From a virus: a DNA stretch of 64,000 nucleotides. The translations under genes and the position numbers were made by a program. Under the pieces are notes generated by a model that worked only from the letters and a program-made list of their open reading frames with translations, had not been told where the DNA came from and did not search any database. The stretch is taken from the IMG/VR virus record IMGVR_UViG_3300025098_000014. One strand, given 5' to 3'. Below, piece after piece: positions 1 to 64,000 of this stretch (positions are counted from its first letter, which is position 1; each line of letters opens with the position of its first letter).

Positions 1-985
1 CTGACAATGTGCCAAGAGCAGCAGAAACATTGTTCATAACCTTCTTCTCTGCATCAGAGAGAGATTCTGCAGTATACTTGTCAAATTCTCCGTCTTCAAT
101 TGACTTTATATTTTGCTCAATTTCATTAAGTTCCGATCCTACATTAGAGAAAGTTCTAGCAATTATGTTATTCTCCAATCCAGGATTTTTTTCTAGTAAC
201 TTTTCTCTCCTTCTTCGGTACTCTTCAAGAGCTGCGTCTTTACCTTTATCCGAAACTTTATCAATAACTCCCTGAGTGTACTCCTCATAACTACCACGAC
301 CAGTACCATCTGGACCAGATCTATCAAGAATATCGTAAAGTTTCATCCCAAGTCCTGCCGCCACGGCACCTAGCAGTAGATATGGGTTTGACAATAATCC
401 CAAAATCTTTGGAATATTTAACAGCATTGATGTAAGAACACCACTAATTACCCCAGTGATTGCACCAATACCACCATTCAAAGCAAGTGCAATACCACCA
501 GCAATTGCTAATCCTTTGATAATATCATTCTTTATCTTTTCAAAAGCATCATTATCACCTTCTGACCATGCTTCTAAAGCATCTAATCCTTTTATTCCTA
601 ACCACCCTAAAAACAATGTCTCAAGGGCTTTCATAAATCCACCAAAAGGACCCATTGCTTTTTTCTTTAAAGCCTGAATTGGTTTAACTAAACCAGCCTT
701 AATAGAAGACTCAATAAAATTTTCTTTTGTACCTTTTTTAAGACTATCTGCAGATTCTCTCTTTTGCTTTATCTCTCTCTTATCTTCCTGAGCATCTTGA
801 GCGTTTCTACCACCAATTAAATCTGCAATTGCACCCAAATTTCTTTGGATTGCGAAAATATTTTTATTTAATGAATTATATTGCTTGACAGTCAGATTCC
901 CTTCAGGAACTCCAGGATTATCTACCCTACCTTCTGGAGTTCCTTCTTTTCCTGGTGGAAGTAATTTAGTGGGATCAATAACCAT
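1..985 (-). CDS. Tail/baseplate-associated helical protein, possibly tape-measure-like; runs off the window edge
   Basis: Manual translation from ATG at 985 (MVIDPTKLLPPGKEG...) stays open to base 1. It has a coiled-coil region and a Gly/Ala-rich hydrophobic stretch, and follows the gp51-like gene. Not in the ORF track because it is truncated. Confidence 0.6.
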   Translation of the reverse strand, partial: MVIDPTKLLPPGKEGTPEGRVDNPGVPEGNLTVKQYNSLNKNIFAIQRNLGAIADLIGGRNAQDAQEDKREIKQKRESADSLKKGTKENFIESSIKAGLVKPIQALKKKAMGPFGGFMKALETLFLGWLGIKGLDALEAWSEGDNDAFEKIKNDIIKGLAIAGGIALALNGGIGAITGVISGVLTSMLLNIPKILGLLSNPYLLLGAVAAGLGMKLYDILDRSGPDGTGRGSYEEYTQGVIDKVSDKGKDAALEEYRRRREKLLEKNPGLENNIIARTFSNVGSELNEIEQNIKSIEDGEFDKYTAESLSDAEKKVMNNVSAALGTLS

Positions 986-1154
986 TAGATTGCTGTGCCT
1001 TTAAATTTTGTTCCTCAATAAATGATTCTAACAAACTAAGGTAAATGTCCCTTTCCCAAGGGATCATATTTTCAATATCACTCAAGGAGTATTTATGATG
1101 CTGCATGAGGGCAAAGTTTATCTTGTAATAAGCAACGATATCCTCATGCAACAT
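975..1154 (-). CDS. gp51: Baseplate hub assembly catalyst, cyanophage gp51-like (59 aa)
   Basis: Manual translation MLHEDIVAYYKINFALMQHHKYSLSDIENMIPWERDIYLSLL...; carries the FALMQHHKYS..IENMIPWER family motif and follows gp26. Confidence 0.85.
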   Translation of the reverse strand: MLHEDIVAYYKINFALMQHHKYSLSDIENMIPWERDIYLSLLESFIEEQNLKAQQSNGY

Positions 1155-1156
1155 CG

Positions 1157-1870
1157 CTAGCTGAAAAAAGAGGCTAATCCCTCAAGTACAATCTCATTCT
1201 CTACACCAGTTTCAGGATTTTCAAACTTAACCGTATGAGAAAGTTTTGGCATTGTATTAAAGAAAGTTTCAATCTCTTTGAATTGAGAAGAACTTAACTG
1301 ATCAACAAACTCAAGCCACTCTTTCTTAGAAGAGTCTTTAGATTCCCAAGTTTCTTCATCAGAGTAAATCATCTCAATACATGATGCAATAACATCAAAT
1401 GATTTTTGAAGATCAACTCCATCACCAAAGTTTTGAGAGATAAACTCACTAAGTGATGGATACTTCAACCTAAGAGTCAATACATCATCAAGTTTAACAT
1501 CACGCTTGTGATCTGGATCATCAATAACTTTAATTTCATCGATAAAGACTGTCAGAGGTACTTTAGTTTTACCATCGTCTTGACATGTCACAAGAACATC
1601 AATAGATTCTCCTACAGACTTACCCCGAACATTGAGGAAAAGATATTCAATATCAAATGTAGCAAGTTCCTCTACCTTTACTCCACGGGTGATAATACAT
1701 GCACTAAGAACATCTTTAATTGCTCTTGCAATCTGTTCAATTTCTTCACTCTCCATAGCTAGAACAAGAACTTTTTCTTCTTTAACTAGAAATGGACGAT
1801 ACTTGATTTTTTTCTTTGTGGACGGAATAACCAACTCAAATGTCGGAGTTGCAATTTTTGGTAAAGACAT
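1157..1870 (-). CDS. gp26: Baseplate hub subunit, gp26-like
   Basis: MSLPKIATPTFEL..KYRPFLVKEEK, DIEYLFL.VRGKSVGE and C-terminal EGLASFF. Confidence 0.9.
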   Translation of the reverse strand: MSLPKIATPTFELVIPSTKKKIKYRPFLVKEEKVLVLAMESEEIEQIARAIKDVLSACIITRGVKVEELATFDIEYLFLNVRGKSVGESIDVLVTCQDDGKTKVPLTVFIDEIKVIDDPDHKRDVKLDDVLTLRLKYPSLSEFISQNFGDGVDLQKSFDVIASCIEMIYSDEETWESKDSSKKEWLEFVDQLSSSQFKEIETFFNTMPKLSHTVKFENPETGVENEIVLEGLASFFS

Positions 1871-1892
1871 AATGTTTTATCAGTAAATTTAT

Positions 1893-2765
1893 TTAGATGG
1901 GTACACCTGTGGCAGAATCACGAGGTACAAAGTCACTGCCTGGTCCATAGGTGTTCCCAAAATTGCTGTTGGTGCCATTTCCACCATTTTCAAATTGTGG
2001 AAAAGTCCACTGTTCTTGGCGTGGAGGTGGGTTGTTAGTCGCAGGTGGGATGGGCCCTGTTTTTTCAATTGTTTGTCCATCCCCTCGTGGCCTTGAACTA
2101 TACTCTCTGTTTCCAGATGCAGGTTGGTCACTCTTGGTAGTCCTCTCTAAACTTCTAATACTGCCAAGAACATAACGATCATATGCGAATGTAACAGAAA
2201 TTTCTAATACTCGATTATTAGCATAATCTACTGCACTAGGAACGATATTAACAGGAAATGCATTAATAAAGGTATACTCAAGTTTTTGAAAATGATCTTT
2301 ATCAAATTTAGTCAGACCCATTTGACTACACTTATATGTGTCTGGGTATAGCATCCTATTATAAAATGCCTTTTTATCTTGACTCACTTCGCCACCACTT
2401 GCAATAAATTCTTGCCATAATTGGAAAAATTTCATTACTTTATATCCTTTATCCACAATAAATGTGAATGTAGTATCAGTAAAAATTCTTGTATGAGCAT
2501 ACTTCTGGACAACGCCCATGTAGTTGCCCTTTATTTGTGCAGTAGCAAAAGTAGCACCAGGAAGTTCTGCACCCTTACACAAAAGATTCAGTTCTCTAGT
2601 TAGAAAATATGTTGATAATAATGGTTCTCTTTTTTGAACAAAATCTATTAAAGAACCAGGAAAAGCCAGGAGTTGAAACTCAAAATGATTAGTTGTCGCA
2701 ACATTTGTGAACAACGATCTAATATCTTCAGTAGCTCTCTTCCTGGGGTAATTTCTTCGTGGCAC
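1893..2765 (-). CDS. gp54: Baseplate tail-tube initiator, gp54-like (tube fold)
   Basis: LLCKGAELPG, YTFINAFPVNI and ISVTFAYDRY tube-fold motifs; position upstream of gp26. Confidence 0.75.
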   Translation of the reverse strand: MPRRNYPRKRATEDIRSLFTNVATTNHFEFQLLAFPGSLIDFVQKREPLLSTYFLTRELNLLCKGAELPGATFATAQIKGNYMGVVQKYAHTRIFTDTTFTFIVDKGYKVMKFFQLWQEFIASGGEVSQDKKAFYNRMLYPDTYKCSQMGLTKFDKDHFQKLEYTFINAFPVNIVPSAVDYANNRVLEISVTFAYDRYVLGSIRSLERTTKSDQPASGNREYSSRPRGDGQTIEKTGPIPPATNNPPPRQEQWTFPQFENGGNGTNSNFGNTYGPGSDFVPRDSATGVPI

Positions 2766-2794
2766 GCTAAATACCTTAGGTTAAATTTTTTATA

Positions 2795-3229
2795 ATGGCA
2801 TATAAAGGTAGATTTCAACCTAGCAATATTGAAAAATATCGAGGAGACCATCGCAGTATTATTTATCGCAGTTTATGGGAACGAAAGTTCATGGTTTACT
2901 GTGATAGAAATGAAAACATCCTTGAGTGGGGTAGTGAAGAAATCATTATACCATACAGATCCCCATTAGATGGTAGAATCCACAGATACTTTCCTGACTT
3001 CTATATTAAAGTTCGTGAGGACAACGGAAGTATTCAAAGATATATTATAGAAGTAAAACCAAAGAAGCAGTGTATTGAACCAAAGGTACAAAAGCAACGA
3101 ACTAAGACTTATATCCGTGAAGTTGCTGAGTATGCTAAGAACCAAGCGAAGTGGAAAGCTGCTAGTGAATATTGTAAAGATAGATTATTTCAATTTAAAA
3201 TTTTAACGGAAGACAATCTAGGTGTATGA
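2795..3229 (+). CDS. gp4: Head completion protein gp4 (TnsA-like nuclease fold)
   Basis: MAYKGRF.P.N.EKYRGD, IIYRSLWE, WGSEE, HRYFPDF, IEVKP. Confidence 0.92.
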   Translation: MAYKGRFQPSNIEKYRGDHRSIIYRSLWERKFMVYCDRNENILEWGSEEIIIPYRSPLDGRIHRYFPDFYIKVREDNGSIQRYIIEVKPKKQCIEPKVQKQRTKTYIREVAEYAKNQAKWKAASEYCKDRLFQFKILTEDNLGV

Positions 3230-3573
3230 GTAGGTTACAACCAATTGTAGATAGCTTCACTGGTGTTGAAAGCCCTGATAGTATTTTTGAACAATTGATG
3301 GAAGTTCTAGATAATCTAGAAATTATTCCAGAAGGAGGAAAGTTCTATACTTTTATATACAAAGCAAAAACACCAAATATAAGATACGATGAGTTTCCAC
3401 TAATTGCTTGTACTAGCATAGACAAATGGGGATTCACTGGATTTAACTTTCATTGGAATCTAACAAGAAACTATACTTGGCAAGAGTGTCAAAGTCAGTT
3501 ATATGTTATTGAGGCTAATGAACTTGAAGATGCCAGGTCTTTATCATATGCAAAATTCAAAATGTCCTCATAA
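3226..3573 (+). CDS. DNA end protector gp2-like protein
   Basis: GKFYTFIY.AKT...YDEFPLI and GFNFHW resemble the T4 gp2 family; adjacent to gp4. Confidence 0.6.
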   Translation: MSRLQPIVDSFTGVESPDSIFEQLMEVLDNLEIIPEGGKFYTFIYKAKTPNIRYDEFPLIACTSIDKWGFTGFNFHWNLTRNYTWQECQSQLYVIEANELEDARSLSYAKFKMSS

Positions 3574-3591
3574 ATAGGAAATAAAAGAAGG

Positions 3592-4476
3592 ATGGCTACT
3601 CCCAAGTTACTAAGATATCCTCTCGATATTATCGATGCTACAACAGATTATATGTATGTTGAAATATTGAAATATGTTGCTGGTGGTCTTCCAGATTTAG
3701 AGAAGCAGGGCAGTGGCAATTTGAGTACAAAAGGTACTAAAGCAACACAAAGTATAATTTTGCCTATGCCTAATTCTATTGCATCTGTCAATAGAACTGG
3801 ATGGGGTGAATCTAATATGTCTGCACTTGCTGGTGCCGGACTTAAAGTAGCAGGTATAGCTTTAGATGGTGTTACTGGTAGTGATGTAAAAGACAATAAA
3901 GCTGCTGCTACTGAAGAGATAGGAAAGTTTATGACACGCCAAGGGCGGGGACTTGTTAATTCTGGTGCTAGAGAGTTTTTAAGAGCTAGAATCCAAGCAA
4001 GTTTAGTTAATGCAGTAGCAGGAAGTTCTATTAGCACAAACGATGTCTTCGGAAGAGCTGAAGGTCAGATTGTTAATCAAAATGTCGAACTCTTATTTAA
4101 TAGTGTAAGTATCAGACCATTTGGATTTAATTGGGACTTTACTCCTAGAAATCATGACGAATCTGCTGCTGTTCTGCAAATCATAAAGTCTCTTAAAAGA
4201 GCAGCGGCCCCGAAGAGAACCGTAGGACAGAATGGATTCTTGGAAGCGCCAGATGTTTTTAGACTTACTTATAAACGAGGAACTGATGGCCAAAGATTTC
4301 TAAATAAATTTAAGATATGTGCTCTAACAAGTGTTGGAGTAGATTATACTGGATCAGGAATATATGCGACTTATCATGATGGAACTCCCGTTCATTATAG
4401 GTTGAATTTATCATTCACTGAACTCGAACCAATATATTCTGAAGATTACACCGACGCTCTCGAAGCAGGATTCTAA
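3592..4476 (+). CDS. gp48: Baseplate tail-tube cap gp48
   Basis: LRYPL, NQNVELLF...R.F.F.WDFTPRN..E, CALTSV.VDY, LSFTELEP. Confidence 0.88.
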   Translation: MATPKLLRYPLDIIDATTDYMYVEILKYVAGGLPDLEKQGSGNLSTKGTKATQSIILPMPNSIASVNRTGWGESNMSALAGAGLKVAGIALDGVTGSDVKDNKAAATEEIGKFMTRQGRGLVNSGAREFLRARIQASLVNAVAGSSISTNDVFGRAEGQIVNQNVELLFNSVSIRPFGFNWDFTPRNHDESAAVLQIIKSLKRAAAPKRTVGQNGFLEAPDVFRLTYKRGTDGQRFLNKFKICALTSVGVDYTGSGIYATYHDGTPVHYRLNLSFTELEPIYSEDYTDALEAGF

Positions 4477-5123
4477 TGGCTAGTAACTCATACTTCAGTC
4501 TTCTACCCAACTTCCAGTATATCAATCCAATCCAGGTTGGTGGAAAAAAGAAGCAATATGTAGAAGCAAAAAATCTTTTTCTTAGATTAAAACTAAGAGA
4601 TGCGGTATCTCCATTAGCAACTAATTTTCAAAAATATAATATAAGAGATGATCAAAGACCTGATAGTATTGCTGAAGAGTTGTACGGTGATCCAAATTTT
4701 GATTGGGTAATATTAATTACTGCAAACATCATTAATGTTAAAGATGAATGGCCTCTGTCTAGTAGATTGTTATATGAGGTTATGCTTGATAAGTATCAAG
4801 AGAATCTAAACTCAGTTCGTCACTACGAAACAAAAGAGATTAGAGATAGTAAAGATAGGCTCTTATTACCTGGTGGTAAAGTCGTTGATTCTACTTTTAG
4901 AATCCCAAATCCAGACTCTCCTGGGCAAGAAATTAACCCAACTGTAGCAGTATCTAACTGGTTAGTTGAAGTAAGAAAAAACAATGAAAAACGAACGATC
5001 AAAGTACTTAAAAAAGCGTACTTGACATCGTTCGTTAATGAGGCTAGAGATTTCTTACAGTATCAAGAATCTTCTCAGTATGATCGTCAAACTGGACTTA
5101 AAGTCGCTTTTGACAATTTCTAG
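4476..5123 (+). CDS. gp53: Baseplate wedge subunit gp53
   Basis: YF..LPN..Y, RPDSIAEELYGD..FDWVILITANI....EWPL, HYET. Confidence 0.9.
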   Translation: MASNSYFSLLPNFQYINPIQVGGKKKQYVEAKNLFLRLKLRDAVSPLATNFQKYNIRDDQRPDSIAEELYGDPNFDWVILITANIINVKDEWPLSSRLLYEVMLDKYQENLNSVRHYETKEIRDSKDRLLLPGGKVVDSTFRIPNPDSPGQEINPTVAVSNWLVEVRKNNEKRTIKVLKKAYLTSFVNEARDFLQYQESSQYDRQTGLKVAFDNF

Positions 5124-5524
5124 AGAAGACCTAATAATCCACTAACACTTGTTTCAGATGTGATTGTAGAATAAGGAACTGAAGGATTATCGATAAGACT
5201 AGGAGACTCGCCTCTCATGTTGGCTACTCTCGTTATCTCCTCGTTTTCCTTCTCGTTTGCTAGATAACGACTTTCCAGAATCTGTGTCGTTATTACCTTT
5301 GCACTTGCAATCTCCACATCCACAGTTGAACTTGAGTGGTTGTATTTCCATGCGTTCCTGAATAATGTAGTGGGCAACTCTGTATGAGAAATTAATGCAT
5401 ACTCTGCTGTAGGAACATCTTTAGAGATGATATCTACATCGGAAAGAACGCATTGATCTGATGGAATGACGACATTACAGAATCCGTCATCACCATTGTA
5501 AACAATTACTTGGGTGCGTGACAT
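5120..5524 (-). CDS. Hypothetical protein, possible tail-fibre assembly partner
   Basis: The IVY..VVIP...KDVP...ELP..FRNAW pattern recalls small genes that follow phage fibre genes. Confidence 0.45.
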   Translation of the reverse strand: MSRTQVIVYNGDDGFCNVVIPSDQCVLSDVDIISKDVPTAEYALISHTELPTTLFRNAWKYNHSSSTVDVEIASAKVITTQILESRYLANEKENEEITRVANMRGESPSLIDNPSVPYSTITSETSVSGLLGLL

Positions 5525-5527
5525 TTA

Positions 5528-5686
5528 TCAAGCAGCAGCGACTACAACATTTTGAGCAGAAGGGAAGAGATGCTTTACTCTTGCTTCTGCCATATCTGCA
5601 GTTTCAGCAACTACTTCAAGTCTTTGAGTATTAGTATTGTCACCATCATCGTATGTGACAACATATCTAGTGCCAGAGAAAGCCAT
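5528..5686 (-). CDS. Hypothetical protein (52 aa)
   Basis: Start moved to ATG 5686 (MAFSGTRY...), downstream of the late promoter and hairpin. Confidence 0.6.
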   Translation of the reverse strand: MAFSGTRYVVTYDDGDNTNTQRLEVVAETADMAEARVKHLFPSAQNVVVAAA

Positions 5687-5699
5687 TGTTGAAATGTAA

Positions 5700-5737
5700 A
5701 AACTACGAAAGGGAGGTTGCCCTCCCATATATTTATA
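5700..5737 (-). promoter_or_regulatory. T4-type late promoter TATAAATA followed by a GGGAGGGC-AA-CCTCCC hairpin
   Basis: The plus strand reads tatttata at 5730-5737; the hairpin lies at about 5711-5726. Confidence 0.65.
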
Positions 5738-6622
5738 TTATTCTTCTGCAAGACGCTGGAAGTAAGACAGAGCATCATCTTCACTCTCTTGAGGAGACAT
5801 TTGCTTTGTAGAAGATGCCATAATGTCAGGAGAGTTGAAGTTAGTCTCTTCATCAATAACTTCAGGATCAGGAGCCTTAGGAGTAGAAGCTCCTAGAACA
5901 TAGTTCAGACGAGTCTTCAGTTCATCATAAGATTTAAACTGAGAAGGGTCAACTAATTCTGCAAGAGAATATTCCTTCTTCCAGATTGCTTCCATAGCAT
6001 CATCGTCATCCAGAAGTGGTGCTTGACGAGCAAACTCAGAAGAATCATAGTTCCAGTATCCTGCAACTTTCTTGATCTTGATCTTAAAGTCAGCACCCTG
6101 CCAGAAATCAAAAGGATTGATTGGCTCTTCATCTTCAAACTCTGGTTGCATGGAAGACATAACCTTATCAAAGATTTTCTTACCAAACTTATACAAGAAT
6201 ACACGACCCTCGTTATCAGGATTAGCAGGATCCTTTACCACATAGATGTTTGAGTAGTATGACAATTTACGCTTTTGATCACGGGCAATTGCTTTATCAG
6301 ATTCTACACCACTATTCCAAAGACTGGTATTAAGTTCAGAAACAGGATCTTTACTACCATTAGTAGTCAAAGAGTTTTCAATATACCAACCACCAGGACC
6401 TTTAAATGCATGTGAATACATTTTTGCCCATGGGAGATCTTCTCCATCAGGAGCGGGGAGGAAACGGACAACAGCATATCCGTTACCAGCTTTATCGACT
6501 TCTGGTTTCCAGAGACGCTCGTCAGCTGAGTTACCACCCTTATTGGTTTTCTCTACTTCCTTAACTAATTTCGCTGTTAAGGCACCAAGGGATGACTGCT
6601 TTTTAAGTGATGCAAATGACAT
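5738..6622 (-). CDS. gp32: Single-stranded DNA-binding protein gp32
   Basis: DERLWKPEVDKAGNGYAVVRFLP, GGWYIENS, FDFWQGADFKIKI and acidic tail DDALSYFQRLAEE. Confidence 0.97.
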   Translation of the reverse strand: MSFASLKKQSSLGALTAKLVKEVEKTNKGGNSADERLWKPEVDKAGNGYAVVRFLPAPDGEDLPWAKMYSHAFKGPGGWYIENSLTTNGSKDPVSELNTSLWNSGVESDKAIARDQKRKLSYYSNIYVVKDPANPDNEGRVFLYKFGKKIFDKVMSSMQPEFEDEEPINPFDFWQGADFKIKIKKVAGYWNYDSSEFARQAPLLDDDDAMEAIWKKEYSLAELVDPSQFKSYDELKTRLNYVLGASTPKAPDPEVIDEETNFNSPDIMASSTKQMSPQESEDDALSYFQRLAEE

Positions 6623-6663
6623 TAGATTTGGCCTGTAATTGGATTTGGCTTGTATACTGGTCT

Positions 6664-6693
6664 ATTATAGGGCGACAGTGCTCCCATTGTCAA
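6664..6693 (-). promoter_or_regulatory. Sigma70-type promoter for gp32 (TTGACA-18-TATAAT)
   Basis: Consensus hexamers at 6688-6693 and 6664-6669. Confidence 0.75.
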
Positions 6694-7019
6694 GAGATTT
6701 GTGCTCTGACTTTTGTGAGGGTCTTCTGCATATTAGCAAAAAGAACCCCACAGTCAACATCTTGAGGGAAACCCATCAAAATTGCTGATTTACGAACGCT
6801 TTCGCGCATTTCTTGTGCGCGAGGATCATCGGAAAGTGCCATTCTTGTATAAAGATTCCTCTGCTTTTCAAGCAAAAGATCTAGCTTATCAATGTGCTCA
6901 ATTTTTTCTTCACGATCTAATTTTTCAAACGAAAACACTTCAGTATAGATTTCTTCCTGAAGTTCGTTAATTTCATGAATTGCTTCTTGAACAAATTCAG
7001 AATCAAAGAAATCTGACAT
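6690..7019 (-). CDS. DUF1825-like cyanobacterial/cyanophage protein
   Basis: MSDFFDSEFVQ..., LLEKQR..YTRMALSDDP.A. Confidence 0.75.
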   Translation of the reverse strand: MSDFFDSEFVQEAIHEINELQEEIYTEVFSFEKLDREEKIEHIDKLDLLLEKQRNLYTRMALSDDPRAQEMRESVRKSAILMGFPQDVDCGVLFANMQKTLTKVRAQIS

Positions 7020-7042
7020 TTTTACTCTCGTTCTTGGATTAT

Positions 7043-7297
7043 TTAGAGCGGTAATCTTGCTCTGGTGGTCTTTTTCATAAAGTTGAGATCCTGAGCATCA
7101 CGCTTCAGTTTCTCTTTTAATGGTTTTGAGATTAATTTACTGATAGAATCTACTTCTATACTATTTTCTTCACAAAAAAGCACAATAGCTTCAATGTAAT
7201 TCATTTTTTCTTTCAATACAAGAGTCTCAATCTCTAGAGAGAATTTTGTGGCATTCATGAACTTTTTGCCCAGTGCCTTTGTTAATTCATTTTCCAT
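7043..7297 (-). CDS. gp33: Late transcription coactivator gp33
   Basis: FSLEIE..V....NYIEAIV.FCEEN.IE......LISKPLKEK...A..LNF. Confidence 0.9.
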   Translation of the reverse strand: MENELTKALGKKFMNATKFSLEIETLVLKEKMNYIEAIVLFCEENSIEVDSISKLISKPLKEKLKRDAQDLNFMKKTTRARLPL

Positions 7298-7946
7298 TTA
7301 AGTGATACTCCGCGAAGTTTCTGATGTATTTGGTAAGTAACTTCATGTACTTAAGTTTATCATACTCTTGGTATACTTTGCAAGACCCATCTTCACAGGC
7401 CATGATAATGACAAACTTTTTGACAGGTGTGCCAGTCAGTTCATAGTACATACAAGCATAAGCAGCACATTGGACAAGATAACCTTCAATCCACTTGTAT
7501 GGTTTAGGTTTTGCCGATGTTTTGAAATCAATAACTGCTAATTCTCCATCATACTCAGCGATACAATCTACAGTTCCAGCAACTCCTAATTGCTCACTGT
7601 ACAAAGATCCTTCTAGAGTATGAATATTACTAATCCGATTTAGATCAGGTTTGGCAATTTTAAACAAAAATTCAGGAAGAGGTTTTACCTTAGGGAGAGT
7701 ATCATTCTTTAGATAATGCTCTGTGAGAGTGTGCATATCTGTACCACGACTCGTAGAGAGTCTAGTCTTTAGATTTGCTGCTTCTTCTCCAACTCTTTTC
7801 CTCCATTTGATGAAAATTTCTCTATTATAAAAACTGATAATAGAGGTAATGGATACCATCTTTGTGTCAGGTGTTTCATAATATCGTACACCATCAATGG
7901 TGTTCCTCTCTAACCGAGGAAGTTCAATTTCAAGATGATTAAACAT
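7287..7946 (-). CDS. PD-(D/E)XK exonuclease
   Basis: RYYETP, RGTDMH, AGTVDCIAEYDGELAVIDFKTS, Q..AY; usual phoH-exonuclease-gp33 order. Confidence 0.85.
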   Translation of the reverse strand: MFNHLEIELPRLERNTIDGVRYYETPDTKMVSITSIISFYNREIFIKWRKRVGEEAANLKTRLSTSRGTDMHTLTEHYLKNDTLPKVKPLPEFLFKIAKPDLNRISNIHTLEGSLYSEQLGVAGTVDCIAEYDGELAVIDFKTSAKPKPYKWIEGYLVQCAAYACMYYELTGTPVKKFVIIMACEDGSCKVYQEYDKLKYMKLLTKYIRNFAEYHLNGK

Positions 7947-8698
7947 TACATACCGAGTGCCAATTTAGTAGAAAGATATTCTTTACAGAGACCAGAACGA
8001 ACAATATCATCAACACCAAATTCAATTGATGCGAATGATGGCATTTGCTCTAGAATCTTCATAAAGTCTAGGATGCCATTTTTTTCGTAAGTCTTAGTCA
8101 AATCAGTCTGGGTAGCATCACCACAGAAATGAATTTTAGAATTCTCACCAACTCTAGTAATTATACTATCAAGTTCATGAAAATTCAAGTTTTGACATTC
8201 ATCTACAATGACAATTGCGTCATCGAGAGTAGTTCCACGAATGAATGATGTAGACCAGAAAGAAATAGTCTCTTGCTGCTTCAGATTACCATACAGCATC
8301 TCAAAGTCAGAGTCAGTAGGCATCTCAAACATATATTTTACCATATTCTTATAGGGAATTTGGTAAAGAGCTGACTTATCCTCATGATCTCCAGGAAGAA
8401 AACCAATCTCCCTAGTAGATACTAAAGAACGGACAATATAGATTTTTTGATAAGGAGAATATTCGTCAAGAACATCTTTAATAGCATTATACAGCACGAT
8501 AAAGGTTTTGCCCGTACCAGCTGCTCCATAAGCAAAGATATTTTTTCCCTGAGAATAGTCCTTGAATAGGGTTTCTTGATTATCTGTTAACGGATGAATA
8601 TCAACCAGGAAGTCCGTATTAATAGGTTTCTTCCTTCTCATCTGCTTGCTGGTCATTCCAGCGCCAGCACTTGGATCGGACTTTCTCTTCCTAGGCAT
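7946..8698 (-). CDS. phoH: PhoH family ATPase
   Basis: Walker A GAAGTGKT, IGFLPG, RGTT, DECQN, GD..QTDL, DIVRSGL. Confidence 0.95.
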   Translation of the reverse strand: MPRKRKSDPSAGAGMTSKQMRRKKPINTDFLVDIHPLTDNQETLFKDYSQGKNIFAYGAAGTGKTFIVLYNAIKDVLDEYSPYQKIYIVRSLVSTREIGFLPGDHEDKSALYQIPYKNMVKYMFEMPTDSDFEMLYGNLKQQETISFWSTSFIRGTTLDDAIVIVDECQNLNFHELDSIITRVGENSKIHFCGDATQTDLTKTYEKNGILDFMKILEQMPSFASIEFGVDDIVRSGLCKEYLSTKLALGM

Positions 8699-8701
8699 AA
8701 T

Positions 8702-8956
8702 TTAGTCTAAAGTAAGTTTTTGGCAGTTTTTACCAGTTTTTTGTGCGTTAGCTAATACTTCATTCCAACCGGGTTTAGATTTAAGAAGTTTATCTTTCCA
8801 TTCACCAACTTCACCTACACCAGGCATGGTTGATGGGTCAGAATAATCACGAATCCAATCTGGGTTAGATTCTGTCCAAGAAACCCAGTCATGAACACTC
8901 ATAACTACTTCTTTTTGTTCACCAGTTTCTTTGTTTACTACGGGATAAGTTGCCAT
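8702..8956 (-). CDS. Conserved cyanophage hypothetical protein
   Basis: MATYPV.NKETGE...PGWNEVL; tightly packed upstream of phoH. Confidence 0.7.
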   Translation of the reverse strand: MATYPVVNKETGEQKEVVMSVHDWVSWTESNPDWIRDYSDPSTMPGVGEVGEWKDKLLKSKPGWNEVLANAQKTGKNCQKLTLD

Positions 8957-8978
8957 AAGAATAATGTTGTAGTTTTAT

Positions 8979-9656
8979 TTAGAGATCGATAAGATTGTCT
9001 GCATCAACATGCCGAATTATATCCTCCGTATTATAAACGATATCAAAGGCAATTGTAATCCTCGGTTCATCATGTTCATGTTTACTTGTACCATGAACTA
9101 ACCATGTTGGGAATAAAGTTATCTCACCTGGGATATTTTGCATCACAATTTCTTCATCGGCACTATTAATATAAGGTGGATAATAAATTGTAGCGGTATC
9201 TTCAGCTTTCACACAAAAGTGACCACTGAGATATGTATGAGGATGTATAGAGTGATTATGATTAGCAATCTTTTCTCCCTTCCTGAGAACATTTGCCCAA
9301 CACCTAACTTTCATTTTCGGCGGTGTATATTCAGGAGCAACATTAGTATGATAGATCTCATGAAATTCTGCAATTTCATCCAACAACTTTTTACACTCAG
9401 GATGATCCCATTTTAATACATTGAAGTATTTAAATCTAGCTGTAAGACTATCATCCCCTAGACTAGTCATTCCATCACTAAGATCCTCTTTATACTCAGA
9501 TATAATCTCCTTTTCTTTTACTAAGATATACTCAGCAAGAGATTCTAAATCAATATCTGATGTTGTTTGAGCAATCGTATAGTCCCAAACAGGAGCAAAT
9601 GGTGTGAAAGGAGGTTCGCATACAAACCTAGTCGCTTTAATTGAGCTCATGACCAA
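8979..9656 (-). CDS. 2OG-Fe(II) oxygenase (TIGR02466-like)
   Basis: WAN......HNH, LSGHF, LFPTWLVHG, RITIAFD. Confidence 0.85.
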   Translation of the reverse strand: MVMSSIKATRFVCEPPFTPFAPVWDYTIAQTTSDIDLESLAEYILVKEKEIISEYKEDLSDGMTSLGDDSLTARFKYFNVLKWDHPECKKLLDEIAEFHEIYHTNVAPEYTPPKMKVRCWANVLRKGEKIANHNHSIHPHTYLSGHFCVKAEDTATIYYPPYINSADEEIVMQNIPGEITLFPTWLVHGTSKHEHDEPRITIAFDIVYNTEDIIRHVDADNLIDL

Positions 9657-10285
9657 TTAAGTGCCTTACCTACGGTAGGGTACTGTTCGCAGAAAATGCT
9701 CTTAGCCTGAACTGCGATATCCATGTGCTCTTTCTGAGTGCCATGAGCACTTCTAAGATCGATATAATGGACCCATGAGCGACATGAGCCTGTCATGTAG
9801 ATTTTTGTGGGAGTTGCTAAGGGAAGCACCATTCTAGCGCACTCCTTGGCGATTCCAGCGTCTAGCATGGTCTGATATAGATCCATACCTTCAGTAAAGT
9901 ATTTCTGTATAGCAATCTCAAAAGTTTGCTTTTTGAATGCATCAACATTATCAAGACTATTTTGACGATTCTTATAATCTTGACCACGCAATTCGGGAAT
10001 AGGAATACTACTAGATAACATAGAACTGTCAGCATACCGTTGAGAAAACTCTTGGAATGTGAAACTCCTATGACGAAGCACTTGAGCTGCGATTGCCCTA
10101 GAAGTTTCAATTTCTAAAGTCATGTATGCTTGCTCAAACACAGACCAATGTCCATGATTAATGCAATACTTCAAGAGACCTTCAAAGCTAGGATTATCCT
10201 GATTATTAGGATTTGAAACCCTTGCTATGTACGCCATCGTCTCCTCTGGATTCGGAGTCGATTGAACTAGTCTCACTTTTTCCAT
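9647..10285 (-). CDS. thyX: Flavin-dependent thymidylate synthase
   Basis: GHWSVFEQ, RHRSFTFQEFSQRY (ThyX motif), ECARMVLP, R....TQKEH. Confidence 0.96.
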   Translation of the reverse strand: MEKVRLVQSTPNPEETMAYIARVSNPNNQDNPSFEGLLKYCINHGHWSVFEQAYMTLEIETSRAIAAQVLRHRSFTFQEFSQRYADSSMLSSSIPIPELRGQDYKNRQNSLDNVDAFKKQTFEIAIQKYFTEGMDLYQTMLDAGIAKECARMVLPLATPTKIYMTGSCRSWVHYIDLRSAHGTQKEHMDIAVQAKSIFCEQYPTVGKALNWS

Positions 10286-10427
10286 GATTTCCTTTCAGTT
10301 GTTTTAATTTTAAACCTTTTTTAGCAACTTTCTTTGCTTTCTTCATATACAAAAGTTCCTCTTCAGTATATAACCAAGGATTCTTAAGAGCTTCCTTGGT
10401 TAACCGAATTGTATCCTTCATCCGCAT
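10206..10427 (-). CDS. Small basic hypothetical protein
   Basis: ALKNPWLYTEEEL.YMK; the 3' end overlaps the thyX start. Confidence 0.55.
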   Translation of the reverse strand: MRMKDTIRLTKEALKNPWLYTEEELLYMKKAKKVAKKGLKLKQLKGNHGKSETSSIDSESRGDDGVHSKGFKS

Positions 10428-10656
10428 AATAGACCTCGTAATACTTGATAATTCCGTGGGTGATCATATTACCTTGTGACACCCAATCATGGGCACACTC
10501 ATAAATGGACCTGTTACTATATTTAGGTTGACCACTGGGATCTAACTCCCTTCCAAATCTTTCAAGTAGAGTGTTGAGAGCACTAGCCCTCACTTGCATC
10601 TTATCTGGCGTATACCGCCAATCAGTCGGGATATCCGTCATCGTCTCCATCAGCAA
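10384..10656 (-). CDS. Hypothetical protein
   Basis: DWRY...RA.AL...IYECAHDWV; packed within the operon. Confidence 0.65.
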   Translation of the reverse strand: MLMETMTDIPTDWRYTPDKMQVRASALNTLLERFGRELDPSGQPKYSNRSIYECAHDWVSQGNMITHGIIKYYEVYYADEGYNSVNQGSS

Positions 10657-10792
10657 AGTACTCTACTGGATCATCAAGATTTTCTCGCGTATCTTGTTGA
10701 TATGCTTCTTTATTGGAAAATACTTCAGATTCCAATTCCTGAACGAGGGCTTTCATGGTTAAGACTAGACCCTTTAAAACTTGTCTATCCAT
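10622..10792 (-). CDS. Small acidic hypothetical protein (56 aa)
   Basis: MDRQVLK...ELESEVFS...DDDDGYPD; start moved to ATG 10792, downstream of the promoter. Confidence 0.65.
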   Translation of the reverse strand: MDRQVLKGLVLTMKALVQELESEVFSNKEAYQQDTRENLDDPVEYFADGDDDGYPD

Positions 10793-10813
10793 CAGAATAA
10801 TAAGGTTTTGTCT

Positions 10814-10853
10814 ATTATACACAAAAAAGGGGTCCCCGTCAAGGAACCCCTTT
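10814..10853 (-). promoter_or_regulatory. Intrinsic terminator fused with a sigma70 promoter (TTGACG-17-TATAAT)
   Basis: Hairpin AAAGGGGTTCC-TTGACG-GGGACCCCTTTTTT; -35 at 10837-10842 lies in the loop, -10 at 10814-10819. Confidence 0.75.
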
Positions 10854-10869
10854 ATCTATGTAAGCGTGA

Positions 10870-11037
10870 TCACTTGCTATAAGTTCTACCGCGATAGCAG
10901 AAAGTCCCGTGAGACTCTTTACTTTCTACACAACGGGTAGAATACTCAACACCACGATATGAAGTGTGGGTAATCTGTGCGTCATGCAAAGCAGATGCTT
11001 TTTGAATCTGCTTGCGAATGAGATTAAGTGTGTTCAT
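10870..11037 (-). CDS. DUF4278-like small protein downstream of the glutamine riboswitch (55 aa)
   Basis: MNTLNLIRKQI..., two YRG motifs (SYRGVEY, CYRGRTY); Shine-Dalgarno AGGAG 7 nt before the ATG. Confidence 0.75.
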   Translation of the reverse strand: MNTLNLIRKQIQKASALHDAQITHTSYRGVEYSTRCVESKESHGTFCYRGRTYSK

Positions 11038-11069
11038 GTTGTTACTCCTGAAGTTAGGGTGGTTTAATC

Positions 11070-11303
11070 CCCGTTCCTTCAGTCGTTTGCGTCCCAATAC
11101 CACTGACATTCTGGTGCTGAGTCCTTAAGGGTCTCAACTAACTCAACCTTAAGTGAATTACTAAGGTTAGTATTGTTCTCAATCTTCAACATAATAGCAT
11201 CAGTTTGAGTGCAACTGAGTGTTGTATAGAATAACAGTTCTAGCATGGGATGAACGGCTCCGTTCCGCGACTTACTTGCGTCCCACAGAGTGGGATGAAC
11301 GAC
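11070..11303 (-). ncRNA. Double glutamine-type riboswitch (glnA / Downstream-peptide family)
   Basis: Two CGUUCAUCCC...GGGACGCAA...GGAACG units, an AGUA/GAA E-loop-like motif and AGUCG/CGACU pairing, upstream of a DUF4278-like gene. Confidence 0.8.
11079..11246 (-). CDS. 55-aa ORF nested inside the riboswitch
   Basis: MLELLFYTTLSCTQTDAIMLKIENNTNLSNSLKVELVETLKDSAPECQWYWDAND*; below the ORF-track cutoff. Confidence 0.65.
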   Translation of the reverse strand: MLELLFYTTLSCTQTDAIMLKIENNTNLSNSLKVELVETLKDSAPECQWYWDAND

Positions 11304-11338
11304 AGGTCTATTATAGACCTCATACTGTATTTAGTCAA
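11304..11338 (-). promoter_or_regulatory. Sigma70 promoter TTGACT-17-TATAAT with an inverted repeat over the -10
   Basis: -35 at 11333-11338, -10 at 11310-11315; AGGTCTA-TAA-TAGACCT at 11304-11320. Confidence 0.8.
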
Positions 11339-11348
11339 CCCTATAGAG

Positions 11349-11402
11349 CAAAAAAAACCCGGAGATTTTTTCCCCGGATTCTTGAAATTAAAAGTTGAAT
11401 TA
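11349..11402 (-). terminator. Intrinsic terminator (repeat element copy 1)
   Basis: CCGGGGAAAAAATCTCCGGG followed by T8. Confidence 0.7.
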
Positions 11403-11696
11403 CTTTTTGGATTCTTTAACCTTACTTTTGTACCCATACATTTTTGGATTGATTCTACCCTCAGTTTGAATCCACCCCTTAAATCCTTTTTTATACTTAT
11501 CGTAATAAAAATCAAAAAGATCTACTTGCTTATAAGCTGAGGAAATATCATATTTTTTATTTCCCTCTGAATCATAGTATTCCACTAAAAAAGCAGAATT
11601 TGGCAAACTTTTATCATTTGCCAATTCAGGATCACAATCCTCATGTAGGATACTTACTCTGTCATTGCTCAATTTACTCAACGCCGTCCACCCCAC
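11400..11696 (-). CDS. Conserved cyanophage hypothetical protein
   Basis: ILHEDCDP..A.D.SLP..AFLV.Y, FDFYYDKY, GRINPK; start uncertain. Confidence 0.65.
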   Translation of the reverse strand: MGWTALSKLSNDRVSILHEDCDPELANDKSLPNSAFLVEYYDSEGNKKYDISSAYKQVDLFDFYYDKYKKGFKGWIQTEGRINPKMYGYKSKVKESKK

Positions 11697-12130
11697 TCAA
11701 CATCTGGATAAGCCTCTTTTACTACATTATGAGTAATGCGGTATTTTTTACTCAGATTCTTATCCTTAACCAGACAGACAATTTCTGCCTCATCAGGGTG
11801 CAGAGACTCTAACAACTCAATGAATAGAGACTCTCTACGAGTACGCTTAAGACTATCGTTACCACCCTTTACATAGTTATAGAGGGTTCTATACGAACTA
11901 GCTAACTTACTTTGACTATCTACAGTAGGAGATTCATTTGGTTTGTATGGGACTTCACCGTCAGGAATAGCACTTTCAATACTCTCATCGAAATTCCACA
12001 CAAAAAGGGATACTAGTGCTGGAGATCTATGCTCCTTAAGCAAATTAATTTTTGCTGATTTTGTTTTAGCACTAGATACCGCTTGCAAAATTTCAGATTG
12101 GAGCGGATGTGGAGGTAATTTTGTGGCCAT
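11678..12130 (-). CDS. Conserved T4-like hypothetical protein (DUF6433-like)
   Basis: PDGEVPY, RRESLFIELLESLHPDEAE, VKEAYP. Confidence 0.75.
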   Translation of the reverse strand: MATKLPPHPLQSEILQAVSSAKTKSAKINLLKEHRSPALVSLFVWNFDESIESAIPDGEVPYKPNESPTVDSQSKLASSYRTLYNYVKGGNDSLKRTRRESLFIELLESLHPDEAEIVCLVKDKNLSKKYRITHNVVKEAYPDVEWGGRR

Positions 12131-12146
12131 AATTTTAAATTAATAA

Positions 12147-12368
12147 TTAGTCTTCGTCTTCTTCGTTCTCGTTGAAGCGAAAAGCGATTAGTGAATCGGG
12201 GAGGACATTGCCATATTCATCGTACATTTCTGGATGAAGGACTTGCTGTTGCTCTGGACGATCATGATTATACATCATATACTCTCTAAGTACCCATCCT
12301 AACATACAACCAACGATTAAAGCACCTAGGACTAAGAATGATCCTACGACTAAACTGACTGCTAGCAT
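12147..12368 (-). CDS. Small membrane protein
   Basis: N-terminal TM segment; HPEMYDEYGN...IAFRF. Confidence 0.65.
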   Translation of the reverse strand: MLAVSLVVGSFLVLGALIVGCMLGWVLREYMMYNHDRPEQQQVLHPEMYDEYGNVLPDSLIAFRFNENEEDED

Positions 12369-12372
12369 TTTC

Positions 12373-12570
12373 CTATTCTCCTTTTGGAATATCTTTTTTG
12401 ATATCCAGATTAATTTCTAGATAAAAATGGAATTCTCTCTTAAAAAACCGGATCATATTTCCAAAAATTACTTGGAAAGTTTTCGGTTTTTCTTTCTCTT
12501 TTCCTCCGCTGAGAATAAATTCAATCCCACGATTTGGGTTGATATCATTATTTAGTTCTGGTTCAGACAA
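12373..12570 (-). CDS. Hypothetical protein
   Basis: Packed in the operon between the glutaredoxin and the membrane protein. Confidence 0.55.
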   Translation of the reverse strand: MSEPELNNDINPNRGIEFILSGGKEKEKPKTFQVIFGNMIRFFKREFHFYLEINLDIKKDIPKGE

Positions 12571-12793
12571 GATTCTGCTCTTTAAAATACCTCACTGTGT
12601 CGGCAGCTCCTCCAACAACTGTATCATTGTGGACTACCTGAGGAAAGTACTGGGTCTTGAATTCGTTTTCAAATTCTTCAATAGTAAAATCTTGATTCAG
12701 AGTGTAAACCACATGCTTTTGCTCTGTGATTTCCATGAGCTGTTTTACCTGACGGCAGTGTCCGCAACCAGGCATTGAGTAGATTGTAAACAT
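12563..12793 (-). CDS. Glutaredoxin (NrdC-like)
   Basis: CGHC active site, FPQV, VGG. Confidence 0.9.
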   Translation of the reverse strand: MFTIYSMPGCGHCRQVKQLMEITEQKHVVYTLNQDFTIEEFENEFKTQYFPQVVHNDTVVGGAADTVRYFKEQNLV

Positions 12794-12829
12794 AATCGAT
12801 TTCTACCTACAAATAGATTTATAAAAAAA

Positions 12830-13384
12830 TTAAATTGCCCTACTATATCCCCGAAGCTGTGGGGAAACATGATCAATATTTGCAGAAATAACTATTCTTC
12901 TTCCCTCATGATCATCAGGAACCCAATGGGGTAAACTAGCGTCAAACGCTAAAACTAGTCCATTTTCTACAGATCTACATGTGTTTCCAAAACAAATAGG
13001 TGCAGAGTTTTCCTCCACATCAATATAAAAAACCAAAGACAACGCTGAGGGAAAGTGACTATGAAATTTTGTCCCTTCATTTGGACCATAATCCATAGCC
13101 CATAGATTAATTACCTCATATATGCCGTTAGTAGAAAAATATTGTTTGCCAATAGAGTTTGCAACCCCTTCAAAGTAATTTACAATTGGAGAAAATCTAG
13201 AATCAACCTCATGAAGATTCCAAGCAGATCTCCAGTTAGCATTGACATTGCTGTCCTTACATGTGTCTGGATTTTCTTTTTTATGATCAAGAATAATTTG
13301 CTTGAACTCATCCAACCTTTCAGTCCATTTAGACTCAAAAATTGGCATTTCAACCTGAACTTTTGACAGTGTTATGGCAGACAT
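12830..13384 (-). CDS. 2OG-Fe(II) oxygenase
   Basis: WAM......HSH, FYID, PHWV, RIVISAN. Confidence 0.8.
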   Translation of the reverse strand: MSAITLSKVQVEMPIFESKWTERLDEFKQIILDHKKENPDTCKDSNVNANWRSAWNLHEVDSRFSPIVNYFEGVANSIGKQYFSTNGIYEVINLWAMDYGPNEGTKFHSHFPSALSLVFYIDVEENSAPICFGNTCRSVENGLVLAFDASLPHWVPDDHEGRRIVISANIDHVSPQLRGYSRAI

Positions 13385-13944
13385 ACTTTATCGATATTCA
13401 TGGCGATTGCTATTCTTCTCCCCTTAGTTGGTGGAACAAGATGTGTAAGTAGTCCAGGGAATAAGACCATCATACCATTTTTAACATGCACTTCCTTGTC
13501 TTCTAAAAAGATAGGAGCAACATCTTCTTCAACATCTATGTAGTAGACGCATGACCATGCTGCAGAAAGGTGATCATGGGGAAGAGCTTGGTCACCCTTT
13601 TCCATGACAACTGCCCATAAGGACACCACTTTATAATCTGCATGAGTGTCAAAGACATGCTTCATGATGTATTTTAGCACATGCAAAGCATAATCGCCAA
13701 CAGGGAGAAATCTTTCGTCAGTTTCGCATGTGTCCCATTTGGTCAACCAGGCTTTAACAGAATGGCCTGCTGTCTCGTTAGTATCCAGATACTCTGGATC
13801 TTTCTCTCTTTTTTCTAAAATTATATCTTTGAATTTATTAAATTCTTCAGGACCATCTTCAATGACGAAGGTGGGCAGCTGACTGACCACCTTGTCGTAA
13901 TGAATAGTCTTAGATGTAGGTCCGTTCTCCATCCTGTCCACCAA
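13372..13944 (-). CDS. 2OG-Fe(II) oxygenase, paralogue of the preceding gene
   Basis: WAV......HDH, YYID, FPG.LTH.V, RIAIAMN; start uncertain. Confidence 0.8.
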   Translation of the reverse strand: MVDRMENGPTSKTIHYDKVVSQLPTFVIEDGPEEFNKFKDIILEKREKDPEYLDTNETAGHSVKAWLTKWDTCETDERFLPVGDYALHVLKYIMKHVFDTHADYKVVSLWAVVMEKGDQALPHDHLSAAWSCVYYIDVEEDVAPIFLEDKEVHVKNGMMVLFPGLLTHLVPPTKGRRIAIAMNIDKVCLP

Positions 13945-16900
13945 GCGTCATGATACTGAGTTCGCCCAAGTCTTCAAGGGCAGGGATTCCATTATACACC
14001 CTAACGGTATATCCGTTAACTGTTCTGTCAGAAATTCGTAAATTAACGATACCACCTGGGAAAGCATTTGTACCACTTGCGATACCAATGACAGCATAGT
14101 CAGTATCATTCATTGCATCAGCAAAGTTCACAGTGTATGTTCCTGTTGCAGTTTGTAAAATAGAACTTACATTGTGTGAACGATCTCCAGGGACATAATC
14201 ACTATTACCAACGCCCAGATTGCTGTTCATGTACCAGGAGGTAGCACGACCCTCATAGAACTGGGTGTAAGTAGCAGTCTTGAGACCTACAAGGTTCTTA
14301 AACTCCCCAACTCTGCTGACCTTATGGAAATCATTATTGAACACTTGGATGGAGTTACCCATGTTTCCAAATTGTGTTCCAACACCAGCACCATAGTAAA
14401 GTTGCTGTGGAGTGTTCTCGTCAATGAGAATTTCAGTATAAGTTCCAGTCTCAGTTACATTATCAGAGAACTGGTTCGGAGTTGTTGTACCAAATCCTAC
14501 TGCAGAACCATCTGGAGCATAGTAGAACCTGATCGGATAGTTTGCCTGCTGTGCTGCATTGGTAAAGCGATAGGTTTGACCTACTTCAAATCTCAGATAA
14601 GGTGATTCATAACCCTGAACATTGATAGAACGATCGGATCCAATACCAAAGTATCTGTGATCTGCTGTCTTTGTACCAATAGTAGTAGGTAGAGGCTTGA
14701 ATGTACCCTCAAACTCCGTGTAAAGGTTCTTAGCGGTGTCTGCAGCACCCGTTAAGGTGGAGAAACTAGAACTATTAGCAAAGAGTGCATTGTTTGCCTG
14801 AGAGGCGAGTCCAGCGAGCGTAGCGTAGGTAGCAATGCCAGCAATGATTGCTTCAGACGCAATGCCTGCAAGTGTAGCACGAGGTGCCTCGTTAATCGTT
14901 ACTGTAACGATACCAGCAGAGACTGGACTTACATCAAGACCAGCATTAAAGTTAACCGTTCCTGCTGTACCAACTGCGGATCCAGAATCTTGAACGATGA
15001 CACCAGAACCAGAAGCAACAATATTAGTTAACTGAGATCCGTCACCGATGAATCTCGGTGCAGTGATGTCATTACTAGATGTGATTGTAGCAGCAGAGTC
15101 TAATTGAGAAGCTGTTACTGCAGTTAATGCACTGTCAGCAGTAGTTGCCGAGGTTGCTGTAGTTGCTTGAGTAGCAATTCCGGCAACAGTTGCAAAGTCT
15201 GCTTGAGTTGCTTTCGGAACAGAAACACCAGCAGCAAGACTATTAGCAGTTTGTGCAATACTTACAGTATCCGCAGCAGTAATAGTGACAATACCAGCAG
15301 AGATAGGAGATACTGTCAGGTTTTGAGCGAAGTTAATAGTAGCAGCAGTGCCAACAGGACTATCATTGTCCTTAATAATAACACCTGCACCAACACCAGT
15401 TACACCAGTGATGCCGGAACCGTCACCAAAGAACGAATTTGCAGTGATATTACCAGTAGTATTAACATTAATATTTGTACCAATACCAGAAGGACCAGGA
15501 TCCTGAGGTACAGAGTGAGCAACAAATGTTAGGTTGGGTCTAGAACCACGAACAATTAGACTCTGACCTTTAGCAAGAGCAAGGTTATCAATCTGAACAT
15601 CTTGTAGAGGAGCCAGTCTTAGACCAAATACTAAGTAGTCAGACTCTTGGAACTCAGCGATACCGCCAGATGACAGACCGACTGACATACCAACAGTAGA
15701 ATCAGAGTTCTGGTTTGTAGCGTGAACTGTGACTAGACTATCTTCTTGTGCTGTAAAAAACTCAAGGTTAGTATTGATCTGGAAAGGAGGTTTAAATCCA
15801 AGAGTACCAGATCTTCTTCTGCCATGAACCAGAGCAGAGTCAGGACCTAACTTATCAAACTTTCTAGTAGCAAAGGCAAGGAAAGAGATGTTAGGGTCGA
15901 AAGAAGATACGAAAATTTTATCTCCAGGTTTAATACCAACTTTCTCAATCAGTCTCGTACCACCTCTTTCTAGAGGAATACCATAAGTGATAAAGTCACT
16001 CTGCTTAAATCCTGGTGTACTAGAGATACCAATAGAGAATGTAGAGCGGAAGTCATTCTGGTTTGCAACACTGATACTAACCTCAAGGAGGTTATCTGAC
16101 TCATACAACTGAACGGGCTCAACAACACCATTCGTCAGTGTTGTTTTAATAGAAGCAAGTCTACCTACCTCGGCAAGAGCGGCACCAGGAGTGGTGAATG
16201 TGACGACTGCTGAGAAAGGAGATGCATGTGCAACACCAGATGTGCCATCAGCATTAGATAGATGACGACATCTTACATAGAAAGTATGACTAGAGTTAAG
16301 TCCATCAGGAATTATTTGAGATAGAGAAGTATTATTATCACCAACACTAGTAAATACTATGGTAGTAAATCCACTATCTTCAGCAACTTCAAATTCAACT
16401 GCTTTTAAAGTACCAGATACTGCTTCACTATCAATAGAAACAAATGCACTGGATACAAGAGCAATACCAAATCTCTGATTTAGAGTAGTTCCACTAATAG
16501 GTGATGTAATAGTAGGTGCTTGAACACCAGGAGCATTACCTAAGGTAGAGAATGAAACAATACCTACAGAATAATCAGATGTATAAGAAGTGAATGCGGT
16601 GCCATCATCGTTAGATAAATGTCTGACACGGGCATAGTGTGTAGTGAAACCTGCTAACTGAACATCAACTGTTTGAATTACATTAGTATCATTATCTCCA
16701 GTAGATTCCCAAACAATAGAACTAAAGTCAGATGCGACTGAGAGTTGCATCTCAATTGCTTTTAGAGTACCAGATACGGTAGTGTCTCCAATAGCAACAT
16801 ATTGACTAGATCTTAATTGTAGTCCTTCAGTACTAATACCAATATCATTATTAACTGGAGATTCAACAGAGGGTTCTGTAATACCACCAAATTCTGTTAA

Positions 16901-18859
16901 GATACCTGCGCTGACATCCAAGTAAGCAATTTGGACTAGACCATCTCCAGTGGCAGTTCTTTGATTAAACTGTCCAGTCCACCATCGGTAATCAGAGACA
17001 CCATAGTCAACAGTAGAGAACTGATCGAATAGTAAGTCAGTACCGGTACTAGTACTACCATAAGAAATGAGATTACTAGTACCACCATAACCTGCAGTAC
17101 CCTTACCAACACCTTGTCCACAATCGTTTAATAACCACTTCCTCAAATCTTCAGATGTAGCACCGGGGTTTCTCTGTAGGTATAAAGCAATCAGTCCAGT
17201 AACTACAGGAGCAGCAGCAGATGTACCGTTGAAGTTGGCATCGAAATGAGTAGGGTTATCATATCTCTGGAAGTCTGCATAAGTTCCGCTAGGAAGACCA
17301 GCAGCTAGAGTATCCTCGGCAGGTGCATAAATGTCAACACCAGGACCACTGTTAGAATATTGTGCTTTTCTTTCTTTAAAATTAGATTCTACAAAGTCAT
17401 CAAGAGCACCCACATTAATAACAGGATGGTATCCAGTAAACTCATTAAATCCAATACCCTGAGGGTTCATCCAATCTCTATGAGATGTTGGTGTTCTCTG
17501 TCCACCAAACTCAGTCCTTGGATCATTAACACCGAATCTTAAATCCTCAACTCCATTAAGTCTATGAGGATCCGTAAATCCAAGACCAATATACTGGTTG
17601 TTATTACCAGCAGCAGCGACCATAATGACACCGGCTTCCATCATCTCATCGCCAGCAGTATTAGTGGCGTTAGATCTAGATGAAGAAGACCAGGATTTAT
17701 AAGCACCAAGCACTTGATTATTGAAACCAATAATCATATCCTCAACGCCAGATGGATCTCCAGCAGAGAGAGTTGATACATCAATGGTGCTAGAAATACC
17801 AGTAAATTTATATCTTGCAACTCCTGTTGCGTTGACAGCAGCCTGATAACCCCAAGAACCATTAACAACCGTAGGATTTCTTACACCAGTTTGCGTATTT
17901 ACTGGTTTATATAAGTGGAAGAACTTAATGAGATCATAAGATGTCTCAATGTCCATACCAACATTATCAGACACACAAGGCATTGCCCAGATGTTTGACT
18001 TAAATGCCAGACCAAAGTTTTTACCAGCAGCAAGAGATGCAGTTGCAGTACCGTGACCATCGCCTAAGTCGTTGCTACCTGATGTGCCAATACCAATAGC
18101 ACCATTCCTATTGTATCCAGAAGGAATAGAAACTTCAGGAAGAAGAACAAACTCAGAAGATCTAGCGTTGTTATCTTCCCACCATGCTTCTGCTCTGCTG
18201 GTATCAATACCAATAGATCCATCTTCTAATGTAAAAGTAAACCCGTTAACAGCAAAATATCCAGGATCAAGATAATATGGGAAGTCAAGAACGAGATCAA
18301 GCACCCTACTTGTTCCGTCATCGTTCAAGAATTCTGGGTGTGATTGCAGAGTACCAGAGTCTTGAACAACAATATCTACATTTCTACCATCATATAAGAA
18401 CTCAAAGTTACCTTGCTTAGGTGCAATATCACCAACTACACCAGCCCAAAACTCTCCATTGGTTGTAATACCAGAAAGTCTAGGAAGTGCCCAGTTCGTT
18501 CTATTTAATTCTGCAGAGGTTGGATTTGTGGCTGGTGGGCCATTACTATCTAAGTCCCTGTAAATTTTTACATCACCAGAAAATCTGTTGGGCATCACCA
18601 GAGATGGATCTGGAAAGCTTTCTCTATTATCTTTTAGTGAAAGTTCAATCCACTTGACATAAGGATGACGACCAATCTCTTGAGCCTCATCATCCGTTAA
18701 CTCATAAGTACCACGAACCGCACTGATTGAGTGCGAGTCGGTACAAGTTATTTGTCTGTCTGGAATTCCATCTTGGTTTGAGTCAATGGTGAGAGCACCA
18801 TGAATATCATTCCAATGTTCTGCACTGGTAACTGCCAGGGTATATCTTTTAAGAGTCAT
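13910..18859 (-). CDS. Subtilisin-like S8 peptidase fused to virion/fibre-type repeat domains (1649 aa)
   Basis: Catalytic motifs VVQDSG, GHGTATAS, AAGN and NGTSAAAP; C-terminal half has duplicated beta domains and a fibre-tip-like end. Confidence 0.85.
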   Translation of the reverse strand: MTLKRYTLAVTSAEHWNDIHGALTIDSNQDGIPDRQITCTDSHSISAVRGTYELTDDEAQEIGRHPYVKWIELSLKDNRESFPDPSLVMPNRFSGDVKIYRDLDSNGPPATNPTSAELNRTNWALPRLSGITTNGEFWAGVVGDIAPKQGNFEFLYDGRNVDIVVQDSGTLQSHPEFLNDDGTSRVLDLVLDFPYYLDPGYFAVNGFTFTLEDGSIGIDTSRAEAWWEDNNARSSEFVLLPEVSIPSGYNRNGAIGIGTSGSNDLGDGHGTATASLAAGKNFGLAFKSNIWAMPCVSDNVGMDIETSYDLIKFFHLYKPVNTQTGVRNPTVVNGSWGYQAAVNATGVARYKFTGISSTIDVSTLSAGDPSGVEDMIIGFNNQVLGAYKSWSSSSRSNATNTAGDEMMEAGVIMVAAAGNNNQYIGLGFTDPHRLNGVEDLRFGVNDPRTEFGGQRTPTSHRDWMNPQGIGFNEFTGYHPVINVGALDDFVESNFKERKAQYSNSGPGVDIYAPAEDTLAAGLPSGTYADFQRYDNPTHFDANFNGTSAAAPVVTGLIALYLQRNPGATSEDLRKWLLNDCGQGVGKGTAGYGGTSNLISYGSTSTGTDLLFDQFSTVDYGVSDYRWWTGQFNQRTATGDGLVQIAYLDVSAGILTEFGGITEPSVESPVNNDIGISTEGLQLRSSQYVAIGDTTVSGTLKAIEMQLSVASDFSSIVWESTGDNDTNVIQTVDVQLAGFTTHYARVRHLSNDDGTAFTSYTSDYSVGIVSFSTLGNAPGVQAPTITSPISGTTLNQRFGIALVSSAFVSIDSEAVSGTLKAVEFEVAEDSGFTTIVFTSVGDNNTSLSQIIPDGLNSSHTFYVRCRHLSNADGTSGVAHASPFSAVVTFTTPGAALAEVGRLASIKTTLTNGVVEPVQLYESDNLLEVSISVANQNDFRSTFSIGISSTPGFKQSDFITYGIPLERGGTRLIEKVGIKPGDKIFVSSFDPNISFLAFATRKFDKLGPDSALVHGRRRSGTLGFKPPFQINTNLEFFTAQEDSLVTVHATNQNSDSTVGMSVGLSSGGIAEFQESDYLVFGLRLAPLQDVQIDNLALAKGQSLIVRGSRPNLTFVAHSVPQDPGPSGIGTNINVNTTGNITANSFFGDGSGITGVTGVGAGVIIKDNDSPVGTAATINFAQNLTVSPISAGIVTITAADTVSIAQTANSLAAGVSVPKATQADFATVAGIATQATTATSATTADSALTAVTASQLDSAATITSSNDITAPRFIGDGSQLTNIVASGSGVIVQDSGSAVGTAGTVNFNAGLDVSPVSAGIVTVTINEAPRATLAGIASEAIIAGIATYATLAGLASQANNALFANSSSFSTLTGAADTAKNLYTEFEGTFKPLPTTIGTKTADHRYFGIGSDRSINVQGYESPYLRFEVGQTYRFTNAAQQANYPIRFYYAPDGSAVGFGTTTPNQFSDNVTETGTYTEILIDENTPQQLYYGAGVGTQFGNMGNSIQVFNNDFHKVSRVGEFKNLVGLKTATYTQFYEGRATSWYMNSNLGVGNSDYVPGDRSHNVSSILQTATGTYTVNFADAMNDTDYAVIGIASGTNAFPGGIVNLRISDRTVNGYTVRVYNGIPALEDLGELSIMTLGGQDGERTYI

Positions 18860-18932
18860 GCCTCAAAATCTATCGGTGAGCACCTTTTTTATATTTAGGT
18901 ATGGTAGAATATATATTATAAAGAGTCTTACT

Positions 18933-19727
18933 ATGAATATTGTTACTGGAGCAAAAGGTTTCATCGGTAGTCATTTTGCTAAGACCATGAATGATGTACT
19001 TGAAATTGATATTGATAACTGCTTTGATCTTCTGAACAAATTTAATCGTTGGGACGAAGTAGATATGATTATTCATATGGGTGCTCGTTCCTTTACAACA
19101 GATAAGGATGTTGACCTAGTTTATAAGTATAATATTGATTATAGTATAAAATTATTTGAGAAAGCCATTGAGCATGGAATTCCAGTAAAGTATGCATCCT
19201 CAGCATCTACTTATGGAAAATGTGATTCTGGTCCCATCATCAATCCTCTAAATTACTACGCACTATCTAAAGCAACTGTTGATTACTGGGTGCAAGACAA
19301 TATGCACAGATTCTCCCATATCCAGGGGTTTAAGTTCTTTAATGTATACGGTAGCGGTGAGGTTCACAAAGGAGAGCAGGCAAGTCTTGTAAGTAAGTTC
19401 AAGTGGCAATCTGCTACAGGCAAAGTTCACCCCTTTGAAGGATCAAATAAGGTACATAGAGATTATATCTGGGTGGGTGACATTGTAAGTGTTGTTCTCA
19501 CTAATAGTGCAGGCAGTGGCATATACGATCTAGGAACTGGTGCCGCAATTACTATTCAAGAGGTGGCAGATTTAGTCGCACAAAAAACCGAGGCTGTGGT
19601 AGAGGAAGTTCCCTTCCCACCAAACCTCGTTGGTAAGTATCAATATAATACTCAAGCAGATATGAATTGGTTAACTTATAAGTTTAAAACCGTCGCAGAT
19701 TATGTCAATCACCACGATGAATTCTAA
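18933..19727 (+). CDS. hldD: ADP-L-glycero-D-manno-heptose 6-epimerase-like SDR (HldD/RfaD)
   Basis: IVTGAKGFIG, YASSASTYG, PLNYYALSK, FFNVYG..E.HKG.QAS, RDYIWV, KYQ.NTQAD; start moved to ATG 18933. Confidence 0.85.
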   Translation: MNIVTGAKGFIGSHFAKTMNDVLEIDIDNCFDLLNKFNRWDEVDMIIHMGARSFTTDKDVDLVYKYNIDYSIKLFEKAIEHGIPVKYASSASTYGKCDSGPIINPLNYYALSKATVDYWVQDNMHRFSHIQGFKFFNVYGSGEVHKGEQASLVSKFKWQSATGKVHPFEGSNKVHRDYIWVGDIVSVVLTNSAGSGIYDLGTGAAITIQEVADLVAQKTEAVVEEVPFPPNLVGKYQYNTQADMNWLTYKFKTVADYVNHHDEF

Positions 19728-20067
19728 TTGAATCAGAGTCAAAGTGTTGCGTTGAAAACTCAAACAGTTCAGAGTCATCCAACGCAATCATCTGATGCTT
19801 TAGTCCAGTAGGAACATAGAACTTATCTCCAGGCTCTAAGACTGTGAGTTCTGCTTTACTAAGATCGTCATCCCACCCATAATATAATGAGATGAGTCCA
19901 CTCTGTAAGTAGAAGGTCTCATCTTTTATTTCATGGTAATGCCAAGAGCATCTCTTATTCTTTTCAATGAATAAGAGTTTACCACAATACATTTCATTAT
20001 TTACAATCCACTTTTCATGACCCCATCCTTTGGGTACGATTTTAATGTCTGAAGAAGTCTTTGTCAT
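19705..20067 (-). CDS. Cupin (sugar isomerase-like)
   Basis: VPKGWGHE, SWHYH..KDETFY, P.GLKH. Confidence 0.8.
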   Translation of the reverse strand: MTKTSSDIKIVPKGWGHEKWIVNNEMYCGKLLFIEKNKRCSWHYHEIKDETFYLQSGLISLYYGWDDDLSKAELTVLEPGDKFYVPTGLKHQMIALDDSELFEFSTQHFDSDSIRIHRGD

Positions 20068-20368
20068 TGATTCCTTTGTCGTCTATGTAGTAATCAGCTG
20101 AAGGTTTTCCTAAGTATAGATTATGAAACTTACATCCCCATGACTCTATTTGACTCTTAGTAAACTCATAAAACTCTTTCTCAGATAGATCTCTATCATT
20201 ATTATATCTACCCATACCTCTAGCAGTAAGATAGGTAATGATATGACCTTCATCATAGAGTTTATTTATTGTTTGTATGCGATCCCACATGGGTGTTGCA
20301 TGGGTATATCTGTGTTCTCCTTGTCCAGGAAAACAAATAGTACCATCAATATCAACAGTATATCTCAT
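20042..20368 (-). CDS. HAD-family phosphatase (capsule-biosynthesis type; candidate GmhB role)
   Basis: DIDGT, TARG, GKPSADYYIDDK. Confidence 0.8.
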   Translation of the reverse strand: MRYTVDIDGTICFPGQGEHRYTHATPMWDRIQTINKLYDEGHIITYLTARGMGRYNNDRDLSEKEFYEFTKSQIESWGCKFHNLYLGKPSADYYIDDKGINDKDFFRH

Positions 20369-20934
20369 TCAAAAAAAGTGCAAGTAACATTAAAAGAAAT
20401 AGTAATCCTATTATCTTGTGCAGGTTCAGTACAATGATACAAATCAGAAGGAAATACTAGTACGCTACCTTCACTGATATGTTTAGTATCATAAGAAAAG
20501 TTTTGATATGCCGTGTTAGATGTTCCTGCACCAAAAAATATTGTGTTGTTCTCTTCTCCTACATGAAGAAGATATACTCCAGAGAAAGTAGCGTCAGCAT
20601 GAACATGAGGACCATGCGATTCACCTACCTTATAGTTATTATACCAGATATGTTGTAAGTTTATGTCATCTACATCAGGAATGTTAAAAGGTAGAGACTC
20701 TATGCAAGATGCGACTGGATCAAATACAATTTCAGAAAATAAATCATGAAGTTCAAGGTAGTCTCCAAACTTACCAGACTTATCATTGAAATTATCGTAA
20801 CATGATTCAACTGGTCGTTGCGTTATCCAAGGAAGTAATTTTTCTTTGATCTCATCATGACTCTGCAATTTCTTTTTATAAAGAAAAGGACCAGGAAATA
20901 AAACTAGATCAGATGTTGAGGATTCTATCGACAT
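20365..20934 (-). CDS. 2OG-Fe(II) oxygenase
   Basis: WYN......PHVH, FSGVY, FPSDLYH, RITISFN. Confidence 0.85.
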   Translation of the reverse strand: MSIESSTSDLVLFPGPFLYKKKLQSHDEIKEKLLPWITQRPVESCYDNFNDKSGKFGDYLELHDLFSEIVFDPVASCIESLPFNIPDVDDINLQHIWYNNYKVGESHGPHVHADATFSGVYLLHVGEENNTIFFGAGTSNTAYQNFSYDTKHISEGSVLVFPSDLYHCTEPAQDNRITISFNVTCTFFE

Positions 20935-21703
20935 TATCCATTGTTAGAGTGTAAGTACCAGGATTCTGTACTGCAATAGCAGCCGCCTTATTAGCAAAAC
21001 AAATTGCTTCATCCATTGACGGAAGTTGAATATAATAGAAGACTAAAGCTGCGAGGAAAGTATCTCCAGCTCCAGTTACATCAAATGTCCGAACAAGATC
21101 TACACATGGAAACTTTTTTTTATTCCATGCAGCACCATCAGATCCCATAGTAACAATCATATTAGCAGAGTTAGGAATATGATCTGGATCTAAACCTTCA
21201 AACTCTTTCTTGTTAATTTTGTAGATGACATTATTATACTCAGTAGGTAAGACAGTTTTTTTCGTATCCACAAATATCTTAGTATTAGGATACCTACCAG
21301 CAATGTCACTGATTGTTTTTGCGTCGGGAATATATCCTTTGTCATAGTCCGAAATAACAATAGCATCATATGTTTCATGCAATAAAGCCATCTGCAATTC
21401 AGATGGATGTAAGGGTCTTACATCGGGTTCATTATCTACTCGGACAATCTGTTGGTTAGATCTACTATCAATGTATCTCGTCTTAGTGAGAGGTTCCTTA
21501 TTAGTAAGAAAGGTTACATTAATACCAAGAGACTCTAGATTGGCATGAACATTAGCAGCCATGCCAGGTGCCTGTTCTTTTTCGCTTTGGATCAATATAG
21601 GAACTGGTGCCTCTGGGCTTAGTCTATTGCATGGACCATAGACCCATTCATCAGTACAACTATCCCCGATCAATAATACTTTGTATGGTCTTGCTAGTTG
21701 CAT
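20909..21703 (-). CDS. PfkB-family sugar kinase, HldE/RfaE heptose-7-phosphate kinase-like
   Basis: IGDSC.D....G...RLSPEAPVP, ISDYDKG, DVTGAGDTF. Confidence 0.88.
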   Translation of the reverse strand: MQLARPYKVLLIGDSCTDEWVYGPCNRLSPEAPVPILIQSEKEQAPGMAANVHANLESLGINVTFLTNKEPLTKTRYIDSRSNQQIVRVDNEPDVRPLHPSELQMALLHETYDAIVISDYDKGYIPDAKTISDIAGRYPNTKIFVDTKKTVLPTEYNNVIYKINKKEFEGLDPDHIPNSANMIVTMGSDGAAWNKKKFPCVDLVRTFDVTGAGDTFLAALVFYYIQLPSMDEAICFANKAAAIAVQNPGTYTLTMDNVDRILNI

Positions 21704-22064
21704 AATCTTCTAACCTAGGGAAAAAATGTAATTCAGTAGCGTACATAGATCCAATGACTGACTTTCCTTCCCAGTCAGACCCCACTACCATTATATCAGG
21801 TGCAGTAACAGCTATGCACTTTTCTAGTTCCTCATCAGAACCAAATAGAACTACATGATCTACAGTCTTAAGACTTTGTAGCATGTATGCTCTATCTTCG
21901 GCGTTATTTATTGGGCGAGAAGGACCTTTCTTTTCCCTTACCCGCTCATCACTATCAATACCAACAACTACCACATCACCCATAGATTTTGCATACTCTA
22001 AGAGTTGCAAATGTCCAGAGTGAAGGATATCGAAGGTTCCATTTACAAAAACTTTTTTAGTCAT
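21660..22064 (-). CDS. Nucleotidyltransferase, HldE/RfaE domain II-like
   Basis: NGTFDILHSGH (HxGH), GIDSD..V...KG..RP. Confidence 0.88.
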   Translation of the reverse strand: MTKKVFVNGTFDILHSGHLQLLEYAKSMGDVVVVGIDSDERVREKKGPSRPINNAEDRAYMLQSLKTVDHVVLFGSDEELEKCIAVTAPDIMVVGSDWEGKSVIGSMYATELHFFPRLEDYATSKTIQSIIDRG

Positions 22065-23850
22065 TAGATACCTTGATCATCTTACCATGTTCAGGAAGAT
22101 AAAGATACTCGATGTCAGAGTTAGCAAGAGTACGACAAGCGTCGTCCAGGGTCTCCACCAAAGGTTCTCCACCAAGATTAAAAGAGGTATTAAACAAAAT
22201 CGGACAACCCGTAGCATCATAGAAGGCTTTGATGAGGTCATAGTAGTTCTTATTCTGTTCTTCAGTAACAGTTTGAATACGACATGTTCCATCAACATGA
22301 ATAATAGCTGGAATTTTTTCTTCGATACCAGGTTGACACTTAACGGCATACATCATGAAAGGAGTATCTTCCATCCCACGCAAATCAAACCATTCGTCTG
22401 CATGTTCAGCAAGAATAGATCCAGCAAAGGGACGGAAGTACTCACGATTCTTCACTAAATTAACAAAATCTTTTCCATCAGGATCACGAGGATCATACAT
22501 GATAGATCTATTACCCAATGCACGAGGACCTGCTTCTGATTTTCCTTGGAAAAGAGAAACAATATTCTCATTAGAGATCAAATCAATAACATCTTTATTC
22601 TCAGCGTCAGTTACCGTACCACTATACTTATCAGCAATGTCAATGATCTGTTCAATAGTATAGTTATAGTCTGGACCATAATATAAATCAGTAATTCTAG
22701 GAGGAACTGCTGGTTCTTCATCCTTTAAAGATTGATAATACACTAACAATGCAGCCCCAATAGCAGTTCCACCATCATTACTGACAGGTTCAACAAAGAG
22801 ATTGATACCATCATCTTTCAACTTATCAAGATACCAATAATTTGCTACACAATTCAATCCATATCCACCAGAAAGAACAACATTCTTTTTACCACTTACC
22901 TCTACAGCCTTATAGATTAATTTAAGAACTGCTTCTTGAGTTTCAGTTTGTACTGCATATGCAAGGTCTCTACGATTCTTAAGTTTAGTTAGATCGTCAG
23001 AATCATGATTATTTAAGAAAGGATATTCTTGAACATTGACATGCCCAGCATTAGGATAAGTAGGAATAATAACATTCCTATCTACTGTTCCACTCTTCTT
23101 AAATAAAGTAGGAACCTCATCATTAGGTTCTCCATATGGGAATAATCCCATAGTTTTACCAGCCTCAATAGCATGCCAACCACAATACTGTGTCGCAGCT
23201 TCATATGCTTTTACAATACCTGCAGTTTCATCAAGAGTGTATGTGAAAGATCCAGTCTCACCAGGATAAGCCATTGCTGCTTCCATTTCAGCAACATAGT
23301 TTGTGGTACAAGGTCCACGAGATCCAAGATGTTTATATAAGGTATTAATCTCACTTGGGAACTTACAATCAAAAATAGTTTCAGTTTCCCATACAGTTTC
23401 AGTCTGCCCCATTACATCAAACTGAATGAAGGTTCCAGCTCCATCAACTACTAGGGCAGCTGCTTCTTCAAATCCAGACCGATAAAAAGCAGCAGCAGCG
23501 TGAAGTTTATGATGAACATTACCAACATCAACAACCTGAGGATGCCTCTTTTCTGGATCTGGTTCGACATCTTTAATCAAACCCAGTTTTCTTGCCATCC
23601 CAACATAAATTGGTTCATTACTATACTCAAGATGACCACAATCTCTTTCCATCAATTGAGTATGACCAACAACAAGAAAATCAAGCTTATCGGTATACTT
23701 TTTTATCTCCAATAGTGAAGCAATAGGTCCACCATCATATTTACGGCGAGATAATCTCTCTTCTTCAACAGCAAAAACAATCTCACCATCCTTTAGAAGA
23801 CATACTCCAGCGTTGTGTCCGCGAGTAATACCAGCAATCCACTGAGTCAT
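22057..23850 (-). CDS. Carbamoyltransferase (NodU/CmcH/TobZ family)
   Basis: EEERLSRRK, HHKLHA, VVDGAG, GKTMGL, SGG..LNC.AN, GPRALGNRS, RE.FRPFA, HVDGTCRIQTV, NTSFN. Confidence 0.95.
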   Translation of the reverse strand: MTQWIAGITRGHNAGVCLLKDGEIVFAVEEERLSRRKYDGGPIASLLEIKKYTDKLDFLVVGHTQLMERDCGHLEYSNEPIYVGMARKLGLIKDVEPDPEKRHPQVVDVGNVHHKLHAAAAFYRSGFEEAAALVVDGAGTFIQFDVMGQTETVWETETIFDCKFPSEINTLYKHLGSRGPCTTNYVAEMEAAMAYPGETGSFTYTLDETAGIVKAYEAATQYCGWHAIEAGKTMGLFPYGEPNDEVPTLFKKSGTVDRNVIIPTYPNAGHVNVQEYPFLNNHDSDDLTKLKNRRDLAYAVQTETQEAVLKLIYKAVEVSGKKNVVLSGGYGLNCVANYWYLDKLKDDGINLFVEPVSNDGGTAIGAALLVYYQSLKDEEPAVPPRITDLYYGPDYNYTIEQIIDIADKYSGTVTDAENKDVIDLISNENIVSLFQGKSEAGPRALGNRSIMYDPRDPDGKDFVNLVKNREYFRPFAGSILAEHADEWFDLRGMEDTPFMMYAVKCQPGIEEKIPAIIHVDGTCRIQTVTEEQNKNYYDLIKAFYDATGCPILFNTSFNLGGEPLVETLDDACRTLANSDIEYLYLPEHGKMIKVSND

Positions 23851-24827
23851 TTACCAAATCCTTTTGTAGGGGTTTCTGTTGTCTCTTTTTTCTTTACAGG
23901 TTTTCCAAGTCTATCTCTACAAGACTTTAACACACTTGCAATATCATCTTCTGACATTGCCATACACTCATCATTCTGCATATCCGCATAGTCTTCCATT
24001 GTCAATCTAATAGGAGAGAATGTTCTTTTATCTTCTCCCAAATCAATTATATCAAATTGATTATCATTTGGATAGCTAATATTAATAGGATATGTTGATC
24101 CAATCACTGCTGTTACACTAGTATCAGTTGCAGCTGCAATGTGTTGACCAACAGAATCGCAACCTAAGAAATGATCTGCCCTATTAATAATAGATGTCCA
24201 GATACGGACATCGGGAATTTGAGGTAGAATAAATGGGTACTTAGATTCTCCCTCCTCTGTCTGAAATGGGAACTCAGACATTATAATTACACAATAATCT
24301 TTCTTGAGATCATTAACTATCTTACTGATATCTCCAAGACTGAAACTTCTAGATGTTGGGTCAAAAATATATCCACCCTCATCCATTACACCTCTACCAA
24401 AAGGTTGAATTACAACAACTTTTTCTTTACCAGTAACTTTAATTGCTTCATCGACTAGCTGAAGACCTTGAATACCCTCATGCTTTGCTAGTTTAATTGT
24501 AGGTTTAGGAAGATCCCTAGGTTCTTCTGTACCATTAATTTCCATATCAAATGCTTGAGCAATACTACATTTTTGATTGTAGTAATGCCAACGACGATAT
24601 GGTTCAGGTGTAACACAATCTCTGTCTTTGATCTTATCTTCAAAAAGATCTTTATGCCAGTTGTCGTATGCGTATTTGTGAAGGACTGGATGGGACTTAT
24701 AGAAATTCATCCCACCTTCACACACAATGATAAAATCATCATGTGTCTCTGCATATTTTTCAAAGGCAGGGATGGAGGTGATAACTCTACCAGCTCCTCC
24801 ATTAATGAAGAATGCTTTTGATCTCAT
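23847..24827 (-). CDS. GT9-like (heptosyltransferase-type) GT-B glycosyltransferase
   Basis: GGAGRVI..IP N-terminus, VVIQPFG, and ADHFLGCDSVGQHIAAA (compare the GT9 DSGPxH motif). Confidence 0.7.
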   Translation of the reverse strand: MRSKAFFINGGAGRVITSIPAFEKYAETHDDFIIVCEGGMNFYKSHPVLHKYAYDNWHKDLFEDKIKDRDCVTPEPYRRWHYYNQKCSIAQAFDMEINGTEEPRDLPKPTIKLAKHEGIQGLQLVDEAIKVTGKEKVVVIQPFGRGVMDEGGYIFDPTSRSFSLGDISKIVNDLKKDYCVIIMSEFPFQTEEGESKYPFILPQIPDVRIWTSIINRADHFLGCDSVGQHIAAATDTSVTAVIGSTYPINISYPNDNQFDIIDLGEDKRTFSPIRLTMEDYADMQNDECMAMSEDDIASVLKSCRDRLGKPVKKKETTETPTKGFGK

Positions 24828-24853
24828 ACTAATTTGGTCAACAAAGTATATAG

Positions 24854-25591
24854 TTATAAAAAGAAAACCTGATTCACTCGATCATGTTCGGTGAACATCC
24901 CATGATCAATGTTCTGCGAGTGCATCACATCAGCTTCATAAAAGATACATCTATTATACACCATTTCAGCCTCATATTCAACTCTCCACTCCCTATCACC
25001 ATACAACCACTTTCTAATGTATGGAAAACACTGTTCAGGTCTTGTAACCTCATCATCAAATCCCTCGGGTTTGTCAATATATTCTATTACCTTATATGGA
25101 AGAGACATCTGCCCTTTATACGAATATAAATTTGTACCACCTTGGCATTCTTCTGGAGTATTCAAATAGATCACCACTCCAAACTGATTAAAGTCTGTGG
25201 TAATGTCATTCATATAAGCATCTTGATGGGGAATACTACACCAAGGTGCATGAAATACACTATGATAATTCAAAATATTGCACATGAATCCAACAGCATC
25301 CCATTGAAATTCATACATTTTTTGGTGAATATGCTTGCTCCACAAAGAATTGTCTAAGCAATACTTATCAAAGAATGGTTTGAGTTTATCTTTTACTTCT
25401 GATGTTTCTTGGAATACTCTCTGTCCAGGAAGACCCTTGATTAAATTCTTATCATCTTTCTTTTCAGATCTTAATGCAAGTTCTCTTACTTCATCTGGAT
25501 TTTTATAAAAATTATCAACAGTTATAATCGTTCTATTTTGTGGTCCTACTCTCTTAATACTAACATCAAGATTTTCATTTAGTTCAAACAT
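24854..25591 (-). CDS. DUF6445-like 2OG-Fe(II) oxygenase
   Basis: VDNFYKNPDEVR, PHQD, IYLN.....GGT, YNR.I.Y....H, R.NQ.FF. Confidence 0.75.
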   Translation of the reverse strand: MFELNENLDVSIKRVGPQNRTIITVDNFYKNPDEVRELALRSEKKDDKNLIKGLPGQRVFQETSEVKDKLKPFFDKYCLDNSLWSKHIHQKMYEFQWDAVGFMCNILNYHSVFHAPWCSIPHQDAYMNDITTDFNQFGVVIYLNTPEECQGGTNLYSYKGQMSLPYKVIEYIDKPEGFDDEVTRPEQCFPYIRKWLYGDREWRVEYEAEMVYNRCIFYEADVMHSQNIDHGMFTEHDRVNQVFFL

Positions 25592-25610
25592 TTTATAAAA
25601 TCCTAAAAAT

Positions 25611-25665
25611 CAAAAAAAATTCCGGGGAAAATTTCCCCGAAATTATGGAATTAAAAAGTCAATTT
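25611..25665 (-). terminator. Intrinsic terminator (repeat element copy 2)
   Basis: TTCGGGGAAATTTTCCCCGGAA followed by T8. Confidence 0.7.
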
Positions 25666-25682
25666 CGTTTCAGGATCAATTA

Positions 25683-26423
25683 TTATTCTTCAGTAGTAAT
25701 ATCAGTTGAGTTCAGTCCAGTCTCAGGAGACTCTCCTGTAAATCCATCAACATCACCAGGCTCTCTAGGCCATACGATCAGATAAGTATTGTTACCAACA
25801 CTACTCCAAGTATCGGGCAGCTCCCTCAACTTTTGACGATACGCTGTCCATTCACTAACATAACCTGCTGGAGCATCTGCAGGAATTTTATTATCAGATT
25901 GTGAAAGTAGCATATCTCTTGTTTTTCTTACTTCTTCCCACCCAAAGGACTGACTATCAGTTTCATCTCCAAACTCAAATTCTGTATGGGGACCAGAGAA
26001 TCTACCTGTATTCCAAAGACTAGTCTCAAAATTATAACCAAACGAGCACATATCATATACTTCATTGAAGTAAAGATAGTTAGGAAGAATTGGGTTAGGT
26101 TCTGAGTCAGGACCAGCAGGAGTTTCAATCAGTTCTGGAGGAAGAATGCCTCCAAACATTGCAACTGCATTCATAGGATGAGTATCAGCATTAAGCTCGA
26201 CAACTCTTGTCCCAACTGGAGGATCTCTGTCTTCACCAGGATCAGATGGGAAAGAATGCTCTACTTCCCAATTAGGATCAGCATCTGTTCCAGTATTTGT
26301 ATACCAGAAAGTAATCTTATCTGGTCCAGTATATGTACAGATACCACTTCTATTTGTGTCCTGAGTATCTCCATACCATTCAGTGGGTACAGGATAAACA
26401 ATTGTTTTAGTAATTTGCGCCAT
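25683..26423 (-). CDS. Tail fibre assembly chaperone-like protein
   Basis: C-terminal WEEVR..RD.LL..SD...W.AYRQKLRELP...WP motif. Confidence 0.75.
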   Translation of the reverse strand: MAQITKTIVYPVPTEWYGDTQDTNRSGICTYTGPDKITFWYTNTGTDADPNWEVEHSFPSDPGEDRDPPVGTRVVELNADTHPMNAVAMFGGILPPELIETPAGPDSEPNPILPNYLYFNEVYDMCSFGYNFETSLWNTGRFSGPHTEFEFGDETDSQSFGWEEVRKTRDMLLSQSDNKIPADAPAGYVSEWTAYRQKLRELPDTWSSVGNNTYLIVWPREPGDVDGFTGESPETGLNSTDITTEE

Positions 26424-26454
26424 TGCTAAAAATGTACTCCGTTATAAGTATTTA

Positions 26455-27333
26455 TCAGGACCAAGTTGTAACAACTACGAGGCCACCACCGCCCCAATCA
26501 CCCCAGCATTGACTGCCTTGAGTAGAACCAGAGAATCCACCACCACCAGGGAACAGCGAAGGTGCAGAACAACATCCTCTAGTATTACCATAAGCACAAC
26601 GGTTTGTACCGAAGTTTCTTTGGGTCTGCCAAGGACCAACTGGAGAAGATGCGACTGCCCATGCTCCTGAGTGACAGTCCACATGCTTCAGTTCACCACC
26701 AGACAAACCACAAATATAGAATTCGTTTTCTGGGTTTGCTGAATCAGGCTTAGATTGTCCATCAGGCCAAGCAGCGGAACATGCATTGAAACAGTTAGTT
26801 CTTTGTGCTACTTTCAGACAAGTATAGCAACTATTAGTACATCTTTGCGTTGCATAAGATCCACCTTGCATACAGAAGGTTCCTAATCCACCACCTAAGA
26901 CGAAAGAAGGACATCCATAGAATCCACAACCGGTTCTACCGTGGCAACAACCACAGCAGGAACATCTGCTAGTGGAACCAGAGCAAATGGTAAACTGAGT
27001 AGATCCTGCAGTGAAGTGACCGCAGTTAGCGTATTGCATTTTAGTAGCGTAACCGCCACCACCGCCGCCCATACCAGGTCCATTGCCACAGCAGCGACCA
27101 CCTGAACCTGATCCACCACCAGATACAATTTCAAATTGAATCGTGGTTACTTTTTCTGGTACAGTCCAGAGATGGCAGCAACCACCATTACATGGGGTAT
27201 TATGGCAACAGTTAAAATAAAAGCTTCTACAAACATTACCTGTAGATACACCTGTTACTTTACCGGGTCCAACGGTTCCATCGATAATTGCATCAGAGGC
27301 ATCGATTTTTTTATAGGTTTGATAGTCAGCCAT
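26455..27333 (-). CDS. Cys/Gly-rich distal tail fibre / adhesin-like protein
   Basis: WTVP..VT.I.FEI.SGGGSG, polyglycine runs, terminal GGGGLVVV; 29 Cys in 292 aa. Confidence 0.7.
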   Translation of the reverse strand: MADYQTYKKIDASDAIIDGTVGPGKVTGVSTGNVCRSFYFNCCHNTPCNGGCCHLWTVPEKVTTIQFEIVSGGGSGSGGRCCGNGPGMGGGGGGYATKMQYANCGHFTAGSTQFTICSGSTSRCSCCGCCHGRTGCGFYGCPSFVLGGGLGTFCMQGGSYATQRCTNSCYTCLKVAQRTNCFNACSAAWPDGQSKPDSANPENEFYICGLSGGELKHVDCHSGAWAVASSPVGPWQTQRNFGTNRCAYGNTRGCCSAPSLFPGGGGFSGSTQGSQCWGDWGGGGLVVVTTWS

Positions 27334-27383
27334 TGTTTATATTCTTAATGGTGAAATTCGTAATAGTATTTATGAAATCATAA

Positions 27384-27410
27384 TAAAAAGAAGGGAGATT
27401 GCTCTCCCCT
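27384..27410 (-). terminator. Intrinsic terminator
   Basis: AGGGGAGAGCAATCTCCCTTC followed by a T tract. Confidence 0.65.
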
Positions 27411-27420
27411 GAAGTACGAA

Positions 27421-30400
27421 TCAGATAGTGATGATTCTCCATCCTTGTGATCCATCATAGTAGACCAATTCAAATGCCGCACCTTCAGTAGATACAACCA
27501 AGTCAGAAGAGTCACCCATGATTGGTTGACTATTTCTACCAATCGTAAGGTTATTAGAGTCAAATGTCTTGGCAACATCGAAGATTCTAATAGAATCACC
27601 CTTAACAGGAGATGCAGGAAGAGTAACAGTGAATGCACCGCCACTAGTATTACACCAGGCTTGCTGTCTGTTTGCTAATGTGGTTCCATTACCACTGACA
27701 TCTACATTAGCGTAGGCACCTAGAGGTAACCAACCAGAACCGTTATAGAATTCAAATCCATCAGCGTCGGTATCGTAGCGGAGACCACCTTCGATCAGAT
27801 CAATACCAGTAGGTCTAGTTGCCTGAGTACCACGAGGTGGAACAATAATACCAGAAGTGGTATCCATCTTACCGCGAGTGAGGAAGCCACGAACTGCTTT
27901 CTCAGTAGGACATGCTTGGTTAGAGTCGCCAGATAGGAATTCATCAGAAGAGAATTCGTTAACTGCTTCACCAATCTGACCGCCAATGGCACCCAGTCTC
28001 AGTTCAGAAAGACCTGATAGGTTGAATGCGGAAGCATCCAGGGTAGCAGCACCAGTCAACTGGTTAACAGAGAAGTATTCACCAACTCTGAAGTTACCAC
28101 CTTGGTCAGTAGAGACGAAGAAGATCTTACCAGTATTCAGTACAGTTGTCTCGTTACCCTGAGAAGCTGTGTTCTCATCAACATTTGGATAATTAGTTTG
28201 TGAAGTGTTGCCTGTACCAATCAGCAGGAAGTCATGACCCGTGAGACGAACCTTGGAGAACTTAGATCTCATCAAGAACTCTTGATCATCGAAGGAAGAA
28301 GGAGAAGCTCCTTTAACTGGTGCAATGTTAATCGTTGCACGACCAGATGCAAAGTCATATGCAGAAACTGTTCTGATAATGTAACTAATTGAATCGGAGA
28401 ATCCCATTCCAACTGTAGTGAATCCAATCGCATCACCAACAAGTGGTGCTGTGCTTAGTCCGACTACCTCAAATAGTCCATCCTTCTGTCCACCAACAGC
28501 GTTAGATGCAGATGCAATCTTAACATATCCTGTAGCAGCAGCACCAACGCTATCAAACTCAATGAATTCACCAGGTGTGAAGACAGTAGTACCAACACCA
28601 ACAGCACCGTTAGCACCATCAGCGTTACCAAATCCACTATTGTACTTAAAGTACAGTTGATCACCGGAGATCTGATTGTTTGTAACTACAGCGCGAGCTC
28701 CTGATACAGTACCACGCATCGTAGCACCAACAGAGATAGTACCAGCAGCAGTACCAACTTGGGTAGACATCTTGTCACCGAAGAGGCGACCAGAACGAGC
28801 AACTTCTAGTGTGGAGAATCCAACAGCCAATGCACCGTATGTACCGTAGGAGTTGTTACCTGAGAGAGATCTGATCTCAGATCCGTCATCAGAAACATAA
28901 CCGAAAGCACAGTAGTAAGTGAAGGAAGAAACAATTTCAGCAAGAGCATCATCTTCAAGCCAGAAACCTACACCACCGGAGTGAATGTTAGTAAAGGCGT
29001 CGAAGACCATCGACTTACCACCTCTACCCTCAGGTTTACCCTCGTGTACACCACCCTCAATAAAGATACCGATAGCACCACCATGACCAGTACCATCAGT
29101 ACATACATTAGAGAATGCGGTACAATCTTTAATGTAAGGTGAACGCTCAAGAATAGGAGTATCAGGATTAAGTCTGAAGTAAACACCGCAAGTTGTAGTA
29201 CCTACACCAACTTTATTCTGCCACTTATCAGTATTGAAAGGATCATTAGTATCATAATCAAATCCTTGCAGACCCTTCATCGTGATCGCCTGAACCGTAG
29301 TAGAGTCAGAGACGAAGAACATCGTCTGACGACTATTAGGAACAAGACCGTCAGTAGAAACACCAGAAGCTGGTTGAACAGTCGTACCTCTCAGAACATC
29401 ACCAGCAATGGAGAAGTTCTTAGGTAGAGTAATAGGAAGTTGCTCACTGAATACACCAGCAGACAACTTAAGAATGATAGGAGATACATCAGTAACCTCA
29501 CCACCACTCACATAAGTATGAGCAATTGTAGAGATACCAACATTGGTAGAGAATGTGTTGGAGTCAACTACAGAGTCAACTTTGAAGAAGAATCCTTGTG
29601 TACCATCGGGGAAGATAGTAGTTGTGACACCAGCATGAGCTACGGCACAAGTGAATCCAATACCCTGAAGTTTAACCTGACCCTGAGGGAACAAACCATG
29701 AGCGGCAGCAGTAATTGTTGCAATACCGCTAGACTCATCATAAACGAAGTTGGTAACATCTCTTCTAATCTGACCAGCAGTAGAAGCATAAGCAATATTG
29801 GCCCAAGCATTATCTGGGGTAAGACCTGTATTATCGTTATTACCCTGTTGAGCGTCAACATAGTATACCTTGGTGCGAAGACCAGGATACTGCCACTCAA
29901 TCTCATCGCTAGAAGAGACTCTTAGATATGTACCTTGCGTACCAATACCCTGTCTCGTAGGGCCAGTACCATCTCTGGTGAGCAAGTCACCTTTGGTTGT
30001 CAGCAGTGCTGCGCTATCACCGATAGCAAACGCTGCCCACATGGTAACAGCAGTACCAGGTTGGACATTAATGTTCGATGAAGCTACTGAGATGTAAGCA
30101 GAAGATGAGAACTCAGCAACATCACCGATCTCGTATACACCAGAACCACTCCAGGTACTTCTCCAGTTAAATCCTCTGGTCAACAGAGACCAACCATTAG
30201 TACCAGTATCAATGGTAGTAATAGCAGTACCGACAGGTCGGTTGTCTGCAACAATCTTAACTTGGTCAGCAATATAAGTGTTACCACCAAGGGTTACAAT
30301 CTCACCACGAGCATAGATTTGACCAGGATCGTAGGTAGAACCTGCTCCAGTACCAATACCACCAACAAGAACTGACCAGTCAGCAGCATTTTCGTTAGGT

Positions 30401-31083
30401 TGAGAACCTTTAGGGTTAGTACCGATAGCAACATAAGATGCACCGATATACTCTACAATATCCCCCCTTTCATAGCGGGTATTTGCATCGTAGAGACCTT
30501 CATTAGTGAAGGCTTTGTTAAAGTCTGTAAAATTAGATGCTGGAGGATAGAAACCGTCCGAACCTACTCCAGTAGGATCATGGAAACTAGTAGAAACCCC
30601 CTGCATTGTAAAGTCGCTAGCGACTTGGAAGGGAACAGTTGTACGATATTCTTGTCCACCATACTTAACAACATCATTGATGCCATAATAAGTAGCGGTT
30701 GTGAAAGCACCTCGGAAGTTCAGTCCCTCAGCATAGAGATCCCAATATTGTGGGAAGTCGGAACTGTACCAGTTGCTTTGTACACCAACTGATACATGTT
30801 GTGCCGTACAGATATATTGATTACCGCCTTCCTTGACGATATCGTTTACAACATATCCAGTACCAACTGTCCACTCGCCAGCAAAGTTCTGACCCTCTGT
30901 GTGGAGGTCCCAGTTGGCACTGTCGTTGGGGAAGCCAGTAGCACCTGCGTCCGATGTGTGGTTGGTAGTACAAACATAAGAGCTGGCACCGTATCTAACG
31001 ATGTCATCAATAATGAATGCGGTAGAAGCTGTCCAGGCACCACGCCAGTTAAATTTCAGTCTACCTAGTCTAAATTCTGCCAT
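27421..31083 (-). CDS. Tail fibre / virion structural protein with carbohydrate-binding-like repeats and a beta-helix (1220 aa)
   Basis: Six W/F-x-G-x-W...Y..D.V..GG..Y repeats, a VYYVDA..GND beta-helix start and a C-terminal TVTLPASP..GD.I domain. Confidence 0.75.
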   Translation of the reverse strand: MAEFRLGRLKFNWRGAWTASTAFIIDDIVRYGASSYVCTTNHTSDAGATGFPNDSANWDLHTEGQNFAGEWTVGTGYVVNDIVKEGGNQYICTAQHVSVGVQSNWYSSDFPQYWDLYAEGLNFRGAFTTATYYGINDVVKYGGQEYRTTVPFQVASDFTMQGVSTSFHDPTGVGSDGFYPPASNFTDFNKAFTNEGLYDANTRYERGDIVEYIGASYVAIGTNPKGSQPNENAADWSVLVGGIGTGAGSTYDPGQIYARGEIVTLGGNTYIADQVKIVADNRPVGTAITTIDTGTNGWSLLTRGFNWRSTWSGSGVYEIGDVAEFSSSAYISVASSNINVQPGTAVTMWAAFAIGDSAALLTTKGDLLTRDGTGPTRQGIGTQGTYLRVSSSDEIEWQYPGLRTKVYYVDAQQGNNDNTGLTPDNAWANIAYASTAGQIRRDVTNFVYDESSGIATITAAAHGLFPQGQVKLQGIGFTCAVAHAGVTTTIFPDGTQGFFFKVDSVVDSNTFSTNVGISTIAHTYVSGGEVTDVSPIILKLSAGVFSEQLPITLPKNFSIAGDVLRGTTVQPASGVSTDGLVPNSRQTMFFVSDSTTVQAITMKGLQGFDYDTNDPFNTDKWQNKVGVGTTTCGVYFRLNPDTPILERSPYIKDCTAFSNVCTDGTGHGGAIGIFIEGGVHEGKPEGRGGKSMVFDAFTNIHSGGVGFWLEDDALAEIVSSFTYYCAFGYVSDDGSEIRSLSGNNSYGTYGALAVGFSTLEVARSGRLFGDKMSTQVGTAAGTISVGATMRGTVSGARAVVTNNQISGDQLYFKYNSGFGNADGANGAVGVGTTVFTPGEFIEFDSVGAAATGYVKIASASNAVGGQKDGLFEVVGLSTAPLVGDAIGFTTVGMGFSDSISYIIRTVSAYDFASGRATINIAPVKGASPSSFDDQEFLMRSKFSKVRLTGHDFLLIGTGNTSQTNYPNVDENTASQGNETTVLNTGKIFFVSTDQGGNFRVGEYFSVNQLTGAATLDASAFNLSGLSELRLGAIGGQIGEAVNEFSSDEFLSGDSNQACPTEKAVRGFLTRGKMDTTSGIIVPPRGTQATRPTGIDLIEGGLRYDTDADGFEFYNGSGWLPLGAYANVDVSGNGTTLANRQQAWCNTSGGAFTVTLPASPVKGDSIRIFDVAKTFDSNNLTIGRNSQPIMGDSSDLVVSTEGAAFELVYYDGSQGWRIITI

Positions 31084-31095
31084 TGTAGATTCTCG

Positions 31096-31446
31096 TTAAA
31101 CAGGTTCAGAGTATGAGTGGGTTCCATTGACCTGAAGGACGATGTATCCGTCAGTGTCTAAGTAATAAAAAAGGTTTCGCCTATCAAAGCGTATCTGTTG
31201 ATATTTATCTTGCGGGTTATTGGCAAGTGCCTTTTGTTCAGTGGTTTCTTCAACATAATCGTTGTAGTCACCGAATTCTTCAACCTGCGTACCATCTAAA
31301 CGATGGGGATCAAGTGTTTCAGTTGTAGATGCAGTGCTTACCTTACTAAAGTAAAGCATATCATCAGCATCTCTCCTTAGAGCATAGACATAGTAACCGG
31401 TCGAATCCTTAGGTTGGAAATGAGCATTACTTAAAGTTAAAGCCAT
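31096..31446 (-). CDS. Conserved virion-module hypothetical protein
   Basis: YALRRD..GMLY-like and KYQQIRFD..LFYYLD.DG motifs; within the fibre operon. Confidence 0.6.
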   Translation of the reverse strand: MALTLSNAHFQPKDSTGYYVYALRRDADDMLYFSKVSTASTTETLDPHRLDGTQVEEFGDYNDYVEETTEQKALANNPQDKYQQIRFDRRNLFYYLDTDGYIVLQVNGTHSYSEPV

Positions 31447-31916
31447 TAGCTAATGATTCTCCAATAACTACCAGTCCATAAAAACATAACAGTCACTCCC
31501 GAAACATCTAAGTTCACGGGACCATCATCAATATTTCCAATCGCATCTTTAAATTGATGCAAAGATGAGCTCAATATAACATTATTTATATTCCAATTTT
31601 GTGCGCCATCAGCGATCTCAATACTGTCACCAATAGACAGGTTGACCACGGGCATTGTTGCATTGATAGCACCAGCAGTTGTGTTGGCAAGATACCTTTT
31701 ATTCACAACTAACTGTGTTGTGATCGGACCAGTAAGATCGGTATAAACAGGAGTAGCACCAGTTGCTGCTTGAGCAACAGTTTCTACATTGTTTCCTGAT
31801 CGGATGTAGATTTTCTGGTCAACTATATTAATAGCCATCTCGCCATCTTCGAGGTCAACTAGACCAGGAATTTGACCTTGCGTGGTACTTCTTTTTGGTT
31901 TAATGCGTGTAGGCAT
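31446..31916 (-). CDS. Virion structural protein (fibre-associated)
   Basis: IKPKRS....P...LEDGEMAIN..DQKIY N-terminus; C-terminal domain resembles the end of the 1220-aa fibre. Confidence 0.65.
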   Translation of the reverse strand: MPTRIKPKRSTTQGQIPGLVDLEDGEMAINIVDQKIYIRSGNNVETVAQAATGATPVYTDLTGPITTQLVVNKRYLANTTAGAINATMPVVNLSIGDSIEIADGAQNWNINNVILSSSLHQFKDAIGNIDDGPVNLDVSGVTVMFLWTGSYWRIIS

Positions 31917-31950
31917 TACTTCAAAATAGATGTGTGACTCATAGTATTTA

Positions 31951-32460
31951 TCAGAAGTAACTTACCGATAATACAACTCTAACTTTTTGATCGGTACATG
32001 TAGTACTATAATGTTCATTTGATCCATCAAAAAGAACAACTCTATTTTCCACACTCTCCACTTTACTATCACGAAATCCAGTATATCCATCGCAGGTATT
32101 AAAATATAAAACAGCTGTTTTATGTGGGTATTTAAAATCCTGATGATAGTCATGTTCTAATAGTTTACCAGTATTAGGATACAAATTAATCCTTGCACGG
32201 ATAAGAGACTTAACTTCTAAATCATGAACGATAAGATGGTCAAGTTCTTTCATGAATGAACTCAATGGTTCAAATCTATCAAATAATCTGTGAGTAAAAA
32301 AGAAATGCTCATCGTTCATTTCTCCCAAGTTAGCCACCTCTTGACAAAAAACCCAGGGAAATTGAGTACTGAACACACATTTTTTTAGATGATCAAAGTA
32401 ATCTTGATCTAAAAAGTTATCAATAATTGTCGGCGTAGTATTCATAGAGATTGAATGCAA
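31951..32460 (-). CDS. 2OG-Fe(II) oxygenase
   Basis: IIDNFL, HQD, VLYFNTCDGYT, NR.VLFDG..EH, R.V. Confidence 0.8.
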   Translation of the reverse strand: MHSISMNTTPTIIDNFLDQDYFDHLKKCVFSTQFPWVFCQEVANLGEMNDEHFFFTHRLFDRFEPLSSFMKELDHLIVHDLEVKSLIRARINLYPNTGKLLEHDYHQDFKYPHKTAVLYFNTCDGYTGFRDSKVESVENRVVLFDGSNEHYSTTCTDQKVRVVLSVSYF

Positions 32461-33025
32461 TAGATATACGAGTTTCTTTTGTATAATTTGGTGCTACATT
32501 GTGGGATAATGATGCAGGAAATAATATCATTAGTCCGTCATGGGGATCAATACTAAAAGTAGTATCCTGGGTTAAAGATAAGTTATGGTCATCTAGATGA
32601 TGAAAAGTAAGGTCGCCAGAATCATCTGGAACATCAACATAAAGAACTCCTGCTATAGATGAACCGGGGTGAGTATGTCTAACATTATATGACCCAATAC
32701 AATTTATATTAAACCACATGTTTGAGAGACGAGGATCAAATTTAATATCAACATTCTCGTGCTGCTTATATACTGCAATTAACTTTATAATCCTCTCGCT
32801 CATGTAATTTAAAAAAGGAGTAAAAGATTTATCCAGATAAAAATCATCTGGACTTTGATACCCATTTACATTACTCCTCCAGTTTGGTTGGTATACTTTA
32901 GAATAATTTTCTATCCAATCTACAAAGTCATCTTGAATATCATCAAAATTATTATCTTCAGATTTAGCCAAAACATATGGCAAGATAGAATAAGCTTCTT
33001 CAGTCAATGTAGTTATTCCTCTCAA
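32420..33025 (-). CDS. 2OG-Fe(II) oxygenase (TIGR02466-like)
   Basis: WFNIN......HTHP, GVLYV, FPASLSH.V, RISIAFN. Confidence 0.87.
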   Translation of the reverse strand: MRGITTLTEEAYSILPYVLAKSEDNNFDDIQDDFVDWIENYSKVYQPNWRSNVNGYQSPDDFYLDKSFTPFLNYMSERIIKLIAVYKQHENVDIKFDPRLSNMWFNINCIGSYNVRHTHPGSSIAGVLYVDVPDDSGDLTFHHLDDHNLSLTQDTTFSIDPHDGLMILFPASLSHNVAPNYTKETRISIAFNLYEYYADNY

Positions 33026-33674
33026 GCCATTCTCTTGTCATGGGAGTTGGTTCATATACTTCCCACATATTACCACCAGCACATGCTGCAAGAGCATTCA
33101 TAGTCATATTTTCAGTCTTGCCTGCCCACATTGCTTCTTTCTCCCACGGAATTGCAGATGGTTGCAGCGCATATGTCCGCTTGACCATCTCTTGCCACAA
33201 CATTGGCACATCATCTTCAGGCATAATAATAGCAATCATACTATTATCAATCGTGCCTGCCATACAATCTTGTGCAGCATGCCACCCTTCATGACGCATG
33301 ACACTCATCAATACACCAGGGCGTGACATAAATGCTTTGTTCAAAAAGAAGTTATTACTTACAGTATGATAGACGCCACGATGTCCTACTGGGAAATACT
33401 TCTCGTCAGCAAGATATACATTCACACCAATCTGATTCAATGAGTGAATCATATTATTGAACTCACCTGTCACTCCAGTAAACCTTTCTGGGTTGGGATA
33501 TTCAGATGAAACATCTAACAAGGAGGTAATTTTCGCCACACCTTCGGTACATTCACCGAGTAGCATACACCCCATAGAATGCATAGAGTAATACTCATCA
33601 TCTTTTAGAGGTTCTGCAATTGCAGCAGGGATAGTCAGACATGCTGCCATCAAGGCCATGATAATTTTTTTCAT
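33000..33674 (-). CDS. Exported zincin-like metallopeptidase
   Basis: Signal peptide; RHEGWHAAQ (HExxH) with a downstream EKEA. Confidence 0.65.
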   Translation of the reverse strand: MKKIIMALMAACLTIPAAIAEPLKDDEYYSMHSMGCMLLGECTEGVAKITSLLDVSSEYPNPERFTGVTGEFNNMIHSLNQIGVNVYLADEKYFPVGHRGVYHTVSNNFFLNKAFMSRPGVLMSVMRHEGWHAAQDCMAGTIDNSMIAIIMPEDDVPMLWQEMVKRTYALQPSAIPWEKEAMWAGKTENMTMNALAACAGGNMWEVYEPTPMTREWLERNNYID

Positions 33675-33676
33675 AA

Positions 33677-33985
33677 TTAAACTCTAAAGTGAATTGGTTG
33701 ATGATCTGATTGAGGTAAAGACTGTTGAGTTTCAAGTTCTTGACCCTTGACTACAATCTTTGCGGGAGGAAGTCCCTGTTGTCCAGGTAACTCTTTGTCT
33801 GTAGTAGCCGTGATATCAATAACTTGATCAGTAATAAATTTATTTTTTCTATATGTTCTACCAGGGACCATGGAGCATAAGTTTATTGCATCGCTTTCCC
33901 GTCCACAGTCAGCATACTTCTGACCAAGAGGGGTATATACTGAGTAGTATTCATTTCCCATAAGAGAATGTTTGATTATTCCCAA
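33677..33985 (-). CDS. Hypothetical protein
   Basis: Fills the operon gap; start uncertain. Confidence 0.55.
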   Translation of the reverse strand: MGIIKHSLMGNEYYSVYTPLGQKYADCGRESDAINLCSMVPGRTYRKNKFITDQVIDITATTDKELPGQQGLPPAKIVVKGQELETQQSLPQSDHQPIHFRV

Positions 33986-34000
33986 CTAATTATAGCATAT

Positions 34001-34930
34001 TTATTTCACTTGTCCAATGACCCACGATTTCATACCAAACGGTGTATCAGCAATGAGAGTTTGTGTCATCTCTACTGCGTCTGGTGGCACAACTAAACAG
34101 AATCCAATACCTAGATTGAATACATTACGCATCTCTTCCTCGGCAATGTCTCCTGCTTCCTGGATCTTGTTAAACAATTCAGGTCTCTCCCAAGCGTCAT
34201 AGTCAACATCAACAGTCATACCCTTTGGAAGACACCTAGGAAGGTTCTCGGGGATACCACCACCTGTGATGTGTGCCATGCCTAGGATAGGAACTTCATC
34301 TAACAAGTGCTGAATGAGACGGGCATAGATGGTGGTAGGTCTAAGCAACTCAGGCATCTCTTTATAGAAGATGTAATTTCTCCACAACATATCATTGACA
34401 AGAGTGTATCCATTACTATGAAGACCACTACTCTCAATACCAATGACTACATCACCAGGAAACATGGTGCTGCCATCAACAATCTGATTCTTCTCTACAA
34501 CACCAGTACAGAAACCAGCAAGGTCATAATCAGTTGCTCTAAAATGCTCTGCAGTTTCTCCACCCAGGAGTTCCATGCCAGCCATGGTGCATCCAACATT
34601 GATACCATACACAATGTCACTGACATTAGCATCAAGTGATTTGGTGGAGATATAATCTAGAAAATATAATGGTTTAGCGCCAGAACATATAATGTCATTA
34701 ACGCACATAGCAACAAGGTCCTGGCCAATAGTAGTGTAATCATTAGCAATTCTACAGATGTTAATTTTAGTTCCTACACCATCGGCACCAGATACCAAGA
34801 CGGGTTTCTCATATCCTGATGGGATCTCCATCATTCCACTGAAACCACCAATGTTAGGTGCCAATGCTTTGATATATTCTACAAAGGAACGACCCTTAAT
34901 GATGTCAACACCAGAAGTCTTATAGTCCAT
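34001..34930 (-). CDS. purM: AIR synthetase (phosphoribosylformylglycinamidine cyclo-ligase)
   Basis: DGVGTK, DLVAMCVND, GGETAE, SSGLHSNG, HITGGG, FNLGIG. Confidence 0.96.
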   Translation of the reverse strand: MDYKTSGVDIIKGRSFVEYIKALAPNIGGFSGMMEIPSGYEKPVLVSGADGVGTKINICRIANDYTTIGQDLVAMCVNDIICSGAKPLYFLDYISTKSLDANVSDIVYGINVGCTMAGMELLGGETAEHFRATDYDLAGFCTGVVEKNQIVDGSTMFPGDVVIGIESSGLHSNGYTLVNDMLWRNYIFYKEMPELLRPTTIYARLIQHLLDEVPILGMAHITGGGIPENLPRCLPKGMTVDVDYDAWERPELFNKIQEAGDIAEEEMRNVFNLGIGFCLVVPPDAVEMTQTLIADTPFGMKSWVIGQVK

Positions 34931-35199
34931 TAGTAAATTTCTCCATTGATAATACCTTCACGGTTCTTTAGTTTCCATACAATGTAGTCCATGGTAGGGA
35001 CACATATAGGGTTCCAACCTACGAACCCATGTGTCTCACCAGAATTCATAACCCAACAGGGAGCATCATCATTCTCAAGGTCTAGTGACTCGCGGTATGC
35101 TTCATCACCTAACATAACTACTGCTCTCTCTGCCTGATTCAAACTAGTGAAGCAGGTGAAGGCATTCTTTCTAATCTCATCAGGGATTTCGTGTTTCAT
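34930..35199 (-). CDS. Hypothetical protein
   Basis: Coupled stop/start with its neighbours. Confidence 0.6.
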   Translation of the reverse strand: MKHEIPDEIRKNAFTCFTSLNQAERAVVMLGDEAYRESLDLENDDAPCWVMNSGETHGFVGWNPICVPTMDYIVWKLKNREGIINGEIY

Positions 35200-35378
35200 G
35201 ATTTAAATAATAAACTACAAACTAGATACAATCCCATTGCAGACCAGTATCCCAAAGTTGGTAATCCAAAAATACCTGGTATGGCAGCATTCCATATCAA
35301 CATAAGTATCAAAGGTGATACCAGGAGAATTATACCTGCGACTATAATATTTTGATCAAGGAGTGATGATTTTTTCAT
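35196..35378 (-). CDS. Small membrane protein
   Basis: Two hydrophobic segments; WN..IP.IFGLP.LGYW. Confidence 0.6.
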   Translation of the reverse strand: MKKSSLLDQNIIVAGIILLVSPLILMLIWNAAIPGIFGLPTLGYWSAMGLYLVCSLLFKS

Positions 35379-35617
35379 TCTAATACAATTTCAACTTCTT
35401 CATCAAGTTCCCAAGAATCTTCACCCTCAAGATAATTCTCCAACTTACCAACTAATTCTGGTGGAAACTCATCAACAAACATTCCCCATGTTCCTGTTTC
35501 CACAGGATCAGGATCCCAAGTACATACTTTCACATCATCATATTGAGAGAAAATAAAATCAACAATATTTGTTTGGTCGTCTTCAGTTTGACAGTAAATT
35601 TTAAGTTGGTGTTTCAT
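35375..35617 (-). CDS. Acidic hypothetical protein
   Basis: ATGA overlaps with both neighbours. Confidence 0.6.
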   Translation of the reverse strand: MKHQLKIYCQTEDDQTNIVDFIFSQYDDVKVCTWDPDPVETGTWGMFVDEFPPELVGKLENYLEGEDSWELDEEVEIVLE

Positions 35618-35907
35618 AATGTTCTCTCAAGTCTTTCAGTTGCTTGGTCAGGGAAGTCTCTAGGGCGACTATCAAGTGCATTGTCAGTTCTAGGCGAACC
35701 CTCATTCGCCCTCATAGTATGTTGGAAGTTAATCCTCTTATATCTAATACAAAATGGATCTGGCATCCAGTATGTTACCTGCCAATCAATCAAAGGATTT
35801 AACTCTAGATGCTTCTCTAGAGAATGATTGAAGATACCGATCTGAATATATCCATCATGGGTAACACATGAGTTGTCACCAACAGATACTACAAACAGTT
35901 GCTTCAT
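35614..35907 (-). CDS. Hypothetical protein
   Basis: Directly downstream of purC. Confidence 0.6.
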   Translation of the reverse strand: MKQLFVVSVGDNSCVTHDGYIQIGIFNHSLEKHLELNPLIDWQVTYWMPDPFCIRYKRINFQHTMRANEGSPRTDNALDSRPRDFPDQATERLERTL

Positions 35908-36609
35908 TTACTGGATTGCCAGGGGTTGCAGTCTATCTAGAATCTCACGATAGGCAGGAACAATATCACCTTCATCCTTCCTGAATAAATCCTTATCAAA
36001 TCTCTCATCACTACCAATCTTCCACAGTCTCATGCTATCAGGACTGATCTCATCAGCAAGTAGTAACTCACCATGTGCAGTGTAGCCAAACTCGATCTTA
36101 AAATCCACAAGATCAATACCTAGGATGTAAAACATCTGACGGAGATAATCATTGATGCGTAGAGTCATCTCCTCAAATGGTTCTGGATTGTAACCCATCA
36201 GACGCACACGATCTCTTGTCAACAGCGGATCATGCTTGTTATCATCCTTCAAGAAGAACTCAACAATAGGATGTGGCAGTGAGTAACCTTCTTTAAGAGT
36301 TGTCTCACGAACAATAGATCCAGCAGCACGATTCCTGCAGATAACTTCTAAAGGAACGATATCTACCTTCTTACAGATCATCTTGTTAGCACCAACCATA
36401 TTAATATAATGTGTTGGAATATTTTCTTTGGAAAGTTTCTCAAAGATTAGAGATGAAATACTACAGCAGAGGGATCCTTTACCCAGTGGATGATCAACCA
36501 TCTCACCGTTACCAGCAGTCACCTTATCATGGTACTCAATGATGACACGATCAGCATCATCACCAGCATACACAGTTTTGACCTTGCCTTCTAGAATTAC
36601 TTTCATCAA
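35908..36609 (-). CDS. purC: SAICAR synthetase
   Basis: EGKVK, PLEVICRN.AAGS, DFKIEFG, ADEISPDS.RLW, DKD.FR. Confidence 0.96.
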   Translation of the reverse strand: MMKVILEGKVKTVYAGDDADRVIIEYHDKVTAGNGEMVDHPLGKGSLCCSISSLIFEKLSKENIPTHYINMVGANKMICKKVDIVPLEVICRNRAAGSIVRETTLKEGYSLPHPIVEFFLKDDNKHDPLLTRDRVRLMGYNPEPFEEMTLRINDYLRQMFYILGIDLVDFKIEFGYTAHGELLLADEISPDSMRLWKIGSDERFDKDLFRKDEGDIVPAYREILDRLQPLAIQ

Positions 36610-36800
36610 TCCTCCTGTTTGTATGTAATAGTTATTTGATTGAATACTTCGTCTCTATTGTCGCTTTTGTATACACGACAGCGTTTTACATCAGCATTCA
36701 ATAATTTCTCAATATTATTAAGTTGCCATTCAGCAGCATACTTTTTAAACCCATCGTCCATCCAAGATTTATTAGATCCTGGTGTGTTAAAATTATCCAT
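36606..36800 (-). CDS. Hypothetical protein
   Basis: Coupled between purS and purC. Confidence 0.55.
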   Translation of the reverse strand: MDNFNTPGSNKSWMDDGFKKYAAEWQLNNIEKLLNADVKRCRVYKSDNRDEVFNQITITYKQED

Positions 36801-37075
36801 TATTCAATACCTGGTGGGAAAGTGTCAATCTCAGTCAATTCATAGTCCCAGTCTTCCATGACTGTGTTAGCAAGGAATCTATCAGATAGCATTTCAAGTT
36901 CCTTCTCAGCATACTCTCTGCTCTCTGCTTCCAACCAAACATCAACTACCTTACCAAGTCTAAGTTTCTTGATGTCTAAGTCAGACAATCTCTTACAGGC
37001 ATCTCTAACGGCGTTACCTGGTGAGTCATCAACCTGTGATCTCAGACGGATGAATACTAATGCTTTAAACTTCAT
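36800..37075 (-). CDS. purS: FGAM synthase subunit PurS
   Basis: V.D.PG.AV, RLGK, LAN.V.ED. Confidence 0.9.
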   Translation of the reverse strand: MKFKALVFIRLRSQVDDSPGNAVRDACKRLSDLDIKKLRLGKVVDVWLEAESREYAEKELEMLSDRFLANTVMEDWDYELTEIDTFPPGIE

Positions 37076-37098
37076 CTAGGTTTGTTTGTCATGCAGTC

Positions 37099-37140
37099 AT
37101 TATACAATAAAAAACCACCCCGGTCAAGGAGTGGTGGTCG
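37099..37140 (-). promoter_or_regulatory. Terminator fused with a sigma70 promoter (TTGACC-17-TATAAT) for purS-purC-purM
   Basis: Hairpin ACCACTCC-TTGAC-CGGGGTGGT plus T6; -35 at 37122-37127, -10 at 37099-37104. Confidence 0.75.
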
Positions 37141-37201
37141 ATTTAGGAGGTGGTCTGAATGGGCAGTCGCGACACCCAGCACCACAGCATCCTCTACTCA
37201 T
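37124..37201 (-). CDS. 25-aa Cys-rich micro-protein (DUF5522-like)
   Basis: MSRGCCGAGCRDCPFRPPPKSTTTP*; the start overlaps the end of the upstream gene. Confidence 0.55.
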   Translation of the reverse strand: MSRGCCGAGCRDCPFRPPPKSTTTP

Positions 37202-37415
37202 GATCACTAAAATGATTATTAATAACTTCAATACGCTCATCTTCATGAGCAATGATATCTAGTTGTTCCTGAATAGCAGCAAGCACATCAGGGTGCTCAC
37301 CAATACCTACAGGATTGTGTAGGTATACTTCTATATTTGCTTTTGCTTTGGCAATATTACCTATAGCATCAGCAACTAAAGCATCCAACATTTTTTGGCG
37401 AAGATTGCAAGACAT
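37194..37415 (-). CDS. Conserved phage hypothetical protein
   Basis: ANIEVYL.NPVGIGEHPD. Confidence 0.75.
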   Translation of the reverse strand: MSCNLRQKMLDALVADAIGNIAKAKANIEVYLHNPVGIGEHPDVLAAIQEQLDIIAHEDERIEVINNHFSDHE

Positions 37416-37421
37416 AATAAT

Positions 37422-37670
37422 TTAAGAGTTAGTTTGTAATGACATCATTGTATCATGAAGTTCTCCAATATCAAGGAGACCTTCAGCACTGAACCAGGGA
37501 GCATTCGCCCAACTGAAGCCTTCACCCATGGTGCTATCGGGTGCTGTGATGTACCAATGACATGCTGTGTCTGGTACATCTACTGCACACTTAGACCAAT
37601 CGTCACTCCACTGTGGGACTTGAACCCACATTAGAGCAGCAAACATAATACTGAAGAGTGATTTGATCAT
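37422..37670 (-). CDS. Small exported hypothetical protein
   Basis: Signal-like N-terminus; Trp-rich with two Cys. Confidence 0.6.
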   Translation of the reverse strand: MIKSLFSIMFAALMWVQVPQWSDDWSKCAVDVPDTACHWYITAPDSTMGEGFSWANAPWFSAEGLLDIGELHDTMMSLQTNS

Positions 37671-37717
37671 GTCTTATTAAAGATTATGGGTCTAAGTTTT
37701 AATAACAAGAGTTCTTA

Positions 37718-38773
37718 TTAAAGAGCGTTGCCTCTAGGTAGAACTTCCTCAGGGAAGATAAAGTTCTCATGTGGTTGATCAGCAGGTGCCAACCATGCAC
37801 GGAGTCCTTCGTTAAGAAGGATGTTCTTGGTGTAGAAGGTCTCAAACTCAGGATCTTCTGCTGCTCTGATCTCCTGACTCACGAAATCGTAAGCACGAAG
37901 ATTAAGAGCAAGCCCAATAATGCCAATAGAGGAGACCCAAAGACCCATAACAGGCACAAACAGCATAAAGAAATGCAGCCACCGCTTGTTAGAAAACGCA
38001 ATACCGAAGATCTGCGACCAGAAGCGGTTTGCAGTGACCATAGAGTAAGTCTCCTCCTCTTGAGTTGAATCAAACGCCTTAAAGGTATTTGCTTGTTCTC
38101 CGTCTTCATACAGTGTGTTCTCCACAGTTACGCCATGGATTGCTGATAGCAATGCTCCACCTAGTATACCAGCCACTCCCATCATATGGAAGGGGTTGAG
38201 TGTCCAGTTGTGGAATCCTTGTAGGAACAACAGGAATCTGAAGATCGCCGCGACACCAAAGGACGGCGCGAAAAACCAAGAGGACTGTCCCAGAGGATAG
38301 ATGAGGAAAACACTGACAAATACAGCAATAGGGCCAGAAAAAGCAATCGCATTATAAGGTCTAATTCCAATTAAGCGAGAAAGTTCAAACTGCCTAAGCA
38401 TGAAACCAATGAGAGCAAAGGCTCCGTGGAGTGCCACAAAATTCCAGAGTCCCCCAAGTTGGCACCACCGCTGGAAATTCCCCTGAGACTCAGGACCCCA
38501 AAGTAGAAGAAGAGAATGACCCATAGCATCAGCAGGCGTTGAGACAGCTGCCGTGAGAAAATTAGCACCTTCAAGGTAGGAACCAGCAAGACCGTGGGTG
38601 TACCAACTCGTGACAAAAGTTGTGCCAGTAAGCCAGCCGCCAATGGCCAGATAAGCAGTGGGAAGAAGAAGGAGTCCAGACCAACCCACAAAGACAAAGC
38701 GATCCCGTTTAACCCAGTCGTCCAGGACATCAAACCACCCCCTCGTTGGTGTTGTTAGTGTTGTTGTCGTCAT
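37718..38773 (-). CDS. psbD: Photosystem II D2 protein
   Basis: [40 protein letters not shown]. Confidence 0.99.
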
Positions 38774-38870
38774 TTTTGTTTACCGTTTTAAAATCCTTTA
38801 ACCAGTATTGTTGTGGCCAAGTATCTCTAAGGATCTCGGCAAGTTTGATAGGAGTATCAGAACTAATCAT
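38730..38870 (-). CDS. Possible small ORF (46 aa) between psbA and psbD
   Basis: [23 protein letters not shown]...; overlaps the psbD start. Confidence 0.4.
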
Positions 38871-38917
38871 AATAGTAACACACAAAGTATAGGAACTACC
38901 AGAGTAAGAATACCTAT

Positions 38918-38946
38918 AAAAAACCCCCCCACATATGTGAGAGGGT
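38918..38946 (-). terminator. psbA terminator
   Basis: ACCCTCTCAC-ATAT-GTGGGGGGG followed by a T tract. Confidence 0.7.
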
Positions 38947-38966
38947 GAAGACTACCATCAGGCATA

Positions 38967-40043
38967 TTAGCCTACGGTAGGTGCGGTAAGTGCAACAGGA
39001 GTTGACTCAGCAGCAGCCAGATCCAGTGGGAAGTTGTGAGCGTTGCGCTCATGCATCACTTCCATACCAAGACCTGCACGGTTCAGTACATCTGCCCAGG
39101 TGTTCAGTACACGACCTTGACCATCGAGAATGGACTGGTTGAAGTTGAAACCGTTGAGGTTGAATGCCATGGTGCTTACGCCCAGTGCAGTGAACCAGAT
39201 TCCAACGACAGGCCATGCTGCCAGGAAGAAGTGAAGTGAACGGGAGTTGTTGAACGATGCGTATTGGAAGATCAAACGACCGAAGTAGCCATGTGCTGCG
39301 ACGATGTTGTATGTCTCTTCTTCTTGACCGAACTTATAACCGTAGTTCTGTGACTCTGTTTCAGTTGTTTCACGAACAAGTGAGGAAGTAACGAGACTTC
39401 CGTGCATAGCAGAGAAAAGAGATCCACCGAATACCCCAGCAACACCGAGCATGTGGAACGGGTGCATAAGGATATTGTGTTCTGCTTGGAATACAAGCAT
39501 GTAGTTAAAAGTACCAGAGATACCAAGAGGCATAGCATCGGAGAAAGAACCTTGACCGAAAGGATAGACTAGGAATACTGCACTTGCTGCAGCGACTGGA
39601 GCAGAATATGCTACACAGATCCAGGGGCGCATACCAAGGCGGTATGAGAGTTCCCATTCACGGCCCATATAGGCATAAATGCCGATAAGGAAGTGAAAGA
39701 CTACCAGTTGAAAAGGACCGCCGTTATACAACCACTCATCGAGTGATGCGGCTTCCCAGATGGGGTAGAAGTGAAGACCAATTGCGTTGGAGGATGGGAC
39801 AACTGCACCAGAGATGATGTTGTTTCCATACATGAGTGAACCAGCTACGGGTTCACGGATGCCGTCGATATCGACGGGGGGTGCTGCTACGAAAGCAACG
39901 ATGAAGCAGATGGTTGCCGCCAACAGAGTTGGGATCATCAGTACACCGAACCAACCGACATACAGACGGTTGTTGGTGGAGGTTACCCACTCGCAGAAAT
40001 CATTCCACGGGGATGTTTGTTGTCTTGTTAAAGTTGTAGCCAT
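38967..40043 (-). CDS. psbA: Photosystem II D1 protein
   Basis: [32 protein letters not shown]; uninterrupted. Confidence 0.99.
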
Positions 40044-40047
40044 TGTA

Positions 40048-40170
40048 CTTGAAAGAAAGTAAGATCATCAGGGAAATGATGGTTTTACTATTCCTATCTC
40101 ACCCTCAGAGATAGGTATTAAAGACGCTTTTATACACCCTAGAGGTCTTGGTTTACGGGGTGTTCTTGAC
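40048..40170 (-). ncRNA. Structured psbA leader, probably the PhotoRC-II RNA motif
   Basis: Hairpins ACACCC...GGGTGT, CCTATCTC-TGAGGGT-GAGATAGG and CATCA-TTTCCC-TGATG, plus AAGAC/GTCTT complementarity, in the cyanophage psbA 5' UTR. Confidence 0.7.
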
Positions 40171-40194
40171 TGTTACATTTCGTAACTGTGTCTC

Positions 40195-40228
40195 TATTTA
40201 TATTAGCACATCCTCACATATCTGTCAA
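40195..40228 (-). promoter_or_regulatory. psbA promoters: sigma70-type TTGACA-17-TAATAT overlapping late TATAAATA
   Basis: -35 at 40223-40228, -10 at 40200-40205, TATAAATA at 40195-40202. Confidence 0.7.
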
Positions 40229-41326
40229 GAGGTGCGTATTGTCAATCCAGTTCTTAAAGCTGGTTCCATACCAATGCCCGTAGGAATTTTCATGGTTATA
40301 GACAAGTTCATGTCTACTGTTGGATTTAGCAGAACGAATAGTATCAAAGAAAGATTCATCATAAGAATGATTCCTTGCCATCGTCTCCGCTTCTGACCAG
40401 AACATTGTAGCATACTTTGACCCATTTGCGTAGTGCCAAAGGATAAAGTTCTGTACCTCTTCCACATCTGTCACAAGCTCTTGTAGAACTGACCTCTTAG
40501 ACCTCCCATCAAAAATCCATTCACAAACTAAAGAGGTCCAACGAAAATATGTCTCGACCGAACTTGCTTCCAACGGTTCAATAAACATTAATCTATTGCC
40601 ATTCAAGATAACTTTATCATTTTGAATGGGTCTTCTAGCAAGATAGTTCTTAAATTGAATATGTTCCGTACCTTGAATATCGTAGAGATCTGCTAGATTT
40701 TCTTCTGCGTCAGTCTTTGATGTGCAATTGTCATTATACAGGTAACCATAATTAGTATTTGTTTTTCCAGGTATAGAGAACATCCAACCATCTGGTGTAG
40801 CAATACACCTCGTCCAATGCTGATGAGTATCCACATCATCACTCTTTCCAAGAAGAACACTGTTCAGTGGATTCTTTAGCATGTTGTAGTAGGAAAAATC
40901 TTTTGGAGTTCCTCTACAGTCAAAGACATAATCACAATCAAGTTCATTGCAATCAGATACATTCTGTTCAATAAACTTACATATATTATTTTCTATCATA
41001 TACTCTCTCAATTTATTGGGAGAATAATGAATAGCCGTATAGTTCATGGGAAAGGGATGGAAGAATTTATCATTCTTCTTTCCCCAGTCTTCATATAGAA
41101 TTCCAGTTTTAAATGTTGCATCAATCGGATTGGAATACCAATCCATGCCAAGGACATCAGAAAGAATCCCAACAAAATTTACTAGTGATCCTTGCCCTAC
41201 TTTTTCAATAGGGATATTAGGATCATAGTAGATTTCAATCTCCACATCATCGCCATAAGTCTGATCCAATAAAGTTAAGGCAACAGTGAGTCCACCATTG
41301 CCACCACCAACTATACCAATTTTCAT
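40214..41326 (-). CDS. Flavin-dependent (tryptophan) halogenase family protein
   Basis: GGGNGG, ATFKTGI.Y.DW, DCRG, GWMFSIP, FIEPLEAS. Confidence 0.82.
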   Translation of the reverse strand: MKIGIVGGGNGGLTVALTLLDQTYGDDVEIEIYYDPNIPIEKVGQGSLVNFVGILSDVLGMDWYSNPIDATFKTGILYEDWGKKNDKFFHPFPMNYTAIHYSPNKLREYMIENNICKFIEQNVSDCNELDCDYVFDCRGTPKDFSYYNMLKNPLNSVLLGKSDDVDTHQHWTRCIATPDGWMFSIPGKTNTNYGYLYNDNCTSKTDAEENLADLYDIQGTEHIQFKNYLARRPIQNDKVILNGNRLMFIEPLEASSVETYFRWTSLVCEWIFDGRSKRSVLQELVTDVEEVQNFILWHYANGSKYATMFWSEAETMARNHSYDESFFDTIRSAKSNSRHELVYNHENSYGHWYGTSFKNWIDNTHLLTDM

Positions 41327-41487
41327 CTCGTAAATTCTTGAAGAAGATCTAGGACTTTATCTAGAGAATAGTGAGCACCGTCGTGCCATTGCCCAGGACG
41401 GGTATCATAATTACCATCATAAAGTTCATTCTTTAGCTTATAGACTCTCGCAAGAATATCGTTTTTTGTCACAGATCCATGAGGCAT
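41323..41487 (-). CDS. Hypothetical protein (54 aa)
   Basis: MPHGSVTKNDILARVYKLKNELY...WHDGAH.SLDKVLDLLQEF; ATGA-coupled to the halogenase. Confidence 0.65.
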   Translation of the reverse strand: MPHGSVTKNDILARVYKLKNELYDGNYDTRPGQWHDGAHYSLDKVLDLLQEFTR

Positions 41488-41490
41488 AAT

Positions 41491-41754
41491 TTACATTCCA
41501 GGAATAGGAAGACCAGTTGTTTTGGGAAGAGAATCAGGAACAGCACCACCAGTCATACTAGGAATCTCTGGCATAGCACCATTGATCATACTAGGAAGTG
41601 CATCGGTTAATGCCTTTGTAATCTCTTCTGTTGCCTGTTCTTTTACCTTCTCAATCATAGCGTCTTTATTCAGATAAAGATACGCTCCGCCACCTACGAT
41701 AACCGTAGATACACCGAATGAAATGAGAGATAGAACATTAATTAGTTTTTGCAT
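41491..41754 (-). CDS. Small membrane-anchored protein
   Basis: MQKLINVLSLISF...GGAYLY N-terminal TM segment; Pro-rich tail. Confidence 0.7.
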   Translation of the reverse strand: MQKLINVLSLISFGVSTVIVGGGAYLYLNKDAMIEKVKEQATEEITKALTDALPSMINGAMPEIPSMTGGAVPDSLPKTTGLPIPGM

Positions 41755-41799
41755 TCCCCTACAAAAAAGGACACCTTATATAGGTGCCCCTTCATTATA

Positions 41800-42327
41800 C
41801 TACAGCAGATCTTTTAATTGTTTATACATGTTTTCAGGTGAAGACACTTCGTAAGGATCCTCTAGCAAATTGTTTTCTTTGCCAGGTTCTTCTAACATTA
41901 ATTTAATCTCTGCATCCTCAACATAACAAGAGTATCTCCAAGAACGAATACCAAATCCTATACATTCTTTCTTGACACGCATACCCATTTTTTCAGCAAA
42001 ATATGCATTGCCATCGGGGAGCATCTCTACATTTTTAATATCTAGAGACTTTGCCCAGGCTTCCATTACATAGTCGTCATTGACACTGGTGCAATAAATT
42101 GCATCAATGCCAAAGTCCTTTGCAAATTTATCAAAAAGCAAATCGTATGTAGGAAGCATTTCGTTTGAACATGTAGGAGTAAATGCTCCTGGCACTCCAA
42201 ACAAAATTACTTTCTTATTAATAAAGAAAAATGGAGAGTCTTGATACACTGGGGGTTCCAAGTTTCCATCTTCATCAGGGATAACAGATCCTTGAAGAAT
42301 AAATTCAGAGAAAGGAATACGATTCAT
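41800..42327 (-). CDS. Peroxiredoxin (Prx5/redoxin type)
   Basis: PGAFTPTCS, SVND.YVM.AW, PDGN, RSWRY. Confidence 0.92.
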   Translation of the reverse strand: MNRIPFSEFILQGSVIPDEDGNLEPPVYQDSPFFFINKKVILFGVPGAFTPTCSNEMLPTYDLLFDKFAKDFGIDAIYCTSVNDDYVMEAWAKSLDIKNVEMLPDGNAYFAEKMGMRVKKECIGFGIRSWRYSCYVEDAEIKLMLEEPGKENNLLEDPYEVSSPENMYKQLKDLL

Positions 42328-42328
42328 G

Positions 42329-42442
42329 TTAGATAGGTTGCATTAGTCCACCACCGGGACCATCATCATCACCGCCATCCATATCAGTGAGCACCGAGTT
42401 AATAACAAAAGCGCAAATCATACAGATAGATAGTAGAAGCAT
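42329..42442 (-). CDS. 37-aa membrane micro-protein
   Basis: MLLLSICMICAFVINSVLTDMDGGDDDGPGGGLMQPI*; TAATG-coupled to hli. Confidence 0.6.
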   Translation of the reverse strand: MLLLSICMICAFVINSVLTDMDGGDDDGPGGGLMQPI

Positions 42443-42561
42443 TATAGTATACCAGGAATGATCTGTCCAGTGGTCAAGTAAGTGCCAACAGCAATGACAA
42501 ATCCAAGCATTGCCAAACGAGAGTTGAGGAGCTCTGCCTCAGGGGTGAATCCGAATTTCAT
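42442..42561 (-). CDS. hli: High-light inducible protein (39 aa)
   Basis: MKFGFTPEAELLNSRLAMLGF...TGQIIPGIL; ExxNxRxAM chlorophyll-binding motif. Missed by the ORF track. Confidence 0.93.
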   Translation of the reverse strand: MKFGFTPEAELLNSRLAMLGFVIAVGTYLTTGQIIPGIL

Positions 42562-42794
42562 GATTGTTCCTCTAGTGTAAGATAAAATTTAGTTTGATCT
42601 ACTGGCAATTTTGATGCCGGATCGTAGATAGATGAATCGCCATAAGTTTTATGGTCTTTGTATCCAACCATACGACCTTTCGTATTTTGGAGTGCTGCCA
42701 TCATAGCAATGATGAGAAAGATTGCTGGTGGTCCAATGATAAGAGCCCCACCAATCACATAGTAAGTGAGTAATTCAATTAAAGAAGTTTCCAT
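42558..42794 (-). CDS. Small membrane protein
   Basis: One TM segment; lies between the two hli genes. Confidence 0.65.
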   Translation of the reverse strand: METSLIELLTYYVIGGALIIGPPAIFLIIAMMAALQNTKGRMVGYKDHKTYGDSSIYDPASKLPVDQTKFYLTLEEQS

Positions 42795-43004
42795 TCAAAG
42801 GATACCAAAAAAGAAGTTGCCGGTGATAGCATACGAAATGAATCCTGCGACAATGCCCATCATAGCATAACGACCGTTAAGTTTTTCAGATCTCTCTGCA
42901 TATGTCTCAAGACCATAACGCTCTGCGTCTGTCTCGGAGATATACATTCTAGGTTCAGTAGCATACATGTTTGTACGACCACCATCTTCAGTTGTTACGG
43001 TCAT
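42795..43004 (-). CDS. hli: High-light inducible protein
   Basis: TEDGGRTNMYATEP, EKLNGRYAMMG. Confidence 0.93.
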   Translation of the reverse strand: MTVTTEDGGRTNMYATEPRMYISETDAERYGLETYAERSEKLNGRYAMMGIVAGFISYAITGNFFFGIL

Positions 43005-43060
43005 GTTACACTCCGTTATAAATCTTTACATATTATATAGGAAATATAAGATCCTGTCAA
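43005..43060 (-). promoter_or_regulatory. hli promoter TTGACA-17-TATAAT with three HLR1-like direct repeats
   Basis: -35 at 43055-43060, -10 at 43032-43037; GTTACA/GTTATA/TTTACA at 43005, 43015 and 43025. Confidence 0.75.
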
Positions 43061-43061
43061 G

Positions 43062-43271
43062 TCAATAATCCATGTTACCACCATAACGGATGCAAGTCTT
43101 TTTGTTTTCTGCTGATGACCTACACCACTGTCTCACATAAGCATCTGCATCTCTACTCATGGAGAAGTGTGCATGGTTGTGGAGCATCCCAATCATAATC
43201 AACACTCCAATAGACATCACATTAAAGTGTGTAGCAGGATGAGTGACGATCTTTACAAAATAATTTCGCAT
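43062..43271 (-). CDS. Small membrane hypothetical protein
   Basis: TM segment followed by HNHAH; start moved to ATG 43271, after the terminator. Confidence 0.6.
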   Translation of the reverse strand: MRNYFVKIVTHPATHFNVMSIGVLIMIGMLHNHAHFSMSRDADAYVRQWCRSSAENKKTCIRYGGNMDY

Positions 43272-43297
43272 AAAAAAGGGGATGCCGTCGCACCCCC
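43272..43297 (-). terminator. Intrinsic terminator
   Basis: GGGGTGCGACGGCATCCCC followed by T6. Confidence 0.7.
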
Positions 43298-43335
43298 AGT
43301 ATAACATCTAGATATTTACTTGTCTATATGAACAA

Positions 43336-43707
43336 TCAGAAGTTGTACTTGACGCCCAACTTAGCTCCATATCCACGGTCAAGATCTTCGTCACCAGAAC
43401 CGATGAACGATACTTCACCATATGCACCGAGGTTGTCGGTGACAGCGAGTCCAAGACCAGCTTTACCTGAGGGAACCGTATCGCTCTCGCCACTGTCAGG
43501 GGAGACTACACTAGCGCCGCCTTGAACATAGTACGAAGCGGACTCACCGAGTGCGCCTTCATATCCTACATGAAGATCTGTCGTGGTCGAATTGTAGTCG
43601 GATCCAGTCCAACCAGAATTAGCCTCGACATTGACATAGGGTCCTGCAAAGACAGCGCCAGCAGAAGCAAACAGAGCAGCGGTGGCTGCGAATACAGATT
43701 TAAACAT
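43336..43707 (-). CDS. Small outer-membrane beta-barrel-like protein
   Basis: Signal peptide, alternating beta strands, C-terminal YGAKLGVKYNF (terminal Phe). Confidence 0.75.
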   Translation of the reverse strand: MFKSVFAATAALFASAGAVFAGPYVNVEANSGWTGSDYNSTTTDLHVGYEGALGESASYYVQGGASVVSPDSGESDTVPSGKAGLGLAVTDNLGAYGEVSFIGSGDEDLDRGYGAKLGVKYNF

Positions 43708-43821
43708 TTGAAAATTCCTTTAAGTATATCTCGTGGAGTATCCCACGGATGATAGAGAGATCGACATTCTCTCGCTTTAGATACGAACTGTCACATGTGA
43801 CAGTTGTAATATTTATACATG

Positions 43822-44610
43822 TTACTTCCCTTCAAAACCAGGAGGAAGTCTGCCAAGGTAGGGATTGAGATCAAAGAATTGATTCCAATCCTCAACCATA
43901 TTAGCATCATTCTTCCAAAAGTTCCAGAGGGCATCATGACATTGACGATGATATACATCAACATGAATGTTATGAATATCTGACCCAAGTGCAATCTTAT
44001 ACATGAGTATAGGCATTGCGTAGGTCATCCCGCTATTGTAGATGAGATCATCTGCAACTGCACGGGGTTTTATTCTACCATCTAACTTGTACTTCCCTTT
44101 CCTTGTGTAAAGGTCTAGTAACTTTTGCCCGTATCTACGATTGATAACATAAGCAGCCGTTGAGAAGTCGTTAATGAACCTGTAGTGCATTTGCATTACA
44201 GGGACAGCAGGATTGATGATTGCAATTTGGAGACAGTCCCATGCAGCAGGTGCATTACGGAAGAAGTCTTTCCAAGAGAATGGCCAATGCTTGACCACAT
44301 CAAGATCGCAATCATCTTCCATCATTATAGCATACTCTTCTTCAGAGTTGCTCAACCAATGATGGATAGCCTTGAGATGAGATGTGACGCATCCAATCTC
44401 GCCCGAAGACATGTTGTCGGGGTACTTCCCTGCAATGATGTCACTAAGATCATCATCACGACCATCATAAGCAGAAATCCTAGTGTTTTCTACTTCCCAA
44501 TAGGCAAATTGATTCTCCATCCACTGACGGCGATCGTCTTTGCCATCAAGATTCAACCAATAGACATGGGGCAAATCTTTTAACTTGTGTACTGATTTAT
44601 TTTTGTCCAT
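43822..44610 (-). CDS. Glycosyltransferase family 25
   Basis: YWLNLD...RR..M, RISAYDG, GEIGCVTSH, MMEDD, TAAYVI. Confidence 0.88.
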   Translation of the reverse strand: MDKNKSVHKLKDLPHVYWLNLDGKDDRRQWMENQFAYWEVENTRISAYDGRDDDLSDIIAGKYPDNMSSGEIGCVTSHLKAIHHWLSNSEEEYAIMMEDDCDLDVVKHWPFSWKDFFRNAPAAWDCLQIAIINPAVPVMQMHYRFINDFSTAAYVINRRYGQKLLDLYTRKGKYKLDGRIKPRAVADDLIYNSGMTYAMPILMYKIALGSDIHNIHVDVYHRQCHDALWNFWKNDANMVEDWNQFFDLNPYLGRLPPGFEGK

Positions 44611-45550
44611 GCTTGGCAATCACTTTCTGTACATTAGGAAGATAATGCTTCTGTAAGACTGATGTCCAGTCAAACTCTTTTGCATACTCTAGAATTTCTT
44701 CACGATGGGATACCGAGTACTCCCGATTCTTAATTATAGCATACTCTACGAATTCTACATCATCAATCTTAGATTCTGGGATGACTGTGATGAATTCCCT
44801 ATCAGTATCAAGGTTTGCTTGAGCGAACTCGCTTACTACTACACCAAGACCAGAAGCAAAGGCTTCCATAATGACGAGAGAGTGTGCCTCACCGTCAGAT
44901 AGAAGGACAAGGTTGCCATAATCAGTTAGATAATCATGAAGATACTCCTTCTTCCATTCACCAAGATAGTTCTTGTTAGGATTAAATTTCTTATCTGCAA
45001 TATTACCAGCAAAGAACAAACTATCAATAGACTGAAACTTATGCTGACGCTTACGATAATCAACCTTAGCAAGGTAGATACTACGATCAGGAAACTCTGG
45101 AGTATCAGTAGTACGGAACAACTCTAAGTTGACACCATTAGGTACGATGTATAATTTATCCTTAGGGATATCCCCAAGGATATGATATGCTTTCTGAATA
45201 CCTTCAGAGAGACAGAATACATTTGGTCGGGTCTTCTGAAACTGACCAAAGATCTGCCCATACCCATTCATCTTATGGGACTGCTCAAGGTAGGCGAAGT
45301 GAGTTGTACATGCACAAGGGTACTGCACATAAGGATAGAGAACAACCCAGTCATCATAATGAATATGTACGAAGTCAGGACGAAATTCATTGATCCTTTT
45401 GATGATCTCTCTAGGACTTGAGATATTAATGATGTCAACTTCATGTCCCAGTTTATTTAAGGTAAGTTTATAGTCCCAGATTAAACTTTCTACTGCACCC
45501 CAACCTACTGGAGGGATAGCAGTAGCTGGTCCAATAATAGAAAATCTCAT
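44597..45550 (-). CDS. GT-B glycosyltransferase (GT4-like)
   Basis: IPPVGWGAVE, VPNGV, E...LV..EA..SGL.VV.S. Confidence 0.82.
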   Translation of the reverse strand: MRFSIIGPATAIPPVGWGAVESLIWDYKLTLNKLGHEVDIINISSPREIIKRINEFRPDFVHIHYDDWVVLYPYVQYPCACTTHFAYLEQSHKMNGYGQIFGQFQKTRPNVFCLSEGIQKAYHILGDIPKDKLYIVPNGVNLELFRTTDTPEFPDRSIYLAKVDYRKRQHKFQSIDSLFFAGNIADKKFNPNKNYLGEWKKEYLHDYLTDYGNLVLLSDGEAHSLVIMEAFASGLGVVVSEFAQANLDTDREFITVIPESKIDDVEFVEYAIIKNREYSVSHREEILEYAKEFDWTSVLQKHYLPNVQKVIAKHGQK

Positions 45551-46509
45551 AATAACGATTGCAACTTCGGAATGTATTCATAAGCAAGAATGTTTTCAAG
45601 ACCGAACTGGTTAATGCCGTATTCTCTGATCTCTTTTCTATGCTGCTTCGATACTTTTTTATTATTCTCAATCACATTGAGAATGTAATCGATATTATTT
45701 ATTTTACTTTCTGGGATGACATCAATCCAAGGTTTTGATGTATCAAGTTCAGGAGTAATAGCTTCTGAACACACAACTCCTAGTCCACAAATAAGTCCTT
45801 CCTTAATTACAAGAGGGGTTGTATTTTCAACCTCACTTAGAAGAGCAATATTTGAGTAGCAAGTAATGAAGTCGTTGAGTTTTTCTCTAACAACTTCTCC
45901 TTTATAGTTTTTATTTTTACCATCAAACTTACCACCAAACTCCATGCGACCCATGAAATCAACAGTATCTATACCTTCTAGAAGATACTGACGCTTACGA
46001 TCTACAATTTGAGAGAAGCACAATGTTCTATCCCAACTAGCAAACTCATCGAACTTATATGGATAAGGACGAACACCAAGTTTACTCAACCAAACACGGT
46101 TGGGATTAGCTCCAAGTTCTGTCCAAGTATCCATATCTTTCTGCGAAGAGCAGAAGATATGAAAGTTTCTATTGGCAGCATAACTCTCAGCCACAGGTCC
46201 ATAACCATCTCTACCCCACATGTGAGGAGTATTGACATATGGATAGTGACTAGAGACAATCAATGCCTTACACAAAGGAACTAAGTCTTTAATAATGTCA
46301 TGGAAGACATCGTAATGTAGGTGAACTACATCATACTTACCATGCTCTACTTCAAATTTAATTAGTTCTCTATCTGGAGTGTTGATAATCTCAACACGAT
46401 GTCCAAGTTCTCTAAGAATTACAGTGTAATCCCAGATCAACATTTCAACAGCACCCCAACCATCGGGTGGGATTTCCATAATACCAGGACCAACTAAAGC
46501 GATCTTCAT
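45547..46509 (-). CDS. GT-B glycosyltransferase (GT4-like), paralogue of the preceding gene
   Basis: IPPDGWGAVE, HLHYD, RKRQ, PLVIKEGL..GL.VV. Confidence 0.8.
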   Translation of the reverse strand: MKIALVGPGIMEIPPDGWGAVEMLIWDYTVILRELGHRVEIINTPDRELIKFEVEHGKYDVVHLHYDVFHDIIKDLVPLCKALIVSSHYPYVNTPHMWGRDGYGPVAESYAANRNFHIFCSSQKDMDTWTELGANPNRVWLSKLGVRPYPYKFDEFASWDRTLCFSQIVDRKRQYLLEGIDTVDFMGRMEFGGKFDGKNKNYKGEVVREKLNDFITCYSNIALLSEVENTTPLVIKEGLICGLGVVCSEAITPELDTSKPWIDVIPESKINNIDYILNVIENNKKVSKQHRKEIREYGINQFGLENILAYEYIPKLQSLL

Positions 46510-47345
46510 TGGTAATCCTCCCAATACATAGTTTTTTTAATTTGATCAATGAACCCAGGACTATGAAACTTCAGTGAATCTACATTCTCACATGCACTAT
46601 GGAATGCAAAGATCTTTTTATACTCATCTTCCTGTGGATTCTTTCCACAAAAAATACCGTCTTCCAATTTCAAGTCTTGCTGATCAGCTGCAGCACAATG
46701 ATTAAAAGATCCATTGGTAAACTTATATCCACCAACTTCATTTAAAGTAAGACAAAGAATCAGTTCATCAGTCACCCCATTATGAGTACCAGATTTACCA
46801 AAGATGTCCTCAAAGATTTCATTGTATCTTACAAACAATTTATCATGCTTGTCTTTCTGAAACAAGAAAGCACCTGAAGCTCCATAAACATATTCAGAAT
46901 GATCATCAGGTAGATAATTTGCCATTCCGGTTCTATCTACAATTACATTTCTAAAGTAATCTTCAAGAGTAGGAACCCACCAATGACGGGTGAGTAAGAA
47001 ATCATCTTCTGCTTCTTCGATTAGTTCATCAACACGGTCATTGACAATAACACAATCAGTGTCAAGGTAAATGCAATGATCTGTTTCTACATGCTTATAA
47101 AGATTGTACCGCTCCTTCCAGATGTGTGGTTGGAACCAGTTGCGATCATCTTCATTCTCTACTTTCTCAGCCTTACCACTAACAATTTTTACTTTAGGAT
47201 CGTCAATCTCCAGACGATCTTCCATGTCAATGATAAGAATTTCATGATCTTGTTTAATACGCTCAAGAGACTCACATGCTCTCATGAGATTGGTGTAATA
47301 CTTATCGTCACCACCAACGATAAAACCAAAGGTTAATTTACTCAT
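46506..47345 (-). CDS. GT-A fold glycosyltransferase (DxD)
   Basis: CIYLDTD, SGAFLF, DELIL. Confidence 0.65.
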   Translation of the reverse strand: MSKLTFGFIVGGDDKYYTNLMRACESLERIKQDHEILIIDMEDRLEIDDPKVKIVSGKAEKVENEDDRNWFQPHIWKERYNLYKHVETDHCIYLDTDCVIVNDRVDELIEEAEDDFLLTRHWWVPTLEDYFRNVIVDRTGMANYLPDDHSEYVYGASGAFLFQKDKHDKLFVRYNEIFEDIFGKSGTHNGVTDELILCLTLNEVGGYKFTNGSFNHCAAADQQDLKLEDGIFCGKNPQEDEYKKIFAFHSACENVDSLKFHSPGFIDQIKKTMYWEDYQ

Positions 47346-48274
47346 AGCAATTTAAGGAGTCCGTTTATACGATTGACATATGTATGATGCTCTTTAGTGT
47401 AATTCATCTGCCTGAGAATAAGTTCTTTGTCGTCCTTATACTTCAGACCAGTCTCAAAAAGATCACCAATGCTTTCCCTACAGATAACTTCAGGTCCAGC
47501 AAAGGCAGCAAGTTTGGGAGAATTAGTAAGACCAAGATGACCATAACTCATAGACTTAAAAACTCTACAGGTTTTAGTACCCCATCTTTTATGAGTATCA
47601 TTCCTGAGATCTGGATTCATAAAAGACTTCTGCATGAGATCTCTCATAACAGATCCATCTAAAGGATTAGTCCATGGATTAGACCATGCAGTCTTGACTC
47701 CTATTTTAGCACACAATGTTCCAAACTCTTGGATTAAGTGAGCATTCTTAAAGCGTCCTTCATGAGAGATACTTCCAATGAAATAGAAGACATCATCTCT
47801 TGGAATGTTTATCCACTCTTCATCAAATTCTTCAGGCATAAGATCAGTTGCCCATGCAATATAGGCAATCTCATATCCCTTATCTCTAGATGACAAACGA
47901 TCAACACATACACCTGTGTCTAGCTCTTCAAAATCATTCAGGTCATGGTGAAACTCATAGTTATCCTTGTCCATACTATCTTGATGATAGCGCATGTCAA
48001 TTAGTTTCTTACAATTACCAAGATACTTTTCTGGATTAACACAGACATGCACATAATATACACAACTTGCTAGAACTGGAATGTTCTTGTCAGCATATCC
48101 TTCGGTAAAAAATACGCAATCTTCATAATCAAAGTCTGAGTGATCAGGATATTCATCATCATGAAACCAATGAACTTGATGTCCCGATCTTTCTAGGGCT
48201 TTTTTAAATCCCTCATGAACATAAGAATATGTGTCAGAGTGTAAGGGATACCCCCATAGTACACACTTCATCAT
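47342..48274 (-). CDS. Glycosyltransferase (CgeB-like C-terminus)
   Basis: WATD, FIGS, CRVFK..SYG, HHTYVNR. Confidence 0.65.
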   Translation of the reverse strand: MMKCVLWGYPLHSDTYSYVHEGFKKALERSGHQVHWFHDDEYPDHSDFDYEDCVFFTEGYADKNIPVLASCVYYVHVCVNPEKYLGNCKKLIDMRYHQDSMDKDNYEFHHDLNDFEELDTGVCVDRLSSRDKGYEIAYIAWATDLMPEEFDEEWINIPRDDVFYFIGSISHEGRFKNAHLIQEFGTLCAKIGVKTAWSNPWTNPLDGSVMRDLMQKSFMNPDLRNDTHKRWGTKTCRVFKSMSYGHLGLTNSPKLAAFAGPEVICRESIGDLFETGLKYKDDKELILRQMNYTKEHHTYVNRINGLLKLL

Positions 48275-48972
48275 ACCCTCCCGAGCATATAGTCTTCTGC
48301 TTTCTTAGTTTCACCAGTGACACATGTCATAGCATCAATAGTATGTGAAGGAACAAGATCGGGATGAGCCCACCAGTCTTCAAAAGGATGATCGTTATCA
48401 ACAGAGATATTGTCTGCAATCAATGTATAGCCATATGCCTGAAGATACTCACGAGAAGCATCTCTAACATCAGTACCGTCATTATACGCATCATGCTCAA
48501 ATGTAATTGTAGCGAACTTATACTTCTCTAGGTTAATTTTTTTGAGTGCTTCAAAGGTAACTGATGCAGGTTCACAATCTACCTGAAGATAATCAAAGTT
48601 AGGACCAATGCCCAGCTCTTCAAAGAGTTGATCAAAATCTGCAGTAGTAGCATCACCTACAGCAATCTTTGCACGGCGATGTTGATTGTATAGTTCTGCT
48701 TCATGCTCCTTGATTTCAAATCCAATACCATCCCATGCAAAACGAGACTCAAGAAGAGCAGTGTTGTTAGAGATTACTGGATGTCCTGCTCCAATTTCTA
48801 CAAAGGTTCCCTTAGGCATTCCATCAAGCATGCACAGGACAAACATATCCTGATAACACTGAGAGAAGTTCTGGTGACTCACCAGTTCAAGTCCATTGAA
48901 TTTGTAGCGCAGTTCATTTCCTTTATCTACAGTGAAAAAGGTTGGCATTTGCCATGCATTTGGGTCACTCAT
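48271..48972 (-). CDS. FkbM-family SAM methyltransferase
   Basis: SQ..QD.FV, GTFVEIGA, NNT..LE...W.G, DYLQVD.E, ITFEH. Confidence 0.82.
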   Translation of the reverse strand: MSDPNAWQMPTFFTVDKGNELRYKFNGLELVSHQNFSQCYQDMFVLCMLDGMPKGTFVEIGAGHPVISNNTALLESRFAWDGIGFEIKEHEAELYNQHRRAKIAVGDATTADFDQLFEELGIGPNFDYLQVDCEPASVTFEALKKINLEKYKFATITFEHDAYNDGTDVRDASREYLQAYGYTLIADNISVDNDHPFEDWWAHPDLVPSHTIDAMTCVTGETKKAEDYMLGRV

Positions 48973-49667
48973 GTTTGATAAGATGAATTATCTTTGGCTA
49001 GGTGTACAATTTTTCTTTGATAGGGATAGTCAGGATAGCATTCTGGGAATGCATAGTCTGGTGAGGCAGCAAACACCCTATCGTTATGTTCAATAAAGAA
49101 TCTATTGAGATGACTTTCATCATGCCATAGAGCAATTATATCATTACTATAATCTTTGTCAACTCTATCTCTCAAGAGTTTCATCATAGGAATGACTGCT
49201 TCCATTTTACCTCCCCATAGGCATCCTTGATAGTATTGAAGGGGTTGTCCTTTTATATAAGCCTCAGATTTAGGATTAGTTTCAAAGGTTCCTGTACCAG
49301 TCATGTAATGACATGGATGATGGACAGCAACAAAGTCCCTATCATCATCAAGAAGTTCTTCAGAGTAAACTACTGACTCAACTCTCATGTCAGCATCTAG
49401 GAAAAGTAACCAATCATGCTGCTTTAAAAGTTCTTCTGCCTGTAGGATCGTATGAAAGCGTTCCAATGTAATTGCAGGCCATTCCTTATGACTGATTTGA
49501 ACATGAGTAATGTTCTCAGGTATTTCTCCCCCAAGTTCTCCATCGGTAAAGACATAATATTGTTTTTTTAAATCAGGAAACAGGAGTTCTTCACAACTCT
49601 CATAATATTTTGGAAGAAAATCCAAATACTTATTTGTTCCGATGAAGATAATTGCTGCACTGATCAT
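48969..49667 (-). CDS. Glycosyltransferase family 6 (ABO/alpha-1,3-Gal(NAc)T-like)
   Basis: YYVFTD, WP.ITL.RF, LDAD, YYQG.LWGG, ALWHDESHLN. Confidence 0.9.
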   Translation of the reverse strand: MISAAIIFIGTNKYLDFLPKYYESCEELLFPDLKKQYYVFTDGELGGEIPENITHVQISHKEWPAITLERFHTILQAEELLKQHDWLLFLDADMRVESVVYSEELLDDDRDFVAVHHPCHYMTGTGTFETNPKSEAYIKGQPLQYYQGCLWGGKMEAVIPMMKLLRDRVDKDYSNDIIALWHDESHLNRFFIEHNDRVFAASPDYAFPECYPDYPYQRKIVHLAKDNSSYQT

Positions 49668-50473
49668 AGAATTTGCCATCCCTCACAATATAAATCTTTG
49701 GTATTATTAGTTTGATCCAAAGGAGGTCCAAACCATTTTGATGGAGCGACAACTTTCTTGTGTTCGTTAGTAGAAAGCCATGCTCCCCACCAACTAAAAG
49801 AACTATTAGCAATAATAAAATCACTGCAGAGAGTCATCATACAAAGATCAAGGTACTGATCATTTGTTTCAGAAACTAGGAATCTATCATTATTAAAAGT
49901 CGATTCCTGTAAACACCATTCTGGATCGTCTGAGAATATAATTACTTCCCGGTCAGAATCAAATAGTGTTAACGCTTCCTTATAGTAATTTATATCACAA
50001 ATAGGATGGTGATCATAATGATTGTAATCTGTACGACGGATGTGCAGAGCAATAGGATTTGTCACATCCTTAATCATCCTCTTACAAGGTTCTAGATATT
50101 CGTCAGTAAATGTAAAATCTTTTAAGAGATCATCTCTAACATTATTAAAATATTTTTCTGATTGAAAAAATCCCAGCAAGCTCACAAAGTCTGGACAATT
50201 ATTAAAAAGGTTTTCATCAAAGTGATAAAACTCCTCTCTAACAACAGGACGAGAAGAATCAATGTATTGAACTTGAAGAGGGTTCAAAGAATTTAAATTA
50301 AAAGGAACAAACAACTGGTGCTCATTCCACTCATCCGCATTACTTTTGAAATTTGATGGGGGAACACAATAATTAAACCCCCGATTAGCAGCAATACCTT
50401 TTACTGCAGCATACTGAAACATTTGATTGGCAAGACGCTCTTTCATCTTACCAACATAATTAATACCAATCAT
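49664..50473 (-). CDS. Alpha-1,2-fucosyltransferase-like (GT11)
   Basis: RLANQMFQYA, GFFQSEKYF, LHIRRTDY, FSDD, ANSSFSWWGAWL. Confidence 0.92.
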   Translation of the reverse strand: MIGINYVGKMKERLANQMFQYAAVKGIAANRGFNYCVPPSNFKSNADEWNEHQLFVPFNLNSLNPLQVQYIDSSRPVVREEFYHFDENLFNNCPDFVSLLGFFQSEKYFNNVRDDLLKDFTFTDEYLEPCKRMIKDVTNPIALHIRRTDYNHYDHHPICDINYYKEALTLFDSDREVIIFSDDPEWCLQESTFNNDRFLVSETNDQYLDLCMMTLCSDFIIANSSFSWWGAWLSTNEHKKVVAPSKWFGPPLDQTNNTKDLYCEGWQIL

Positions 50474-51408
50474 CTTGTTTGCAAATCAGTTTGTGCAATA
50501 TACCAGTCGTAAGTTTTACGAAGACCTTGTAGTAATTTATGGTTCGGCTTCCAACCTTTTTCCAGGAGTTTTGTATAGTCTAGAGGACGCTTGGGTGTAC
50601 CATCTGGTTTAGAAGTATCCCATGCAATCTCTCCAGGATATCCAGTTACCTTTGCCATCATCTGTGCTAGTTCTTTGATAGAAACATCCTCGCCTGATCC
50701 TACATTGAGCAACTCTGCACAACTGTAGTTCTCCATAGCAAACATACATGCATCGGCAAGATCATCTACATGGAGAAACTCTCTACGAGGGGTGCCTGTA
50801 CCCCAGCAGGTGACCGGTTTATCACCCTGCTGCCAGTTATTAAACTTCTGCATCATCGCGGGGATCACATGCCCGTTCAGAGGGTGGAAGTTATCGTTAG
50901 GACCATACAGGTTAGCAGGCATGAGACTAACACTCTTAAATCCATACTGTTTATAGTAGGACTTGAGCATATAGATACCATGAATCTTGGCAAGAGCATA
51001 TGCATCATTAGTAGGCTCAAGTTCTCCAGACATCAGAGACTCTTCTTGTACAGGAGTCTCGGCAAACTTAGGATAGATGCATACACTTCCCAAAAACAAA
51101 AACTTTTTAACGCCACTTTTCCAGGCATTGTGAATTAAATTGTTTTGAATCTGAGTGTTCTGATAGATAAACTCTGCTGAATAAGTATCGTTAGCGTGAA
51201 TGCCACCGACACGAGCAGCAGCATCAAATACATAATCAATTTGTTCATAGTCAAAGAAACTTTCTACAGATTCTTGATCCATAAGATCAAGTTCTTGCCT
51301 AGTCCTGGTAATAACTTTAGTGTACCCTTCTTCTTTGAGACGACGAACAATAGCAGACCCAACTAGACCACGGTGTCCAGCAACAAAAATTTTTGAATCT
51401 TTATTCAT
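50470..51408 (-). CDS. fcl: GDP-L-fucose synthase (Fcl/WcaG)
   Basis: GHRGLVGSA, AARVGGI, GS.CIYP, YALAK, NLYGPND, GTPRREFLHVDD. Confidence 0.94.
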   Translation of the reverse strand: MNKDSKIFVAGHRGLVGSAIVRRLKEEGYTKVITRTRQELDLMDQESVESFFDYEQIDYVFDAAARVGGIHANDTYSAEFIYQNTQIQNNLIHNAWKSGVKKFLFLGSVCIYPKFAETPVQEESLMSGELEPTNDAYALAKIHGIYMLKSYYKQYGFKSVSLMPANLYGPNDNFHPLNGHVIPAMMQKFNNWQQGDKPVTCWGTGTPRREFLHVDDLADACMFAMENYSCAELLNVGSGEDVSIKELAQMMAKVTGYPGEIAWDTSKPDGTPKRPLDYTKLLEKGWKPNHKLLQGLRKTYDWYIAQTDLQTR

Positions 51409-51419
51409 TGTCCTAATCT

Positions 51420-52670
51420 TCACGGTGCAATTACAACTTCAGGTTCTGGTAGAGGGAATAAGAAACGCTTACCTTTAAACTTAGGGTTCTTAAGGAAGAA
51501 CTCTCTGAAGTGCCAAGGAAGAACAATGTGTAGATCATATTCATTCATCATGATATCTTCCTCATCTTTGATAGGAATCCATGTACCAGGAGTAAATGAT
51601 CCATCCTTATCGGGATTAACATCACCAATAGCCTCTACATCGTCAGGACCAATCTCCCATGTTTGAAGAGTCACATTACCTTTAGTGCTAGCACCTAAGC
51701 AACAAATCTTTGCACCATTTGATTTGTAGAAGTCCATGATCTTCCAGAACTGGTCTTTGCAATCGTTAATACGCTCTGCAAAAGCATCCCAAGGTTCTGT
51801 CGTATCCAACTTCTCCTCAATTTCCCTAGCAATAACGCCAGTGAGTTTAGTAGTACATTCTTTACGCAGTGAATTGATAGTAGGAGTAACCACGATAGAG
51901 ATGCTTCCACCATTAACAGCATTGAATTCAAAATCAACGATCTTAAATCCTGCTTTATCCATGATGTACTTGATCTGCCGCATACCATAGTAGGACAAGT
52001 GCTCATGACACACAGTGTCAAAAGAATTTTGCCTCAACATCTCAGGCATGTAGCTCTGCTCAAGCACCCAGATACCTTCAGCATCGAGAACTTCATGGAC
52101 CTGGCGAGCAAACTCACAAGGATCCTCTAGGTCATAGAACATAGAGAACGATGTAACTACCTTAGCTTTCTGCTTACCAAAGCGATTACGATAGGTATCA
52201 GAAGAGAAAAAGTCTGCGATATAATTTACATGCTCAGGAATATAATCCTTGAACTTCTTAGAAGTAGGATCAATAGACATGAGCTGTAGATCTGGAGGAA
52301 AGAATCCAAGGAAGGTTCCATCATTACCAGCAATATCTACAACGATATCACCAGACTCTAGATTAGTATCTCCCTTGATCTTCTCTGCCTTCTCACGCAA
52401 GTGACGAATCATAGAACCATTCAAACCAGAACGGTATCCATATTCATCACCATACATGGTAGGAAGATCAAAGGTATGCTCTAGTTGAACATGCCCACAA
52501 CCACCTTTCCTCTCATCACATTTGACAAGAGCTAAAGGACCCCTGTACATTCCGAAGTCAATGGTTTTTGGAAAAATACCAGAGAGATACTGATCACCAA
52601 GATCAAGCACTGTGATTAGATGTTCGTTACCACAAACTCTACACTTTTCAATTTTGTAAAACTTATTCAT
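51420..52670 (-). CDS. NDP-sugar C-methyltransferase (Zn-binding N-domain, TylCIII/NovU-like)
   Basis: CRVC...[38 protein letters not shown]. Confidence 0.85.
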
Positions 52671-53659
52671 TGTCCGTAAATACACATGTCTTGTACAAGG
52701 TCAGAAAAACTATGTTCTGGTTCCCATCCTAGAACAGTTCTAGCCTTAGTATAATCCCCCAGAAGTTGTTCCACTTCTGTCGGGCGGTAATATTTAGGGT
52801 TGACACGGATGATGTTTCTGCCCATGTTTTTGCAGTAACCAACCTCGTCTAAACCCTCTCCACGCCATTCAATATTGAATCCATAATACTGCGAAGCCTC
52901 TTCAATAAACTGTCTGACACTACGCATCTCACCTGTAGCAAGTACGAAGTCATCAGGAGTTTCATGTTGAGAAATCATCCACATACCACGAACAAAATCC
53001 TTAGCATGTCCCCAGTCACGCTGTGCATCCAAGTTACCAAGTTCCAGGACATCCTGTAGTCCACTAGAAATCTTCGATAGTCCTATAGTAATCTTGCGAG
53101 TAACAAAGGTTTCTCCTCTCCTAGGAGACTCATGATTGAATAGGATGCCATTACTAGCATGAATACCATACGCTTCACGATAGTTTCTGACCATCCAATA
53201 AGAGTATAGTTTAGCCACGCCATAAGGAGAGCGGGGATAAAAAGGAGTTGTCTCACTCTGAGGAACTTCCTGAACAAGTCCATACAGTTCGCTAGTAGAT
53301 GCCTGATAGAACTTGCAGGGATGATCTAACAGACGAATAGCCTCCAGAAGACGCAAGGTCCCTAGAGCATCAACCTGTCCAACATATTCAGGCATCTCAA
53401 AGGATACCTTTACATGACTCATGGCACCAAGGTTGTATACCTCGGTTGGTTTAATCTTCTGAATGAGACTGATGAGGTTACCTGCATCAGTTAGGTCTCC
53501 ATAATGGAGATGAATCTTATCGTAGATGTGATCGATACGATGAGTATTAATAAGAGAAGAACGGCGTACAATGCCATGAACTTCATATCCTTTTTCAAGG
53601 AGAAATTCTGCAAGGTACGAACCGTCCTGTCCTGTAATACCAGTTATTAATGCTATCAT
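52667..53659 (-). CDS. gmd: GDP-mannose 4,6-dehydratase
   Basis: [44 protein letters not shown]. Confidence 0.97.
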
Positions 53660-54067
53660 TTATGCAAAAGAAATAGTGTCTTGTCCAGCACCTCCAATCA
53701 ATCCTCCCATATCTACCATTCCTGCTGCACCAAAAGTAATACCATCAAGAATAGTATCACCAGTAGTGCCAGTGCTAATAACAGTGTCGTTGAAATTAAA
53801 ACTAATAGTATCAGAAGATGCGGTGCCAGGGTTGCCGGTTACACTGACGCCATCATTTTCCCAAAAACTTTGACTGGAACGAGGAGTATCATCACACTTA
53901 AGTGAATCTTTATACGCTGCATCACTCATGGATCTCATTCCAAGATAGTGACGCCAGAGTTCGCTAAGAGTATTTGTTTCCTCGTCATTATTTAGTGCAG
54001 TAATGACTGCCTCACGAAGAGAGTCTGTTGCTGCTTGATAGTGCTTGTATGTAGAGTTGCAGGACAT
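53660..54067 (-). CDS. Hypothetical protein
   Basis: Packed in the operon; DTI(S/T)F repeats in the C-terminal half. Confidence 0.6.
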   Translation of the reverse strand: MSCNSTYKHYQAATDSLREAVITALNNDEETNTLSELWRHYLGMRSMSDAAYKDSLKCDDTPRSSQSFWENDGVSVTGNPGTASSDTISFNFNDTVISTGTTGDTILDGITFGAAGMVDMGGLIGGAGQDTISFA

Positions 54068-54069
54068 AA

Positions 54070-54351
54070 TTAATGATTAGATGATACAGTGTCTGTAGTA
54101 TAGCATGGTACACCAGCGGGGTCTAGCCACTTAGCATACTCAAAGTCTTCTATAGCAAGGAAGCATTGGTCGGCATTATCAAAAAGATAGATGTCAGAGT
54201 ATTTTTTACTGTACTCATCTGCCTTCTGAAGACGCAAGTCAGGTTTACCATTAAGTTGAATGTAACCTTTTTGCACATAGCGATAAGGATAACGCTCATG
54301 AACAACAAGCGTCTTAGTCGATGCTACAGACTTTGGATCAAGATCATTCAT
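54070..54351 (-). CDS. Conserved cyanophage hypothetical protein
   Basis: ERYPYRYVQ.G...NGKPD.R.QK, AIEDFEYAKWLDP.GVPCY. Confidence 0.7.
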   Translation of the reverse strand: MNDLDPKSVASTKTLVVHERYPYRYVQKGYIQLNGKPDLRLQKADEYSKKYSDIYLFDNADQCFLAIEDFEYAKWLDPAGVPCYTTDTVSSNH

Positions 54352-54565
54352 TGATAATACCTTCGGTAACTAGATCAGCGTAGAGACAGTCTAGCAGAAT
54401 TTCGTAATCATTACAAGGATCGTTTACGAACTTAACACCTTTCTCACGATAATACTTAGTAACTTTACGAAATACCTTTGGATACTGATGATCTAAATCA
54501 ACTTGACCCTCAACGGTATTACGAAGAAGGTTGATGTGCTTCTTGAACTTAGTGGTGACAGACAT
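54344..54565 (-). CDS. Hypothetical protein
   Basis: Operon packing; upstream TATAAT. Confidence 0.6.
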   Translation of the reverse strand: MSVTTKFKKHINLLRNTVEGQVDLDHQYPKVFRKVTKYYREKGVKFVNDPCNDYEILLDCLYADLVTEGIINE

Positions 54566-54794
54566 TGCTCTGTTTGATTACCTTGTTATTATAGACCATC
54601 TGATCTAACTTGGGTAGTTCAGGTGGACGGTTGTTCCAGTGTCTCATGACACCAGATACAATAAAAGCGTTAGTGACCATGTAGCTAACAAAAATACTGG
54701 TGCGTATGATAGCAACATAATTGTCATATGGAGCTGTCTTGTCGTCACTAAAACTACCAATACTGTACTTCCATATGTTCCACACCCTCTTCAT
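54549..54794 (-). CDS. Small membrane hypothetical protein
   Basis: WKYSIGSFSD.KT..YD, N.FIVSGV.RHW. Confidence 0.65.
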   Translation of the reverse strand: MKRVWNIWKYSIGSFSDDKTAPYDNYVAIIRTSIFVSYMVTNAFIVSGVMRHWNNRPPELPKLDQMVYNNKVIKQSNVCHH

Positions 54795-54973
54795 TTAATA
54801 TCGGGTCCGCGACGATCAAATTTACCAATCTGATATCCTTCACGAATCGCATGCATGATAATATTATCATAAGAATGCGAACGCAAGGGAATATTTCTAT
54901 GTAAAAGAAAGTCTTCGCAGTCTTCTGACAATAGTTCTTTTTCTTCGTGAGTGAGATTGTCTAGGTCGATCAT
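54791..54973 (-). CDS. Hypothetical protein
   Basis: ATGA-coupled on both sides. Confidence 0.6.
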   Translation of the reverse strand: MIDLDNLTHEEKELLSEDCEDFLLHRNIPLRSHSYDNIIMHAIREGYQIGKFDRRGPDIK

Positions 54974-55218
54974 CGTACTTCAAAATTTAGTTTACGAACT
55001 TTTCGTTTGCGTCGGTTCTCTTGGTATTCTAAGTCATTTCTAGTGAGAGTATGACTATTCTTAGAATTGTTTTCAGTTTTTAACAAAACAACTTCGTTAA
55101 GATCCATAGCTGTAACTTTGTCACCCAATAATGTCATCATATTTGGGCAACCGCAACTCTGACTCTTGGTTGAGCTGGTCAATTCTACATTGCAAATTTT
55201 GCATCTGACAGATAGCAT
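54970..55218 (-). CDS. Zn-ribbon hypothetical protein
   Basis: CxxC...CGC; Shine-Dalgarno AAGGAG; basic C-terminus RKRKVRKL.FEVR. Confidence 0.7.
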   Translation of the reverse strand: MLSVRCKICNVELTSSTKSQSCGCPNMMTLLGDKVTAMDLNEVVLLKTENNSKNSHTLTRNDLEYQENRRKRKVRKLNFEVR

Positions 55219-55269
55219 GTTTCAATAACTCCTTTATTTCAGATAATTCTTCTTTGATTTTTTGCTTTT

Positions 55270-55926
55270 TCACAGAAAGATAACCTCAGTAAATCTGGTA
55301 GTGGTTTTAAAAAAATTGTCAACAATTGTCTGTCCATGGAACCATTTTCCAGGAAATACGACTCCGCAATTAAATCTATCTAAGATACATAACTCTTCTC
55401 TAAATTGATCAGATGTTTTCCAAGGATTGTTATGCTCGGTGTCCTTCTTTAAATAAAAAGTTTTTGCTTTTGTATTAAGAGGAGTATATAATGAAGTGCC
55501 AGACTTCATATGGTGATCTGGATTTAGAAAAATAATAAAATTTAATTGACCATCACAATGAGGATGCCAATGATAACCCTCTCCAGGTATGTCTTTTAAC
55601 AATCTAAATTGATTGACAACATGAAATAAATTTTGCAAATCTACTTCAACATTGTAGCTGTTTGCTACACCTTTGAGCAAGTATTCTCTATGTAAGTCCC
55701 ATCTACTATCGAATAGTATTTGACCATCCATAAAGTCAGTACCATTTAGAGAATTTTTAACAGATTTGTTAGTTCTAATACCCTGAATGGAATTTAAATA
55801 ATCATAAACTCTTTCTGGTCTCTTGTATATATTATCTATAAAGAGTATTTCAGAATCTTTCCAAGGGGTTTTAGTAATAGCCCATGATTCATTATACTCA
55901 AAGTCTTTATTATTAAAAAATTTCAT
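55270..55926 (-). CDS. DUF6445-like 2OG-Fe(II) oxygenase
   Basis: IDNIYKRP, PHCD, IFLN...GT.LY, FN..V.FP...FHG, R.T.V.F. Confidence 0.75.
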   Translation of the reverse strand: MKFFNNKDFEYNESWAITKTPWKDSEILFIDNIYKRPERVYDYLNSIQGIRTNKSVKNSLNGTDFMDGQILFDSRWDLHREYLLKGVANSYNVEVDLQNLFHVVNQFRLLKDIPGEGYHWHPHCDGQLNFIIFLNPDHHMKSGTSLYTPLNTKAKTFYLKKDTEHNNPWKTSDQFREELCILDRFNCGVVFPGKWFHGQTIVDNFFKTTTRFTEVIFL

Positions 55927-55997
55927 GGGAGATACAAGGATCGAACTTGTGACAATCTCGGTGTAAACGAGGTGCTCTACCGCTGAGCTAATCTCCC
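55926..55997 (-). tRNA. trnV: tRNA-Val(TAC), no encoded CCA
   Basis: Cloverleaf GGGAGAT/ATCTCCC, D arm GCTC/GAGC, anticodon loop TTTACAC, T loop TTCGATC. Confidence 0.93.
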
Positions 55998-56000
55998 AAG

Positions 56001-56073
56001 CGACTCAGGTTGGGGTCGAACCAACGACCGACTGCTTAGAAGGCAGTTGCTCTATCCACTGAGCTACTGAGTC
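56001..56073 (-). tRNA. trnR: tRNA-Arg(TCT), no encoded CCA
   Basis: GACTCAG/CTGAGTC acceptor stem, ACTGC-CTTCTAA-GCAGT anticodon arm, GTTGG-TTCGACC-CCAAC T arm. Confidence 0.95.
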
Positions 56074-56669
56074 TTGAACATAAAAGTATAATTAACTCGC
56101 CTATTATCTAGGCCGGGTTTCATCGAAACTTTATTTGTTTCATGAAAATATTTGGAGTTGAATATGAGAAGACGATTACACGCATAAGGAATAATCGTCT
56201 TCTCTGATTTAGTGTACTCCAGATATTTCCGAATCAACTTGACATCGGTATTATACTCACGCCATGTCCATGTCGGAGGCGGTTTAATATCATAAAGAAT
56301 CAAACCGTTTTTCTCTGGATCTTCTACAGAAGAGTCTGGAGTGACCCAGAGATTCACATTATAACATGCTGGATCAGCATGTGGAGTCACACCTTCGGCA
56401 TTGTTGTTGTAAACGAATGCCCATCCTCTGGAAAATTTACCAAGGAATGGAAACTTCGCTTGCAACCCTGTTATTATAACACCTAATAAAGGAAAGCGCA
56501 AGTTGTCTTGATAGAAGTTTAGTGAGTGATAGTCTTCGTAGGTATCATCTGGATCAGAGGCTGTTAAAGCATAGTCTCTTAACTCATCAATTACATCTTG
56601 TAGAAATATTCCGTCCTCAACTAAAAATCTTTCTTCTTCAATTATCTTCTTTGCAATATTTGAGTGCAT
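56064..56669 (-). CDS. 2OG-Fe(II) oxygenase
   Basis: PHAD, NVNLW, GL, NR.LIF.S..FHE, RR.N.TF; start uncertain. Confidence 0.8.
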   Translation of the reverse strand: MHSNIAKKIIEEERFLVEDGIFLQDVIDELRDYALTASDPDDTYEDYHSLNFYQDNLRFPLLGVIITGLQAKFPFLGKFSRGWAFVYNNNAEGVTPHADPACYNVNLWVTPDSSVEDPEKNGLILYDIKPPPTWTWREYNTDVKLIRKYLEYTKSEKTIIPYACNRLLIFNSKYFHETNKVSMKPGLDNRRVNYTFMFKTQ

Positions 56670-57159
56670 AAGTAAACCTATGATCAGATAATAATGGAGT
56701 TGCTCTATGCAAAATAGAAGAAGTAAACTTTACCAGAGTATTTGGAATGGGAGGAATACCAATAATTTTTTCATCTAAGTAAAATTCAGTACACCCTCCC
56801 TCATTCAATCCAGTATACCTAGGATTAGCATAGAAAAGAAAAGTTACTTGATCTTCATCGAGGTCACAATCAACATGAAAGTTTGCTGCTTCTCTAGGAG
56901 CAAAACAATTGATGTATGCTCGGTATAATTTATACTCTTTTACTTCTGGGAACCTTGCATAAATTAGAGATTCAAGAATACCAACGATCGTATCATCATC
57001 GTCATCTTCTGGGTCCAACTCACAGATCATTCCTGTTGGTTTAGAATCAGAATCATCTTGTTCACCATAAGTATACTGACAATCAAAAGCATACTCACTC
57101 ACCTCCCGAAAATCATCTGGAGTTAGAGCTTTATTAATACTAAGAATACTAGGTTTCAT
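56638..57159 (-). CDS. 2OG-Fe(II) oxygenase (P4H-like)
   Basis: FHVD, TFLFY, GGCTEF, LHRA, R.T.ALK. Confidence 0.85.
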   Translation of the reverse strand: MKPSILSINKALTPDDFREVSEYAFDCQYTYGEQDDSDSKPTGMICELDPEDDDDDTIVGILESLIYARFPEVKEYKLYRAYINCFAPREAANFHVDCDLDEDQVTFLFYANPRYTGLNEGGCTEFYLDEKIIGIPPIPNTLVKFTSSILHRATPLLSDHRFTYALKYCKEDN

Positions 57160-57722
57160 AATACATCGTCAAGTTTTTGTACTCGCCATACAACAGTGTA
57201 TCTATACACATAAGGATGCCGTGGTCCAAGACCTCTATGAGGAATTTCAGATGGGAAAACTAATACTCTACCAGGAACATATTCGTGTTCTTCAATAACA
57301 TCACCATCATCACCAAACAATTGAAACTGACCTCCCCATTCTTTAGTATCCCATTCCAAGTTCGGCATATACATGATAGTATACTCTCCCTCTTCACCGT
57401 CTATATGTGACGAGCCATCACAGAAAGAATGCTGCAAATTAAAATCAATTCTATTAAGATATAATTTTGTTTCTAGTGCTTCTTCTACTAGATCTAACAT
57501 TTCAAAATAAATCTCACAGTCGTTCATGAGATTTACTACTTTGTTTATACTCTCTCGTTCAAATATATTCTCTCCCATTAATCTATGGGTTCCATTTTCC
57601 CCATTAGGAAAAGACTTACCGTTCGCAATATTAATAGCAGTCACTGGTAAGTGGTGGAGGTTTTTTTCCACCTTGGCCATGTATTCTATACTAAAAAGTT
57701 TATCAAAGATTGTTGCTATCAT
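57156..57722 (-). CDS. 2OG-Fe(II) oxygenase (P4H-like)
   Basis: HID, W...WGG.F, PGR.LVFP..IPHRG, R.TV. Confidence 0.85.
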   Translation of the reverse strand: MIATIFDKLFSIEYMAKVEKNLHHLPVTAINIANGKSFPNGENGTHRLMGENIFERESINKVVNLMNDCEIYFEMLDLVEEALETKLYLNRIDFNLQHSFCDGSSHIDGEEGEYTIMYMPNLEWDTKEWGGQFQLFGDDGDVIEEHEYVPGRVLVFPSEIPHRGLGPRHPYVYRYTVVWRVQKLDDVL

Positions 57723-57858
57723 TTAAATTTCTATTATAAATGACGACTCTACCATTTTCATGAGTAAAAATTAATTCATCGTCAGGATGCCACATCAACT
57801 CTTCGTAAAGAGCATTAAGTTTTTCCATATCCTCATAGAGTTGATTCGGATTCGGCAT
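57703..57858 (-). CDS. Small hypothetical protein (51 aa)
   Basis: MPNPNQLYEDM...WHPDD.L.F. Confidence 0.6.
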   Translation of the reverse strand: MPNPNQLYEDMEKLNALYEELMWHPDDELIFTHENGRVVIYNRNLNDSNNL

Positions 57859-58066
57859 CTTCACCCTCCTTTGTTTTATTAAATCCAAATGGACCTGCTG
57901 CTTTTTCTTCTAGTGCTACCTTCAGCGCAACACTACCAACAGCTTCCATACATTTGAGAATGTCTTCTGTCTTAGCACCTTCACCAAGTTCTTTGGCAAT
58001 GTACCAATACTTAGGCCAGAAAGTTTCTCCTGCCAATTGATAATCTTCAAGTGTTAGTAGTTTCAT
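57833..58066 (-). CDS. Conserved cyanophage hypothetical protein
   Basis: FWPKY.Y.A.ELG..AK.EDILK.ME, PFGF. Confidence 0.65.
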   Translation of the reverse strand: MKLLTLEDYQLAGETFWPKYWYIAKELGEGAKTEDILKCMEAVGSVALKVALEEKAAGPFGFNKTKEGEDAESESTL

Positions 58067-58380
58067 TAGTCTCGTTGTCTCCAATCATCAGGTTTGTCAG
58101 TATGGAACCAGTCCTTAATATCATCAGCACTGTTGAACCCCGTTCTATGATTGGATGGATCGGGGTCTCCTAAACCCATCCTATTCAGAAAATCGTCGGT
58201 ACTACCTTCTTCAATGTCTTGAGAAGATTGTCGTCGTGCTTTTTGCAACCAATCCCGAGCAGTAGTATGACTCTTTGCCAACTTCTCTGCCCAGATCATG
58301 TCGTCTAGTTTTACCTCTTCACCATTAGCAATACATTTACAGATAAATTCTAGTCTTAATCGATATTGTGTAGAAAGCAT
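58066..58380 (-). CDS. Conserved cyanophage hypothetical protein
   Basis: MLSTQYRLRL..IC..I..GEEV.L.DMIWA.KL, GDPDP.NH..GF, DWRQRD. Confidence 0.75.
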   Translation of the reverse strand: MLSTQYRLRLEFICKCIANGEEVKLDDMIWAEKLAKSHTTARDWLQKARRQSSQDIEEGSTDDFLNRMGLGDPDPSNHRTGFNSADDIKDWFHTDKPDDWRQRD

Positions 58381-58407
58381 TTGAAACCCCTAGCAAACTT
58401 ATTTAGT

Positions 58408-59073
58408 CTATACTTGTACCCAGTGATGTGGTGATGTGACCACATTTTCGTAGTTGTGGTCTACATTTATAGTAGAGGTTACAAAGATATCATAGACGAT
58501 TGAAGCTCTAAAGTCAACCCCACTAAACTCTGTTACCCTATGCAAAATATTAGATGGAAAAATAATTAGATCACCATCTTCTGGATCTAAATTATAAAGA
58601 CAATAATCATCAAGAACATTTAATGAAAGATTATCCATGTAACTTTCTGATGCAAGAGTCAATGTTCCACCGTCGCCCTCAGTTCTTAAGTAATAGACGC
58701 CACTAAAGTGGGATCCCTTATGCAAGTGATCTGGATTACCACCATCTTCTAATCTACACACATTAGGCCAGGACTTTTGAAAGAAAATATCATGCACATA
58801 ATCCTCACCACTATCAGTTTTTCTGCACATACCAGATAGATATTGCCTAGTAGCATGTGCCATCTGAGCATTCAACCAATAAAATTCTTTAGTTTTATGT
58901 AAAAGGAAAAACTTTGGAATGTCTTGATCACCAGTAAAGTTACCAGTATCTTCAATCTCTTCCAAGTTCTTATAGTAAAACTCCTCACAAAGATTCATCA
59001 TTCCTTCCCACTCTTTTTGTGGACAAGAAACATTTGATTTGTAAATTGCTGTTGGAAAAATATGTTTTATCAT
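58408..59073 (-). CDS. 2OG-Fe(II) oxygenase (TIGR02466-like)
   Basis: IFPT.IY, SWPN, HLH, FSGVYY, FPS.ILHRV, R.SI.YD. Confidence 0.87.
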   Translation of the reverse strand: MIKHIFPTAIYKSNVSCPQKEWEGMMNLCEEFYYKNLEEIEDTGNFTGDQDIPKFFLLHKTKEFYWLNAQMAHATRQYLSGMCRKTDSGEDYVHDIFFQKSWPNVCRLEDGGNPDHLHKGSHFSGVYYLRTEGDGGTLTLASESYMDNLSLNVLDDYCLYNLDPEDGDLIIFPSNILHRVTEFSGVDFRASIVYDIFVTSTINVDHNYENVVTSPHHWVQV

Positions 59074-59074
59074 A

Positions 59075-59146
59075 AGCCAGTTACAGGATTTGAACCAGTG
59101 ACCTGATCTTTACAAAAGACCTGCTCTACCACTGAGCTAAACTGGC
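59075..59146 (-). tRNA. trnT: tRNA-Thr(TGT), no encoded CCA
   Basis: GCCAGTT/AACTGGC acceptor stem, GGTCT-TTTGTAA-AGATC anticodon arm, T loop TTCAAAT (one T-T mismatch in the T stem). Confidence 0.9.
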
Positions 59147-59778
59147 AAGGTGATTGTGATTACTGGTTTGTAAAGCCAACCAGTTTTGCAATAATTACAG
59201 TTCTTAGGGACTTCAACCTCATAAGGTTTGAAACTCATATCAAACTGCGATTTAATATTCATGGTACTTAGCATGGCATAGTACCTATCAATGTGACCTT
59301 GCATTAGTTCACCTTGACTAGAACAATAGAAAGAGAATTTTGCGATCTCTCTCGCGTGTTCATAGACACATGTTATTATAAAATAACAAGTCTCGCAACC
59401 AGCATACTGACGAGTCACCTCTGGTTTTTCTTCCATGTAAGGATCATAAAAGAAGCAGTCATACTTACCAAGACCAGTAGTGTCTGGCCAAGCTTGGTTT
59501 AGAATGGTGATATTGGAGTAGTCTTTTGACCATTCCACTGCTCTATTATACACCACTGGGTCTGGCTCTAGAACAGTATATGACTTAATATTATGTTTTT
59601 GAAATTGGGTGGCAGAGTATCCCATACCAAACCCAATCTCAAGAACATCTCCATATGGTTCTAGGGCATCAACACAATCTTCCATGTACTTCTTTTCCCA
59701 CTCCATCATATATTGATGATGATCAGAAGTACCATAAAGAATATCTTGATTGTTTATGTCTCTTGTGTATTCTGCCAT
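59137..59778 (-). CDS. Class I SAM methyltransferase, GAMT/RMT2-like
   Basis: MMEWEKKYM, GDVLEIGFGMG.SA, YD.FFYD; start moved to ATG 59778. Confidence 0.8.
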   Translation of the reverse strand: MAEYTRDINNQDILYGTSDHHQYMMEWEKKYMEDCVDALEPYGDVLEIGFGMGYSATQFQKHNIKSYTVLEPDPVVYNRAVEWSKDYSNITILNQAWPDTTGLGKYDCFFYDPYMEEKPEVTRQYAGCETCYFIITCVYEHAREIAKFSFYCSSQGELMQGHIDRYYAMLSTMNIKSQFDMSFKPYEVEVPKNCNYCKTGWLYKPVITITLPV

Positions 59779-59785
59779 AACTAAT

Positions 59786-60283
59786 TTAAACTGGCGTAAA
59801 CCATATCTGTAGACTATATCTAAAGTCATCAGAGTACGGAGAAACTGTGGTTACCATATGATCCTCGTTCTCTGCATTAAGAACCATCATATTATATGTG
59901 GGGTTAAGTGCTCTCAACTCTTCTCCATCATTCCATATAAAGATACCTCCCCAATTGATATCCCACTCTTTGTTTAAGTATATAGTACACCCATACCGAC
60001 CGTTATCGTCATGCATAGATATGCCAGAATTTTTATGCCAAACATAAAGTTGTACCTCAGCGTCATCATATGGTAGAACATATGGATCTATACATCTTAA
60101 CACAGAATGCCTAAGTTCTATAGGTAAGTTAGTCATGGTGACATTTCCTGTCACACCAACCTTTAACGAGTCATTCCAAAATAACTCACTAACAGCCCAA
60201 ACATTTTCTCCTAAAGAATCCTCAAGAAATTTTTCACAGTTAAGTAAAACTTCTTCAGTCAGCACCCCATATTTTATAATCAT
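59786..60283 (-). CDS. 2OG-Fe(II) oxygenase (P4H-like)
   Basis: I.MHDD, TIYLN.EW..NWGG, H.V..V, RYSLQ; start moved to ATG 60283. Confidence 0.85.
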   Translation of the reverse strand: MIIKYGVLTEEVLLNCEKFLEDSLGENVWAVSELFWNDSLKVGVTGNVTMTNLPIELRHSVLRCIDPYVLPYDDAEVQLYVWHKNSGISMHDDNGRYGCTIYLNKEWDINWGGIFIWNDGEELRALNPTYNMMVLNAENEDHMVTTVSPYSDDFRYSLQIWFTPV

Positions 60284-60701
60284 AATAATCTTTTTTATAA
60301 TAACGACCCAAGATATTACTGTTGTAATACTTGGGGTCACCGTTTTCAAGAGATTCTGTTAGGACAGAATGGACAAATAATTGTTTGGTTTCTTCGTAGT
60401 TAACTTTACCCTTTGTTAATTGTAACGAAAGTATTTCTCGTCTGAAGGAACTATTTCCAAGTCCACGGCGGTCCTGATTAAGTTCGTCAGAACTTCCGTA
60501 GTATCTTTTCCAGTCGCTCTCACTTTTAACTCTCCTACCTCCACCTCTAGGCTTTCGTAGTTGGTAAAAGTATTTCCTACCGATGTATTGTCTACCTGAT
60601 TCAAGATTAGTAATCCGGTAGACAAAACCGACAAACTCACCAATGTTCTCAGATAAAAAAGGTTGTCCTTCAAAAATCCAGGGGTTTTCATAATCAACCA
60701 T
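60255..60701 (-). CDS. GIY-YIG family endonuclease
   Basis: GFVY.ITN...GRQYIGRK, W..YYGSS, F.REIL, YYN.NI. Confidence 0.8.
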   Translation of the reverse strand: MVDYENPWIFEGQPFLSENIGEFVGFVYRITNLESGRQYIGRKYFYQLRKPRGGGRRVKSESDWKRYYGSSDELNQDRRGLGNSSFRREILSLQLTKGKVNYEETKQLFVHSVLTESLENGDPKYYNSNILGRYYKKDYYDYKIWGAD

Positions 60702-60736
60702 GATGTATTTAAACTATATTATATAGTTGTGGAATA

Positions 60737-62368
60737 TCAGACTCCTTTAACTAACATAGCACCACGCTTTTCACCAAACTTTTTCATTCTTTTTTGTCTG
60801 TCAGACAGTCCATCATTGGCGTAATCGCGGTATGTATTACCGTGACCATCAACAGCAGTTGCTTTTACACCAGCTTGTTCTGCGACAGATGAATCATTCA
60901 TAAACTCATCAATGATCTCAACAATCTGAGCACCAGTGAGTTGCATCATAATCTCTTCTGCTTCCTCTACACTCTCAATAAGGTTGTTCTCACTAAGAAA
61001 AGCAAGAATTACATCATAGTGGCTAACATCTTCAAAGTGAGGGTTTTTCTGACCCTTCACTTTTTCCATATCTTTACGAGCCTTCTCATTATTTTCCTGA
61101 CGCTTCTTCATATTAGTCTCAAGATACTCAGGATGGTCATCCACCTTCATCCCACGCTTCTTCTCAAGGCGTTCCTTTCTCTCCTTAGTACCCTTTTCAG
61201 AATCCTTATCCCGGATACCTTCTAACAATCCACCTTCCTTTACACAGTTAGGAACTTCCTTACCGTTCTTTTTCTTAGTACCCTTTGCCGTGTAACCGTC
61301 CCAGCAAGTAGAAGCACCAACATTCTTACGAGCTTTCTTCAAACTTTCAAAGAAATTGCCCTTAGACTCAATCTCTTCCTTCGTTACTTTCTTAGCCTTG
61401 TTAGCAGCAACAGCAGCACGATGTTGTGCAAGGGTTTTATAACGACCTACCTTTGTCTTATCATTGGCACCAGTGTAGGTACTAGCAGCAGACTTAGGAC
61501 CTTGACCTTCTTTACTACCACCAGCAATAGCTGCTCTACTTGTAATAGGACCAGTAGGTTTTGGCTTTGGTTTAGGTGTTGGACTAGGTGTAGGTGATGG
61601 AGTTGGTGTTGGGGAAGGTGTAGGACTTGGTGTGGGTGATGGTGTTGGACTTGGAGTAGGAGTAGGAGTTTTACCTGGATCTCCATAGACCTTACCTTTA
61701 GTCATTCCGATATGGTCAGGAACTGTAGGTTTAGTTTTTGTAGGAGGATCAATAGGAGCAGCACCCTTAGTTTTCAGTTCTGGTGGAACACCTTTACCAC
61801 CTTTGTTACGATAGTCTTGTGCTCTCATAACTTCTGGAGAAACAGATCTACTACTCTGAGGGTTTCCTGAGAAGAAATTGCCTGCGTTTCTCTTCACATC
61901 ACGAAGTTTCTGCATCAAATCAAATTCCACAATGATAGCTCTTGCCTGCCGCTTCTCTGCAGTGTCAAGATTCTCATTGATCCTAGGGTTAACTGCCTTT
62001 AATGCAGCACGAAACTCATACCCAACCACCTCAGGAGGAAATGCTTCTACAATATTATCAATAAGTCTAGAGTTCTCATATCCATCTTCGACCAGAATCT
62101 CTGCAATAGCAAAGTACTGTTCAGCAAATACAGGATTCATAGCCTGTAGTCTCTTCAGATAGAAGGACTCACATGTACACTTATCAGTTTTCTTCTTCTT
62201 ACTGCCAGGAGAATACTTACCTAACATTAAACGCTTGTTAGTTTCATCTTCAGTTTCTGCCGTCTCACCCTTAGAGGCATCCATGCGAGCTGCACCTTTT
62301 GGGTCAATCGCTTCAGAAGCAATCTGAGCATAAGAGTCCGCAAGTTTTTTAAGATCAGAGGAAAGCAT
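60737..62368 (-). CDS. Late-expressed low-complexity protein with a Pro-Thr/Ser repeat (possible internal head protein)
   Basis: Late promoter upstream; (PT/PS)n tract; CWDGY...K.K.GK.VPNCVKE module; Glu/Lys-rich. Confidence 0.6.
   Translation of the reverse strand: MLSSDLKKLADSYAQIASEAIDPKGAARMDASKGETAETEDETNKRLMLGKYSPGSKKKKTDKCTCESFYLKRLQAMNPVFAEQYFAIAEILVEDGYENSRLIDNIVEAFPPEVVGYEFRAALKAVNPRINENLDTAEKRQARAIIVEFDLMQKLRDVKRNAGNFFSGNPQSSRSVSPEVMRAQDYRNKGGKGVPPELKTKGAAPIDPPTKTKPTVPDHIGMTKGKVYGDPGKTPTPTPSPTPSPTPSPTPSPTPTPSPTPSPTPKPKPKPTGPITSRAAIAGGSKEGQGPKSAASTYTGANDKTKVGRYKTLAQHRAAVAANKAKKVTKEEIESKGNFFESLKKARKNVGASTCWDGYTAKGTKKKNGKEVPNCVKEGGLLEGIRDKDSEKGTKERKERLEKKRGMKVDDHPEYLETNMKKRQENNEKARKDMEKVKGQKNPHFEDVSHYDVILAFLSENNLIESVEEAEEIMMQLTGAQIVEIIDEFMNDSSVAEQAGVKATAVDGHGNTYRDYANDGLSDRQKRMKKFGEKRGAMLVKGV
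61556..61669 (-). repeat. Coding Pro-X repeat TPTPTPSPTPSPTPSPTPSPTPTPSPTPSPTPKPKPKP
   Basis: Direct translation; the synonymous codons are varied. Confidence 0.9.
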
Positions 62369-62394
62369 TTCTCTTCAACATATTCCAGTAGAAT

Positions 62395-62470
62395 TATTTA
62401 TAAGCATAAAAAAAGAGGGTTACCTGACTGTGACCAGGACCCTCTGCGGCGACGATATACTGTATTTATA
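62395..62470 (-). promoter_or_regulatory. Two TATAAATA late promoters flanking a terminator-like hairpin
   Basis: tatttata at 62463-62470 and 62395-62402; hairpin at 62414-62445 followed by T7. Confidence 0.7.
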
Positions 62471-63656
62471 GTTGGAACCCAGCAAAGGTATCCTTTTTCA
62501 CATCCTGCTTAATACCACCAACGATATAAGACTCAACCTCTGTCTCCTGAGGTGCTACCTGGAGACCCTTAGAGGATGTCCAATGCGTAGTCCAGGGCAG
62601 TGGGTTGTTCTTAGCAGCAATATCATAGATAGGATCAAGACCAATCGCTTTCATACGACGGTTAGCTACCCACTCAACATACTGGGATAAAAGTTTTTCA
62701 TTCAAACCAATCATAGATCCGTCTTTGAACAAATACTCTGCCCATTGCTTCTCTTGTCCGACAGCTTCCTTAAAGGTATCAATCAACCACGATTGTTCCT
62801 CTTTAGCAATCTGTTGCATGTCTGGGTCATCGCCCTTCTTCCAGTTGTTGAGGATGTTTTGAGTAATGACAAGATGGAGGTTTTCGTCTCTTGCGATGAG
62901 AGAGATAATTTTAGCGGATCCTTCCATAAGCTTGAGTTCACCAAACGCAAACGAGCAAGCGAACGAGACATAAAACCTGATGCCTTCGAGAATATTGACA
63001 TTGGCAACAGCGCGAAATAGTTTTCTCTTTAATTCATATCTAGTACTTCTAAAGGTTCCTGCACCTTCTTGAGCATGAATCCAATCATCAGTATTACCAT
63101 ACTGTTGGGCAGCATTGATAAACTCATCATAAGCATGTGTGATTGATCTAGCCCTTTCTAGAATCCTTTCATCATGAATGATAGTGTCAAAGATCTCTGA
63201 AGGATCACTATAAACATTTTTAATAATGTAAGTATAGGATCTACTATGAATCATCTCCATAAACTGCCAAGCATTCATACATGCTTCTAGTTCAGGAAGA
63301 GAACAGTACGGGCTGAATGCCATGCCAGGACCACGACCTTGAATAGAATCAAGCATGATCTGGTACTTCAGATTAGAAGTATAGATATGCTTTTGTTCTG
63401 GGCGAAGTAGTTGATAATCGCCCCGATCCTTCTGTAGAGAGACCTCTTCTGGTCTCCAGAAATATCCCAACTGCTGAGTCGTTAACCTATCAAAGACAGG
63501 ATACTTATAGGAATCATATCTTTGAACTCCAAGTGGAGCACCGAAAAACATTGGTTGTTTCATTGTACTATGATCACTCGTATTAAAAACTGTCATCCCA
63601 CGAACACTAGTTTTAGGCATGGGATCAGCGTTGATTTTAAATTGCACAGGCGTCAC
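62466..63656 (-). CDS. nrdB: Ribonucleotide reductase class Ia beta subunit
   Basis: FWRPEEV, DSIQGR, EMIHSRSY, LEGIRFYVSF, RDENLH, VAPQETE. Confidence 0.97.
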   Translation of the reverse strand: MTPVQFKINADPMPKTSVRGMTVFNTSDHSTMKQPMFFGAPLGVQRYDSYKYPVFDRLTTQQLGYFWRPEEVSLQKDRGDYQLLRPEQKHIYTSNLKYQIMLDSIQGRGPGMAFSPYCSLPELEACMNAWQFMEMIHSRSYTYIIKNVYSDPSEIFDTIIHDERILERARSITHAYDEFINAAQQYGNTDDWIHAQEGAGTFRSTRYELKRKLFRAVANVNILEGIRFYVSFACSFAFGELKLMEGSAKIISLIARDENLHLVITQNILNNWKKGDDPDMQQIAKEEQSWLIDTFKEAVGQEKQWAEYLFKDGSMIGLNEKLLSQYVEWVANRRMKAIGLDPIYDIAAKNNPLPWTTHWTSSKGLQVAPQETEVESYIVGGIKQDVKKDTFAGFQL

Positions 63657-64000
63657 ACTCGTCTTCTTTACTTAGGTTGGTTAGTAGGGTATTTAGATCT
63701 GGCGTTTCTTCTTCTATCTCATCATTTTTATTATCATAAGTGTTCTGATAATAGCTAGTCTTCCAACCGTACTTATATGTAGTAAGTAGATCATTTGCCA
63801 TCTGAGACACAGGAACTTCATTGTCAGGGTAGTTCTCTGGATTGTAACTCCAGTTACCAGATATAGCCTGATCAAAGAACTTTTGCATTACAGCAACGAT
63901 CTTAATGTAACCATCATTTGATGGCATATCCCAGAGAAGAGTGTAGTGACTCTTGTGAGTATTATACTGTGGAACGATTTGCTTGAGTGGTCCTTTTTTA
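63637..64000 (-). CDS. nrdA: Ribonucleotide reductase alpha subunit, C-terminal part (start lies outside the window)
   Basis: QKFFDQAISGN, YGWKTSYY and C-terminal CDACAI. Confidence 0.95.
   Translation of the reverse strand, partial: KKGPLKQIVPQYNTHKSHYTLLWDMPSNDGYIKIVAVMQKFFDQAISGNWSYNPENYPDNEVPVSQMANDLLTTYKYGWKTSYYQNTYDNKNDEIEEETPDLNTLLTNLSKEDECDACAI

Follow-up and report, generated by a model that had tools for sequence, protein, structure and literature searches.

A candidate glutamine riboswitch of two nested aptamer cores with a protein-coding gene in its interior

How can a metabolite-binding RNA hold a whole gene within one of its stems, and what might such an arrangement control? 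The question is raised by a short locus in a viral DNA segment of 64,000 nucleotides (IMG/VR record IMGVR_UViG_3300025098_000014, the whole of which is referred to here as the window). A preliminary description had noted two glutamine-riboswitch-like units, the second with an open reading frame (ORF) replacing its P2 loop, and all of the features that it listed are present on the minus strand where claimed, including a TTGACT-17-TATAAT promoter at 11338-11310. The repetition of the unit holds up; the 7-nt P2 loop given for the first copy can pair further, which lengthens the stem to 6 bp and leaves a loop of 3 nt. The UCCC-AUG junction is present, and the inner P2 can further include the A of the AUG (an A-U pair with the Trp codon); the segments AGUCG and CGACU (11272-11268 and 11085-11081) are complementary and flanked by AGUA and GAA; and the terminal Trp-Asp-Ala-Asn-Asp-stop (WDAND) codons do coincide with aptamer bases. 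Four aspects are absent from that description: a helix that pairs with the downstream Shine-Dalgarno sequence (the anti-SD helix), the Shine-Dalgarno (SD) sequence of the nested gene, the optional and exchangeable nature of the ORF, which can also lie in the outer P2, and the fixing of the WDAND tail by the RNA.

From its sequence, the window is assigned to a T4-like cyanophage. The ORFs neighbouring the element match phage families, and the closest relatives of the region are Synechococcus phages with ~70% identity. The element belongs to a self-contained minus-strand unit of ~470 nt, in which the RNA and two 55-codon genes are preceded by a terminator and a promoter and followed by another terminator. 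Its features are as follows.

11353..11383, minus strand: intrinsic terminator at the end of the upstream operon (13-pair stem and T run)
11310..11338, minus strand: sigma-70-type promoter TTGACT-17-TATAAT, 11/12 consensus matches, predicted start ~11303
11328..11334, minus strand: late-promoter-like CTAAATA overlapping the -35 region, putative role
11304..11320, minus strand: 7-bp palindrome spanning the -10 box, putative function
11296..11301, minus strand: 5' P1 strand of the outer core, CGUUCA, in which C1 is a ligand contact; partner 11071-11077
11281..11295, minus strand: outer P2 hairpin, two-sided changes at 4/4 pairs
11273..11280, minus strand: outer linker CGC (ligand contacts, PMC6698751) and E-loop strand AGUA, nearly invariant
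11268..11272, minus strand: 5' strand of the shared P3, AGUCG, covarying with 11081-11085 in several sequence types
11260..11266, minus strand: inner core P1 strand GGAACG and the G of the long-range pair, 5' of its partner 11251-11256 (permuted)
11258..11261, minus strand: GGAG within the inner P1 loop, Shine-Dalgarno of the nested gene
11251..11256, minus strand: CGUUCA strand of the inner core
11246..11250, minus strand: 5' strand of the inner P2, taking in the first base of the AUG; pairing across the ORF in 100% of 66 sequences
11079..11246, minus strand: nested 55-aa gene (phrog_504; T4-like gene cluster 430)
11089..11096, minus strand: 3' strand of the inner P2 and inner linker CGC, inside the Trp-Asp-Ala codons
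11081..11085, minus strand: 3' strand of the shared P3, CGACU, running into the stop codon
11071..11080, minus strand: E-loop strand GAA and 3' strand of the outer P1
11077..11082, minus strand: 5' strand of the anti-SD helix, across the stop codon and E-loop
11045..11053, minus strand: 3' strand of the anti-SD helix, overlapping AGGAG (11049-11045)
10870..11037, minus strand: downstream 55-aa DUF4278-like gene (phrog_545), two YRGxxY motifs
10826..10853, minus strand: intrinsic terminator at the end of the two-gene unit

A loose sigma-70 pattern lies upstream of the element in 175/236 relatives, and 165/236 have TAAATA at -25 to -34 relative to the aptamer; the CTAAATA of the window is a possible second, late start. 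The palindrome across the -10 box retains its shape across relatives while its sequence varies, with a hairpin of at least 6 bp there in 170/236 relatives compared with 151/4720 shuffles, and it could form the 5' hairpin of a late transcript. NtcA boxes, which are known in cyanophages in general (PMC3037559), lie 5' of the -10 box in 82/245 relatives, at a distance of 25-33 nt (0-10 for control spacer lengths), and the window itself has none. Canonical boxes occur 52-61 nt 5' of the aptamer, adjoining the -35 hexamer (e.g. loci L001, L045, L085, and L091), at two spacings ~6 nt apart; in phages S-RIM2, S-P4, and S-SSM5 the box instead lies over the -10 region. In four metatranscriptome studies, contigs of relatives span portions of 10787-11304, none of them extending past the predicted start; being short, derived from different strains, and potentially DNA, they were given no weight. 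At 10814-10842 (minus strand) lies a second near-consensus sigma-70 promoter, with its -35 hexamer within the terminator hairpin of the riboswitch unit. Elsewhere in the window, a 1649-aa ORF (13910-18859, minus strand) has subtilisin-like motifs, recognized by eye, in its N-terminal part, and beyond these come segments that are repeat-rich and tail-fibre-like.

The two units could fold either as interlocked tandem aptamers or as an outer glnA-type aptamer holding a permuted inner one; both folds had been put forward, and covariation decides for the second. Relatives gathered by protein similarity and by RNA motifs give 276 distinct complete elements. The layout is kept among the protein-selected relatives and is therefore not due to chance; in a second protein-selected set 68 of 75 parse fully, and the other seven are truncated, carry a loop insert, or deviate by one base or a small insertion. 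In this set, two unusual P1 combinations proved to be parsing artefacts. The fifth pair of P1 varies among relatives, and where the middle strand GGAACG is changed to GCAACG the CGUUCA that follows it becomes CGUUGA (80/80 cases), just as a last strand changed to GAAACG is accompanied by a first strand CGUUUA (15/15 cases). One motif search required both sides of the inner change, whereas three others fixed one side only and returned no discordant case. On a tree built from the unconstrained codons of the ORF the inner change tracks its nested partner in 8/8 independent pairs (p 0.008) and does not track the tandem partner; the outer change provides just two independent pairs.

The remaining helices behave similarly, and the compensatory changes proposed as a test in the preliminary description are found in P1, P2, and P3 of the cyanophage orthologues. 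When 66 sequences are aligned to the nested structure 99.9% of cells are paired and eight pairs have changed on both sides, whereas the tandem structure leaves one P1 pair broken in 17 and 18 sequences. P3 covaries by exchanges of single pairs and also takes the form of two entirely different helices, and the inner P2 is paired across the ORF in 66/66 sequences, with one two-sided change and several wobble changes. The three-way junction of P1, P2, and P3 is thus supported by covariation, and the element almost certainly adopts a nested fold in which the P3 of an outer glnA-type junction leads into a circularly permuted second core. Two serial aptamers, each closed by its own P1 and joined by a kissing P3, would be compatible with the window itself, where the strands are identical and both P1 pairings are possible; tandem glnA RNAs are already known (PMC2864571), and Rfam aligns each unit alone in some ORF-less relatives. 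Such an arrangement would nonetheless create C-C, U-C, G-G, or G-A mismatches in 80/276 relatives in which the nested pairing is perfect, and its constrained fold in the window is less stable (-68.4 versus -71.3 kcal/mol). Covariation across relatives contradicts two serial self-closing P1s; we rejected this fold and consider it extremely improbable.

The known glutamine pocket consists of a C1:G40 pair, a G18-G2:C39 triple, and a long-range C19:G41 pair, and is nearly the same in glutamine-I and glutamine-II riboswitches (PMC6698751). Both cores of the element retain every known glutamine-contact base when checked by sequence. The G of the long-range pair follows GGAACG in 236/236 inner and 233/236 outer cores, although most searches were anchored on ligand-contact bases, a bias of which the protein-selected sets are free. 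The outer core of the window has an AGUA/GAA E-loop beside P3, with AAA or CAA also used in relatives. The inner core has neither an E-loop nor the glutamine-II pseudoknot, and merely 2-3 nt join its long-range G to C1; its unpaired contact bases (the CGC linker, the long-range G, and A6) are nearly invariant, ORF-less forms included. A split glutamine-II aptamer still binds its ligand, with the pocket assembling from two separate strands (PMC6698751). Glutamine is very probably bound by at least the outer core.

Assignment to a riboswitch family is less direct. The Rfam scan of the window gives sub-threshold matches only, on the first unit (24.8 bits with RF01704, threshold 33; 24.7 bits with RF01739, threshold 35). 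A comparison with and without the insert had been suggested earlier, and nature provides it: the window fails both models, but an ORF-less orthologue in phage ACG-2014f (L738:579-670) passes RF01739 with 41.1 bits against the threshold of 35, the match covering the whole outer aptamer. Another ORF-less form reaches 34.1 bits on RF01739. The hallmark of glutamine-II, GGAACG in the loop of a P2 stem that forms a pseudoknot, was looked for and there is no such stem; the corresponding stem of the RF01704 model is unpaired. Because the insert splits the aptamer, we file the element as a probable variant of the glutamine-I riboswitch rather than as a plain member.

Can a permuted core function at all? 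A glnA-type aptamer of this permuted form, with P2 closing from the outside and P1 reduced to a small hairpin, stands alone in 14/201 genomes of one gammaproteobacterial order, all of them small (G001, G424, G441, G486, G497, G515, G522, G529, G536, G550, G564, G578, G585, and G592). In these marine Gammaproteobacteria it mostly precedes glutamine-synthetase-like or TonB-receptor-like genes, as named from their N-terminal sequences. Rfam scores these aptamers at 23-31 bits with the wrong 5' strand, or does not match them, and we found no published description of a stand-alone permuted glnA-type aptamer. Their occurrence suggests that the permuted core is viable. The loci (L713:1500-1650 and L719-L735) sometimes contain the aptamer in tandem.

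The ORF within the inner P2 is, by its pattern of substitution, a real conserved gene under purifying selection. The protein is 91% identical to its counterparts in Syn1 and S-RIM44, and phrog_504 is annotated as a hypothetical protein in cultured phages. The low dN/dS and preserved frame that the preliminary description had put forward as a test are both observed: dN/dS is 0.23 for the window against its relatives and 0.26-0.29 overall, and among 171 distinct ORFs the frame is always open, the other two frames always contain stops, and length changes come in multiples of three. The peptide has a hydrophobic N-terminus and two invariant cysteines, between which AlphaFold predicts a helical hairpin (pLDDT 78). 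It has no Pfam family, its Atlas clusters are unnamed, and Foldseek gave no PDB match at E 0.001 and only its own relatives in a viral library. The Asp and Ala codons of the tail are identical in 61/61 ORFs, whereas GAC is used for other Asp codons in 37/146; this count is taken from protein-selected ORFs, as loci chosen by RNA pattern would make it circular. A protein role for the WDAND tail is not needed, since the S-TIM54 version has a stop at the Trp codon and that of S-CAM1 ends before the aptamer. These codons are set by the RNA rather than by the protein.

The initiation region of the nested gene is likewise embedded in the fold. The AUG lies 3-5 nt after CGUUCA in 227/228 elements, and the loop that closes the inner P1 has a GGAG, at 10-11 nt from the AUG, in 193/259 ORF-bearing and 0/17 ORF-less elements, counts that are uncorrected for relatedness and in which nine of the 17 are of one nuclease-borne type; it is missing from the loop in the other 66/259. 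In some relatives the inner loop is empty or holds other peptides, such that the ORF is both optional and exchangeable, with several clusters represented, and ORF-less versions occur in cultured phages among others. The cysteine count is exactly two in each of the 299 cargo peptides that are not nucleases, and every cluster has a hydrophobic N-terminus, which suggests that the cargo may be exported or membrane-anchored disulfide hairpins. The outer P2 often contains a gene as well. A second two-cysteine gene (phrog_6471) occupies the outer P2 loop at L083:465-665, L086:456-656, and L736:131-331 and in ~40 viral contigs, where both loops carry genes; its start is ~10 nt from the presumed transcript 5' end, leaving no room for an SD.

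Nuclease genes are also found within and around the switch. At L069:1700-2340, and also in L406, L413, L424, L481, and L496, the switch is followed by an inserted 183-aa endonuclease VII/HNH-like gene, which sits in the outer P2 loop of its own nested double aptamer, which has a different P3 and would restore control of the downstream gene; in L483 the nuclease is deleted and the fold is intact. A 193-aa homing-endonuclease-like gene is inserted in the inner P1 loop at L325:2240-2835 and in L330, with remnants in L034, L664, and L712. This insert puts ~600 nt between the inner P1 strands, and the compensatory change is kept.

Endonuclease genes are known to sit as passengers in intron loops, and the stem loops here might similarly be neutral parking places, such that the double aptamer regulates the downstream gene only. 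The ORF-less versions, the exchange of cargo among several clusters, the homing endonuclease genes in an inner P1 loop and an outer P2, and the phages in which the ORF ends before the aptamer tail are all compatible with this idea. We think it quite unlikely, given that the nested gene is under purifying selection, the two cysteines and hydrophobic N-termini are maintained in the non-nuclease cargo, the AUG is fixed relative to CGUUCA, and GGAG is in the loop only when an ORF is present.

Immediately beyond the aptamer, both the AGGAG and the DUF4278-like gene of the preliminary description are in place, but the match to Pfam DUF4278 (E 2.5e-4, 21.8 bits) is below the cut-off of 25.3. The YRG motif is present in 252/256 downstream ORFs, and YRGxxY is typical of glutamine-riboswitch targets (PMC2864571 supplement). 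The downstream gene encodes only 55 aa in comparison with IF17, the glutamine synthetase inactivating factor of the gifB system, and marine IF17-like peptides are without the C-terminal glutamine synthetase-binding region (PMC6212724).

Six bases across the stop codon of the nested gene pair with six overlapping the downstream AGGAG to form the anti-SD helix. A UAA stop is invariably matched by a U in the partner strand (A-C in 0/70), whereas with UGA it is C in 88/153 and U in 65; a metagenome set, which partly overlaps the viral set, again has A-C in 0/19. About 11/16 independent pairs change together at this helix and none in the opposite sense, and the stop codon lies on the anti-SD strand in 211/228 ORF-bearing elements. 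An optional extra hairpin module of ~27 nt with a variable stem is located between the aptamer and the anti-SD partner in L005, L085, L089, and L736, with the anti-SD pairing kept. The helix is mutually exclusive with P3, the E-loop, and the outer P1, and it dominates the ligand-free fold (pairing probability ~1.0 in the window, with a median of 0.99 over 60 relatives); a model that ignores tertiary contacts places the nested fold 9 kcal/mol above the anti-SD fold. For the host gifB ON switch, the proposal is that glutamine exposes the ribosome site (PMC6212724), and the pairing observed here points to the downstream gene probably being switched on by glutamine in the same sense.

It follows from the geometry of the modelled fold that a ribosome translating the nested ORF would have to open the inner P2 and P3, and the reading towards which we lean is a reciprocal one, in which glutamine would activate the downstream gene and silence the nested one. 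When glutamine is scarce, the outer junction would be unformed and the anti-SD helix would hold the DUF4278-like gene largely off, while the nested gene would be open to ribosomes, above all in the time before its distant P2 partner is transcribed. Each passing ribosome would open the inner P2 and P3, and its stopping would briefly open the anti-SD helix; without glutamine, ribosomes on the nested gene would hold the aptamer open and might give low, coupled expression downstream. At high glutamine both cores would lock, the E-loop taking the anti-SD strand such that the downstream gene is turned on, and the SD and AUG of the nested gene would be caged, turning it off. During infection the RNA would then respond to nitrogen status by switching reciprocally between two products, one a two-cysteine peptide and the other a YRG peptide.

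Both the inner P1 and the inner P2 form in the ligand-free energy model (inner P2 median 0.96 among relatives), and because the inner P2 is closed without ligand, it may be folding kinetics and not glutamine that gates the nested gene. For the same reason the main rival to the reciprocal model is one in which the outer core alone senses glutamine, and the inner hairpin and long-range P2 constitute a timed gate independent of ligand: the nested gene would be translated only in the brief interval before its own 3' end is made, the ribosome would hand translation on downstream, and the nested gene would not be regulated by glutamine. The absence of an E-loop from the inner core is in keeping with this, and the position of the stop codon on the anti-SD strand is ideal for translational coupling. 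The near-invariance of the inner contact bases extends to ORF-less forms that need no gate, and the permuted core stands alone before glutamine-synthetase-like genes; on these grounds we regard the ligand-independent gate as unlikely.

The fold could also be real but respond to another signal, either a metabolite or a protein, or serve mainly in transcript stabilisation or processing. The architecture is unlike both known classes, and neither product is a demonstrated nitrogen-function protein. With all glutamine contacts intact, the YRG motif in the downstream ORFs, and NtcA boxes in a third of relatives, we judge this very unlikely and retain the reciprocal glutamine model.

How widespread is the element? 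Relatives of the nested gene number ~310 in cultured cyanophage records and those of the downstream gene 372, many from near-identical isolates, and the RNA is present in 19/19 cultured myovirus loci examined that have a true relative of either gene. The layout is absent from the phage B3 match and from siphovirus S-CRES1. The nested pattern was found in 1/401 genomes from the family of a Synechococcus genome (L716, G384:C1, ~190950), among cyanomyovirus-type genes; a host origin was rejected, the phage-type neighbours indicating that this is probably a phage contig in the assembly. A looser scan of genome contigs gave mostly chance matches among those listed.

Glutamine riboswitches, tandem copies of them, and occasional phage copies are already published. 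A riboswitch survey counted just two glutamine aptamers among cyanophage genomes, and its conclusion was that riboswitches are rarely used by phages (PMC5473149); elements of the present type are mostly missed by family scans because genes sit inside the aptamer. The literature search, which did not extend to the first tandem glnA study, yielded no account of glutamine aptamers that are nested or permuted, nor of an aptamer with genes in its interior. We suggest, tentatively, that the element as a whole combines two pockets through the nesting of a permuted core, takes translation of the loop genes as a further input, and drives two genes in opposite directions, and that in this form it might be widespread in marine cyanomyoviruses as a direct reading of host nitrogen status. 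If it works in this way, direct metabolite sensing would be common among abundant ocean viruses, the element would be a natural permuted and nested aptamer in which folding of the sensor competes with translation of its own interior, and two conserved phage peptides would be linked to nitrogen status.

Comparison with known systems places the element closest to the glutamine riboswitches. Tandem glnA RNAs (PMC2864571) similarly have two glutamine pockets per leader, but those described are serial, whereas the two here are nested with a shared P3. Glutamine-II (Downstream-peptide RNA, RF01704; PMC6698751) has the same pocket with a CGC linker, precedes YRGxxY peptides, and can assemble its pocket from two pieces; in contrast, the element has no pseudoknot stem around GGAACG, and its inner P1 has a loop of 3-4 nt and a reversed strand order. 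With glutamine-I (RF01739; the Synechocystis gifB leader, PMC6212724; structure 5DDP as given in PMC6698751) the outer core shares the P1/P2/P3 junction, the AGUA/GAA E-loop, and the ligand contacts. Glutamine-I, an ON switch in the gifB leader, likewise precedes a DUF4278-like gene, and the anti-SD helix here matches the pairing that hides the ribosome site of host gifB (PMC6212724). It differs from glutamine-I in that P3 ends in a second, permuted core rather than a loop, the P2 loops hold whole genes, the halves are ~225 nt apart, the 3' half doubles as coding sequence, and the element is phage-borne.

Parallels for a gene within a structured RNA exist elsewhere. Group I introns hold ORFs in their peripheral loops, in leader-peptide attenuators the ribosome remodels a regulatory fold, and in the MS2 maturation gene a delayed long-range pairing closes the start site after a folding window. 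The element differs from all three in being a candidate metabolite sensor without splicing, in which the looped gene encodes a conserved protein under purifying selection and not a sensor peptide.

Follow-up and report, generated by a model that had tools for sequence, protein, structure and literature searches.

A sugar cassette directly behind the tail-fibre tip genes of a marine cyanophage, and its possible role in decorating the virion

What does a phage modify with a sugar whose genes stand directly behind those of its tail-fibre tips? The question is raised by an uncultured T4-like marine cyanophage, of which one 64,000-nucleotide stretch (IMG/VR record IMGVR_UViG_3300025098_000014, termed the window) was analysed. 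It matches a cassette already published for cyanomyoviruses, T4-GC 302-308, found in P-SSM2, S-SSM7, S-CAM1/3 and Sf-FS3. Its genes have long been known and, as an earlier sequence-only reading of this DNA rightly stated, are usually called LPS genes; the new part is the hypothesis that they glycosylate the virion. The best single reading, a tentative one, is that a carbamoyl-heptose cassette decorates the phage's own fibre-tip proteins. No glycan has been reported on any cyanophage protein, and a literature search found no paper testing for one.

The cassette is flanked upstream by tail-fibre genes and downstream by a peptidase/fibre-like protein:

31916-25683, minus strand: fibre block of five genes, listed next
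31446-31916, minus strand: 156-aa tail protein, T4-GC 294/1334-like, first gene of the block (phrog_9648 tail protein, E 2e-17)
31096-31446, minus strand: 116-aa conserved fibre-module protein (T4-GC 295, phrog_8997)
27421-31083, minus strand: 1220-aa tail fibre with N-terminal CBM_5_12 (phrog_9851, E 8e-249; PF02839)
26455-27333, minus strand: 292-aa Gly/Cys-rich fibre-tip-like protein with 29 Cys, candidate acceptor (history in common with the glycosyltransferase, r 0.95)
25683-26423, minus strand: 246-aa protein whose C-terminus is of the tail-fibre assembly chaperone type (PF16778, E 2e-10; phrog_4912)
13910-18859, minus strand: 1649-aa protein with an N-terminal S8 subtilase (PF00082, E 2e-22) and C-terminal tail-fibre-like domains (phrog_6942, 30742 and 11355)

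The 116-aa protein occurs in the same set of phage isolates as the glycosyltransferase (GT)-like gene, S-BM3 excepted. None of the window's fibre proteins showed collagen repeats.

Between these flanks, the minus strand from 25591 to 19705 reads DUF6445 oxygenase, GT, carbamoyltransferase (CT), nucleotidyltransferase (NT), kinase, oxygenase, HAD phosphatase and cupin, and an epimerase follows on the opposite strand:

24854-25591, minus strand: DUF6445 2OG-Fe(II) oxygenase, always adjoining the GT (PF20043, E 2e-12)
23847-24827, minus strand: divergent GT9-fold glycosyltransferase, putative heptosyltransferase (phrog_8954)
22057-23850, minus strand: 597-aa NodU/CmcH/TobZ-type O-carbamoyltransferase (PF16861, E 3e-59; PF02543, E 7e-27)
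21660-22064, minus strand: 134-aa HldE domain-II-type nucleotidyltransferase, first gene of a separately evolving block (TIGR02199, E 2e-33)
20909-21703, minus strand: 264-aa HldE domain-I-type PfkB sugar kinase (TIGR02198, E 7e-41)
20365-20934, minus strand: 189-aa 2OG-FeII_Oxy_5 oxygenase, a variable insert
20042-20368, minus strand: 108-aa minimal cap-less HAD phosphatase with DxDGT, T, K and DD motifs, putative GmhB analogue
19705-20067, minus strand: 120-aa cupin (Cupin_2), putative aldose-ketose isomerase replacing GmhA
18933-19727, plus strand: HldD-like ADP-heptose 6-epimerase (SDR), 264 aa from M26 (TIGR02197, E 9e-55)

Every gene named in the sequence-only reading was found in the order that it gave, and the translational coupling that it proposed is confirmed because the genes overlap by 4-44 nt from GT to cupin. 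The epimerase is likewise present, on the opposite strand, with its start at 18933 rather than 18858. The 2OG-FeII_Oxy_5 oxygenase is missing from most related loci, and the contig of one relative skips 20368-20927.

The pathway genes have heptose-specific families as their best NCBIfam matches, by wide margins, and all of these matches fall under the equivalog cut-offs. The NT scores 115 bits against TIGR02199 (cut-off 181.5) and the kinase 140 bits against TIGR02198 (cut-off 345), with ribokinase next at 51 bits. Over its full length, the epimerase shares 37% identity with E. coli HldD (E 7e-46). The HAD protein matches a "capsule biosynthesis protein" (PDB 9iqw, E 6e-10) and TIGR01689 (E 5e-5); its GenBank homologues carry the label "phosphoheptose isomerase". 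The best solved relatives of the cupin are D-lyxose/D-mannose isomerase (E 2e-3), L-ribose isomerase and M6P isomerase, and "cysteine dioxygenase" is the GenBank label on its homologues. A search for an SIS/GmhA gene came up empty in S-SSM7, in G002 (a genome discussed below) and in a relative that is 97% identical and 93% complete. The earlier assignment of a heptose-type pathway with a GT9 enzyme and a carbamoyltransferase is well supported at the level of family and fold. Since the matches lie below the equivalog cut-offs, a sugar other than L,D-heptose is possible.

The cassette can be viewed as a phage-borne glycosylation system of two evolutionary modules. The first (cupin, PfkB kinase, HAD, NT and epimerase) would make the donor: starting from sedoheptulose-7-phosphate, an abundant metabolite in cyanobacteria, it would yield an ADP-heptose-type sugar independently of the host. 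The cupin may act as a PMI-like ketose-aldose isomerase substituting for GmhA, after which the kinase would form the 1,7-bisphosphate, the HAD protein remove the 7-phosphate, the NT activate the sugar and the epimerase invert C6. The second module (DUF6445 oxygenase, GT and CT) would use this donor: the GT would transfer heptose to an acceptor, the CT would O-carbamoylate a sugar hydroxyl, and DUF6445 may prepare the acceptor by Pro/Lys hydroxylation or tailor the sugar. The likeliest acceptor is the Cys/Gly-rich 292-aa protein, perhaps also the fibres. The modification would take place in the cytoplasm, at a late stage of infection, and would leave the adsorption apparatus carbamoyl-heptosylated.

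How far does the GT itself indicate the acceptor? PF01075 matches 23 of the 54 members of the GT family and gives the window's protein only 17 bits (cut-off 22). In the predicted model, the GT9 fold is clear, with Z 18-24 against every solved GT9 and 12.8 for the next family. Heptosyltransferases that modify proteins and those that modify LPS cannot be told apart by this fold: the model matches TibC, which acts on protein (Z 20.0, rmsd 3.2 over 265 residues), about as well as WaaF of LPS synthesis (Z 21.2). LPS is the target of most GT9 enzymes characterised so far, WaaF and WaaC are close structural matches, and the literature reads such genes as host-surface remodelling (PMC2984593, PMC7824862, PMC12801897), in which the infected cell would receive carbamoyl-heptose on its LPS, its capsule or some other envelope glycan. 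If true, the outcome could be a superinfection block, less binding of progeny to debris, or grazer deterrence. This explanation is doubtful here, though it draws further on another cluster in the window, large and with multiple GTs (43.8-53.7 kb), that resembles polysaccharide synthesis, and on G002, where the heptose module lies inside a larger GT25/GT32/sulfotransferase/methyltransferase cluster. Long cyanophage latent periods would also permit export.

Several observations weigh against a host-surface target. The LPS of marine Synechococcus WH8102 (host of Sf-FS3) and CC9311 lacks both heptose and Kdo (PMC4515613), the acceptors of WaaF and WaaC. No real homologue of the GT family was found among 151 host-family genomes. 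Neither sugar cluster of the window contains a flippase, polymerase, initiating transferase or other multi-pass membrane protein. Nor does host-surface remodelling predict the late-type promoter element, the position in a virion module, or a history common to fibre-tip rather than sugar genes, described below. Pointing the other way, gmhA-like genes are present in roughly a quarter of host-family genomes and clear GT9 genes in roughly a tenth, which means that heptose is not wholly foreign to the hosts.

The two tailoring enzymes raise a different possibility. The CT matches the NodU model with E 4e-39 (135 bits, under the equivalog cut-off of 1000). In DUF6445, the HxD...H triad and the 2OG-binding Arg are intact, and H122, D124, H224 and R238 are invariant. 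Its predicted model (pLDDT 89.7) is nearest to protein prolyl/lysyl hydroxylases (Z 12-14), including mimivirus L230 (Z 12.8), and the sugar oxygenases PolD and PasI, at Z 12.2, are nearly equal to the protein hydroxylases at 12.8-14.0. The likeness extends to SnoN and HygX, which like PolD and PasI tailor high-carbon antibiotic sugars. Enzymes of both kinds, NodU/CmcH-type carbamoyltransferases as well as 2OG oxygenases, are typical of antibiotic tailoring, and in S-SSM7 and S-SSM6a the cassette further includes a tryptophan halogenase, a methyltransferase and a second carbamoyltransferase (PMC7824862). A secondary-metabolite pathway (Iyer et al. 2021), making a carbamoylated, sometimes halogenated sugar-derived antibiotic or toxin in infection or pseudolysogeny, is nevertheless very improbable: no scaffold-forming enzyme or exporter is present, the halogenase and extra enzymes are missing from the window and most relatives, and the core is a nucleotide-sugar pathway with a GT-B transferase, fixed in the structural module and sharing the history of the fibre-tip genes.

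That shared history and the position of the cassette favour decoration of the fibre tip. With unchanged gene order, the cassette follows immediately on the fibre genes of S-SSM7, S-CAM1, P-SSM2 and Sf-FS3 (four isolate genera) and of 80 IMG/VR loci, and in S-BM3 the tip proteins, chaperone and cassette are all missing together. The distance matrices of the 292-aa protein, chaperone, DUF6445, GT and CT correlate mutually at r 0.87-0.95, compared to only 0.23-0.64 with the adjacent NT-kinase-HAD-cupin-epimerase block (bootstrap difference 0.54, 95% interval 0.24-0.81). By this sequence measure, the GT, CT, DUF6445, Cys-rich tip protein and chaperone share a single evolutionary history, which the sugar-nucleotide genes do not. 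Adjacent genes can acquire a common history from linkage alone; the boundary falls exactly between transferases and sugar genes, which makes neutral linkage alone hard to accept.

In T4-like phages, accessory genes are known to gather in the fibre region. The cassette might be an accessory island in this hyperplastic region, with another acceptor or no functional tie to the fibres; its target would then be a soluble glycan, a phage or host protein outside the virion or, with least probability, DNA. This is unlikely. In its favour, one locus (L089) has a homologous GT alone between nrdA and nrdB, away from fibre genes; CT homologues, with 142 cyanomyovirus records to 55 for the GT, often stand alone elsewhere in the genome; and hypervariable regions are documented among cyanomyovirus structural genes (PMC2984593). 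Against it are the block boundary, the lack of evidence for modified DNA in cyanomyoviruses (PMC2984593), and a position kept across several Kyanoviridae genera and other phage lineages. A distant GT homologue lies between a tail fibre and a tail protein in the N4-like Vibrio phage SBP1, and in a different T4-like lineage others have DUF4376, RCC1 and collagen-repeat proteins as neighbours.

The transcription signals of the region are as follows:

27391-27410, minus strand: terminator-like hairpin after the fibre gene
25618-25644, minus strand: strong intrinsic-terminator-like hairpin (12 pairs and a T run) at the boundary of chaperone gene and cassette, kept in relatives
24846-24853, minus strand: CTATATAC, which may serve as the cassette's late promoter, 26 nt upstream of the GT start

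The strong hairpin divides the fibre genes from the cassette, a point in favour of the accessory-island reading. The motif [AC]TAAATA occurs 12-65 nt upstream of starts 11 times (2.05 expected). Late-promoter-like elements precede the genes for the 156-aa tail protein (GATAAATA, 35 nt upstream), the Cys-rich 292-aa protein (CATAAATA, 40 nt), the 246-aa chaperone-like protein (GATAAATA, 32 nt) and the 1649-aa protein (CTAAATA, 39 nt). The -26 position ahead of the GT is occupied by canonical CTAAATA/ATAAATA in 17 of 58 distinct relatives and by CTATATAA in most others; [AC]TAAATA is also there in Sf-FS3 and S-CAM1, and the window's own CTATATAC is a two-mismatch variant. These promoter-like motifs suggest late expression of the cassette. 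The proposed virion-protein target is favoured, on circumstantial grounds, by synteny, common history, this element, a phage-only GT family and the lack of membrane or export components, and is weakened by the terminator, the non-discriminating fold and the nrdA/nrdB homologue.

Comparison with known systems places the cassette in context. T4-GC 302-308 cassettes (PSSM2_307-313 in P-SSM2, SSSM7_120-133 in S-SSM7, SXBG_00216-222 in S-CAM1 and Sf-FS3 102-111) contain orthologues, with GT and CT 44-65% identical in amino acids (the window phage is ~62-65% identical to S-SSM7 and Sf-FS3), in the order GT, CT, NT, kinase, HAD, cupin and opposite-strand epimerase directly behind the tail-fibre block. 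The window differs in lacking the S-SSM7 inserts (halogenase, second carbamoyltransferase, denV and methyltransferase), in its extra 2OG oxygenase at 20365-20934, and in being followed by the S8/fibre-like protein instead of gp13 directly. Compared to the Gram-negative ADP-L-glycero-beta-D-manno-heptose pathway (GmhA, HldE, GmhB, HldD), the phage kinase, NT and epimerase are clear homologues, whereas HldE is split into two genes, a cupin is the candidate substitute for SIS-fold GmhA, and the phosphatase is of the cap-less capsule-phosphatase type rather than GmhB.

In the phage CT, both Carbam_trans_N and Carbam_trans_C of NodU/TobZ/CmcH are highly significant, but the score is far below equivalog level and CT paralogues stand alone in many cyanophages. 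TibC and Aah, GT9 enzymes that O-heptosylate autotransporter adhesins, share the fold of the phage GT, a gene position beside adhesin-like genes and presumably an ADP-heptose donor. They differ in sequence (~12% identity), and no invariant Cys was found in the phage GT family, which means that the TibC iron finger is absent. Mycobacteriophage capsid and tail glycosylation (Freeman et al. 2023, as cited in PMC12801897) and mimivirus L230 involve other GT families and other sugars, and glycosylation is demonstrated there, whereas in the cyanophage it is proposed. In both, as here, viral GTs adjoin structural genes, and the collagen hydroxylase-glycosyltransferase L230 pairs a 2OG hydroxylase with a GT, much as DUF6445 is paired with the GT of the cyanophage.

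The best single explanation of the cassette, and one to be held tentatively, is that it decorates the phage's own fibre-tip proteins. The window is AT-rich (36–44% GC), and nearly all of its transcription is from the minus strand. The genes from the tail protein to the 1649-aa subtilase/fibre-like (S8) protein are arranged as follows:

31916 to 25683, minus strand: structural block of five genes
first in the structural block, minus strand: tail protein, 156 aa
second, minus strand: conserved protein, 116 aa
third, minus strand: tail fibre, 1220 aa (phrog_9851, E 8e-249)
fourth, minus strand: Gly/Cys-rich protein, 292 aa with 29 Cys
fifth, minus strand: 246-aa protein with a tail-fibre-assembly-chaperone C-terminus
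25644 to 25618: strong terminator-like hairpin, after the structural block and before the cassette
25591 to 19705, minus strand: cassette string of eight genes, in the order DUF6445 oxygenase, GT9-like transferase (GT), carbamoyltransferase (CT), HldE domain-II nucleotidyltransferase (NT), HldE domain-I kinase, 2OG-FeII_Oxy_5 oxygenase, 108-aa HAD and 120-aa cupin
start at 18933, strand opposite to the string: SDR epimerase, aligned to E. coli HldD
downstream of the cassette: S8 protein, 1649 aa, combining a subtilase domain with tail-fibre-like domains at the C-terminus

The ends of the eight string genes overlap by 4–44 nt. The HldD alignment begins at Met26 of the SDR, so the start of this gene is placed at 18933, not 18858. 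Domain and profile matches, together with the overlapping ORFs, confirm the list and order of genes between the fibre genes and the 1649-aa peptidase that a sequence-only reading had given.

The 2OG-FeII_Oxy_5 gene (20365–20934, minus strand) is a variable insert that is absent from most related loci; in one relative, a contig runs straight from 20368 to 20927 without it. Immediately downstream of the S8 protein, at 12830–13944 on the minus strand, come two further 2OG-Fe(II) oxygenase genes (184 and 190 aa); with the two of the cassette, they bring the number of such oxygenases to four within 13 kb. In a related phage (run X3), some contigs lack the chaperone gene (25669 to 26455) and others connect 27333 back to 25691, which suggests that close relatives have lost or rearranged their tip-protein and chaperone genes (window 25669–27333). 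A second string of about 11 overlapping genes, at 43822–53659 on the minus strand, may feed the same acceptor as the cassette. By appearance, tRNA-like sequence lies upstream of two genes on the minus strand, at 55927–55996 and 59074–59136 (GGAGATTAGCTCAGCGGTAGAGC... and AGTTTAGCTCAGTGGTAGAGC...).

The gene set is already present in published genomes, and the window is a further example of it. GT and CT have orthologues with 44–65% identity in Sf-FS3, S-SSM7, S-SSM6a, S-CAM1, S-CAM3, P-SSM2 and P-SSM5. In isolate genomes the cassette (T4-GC 302–308) has the same order, follows the tail protein/tail fibre block immediately and precedes fibre or structural proteins and gp13–15. What these “LPS genes” of cyanophages do has been debated ever since cyanomyovirus genomes were first sequenced (2005). 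That such genes are already known in large cyanomyoviruses and usually read as host-LPS modifiers, as the sequence-only reading had stated, is borne out by the isolate orthologues and by the published reading, in which they alter the host surface (PMC2984593, PMC12801897). The S-SSM6a cluster has been read as capsule decoration or as producing a halogenated sugar-derived secondary metabolite (PMC7824862). A secondary metabolite as the product here ranks below fibre-tip decoration and is very improbable. A literature search found no paper proposing or testing glycosylation of cyanophage virions.

The sugar-nucleotide enzymes of the cassette resemble those of heptose synthesis. In NCBIfam, the kinase, NT and epimerase match heptose-specific families best by wide margins, and all three fall under the equivalog cut-offs: TIGR02198 for the kinase (140 bits, cut-off 345; ribokinase 51 bits), TIGR02199 for NT (115 bits, cut-off 181.5; glycerol-3-P cytidylyltransferase 74 bits) and TIGR02197 for the SDR (E 9e-55, 186 bits, cut-off 274.6; GalE 41 bits). 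The kinase and adenylyltransferase domains of HldE are on separate genes here. Over 302 columns (E 7e-46) the SDR is 37% identical to E. coli HldD, and the alignment takes in the N-terminal GxxGxxG. Each of the four HAD motifs (DxDGT, T, K, DD) is present in the 108-aa HAD, whose matches to a solved “capsule biosynthesis protein” of 134 aa (9iqw, E 6e-10) and to TIGR01689 (E 5e-5) place it in the small capsule-phosphatase group and not in the GmhB/HisB group. In view of these motifs and the 9iqw match, the name “phosphoheptose isomerase” carried by GenBank homologues (L001–L004) of this gene (20042–20368) is probably wrong.

No SIS family was matched among the cassette genes scanned, and PF13580, the SIS-fold GmhA family, was not matched in G001 (a relative 97% identical and 93% complete), in G002 (a different T4-like genome with the cassette) or in S-SSM7. 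The nearest solved relatives of the cupin are D-lyxose/D-mannose isomerase, L-ribose isomerase and mannose-6-P isomerase, all of them weak matches (E ≥ 2e-3); the GenBank name “cysteine dioxygenase” given to homologues of this gene (19705–20067) looks wrong, since the nearest relatives are sugar isomerases. With no SIS gene present and a cupin nearest to sugar isomerases, it is a reasonable inference that the cupin is a candidate PMI-like isomerase in the place of GmhA. CT contains both expected domains, the Kae1-like N-terminal (PF02543, E 7e-27) and the YrdC-like C-terminal (PF16861, E 3e-59), and scores 135 bits against the NodU equivalog (cut-off 1000). At the level of family and fold, the cassette thus probably makes an activated heptose-type sugar, transfers it and carbamoylates it.

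The GT family is a divergent GT9 branch. The window GT scores 17 bits against Pfam PF01075, under the gathering score of 22, and 23 of 54 diverse family members match this profile at E ≤ 0.01 (best 2e-8). Every solved GT9 structure lies at Z 18–24 to the GT model (pLDDT 93), with 23.7 for 3tov, 21.2 for WaaF, 20.0 for TibC and 18.5 for WaaC, while the next GT-B family reaches 12.8. The D..G.H region aligns to WaaC and WaaF (hhalign, hmmsearch), and the hhalign alignment of the family to E. coli WaaC is confined to the C-terminal domain, with none over the N-terminal acceptor domain. Given the similar scores of WaaF and TibC, the modelled fold does not discriminate an LPS target from a protein target. 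Glycosylation of DNA was set aside: GT9 is not known to include DNA-acting members. In addition, a review finds no evidence for modified DNA in cyanomyoviruses (PMC2984593).

DUF6445 always adjoins GT, and its HxD...H iron triad and 2OG-binding Arg are invariant. Its nearest folds are OGFOD1 (Z 14.0), PHD2 (12.8), mimivirus L230 (12.8) and LH3 (12.2). The sugar-tailoring oxygenases PolD and PasI also reach 12.2, less than 2 Z units from the protein prolyl/lysyl hydroxylases, so that the modelled fold hints at a hydroxylase-glycosyltransferase pair and is not decisive. A search of PDB sequences with the DUF6445 family profile gave nothing useful. In PHROGs and S-SSM7 this oxygenase carries the label “minor coat protein”.

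Among 80 IMG/VR loci recovered with GT (61–99% identity), all 80 show one order wherever the contig reaches: tail protein, 116-aa protein, fibre, Cys-rich protein, chaperone, DUF6445, GT, CT, NT, kinase, HAD, cupin, epimerase and S8 protein. The fibre module of S-BM3 consists of the first three genes, with a short fibre; Cys-rich proteins, chaperone and cassette are all missing together. In the N4-like Vibrio phage SBP1, a 25%-identical GT homologue has the tail fibre gene on one side and a tail protein gene on the other, and sugar genes are absent from its neighbourhood; in the viral locus L094 the homologue comes after large proteins weakly similar to tail fibres. In G002 and the viral locus L092, DUF6445, GT, NT, kinase, cupin and epimerase belong to a larger glycan cluster, with DUF4376, RCC1 and collagen-repeat proteins on its flanks.

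G002 is a distinct 195-kb T4-like genome with terminal repeats. Its cluster (L093:528-16185) also has a GT25, a GT32-like enzyme, a sulfotransferase, several methyltransferases and TPR proteins, with no carbamoyltransferase detected, and its flanks hold one DUF4376 protein, two RCC1-repeat proteins and one collagen-repeat protein. A clear counter-example to universal fibre linkage is L089:7986-8915, where a lone GT homologue lies between nrdA and nrdB, far from fibre genes; this viral contig also carries pstS. Transfer to other acceptors ranks below fibre-tip decoration and is quite unlikely.

Pairwise distance matrices compared over 16 non-redundant loci divide the region into three blocks. 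The first comprises the tail protein, 116-aa protein and fibre (r 0.77–0.88), with which the S8 protein correlates. The second comprises the Cys-rich protein, chaperone, DUF6445, GT and CT (r 0.87–0.95), and the third NT, kinase, HAD, cupin and epimerase (r 0.73–0.86). Blocks 2 and 3 are adjacent, yet r between them is just 0.23–0.64, and r(GT, Cys-rich) exceeds r(GT, NT) by 0.54 (bootstrap 95% interval 0.24–0.81). This means that the acceptor-side enzymes travel with the fibre-tip genes, while the sugar-supply genes have a separate history. Co-adaptation of the transferases to the tip protein would predict a boundary at the CT/NT junction (22057–22064), where it is found; linkage can also make such blocks.

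Expression timing bears on the acceptor as well. The motif [AC]TAAATA, which we take to be the late-promoter motif of T4-like cyanophages, occurs 11 times at 12–65 nt before a start codon (2.05 expected), including upstream of the tail protein, Cys-rich protein, chaperone and S8 protein. Exactly at −26 of GT, CTAAATA or ATAAATA is found in 17 of 58 distinct relatives, CTATATAA in most of the others and CTATATAC in the window; the isolates S-CAM1 and Sf-FS3 have canonical motifs before GT. For exact TATAAATA, the 6 occurrences are close to the 4.9 expected, with no enrichment, and a sigma-70 scan was uninformative, with fewer sites than in shuffles. These motifs make late expression of the cassette likely in many relatives. 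The ortholog table of PMC7238727, consulted for the temporal class of PSSM2_307–313, lists the genes with no class. Metatranscriptome contigs from two marine runs contain pieces of the cassette and fibre genes, and give no timing, strand or level, with DNA carry-over possible.

Remodelling of the host surface, the published reading, ranks below fibre-tip decoration and is unlikely. As the sequence-only reading had stated, characterised marine Synechococcus LPS is without heptose: that of WH8102 and CC9311 contains neither Kdo nor heptose (PMC4515613), and the canonical WaaC and WaaF acceptors are therefore missing. At 50% identity, the GT family counts 383 representatives; in 151 host-family genomes it has no real homologue, so GT is not a recently captured host LPS gene. 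A hydropathy scan of both sugar clusters of the window found no multi-pass membrane protein. Against this, roughly one host-family genome in four has gmhA-like genes and about one in ten has clear GT9 genes. Some marine Synechococcus genomes code for a bifunctional protein like HldE (~515 aa, 194 bits) and also have a gmhA-like gene, with heptose-gene sites at:

G004:C1:1016161-1017105, MIT S9451
G005:C1:1501633-1502577, MIT S9452

The heptose pathway is thus a sporadic accessory trait in the host family.

The proposal that the cassette glycosylates virion proteins gains from the linkage, shared history and late-type motifs; the fold is neutral towards it, and L089 counts against it. Decoration of fibre tips would begin with host sedoheptulose-7-P, converted towards heptose via the cupin isomerase replacing GmhA. 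Hydroxylation of Pro/Lys by DUF6445 might precede transfer of the heptose by the phage-only GT9 branch onto Cys/Gly-rich tip proteins, and the transferred sugar would then be O-carbamoylated. The transferase set and tip protein would be swapped together as one host-range module, with the sugar-supply module constant. This joint scheme, in which a phage-only GT9 heptosylates the phage's own tip proteins by way of the cupin route and carbamoylation, and the GT set swaps with the tip protein, is somewhat more doubtful than fibre-tip decoration as such.

The block analysis gives the virion-target hypothesis a sharper and directly testable form, and cultured carriers of the cassette exist (S-SSM7, P-SSM2, S-CAM1 and Sf-FS3), as do cassette-free phages such as S-BM3 and Syn9. 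If host LPS is the target, the finding is ordinary. If the virion is the target, the receptor-binding proteins of abundant ocean phages would be coated with sugar, and this coat could influence stability, host range and how grazers or host defences recognise the phage. Protein heptosyltransferases of GT9 would then include a second class, a viral one, and heptose synthesis would have the cupin as an entry route besides GmhA.

The GT family differs from known protein heptosyltransferases in its cysteines. TibC has an iron-finger Cys cluster, whereas an alignment of 54 GT family sequences has no invariant or near-invariant Cys, and no CxxC was found in the window GT; the TibC iron finger is therefore absent. 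In the BAHT enzymes (TibC/Aah), the adhesin acceptor is encoded beside the enzyme; in the window, the genes next to GT are fibre-tip and chaperone genes that share its history, and a tip protein would be the candidate acceptor.
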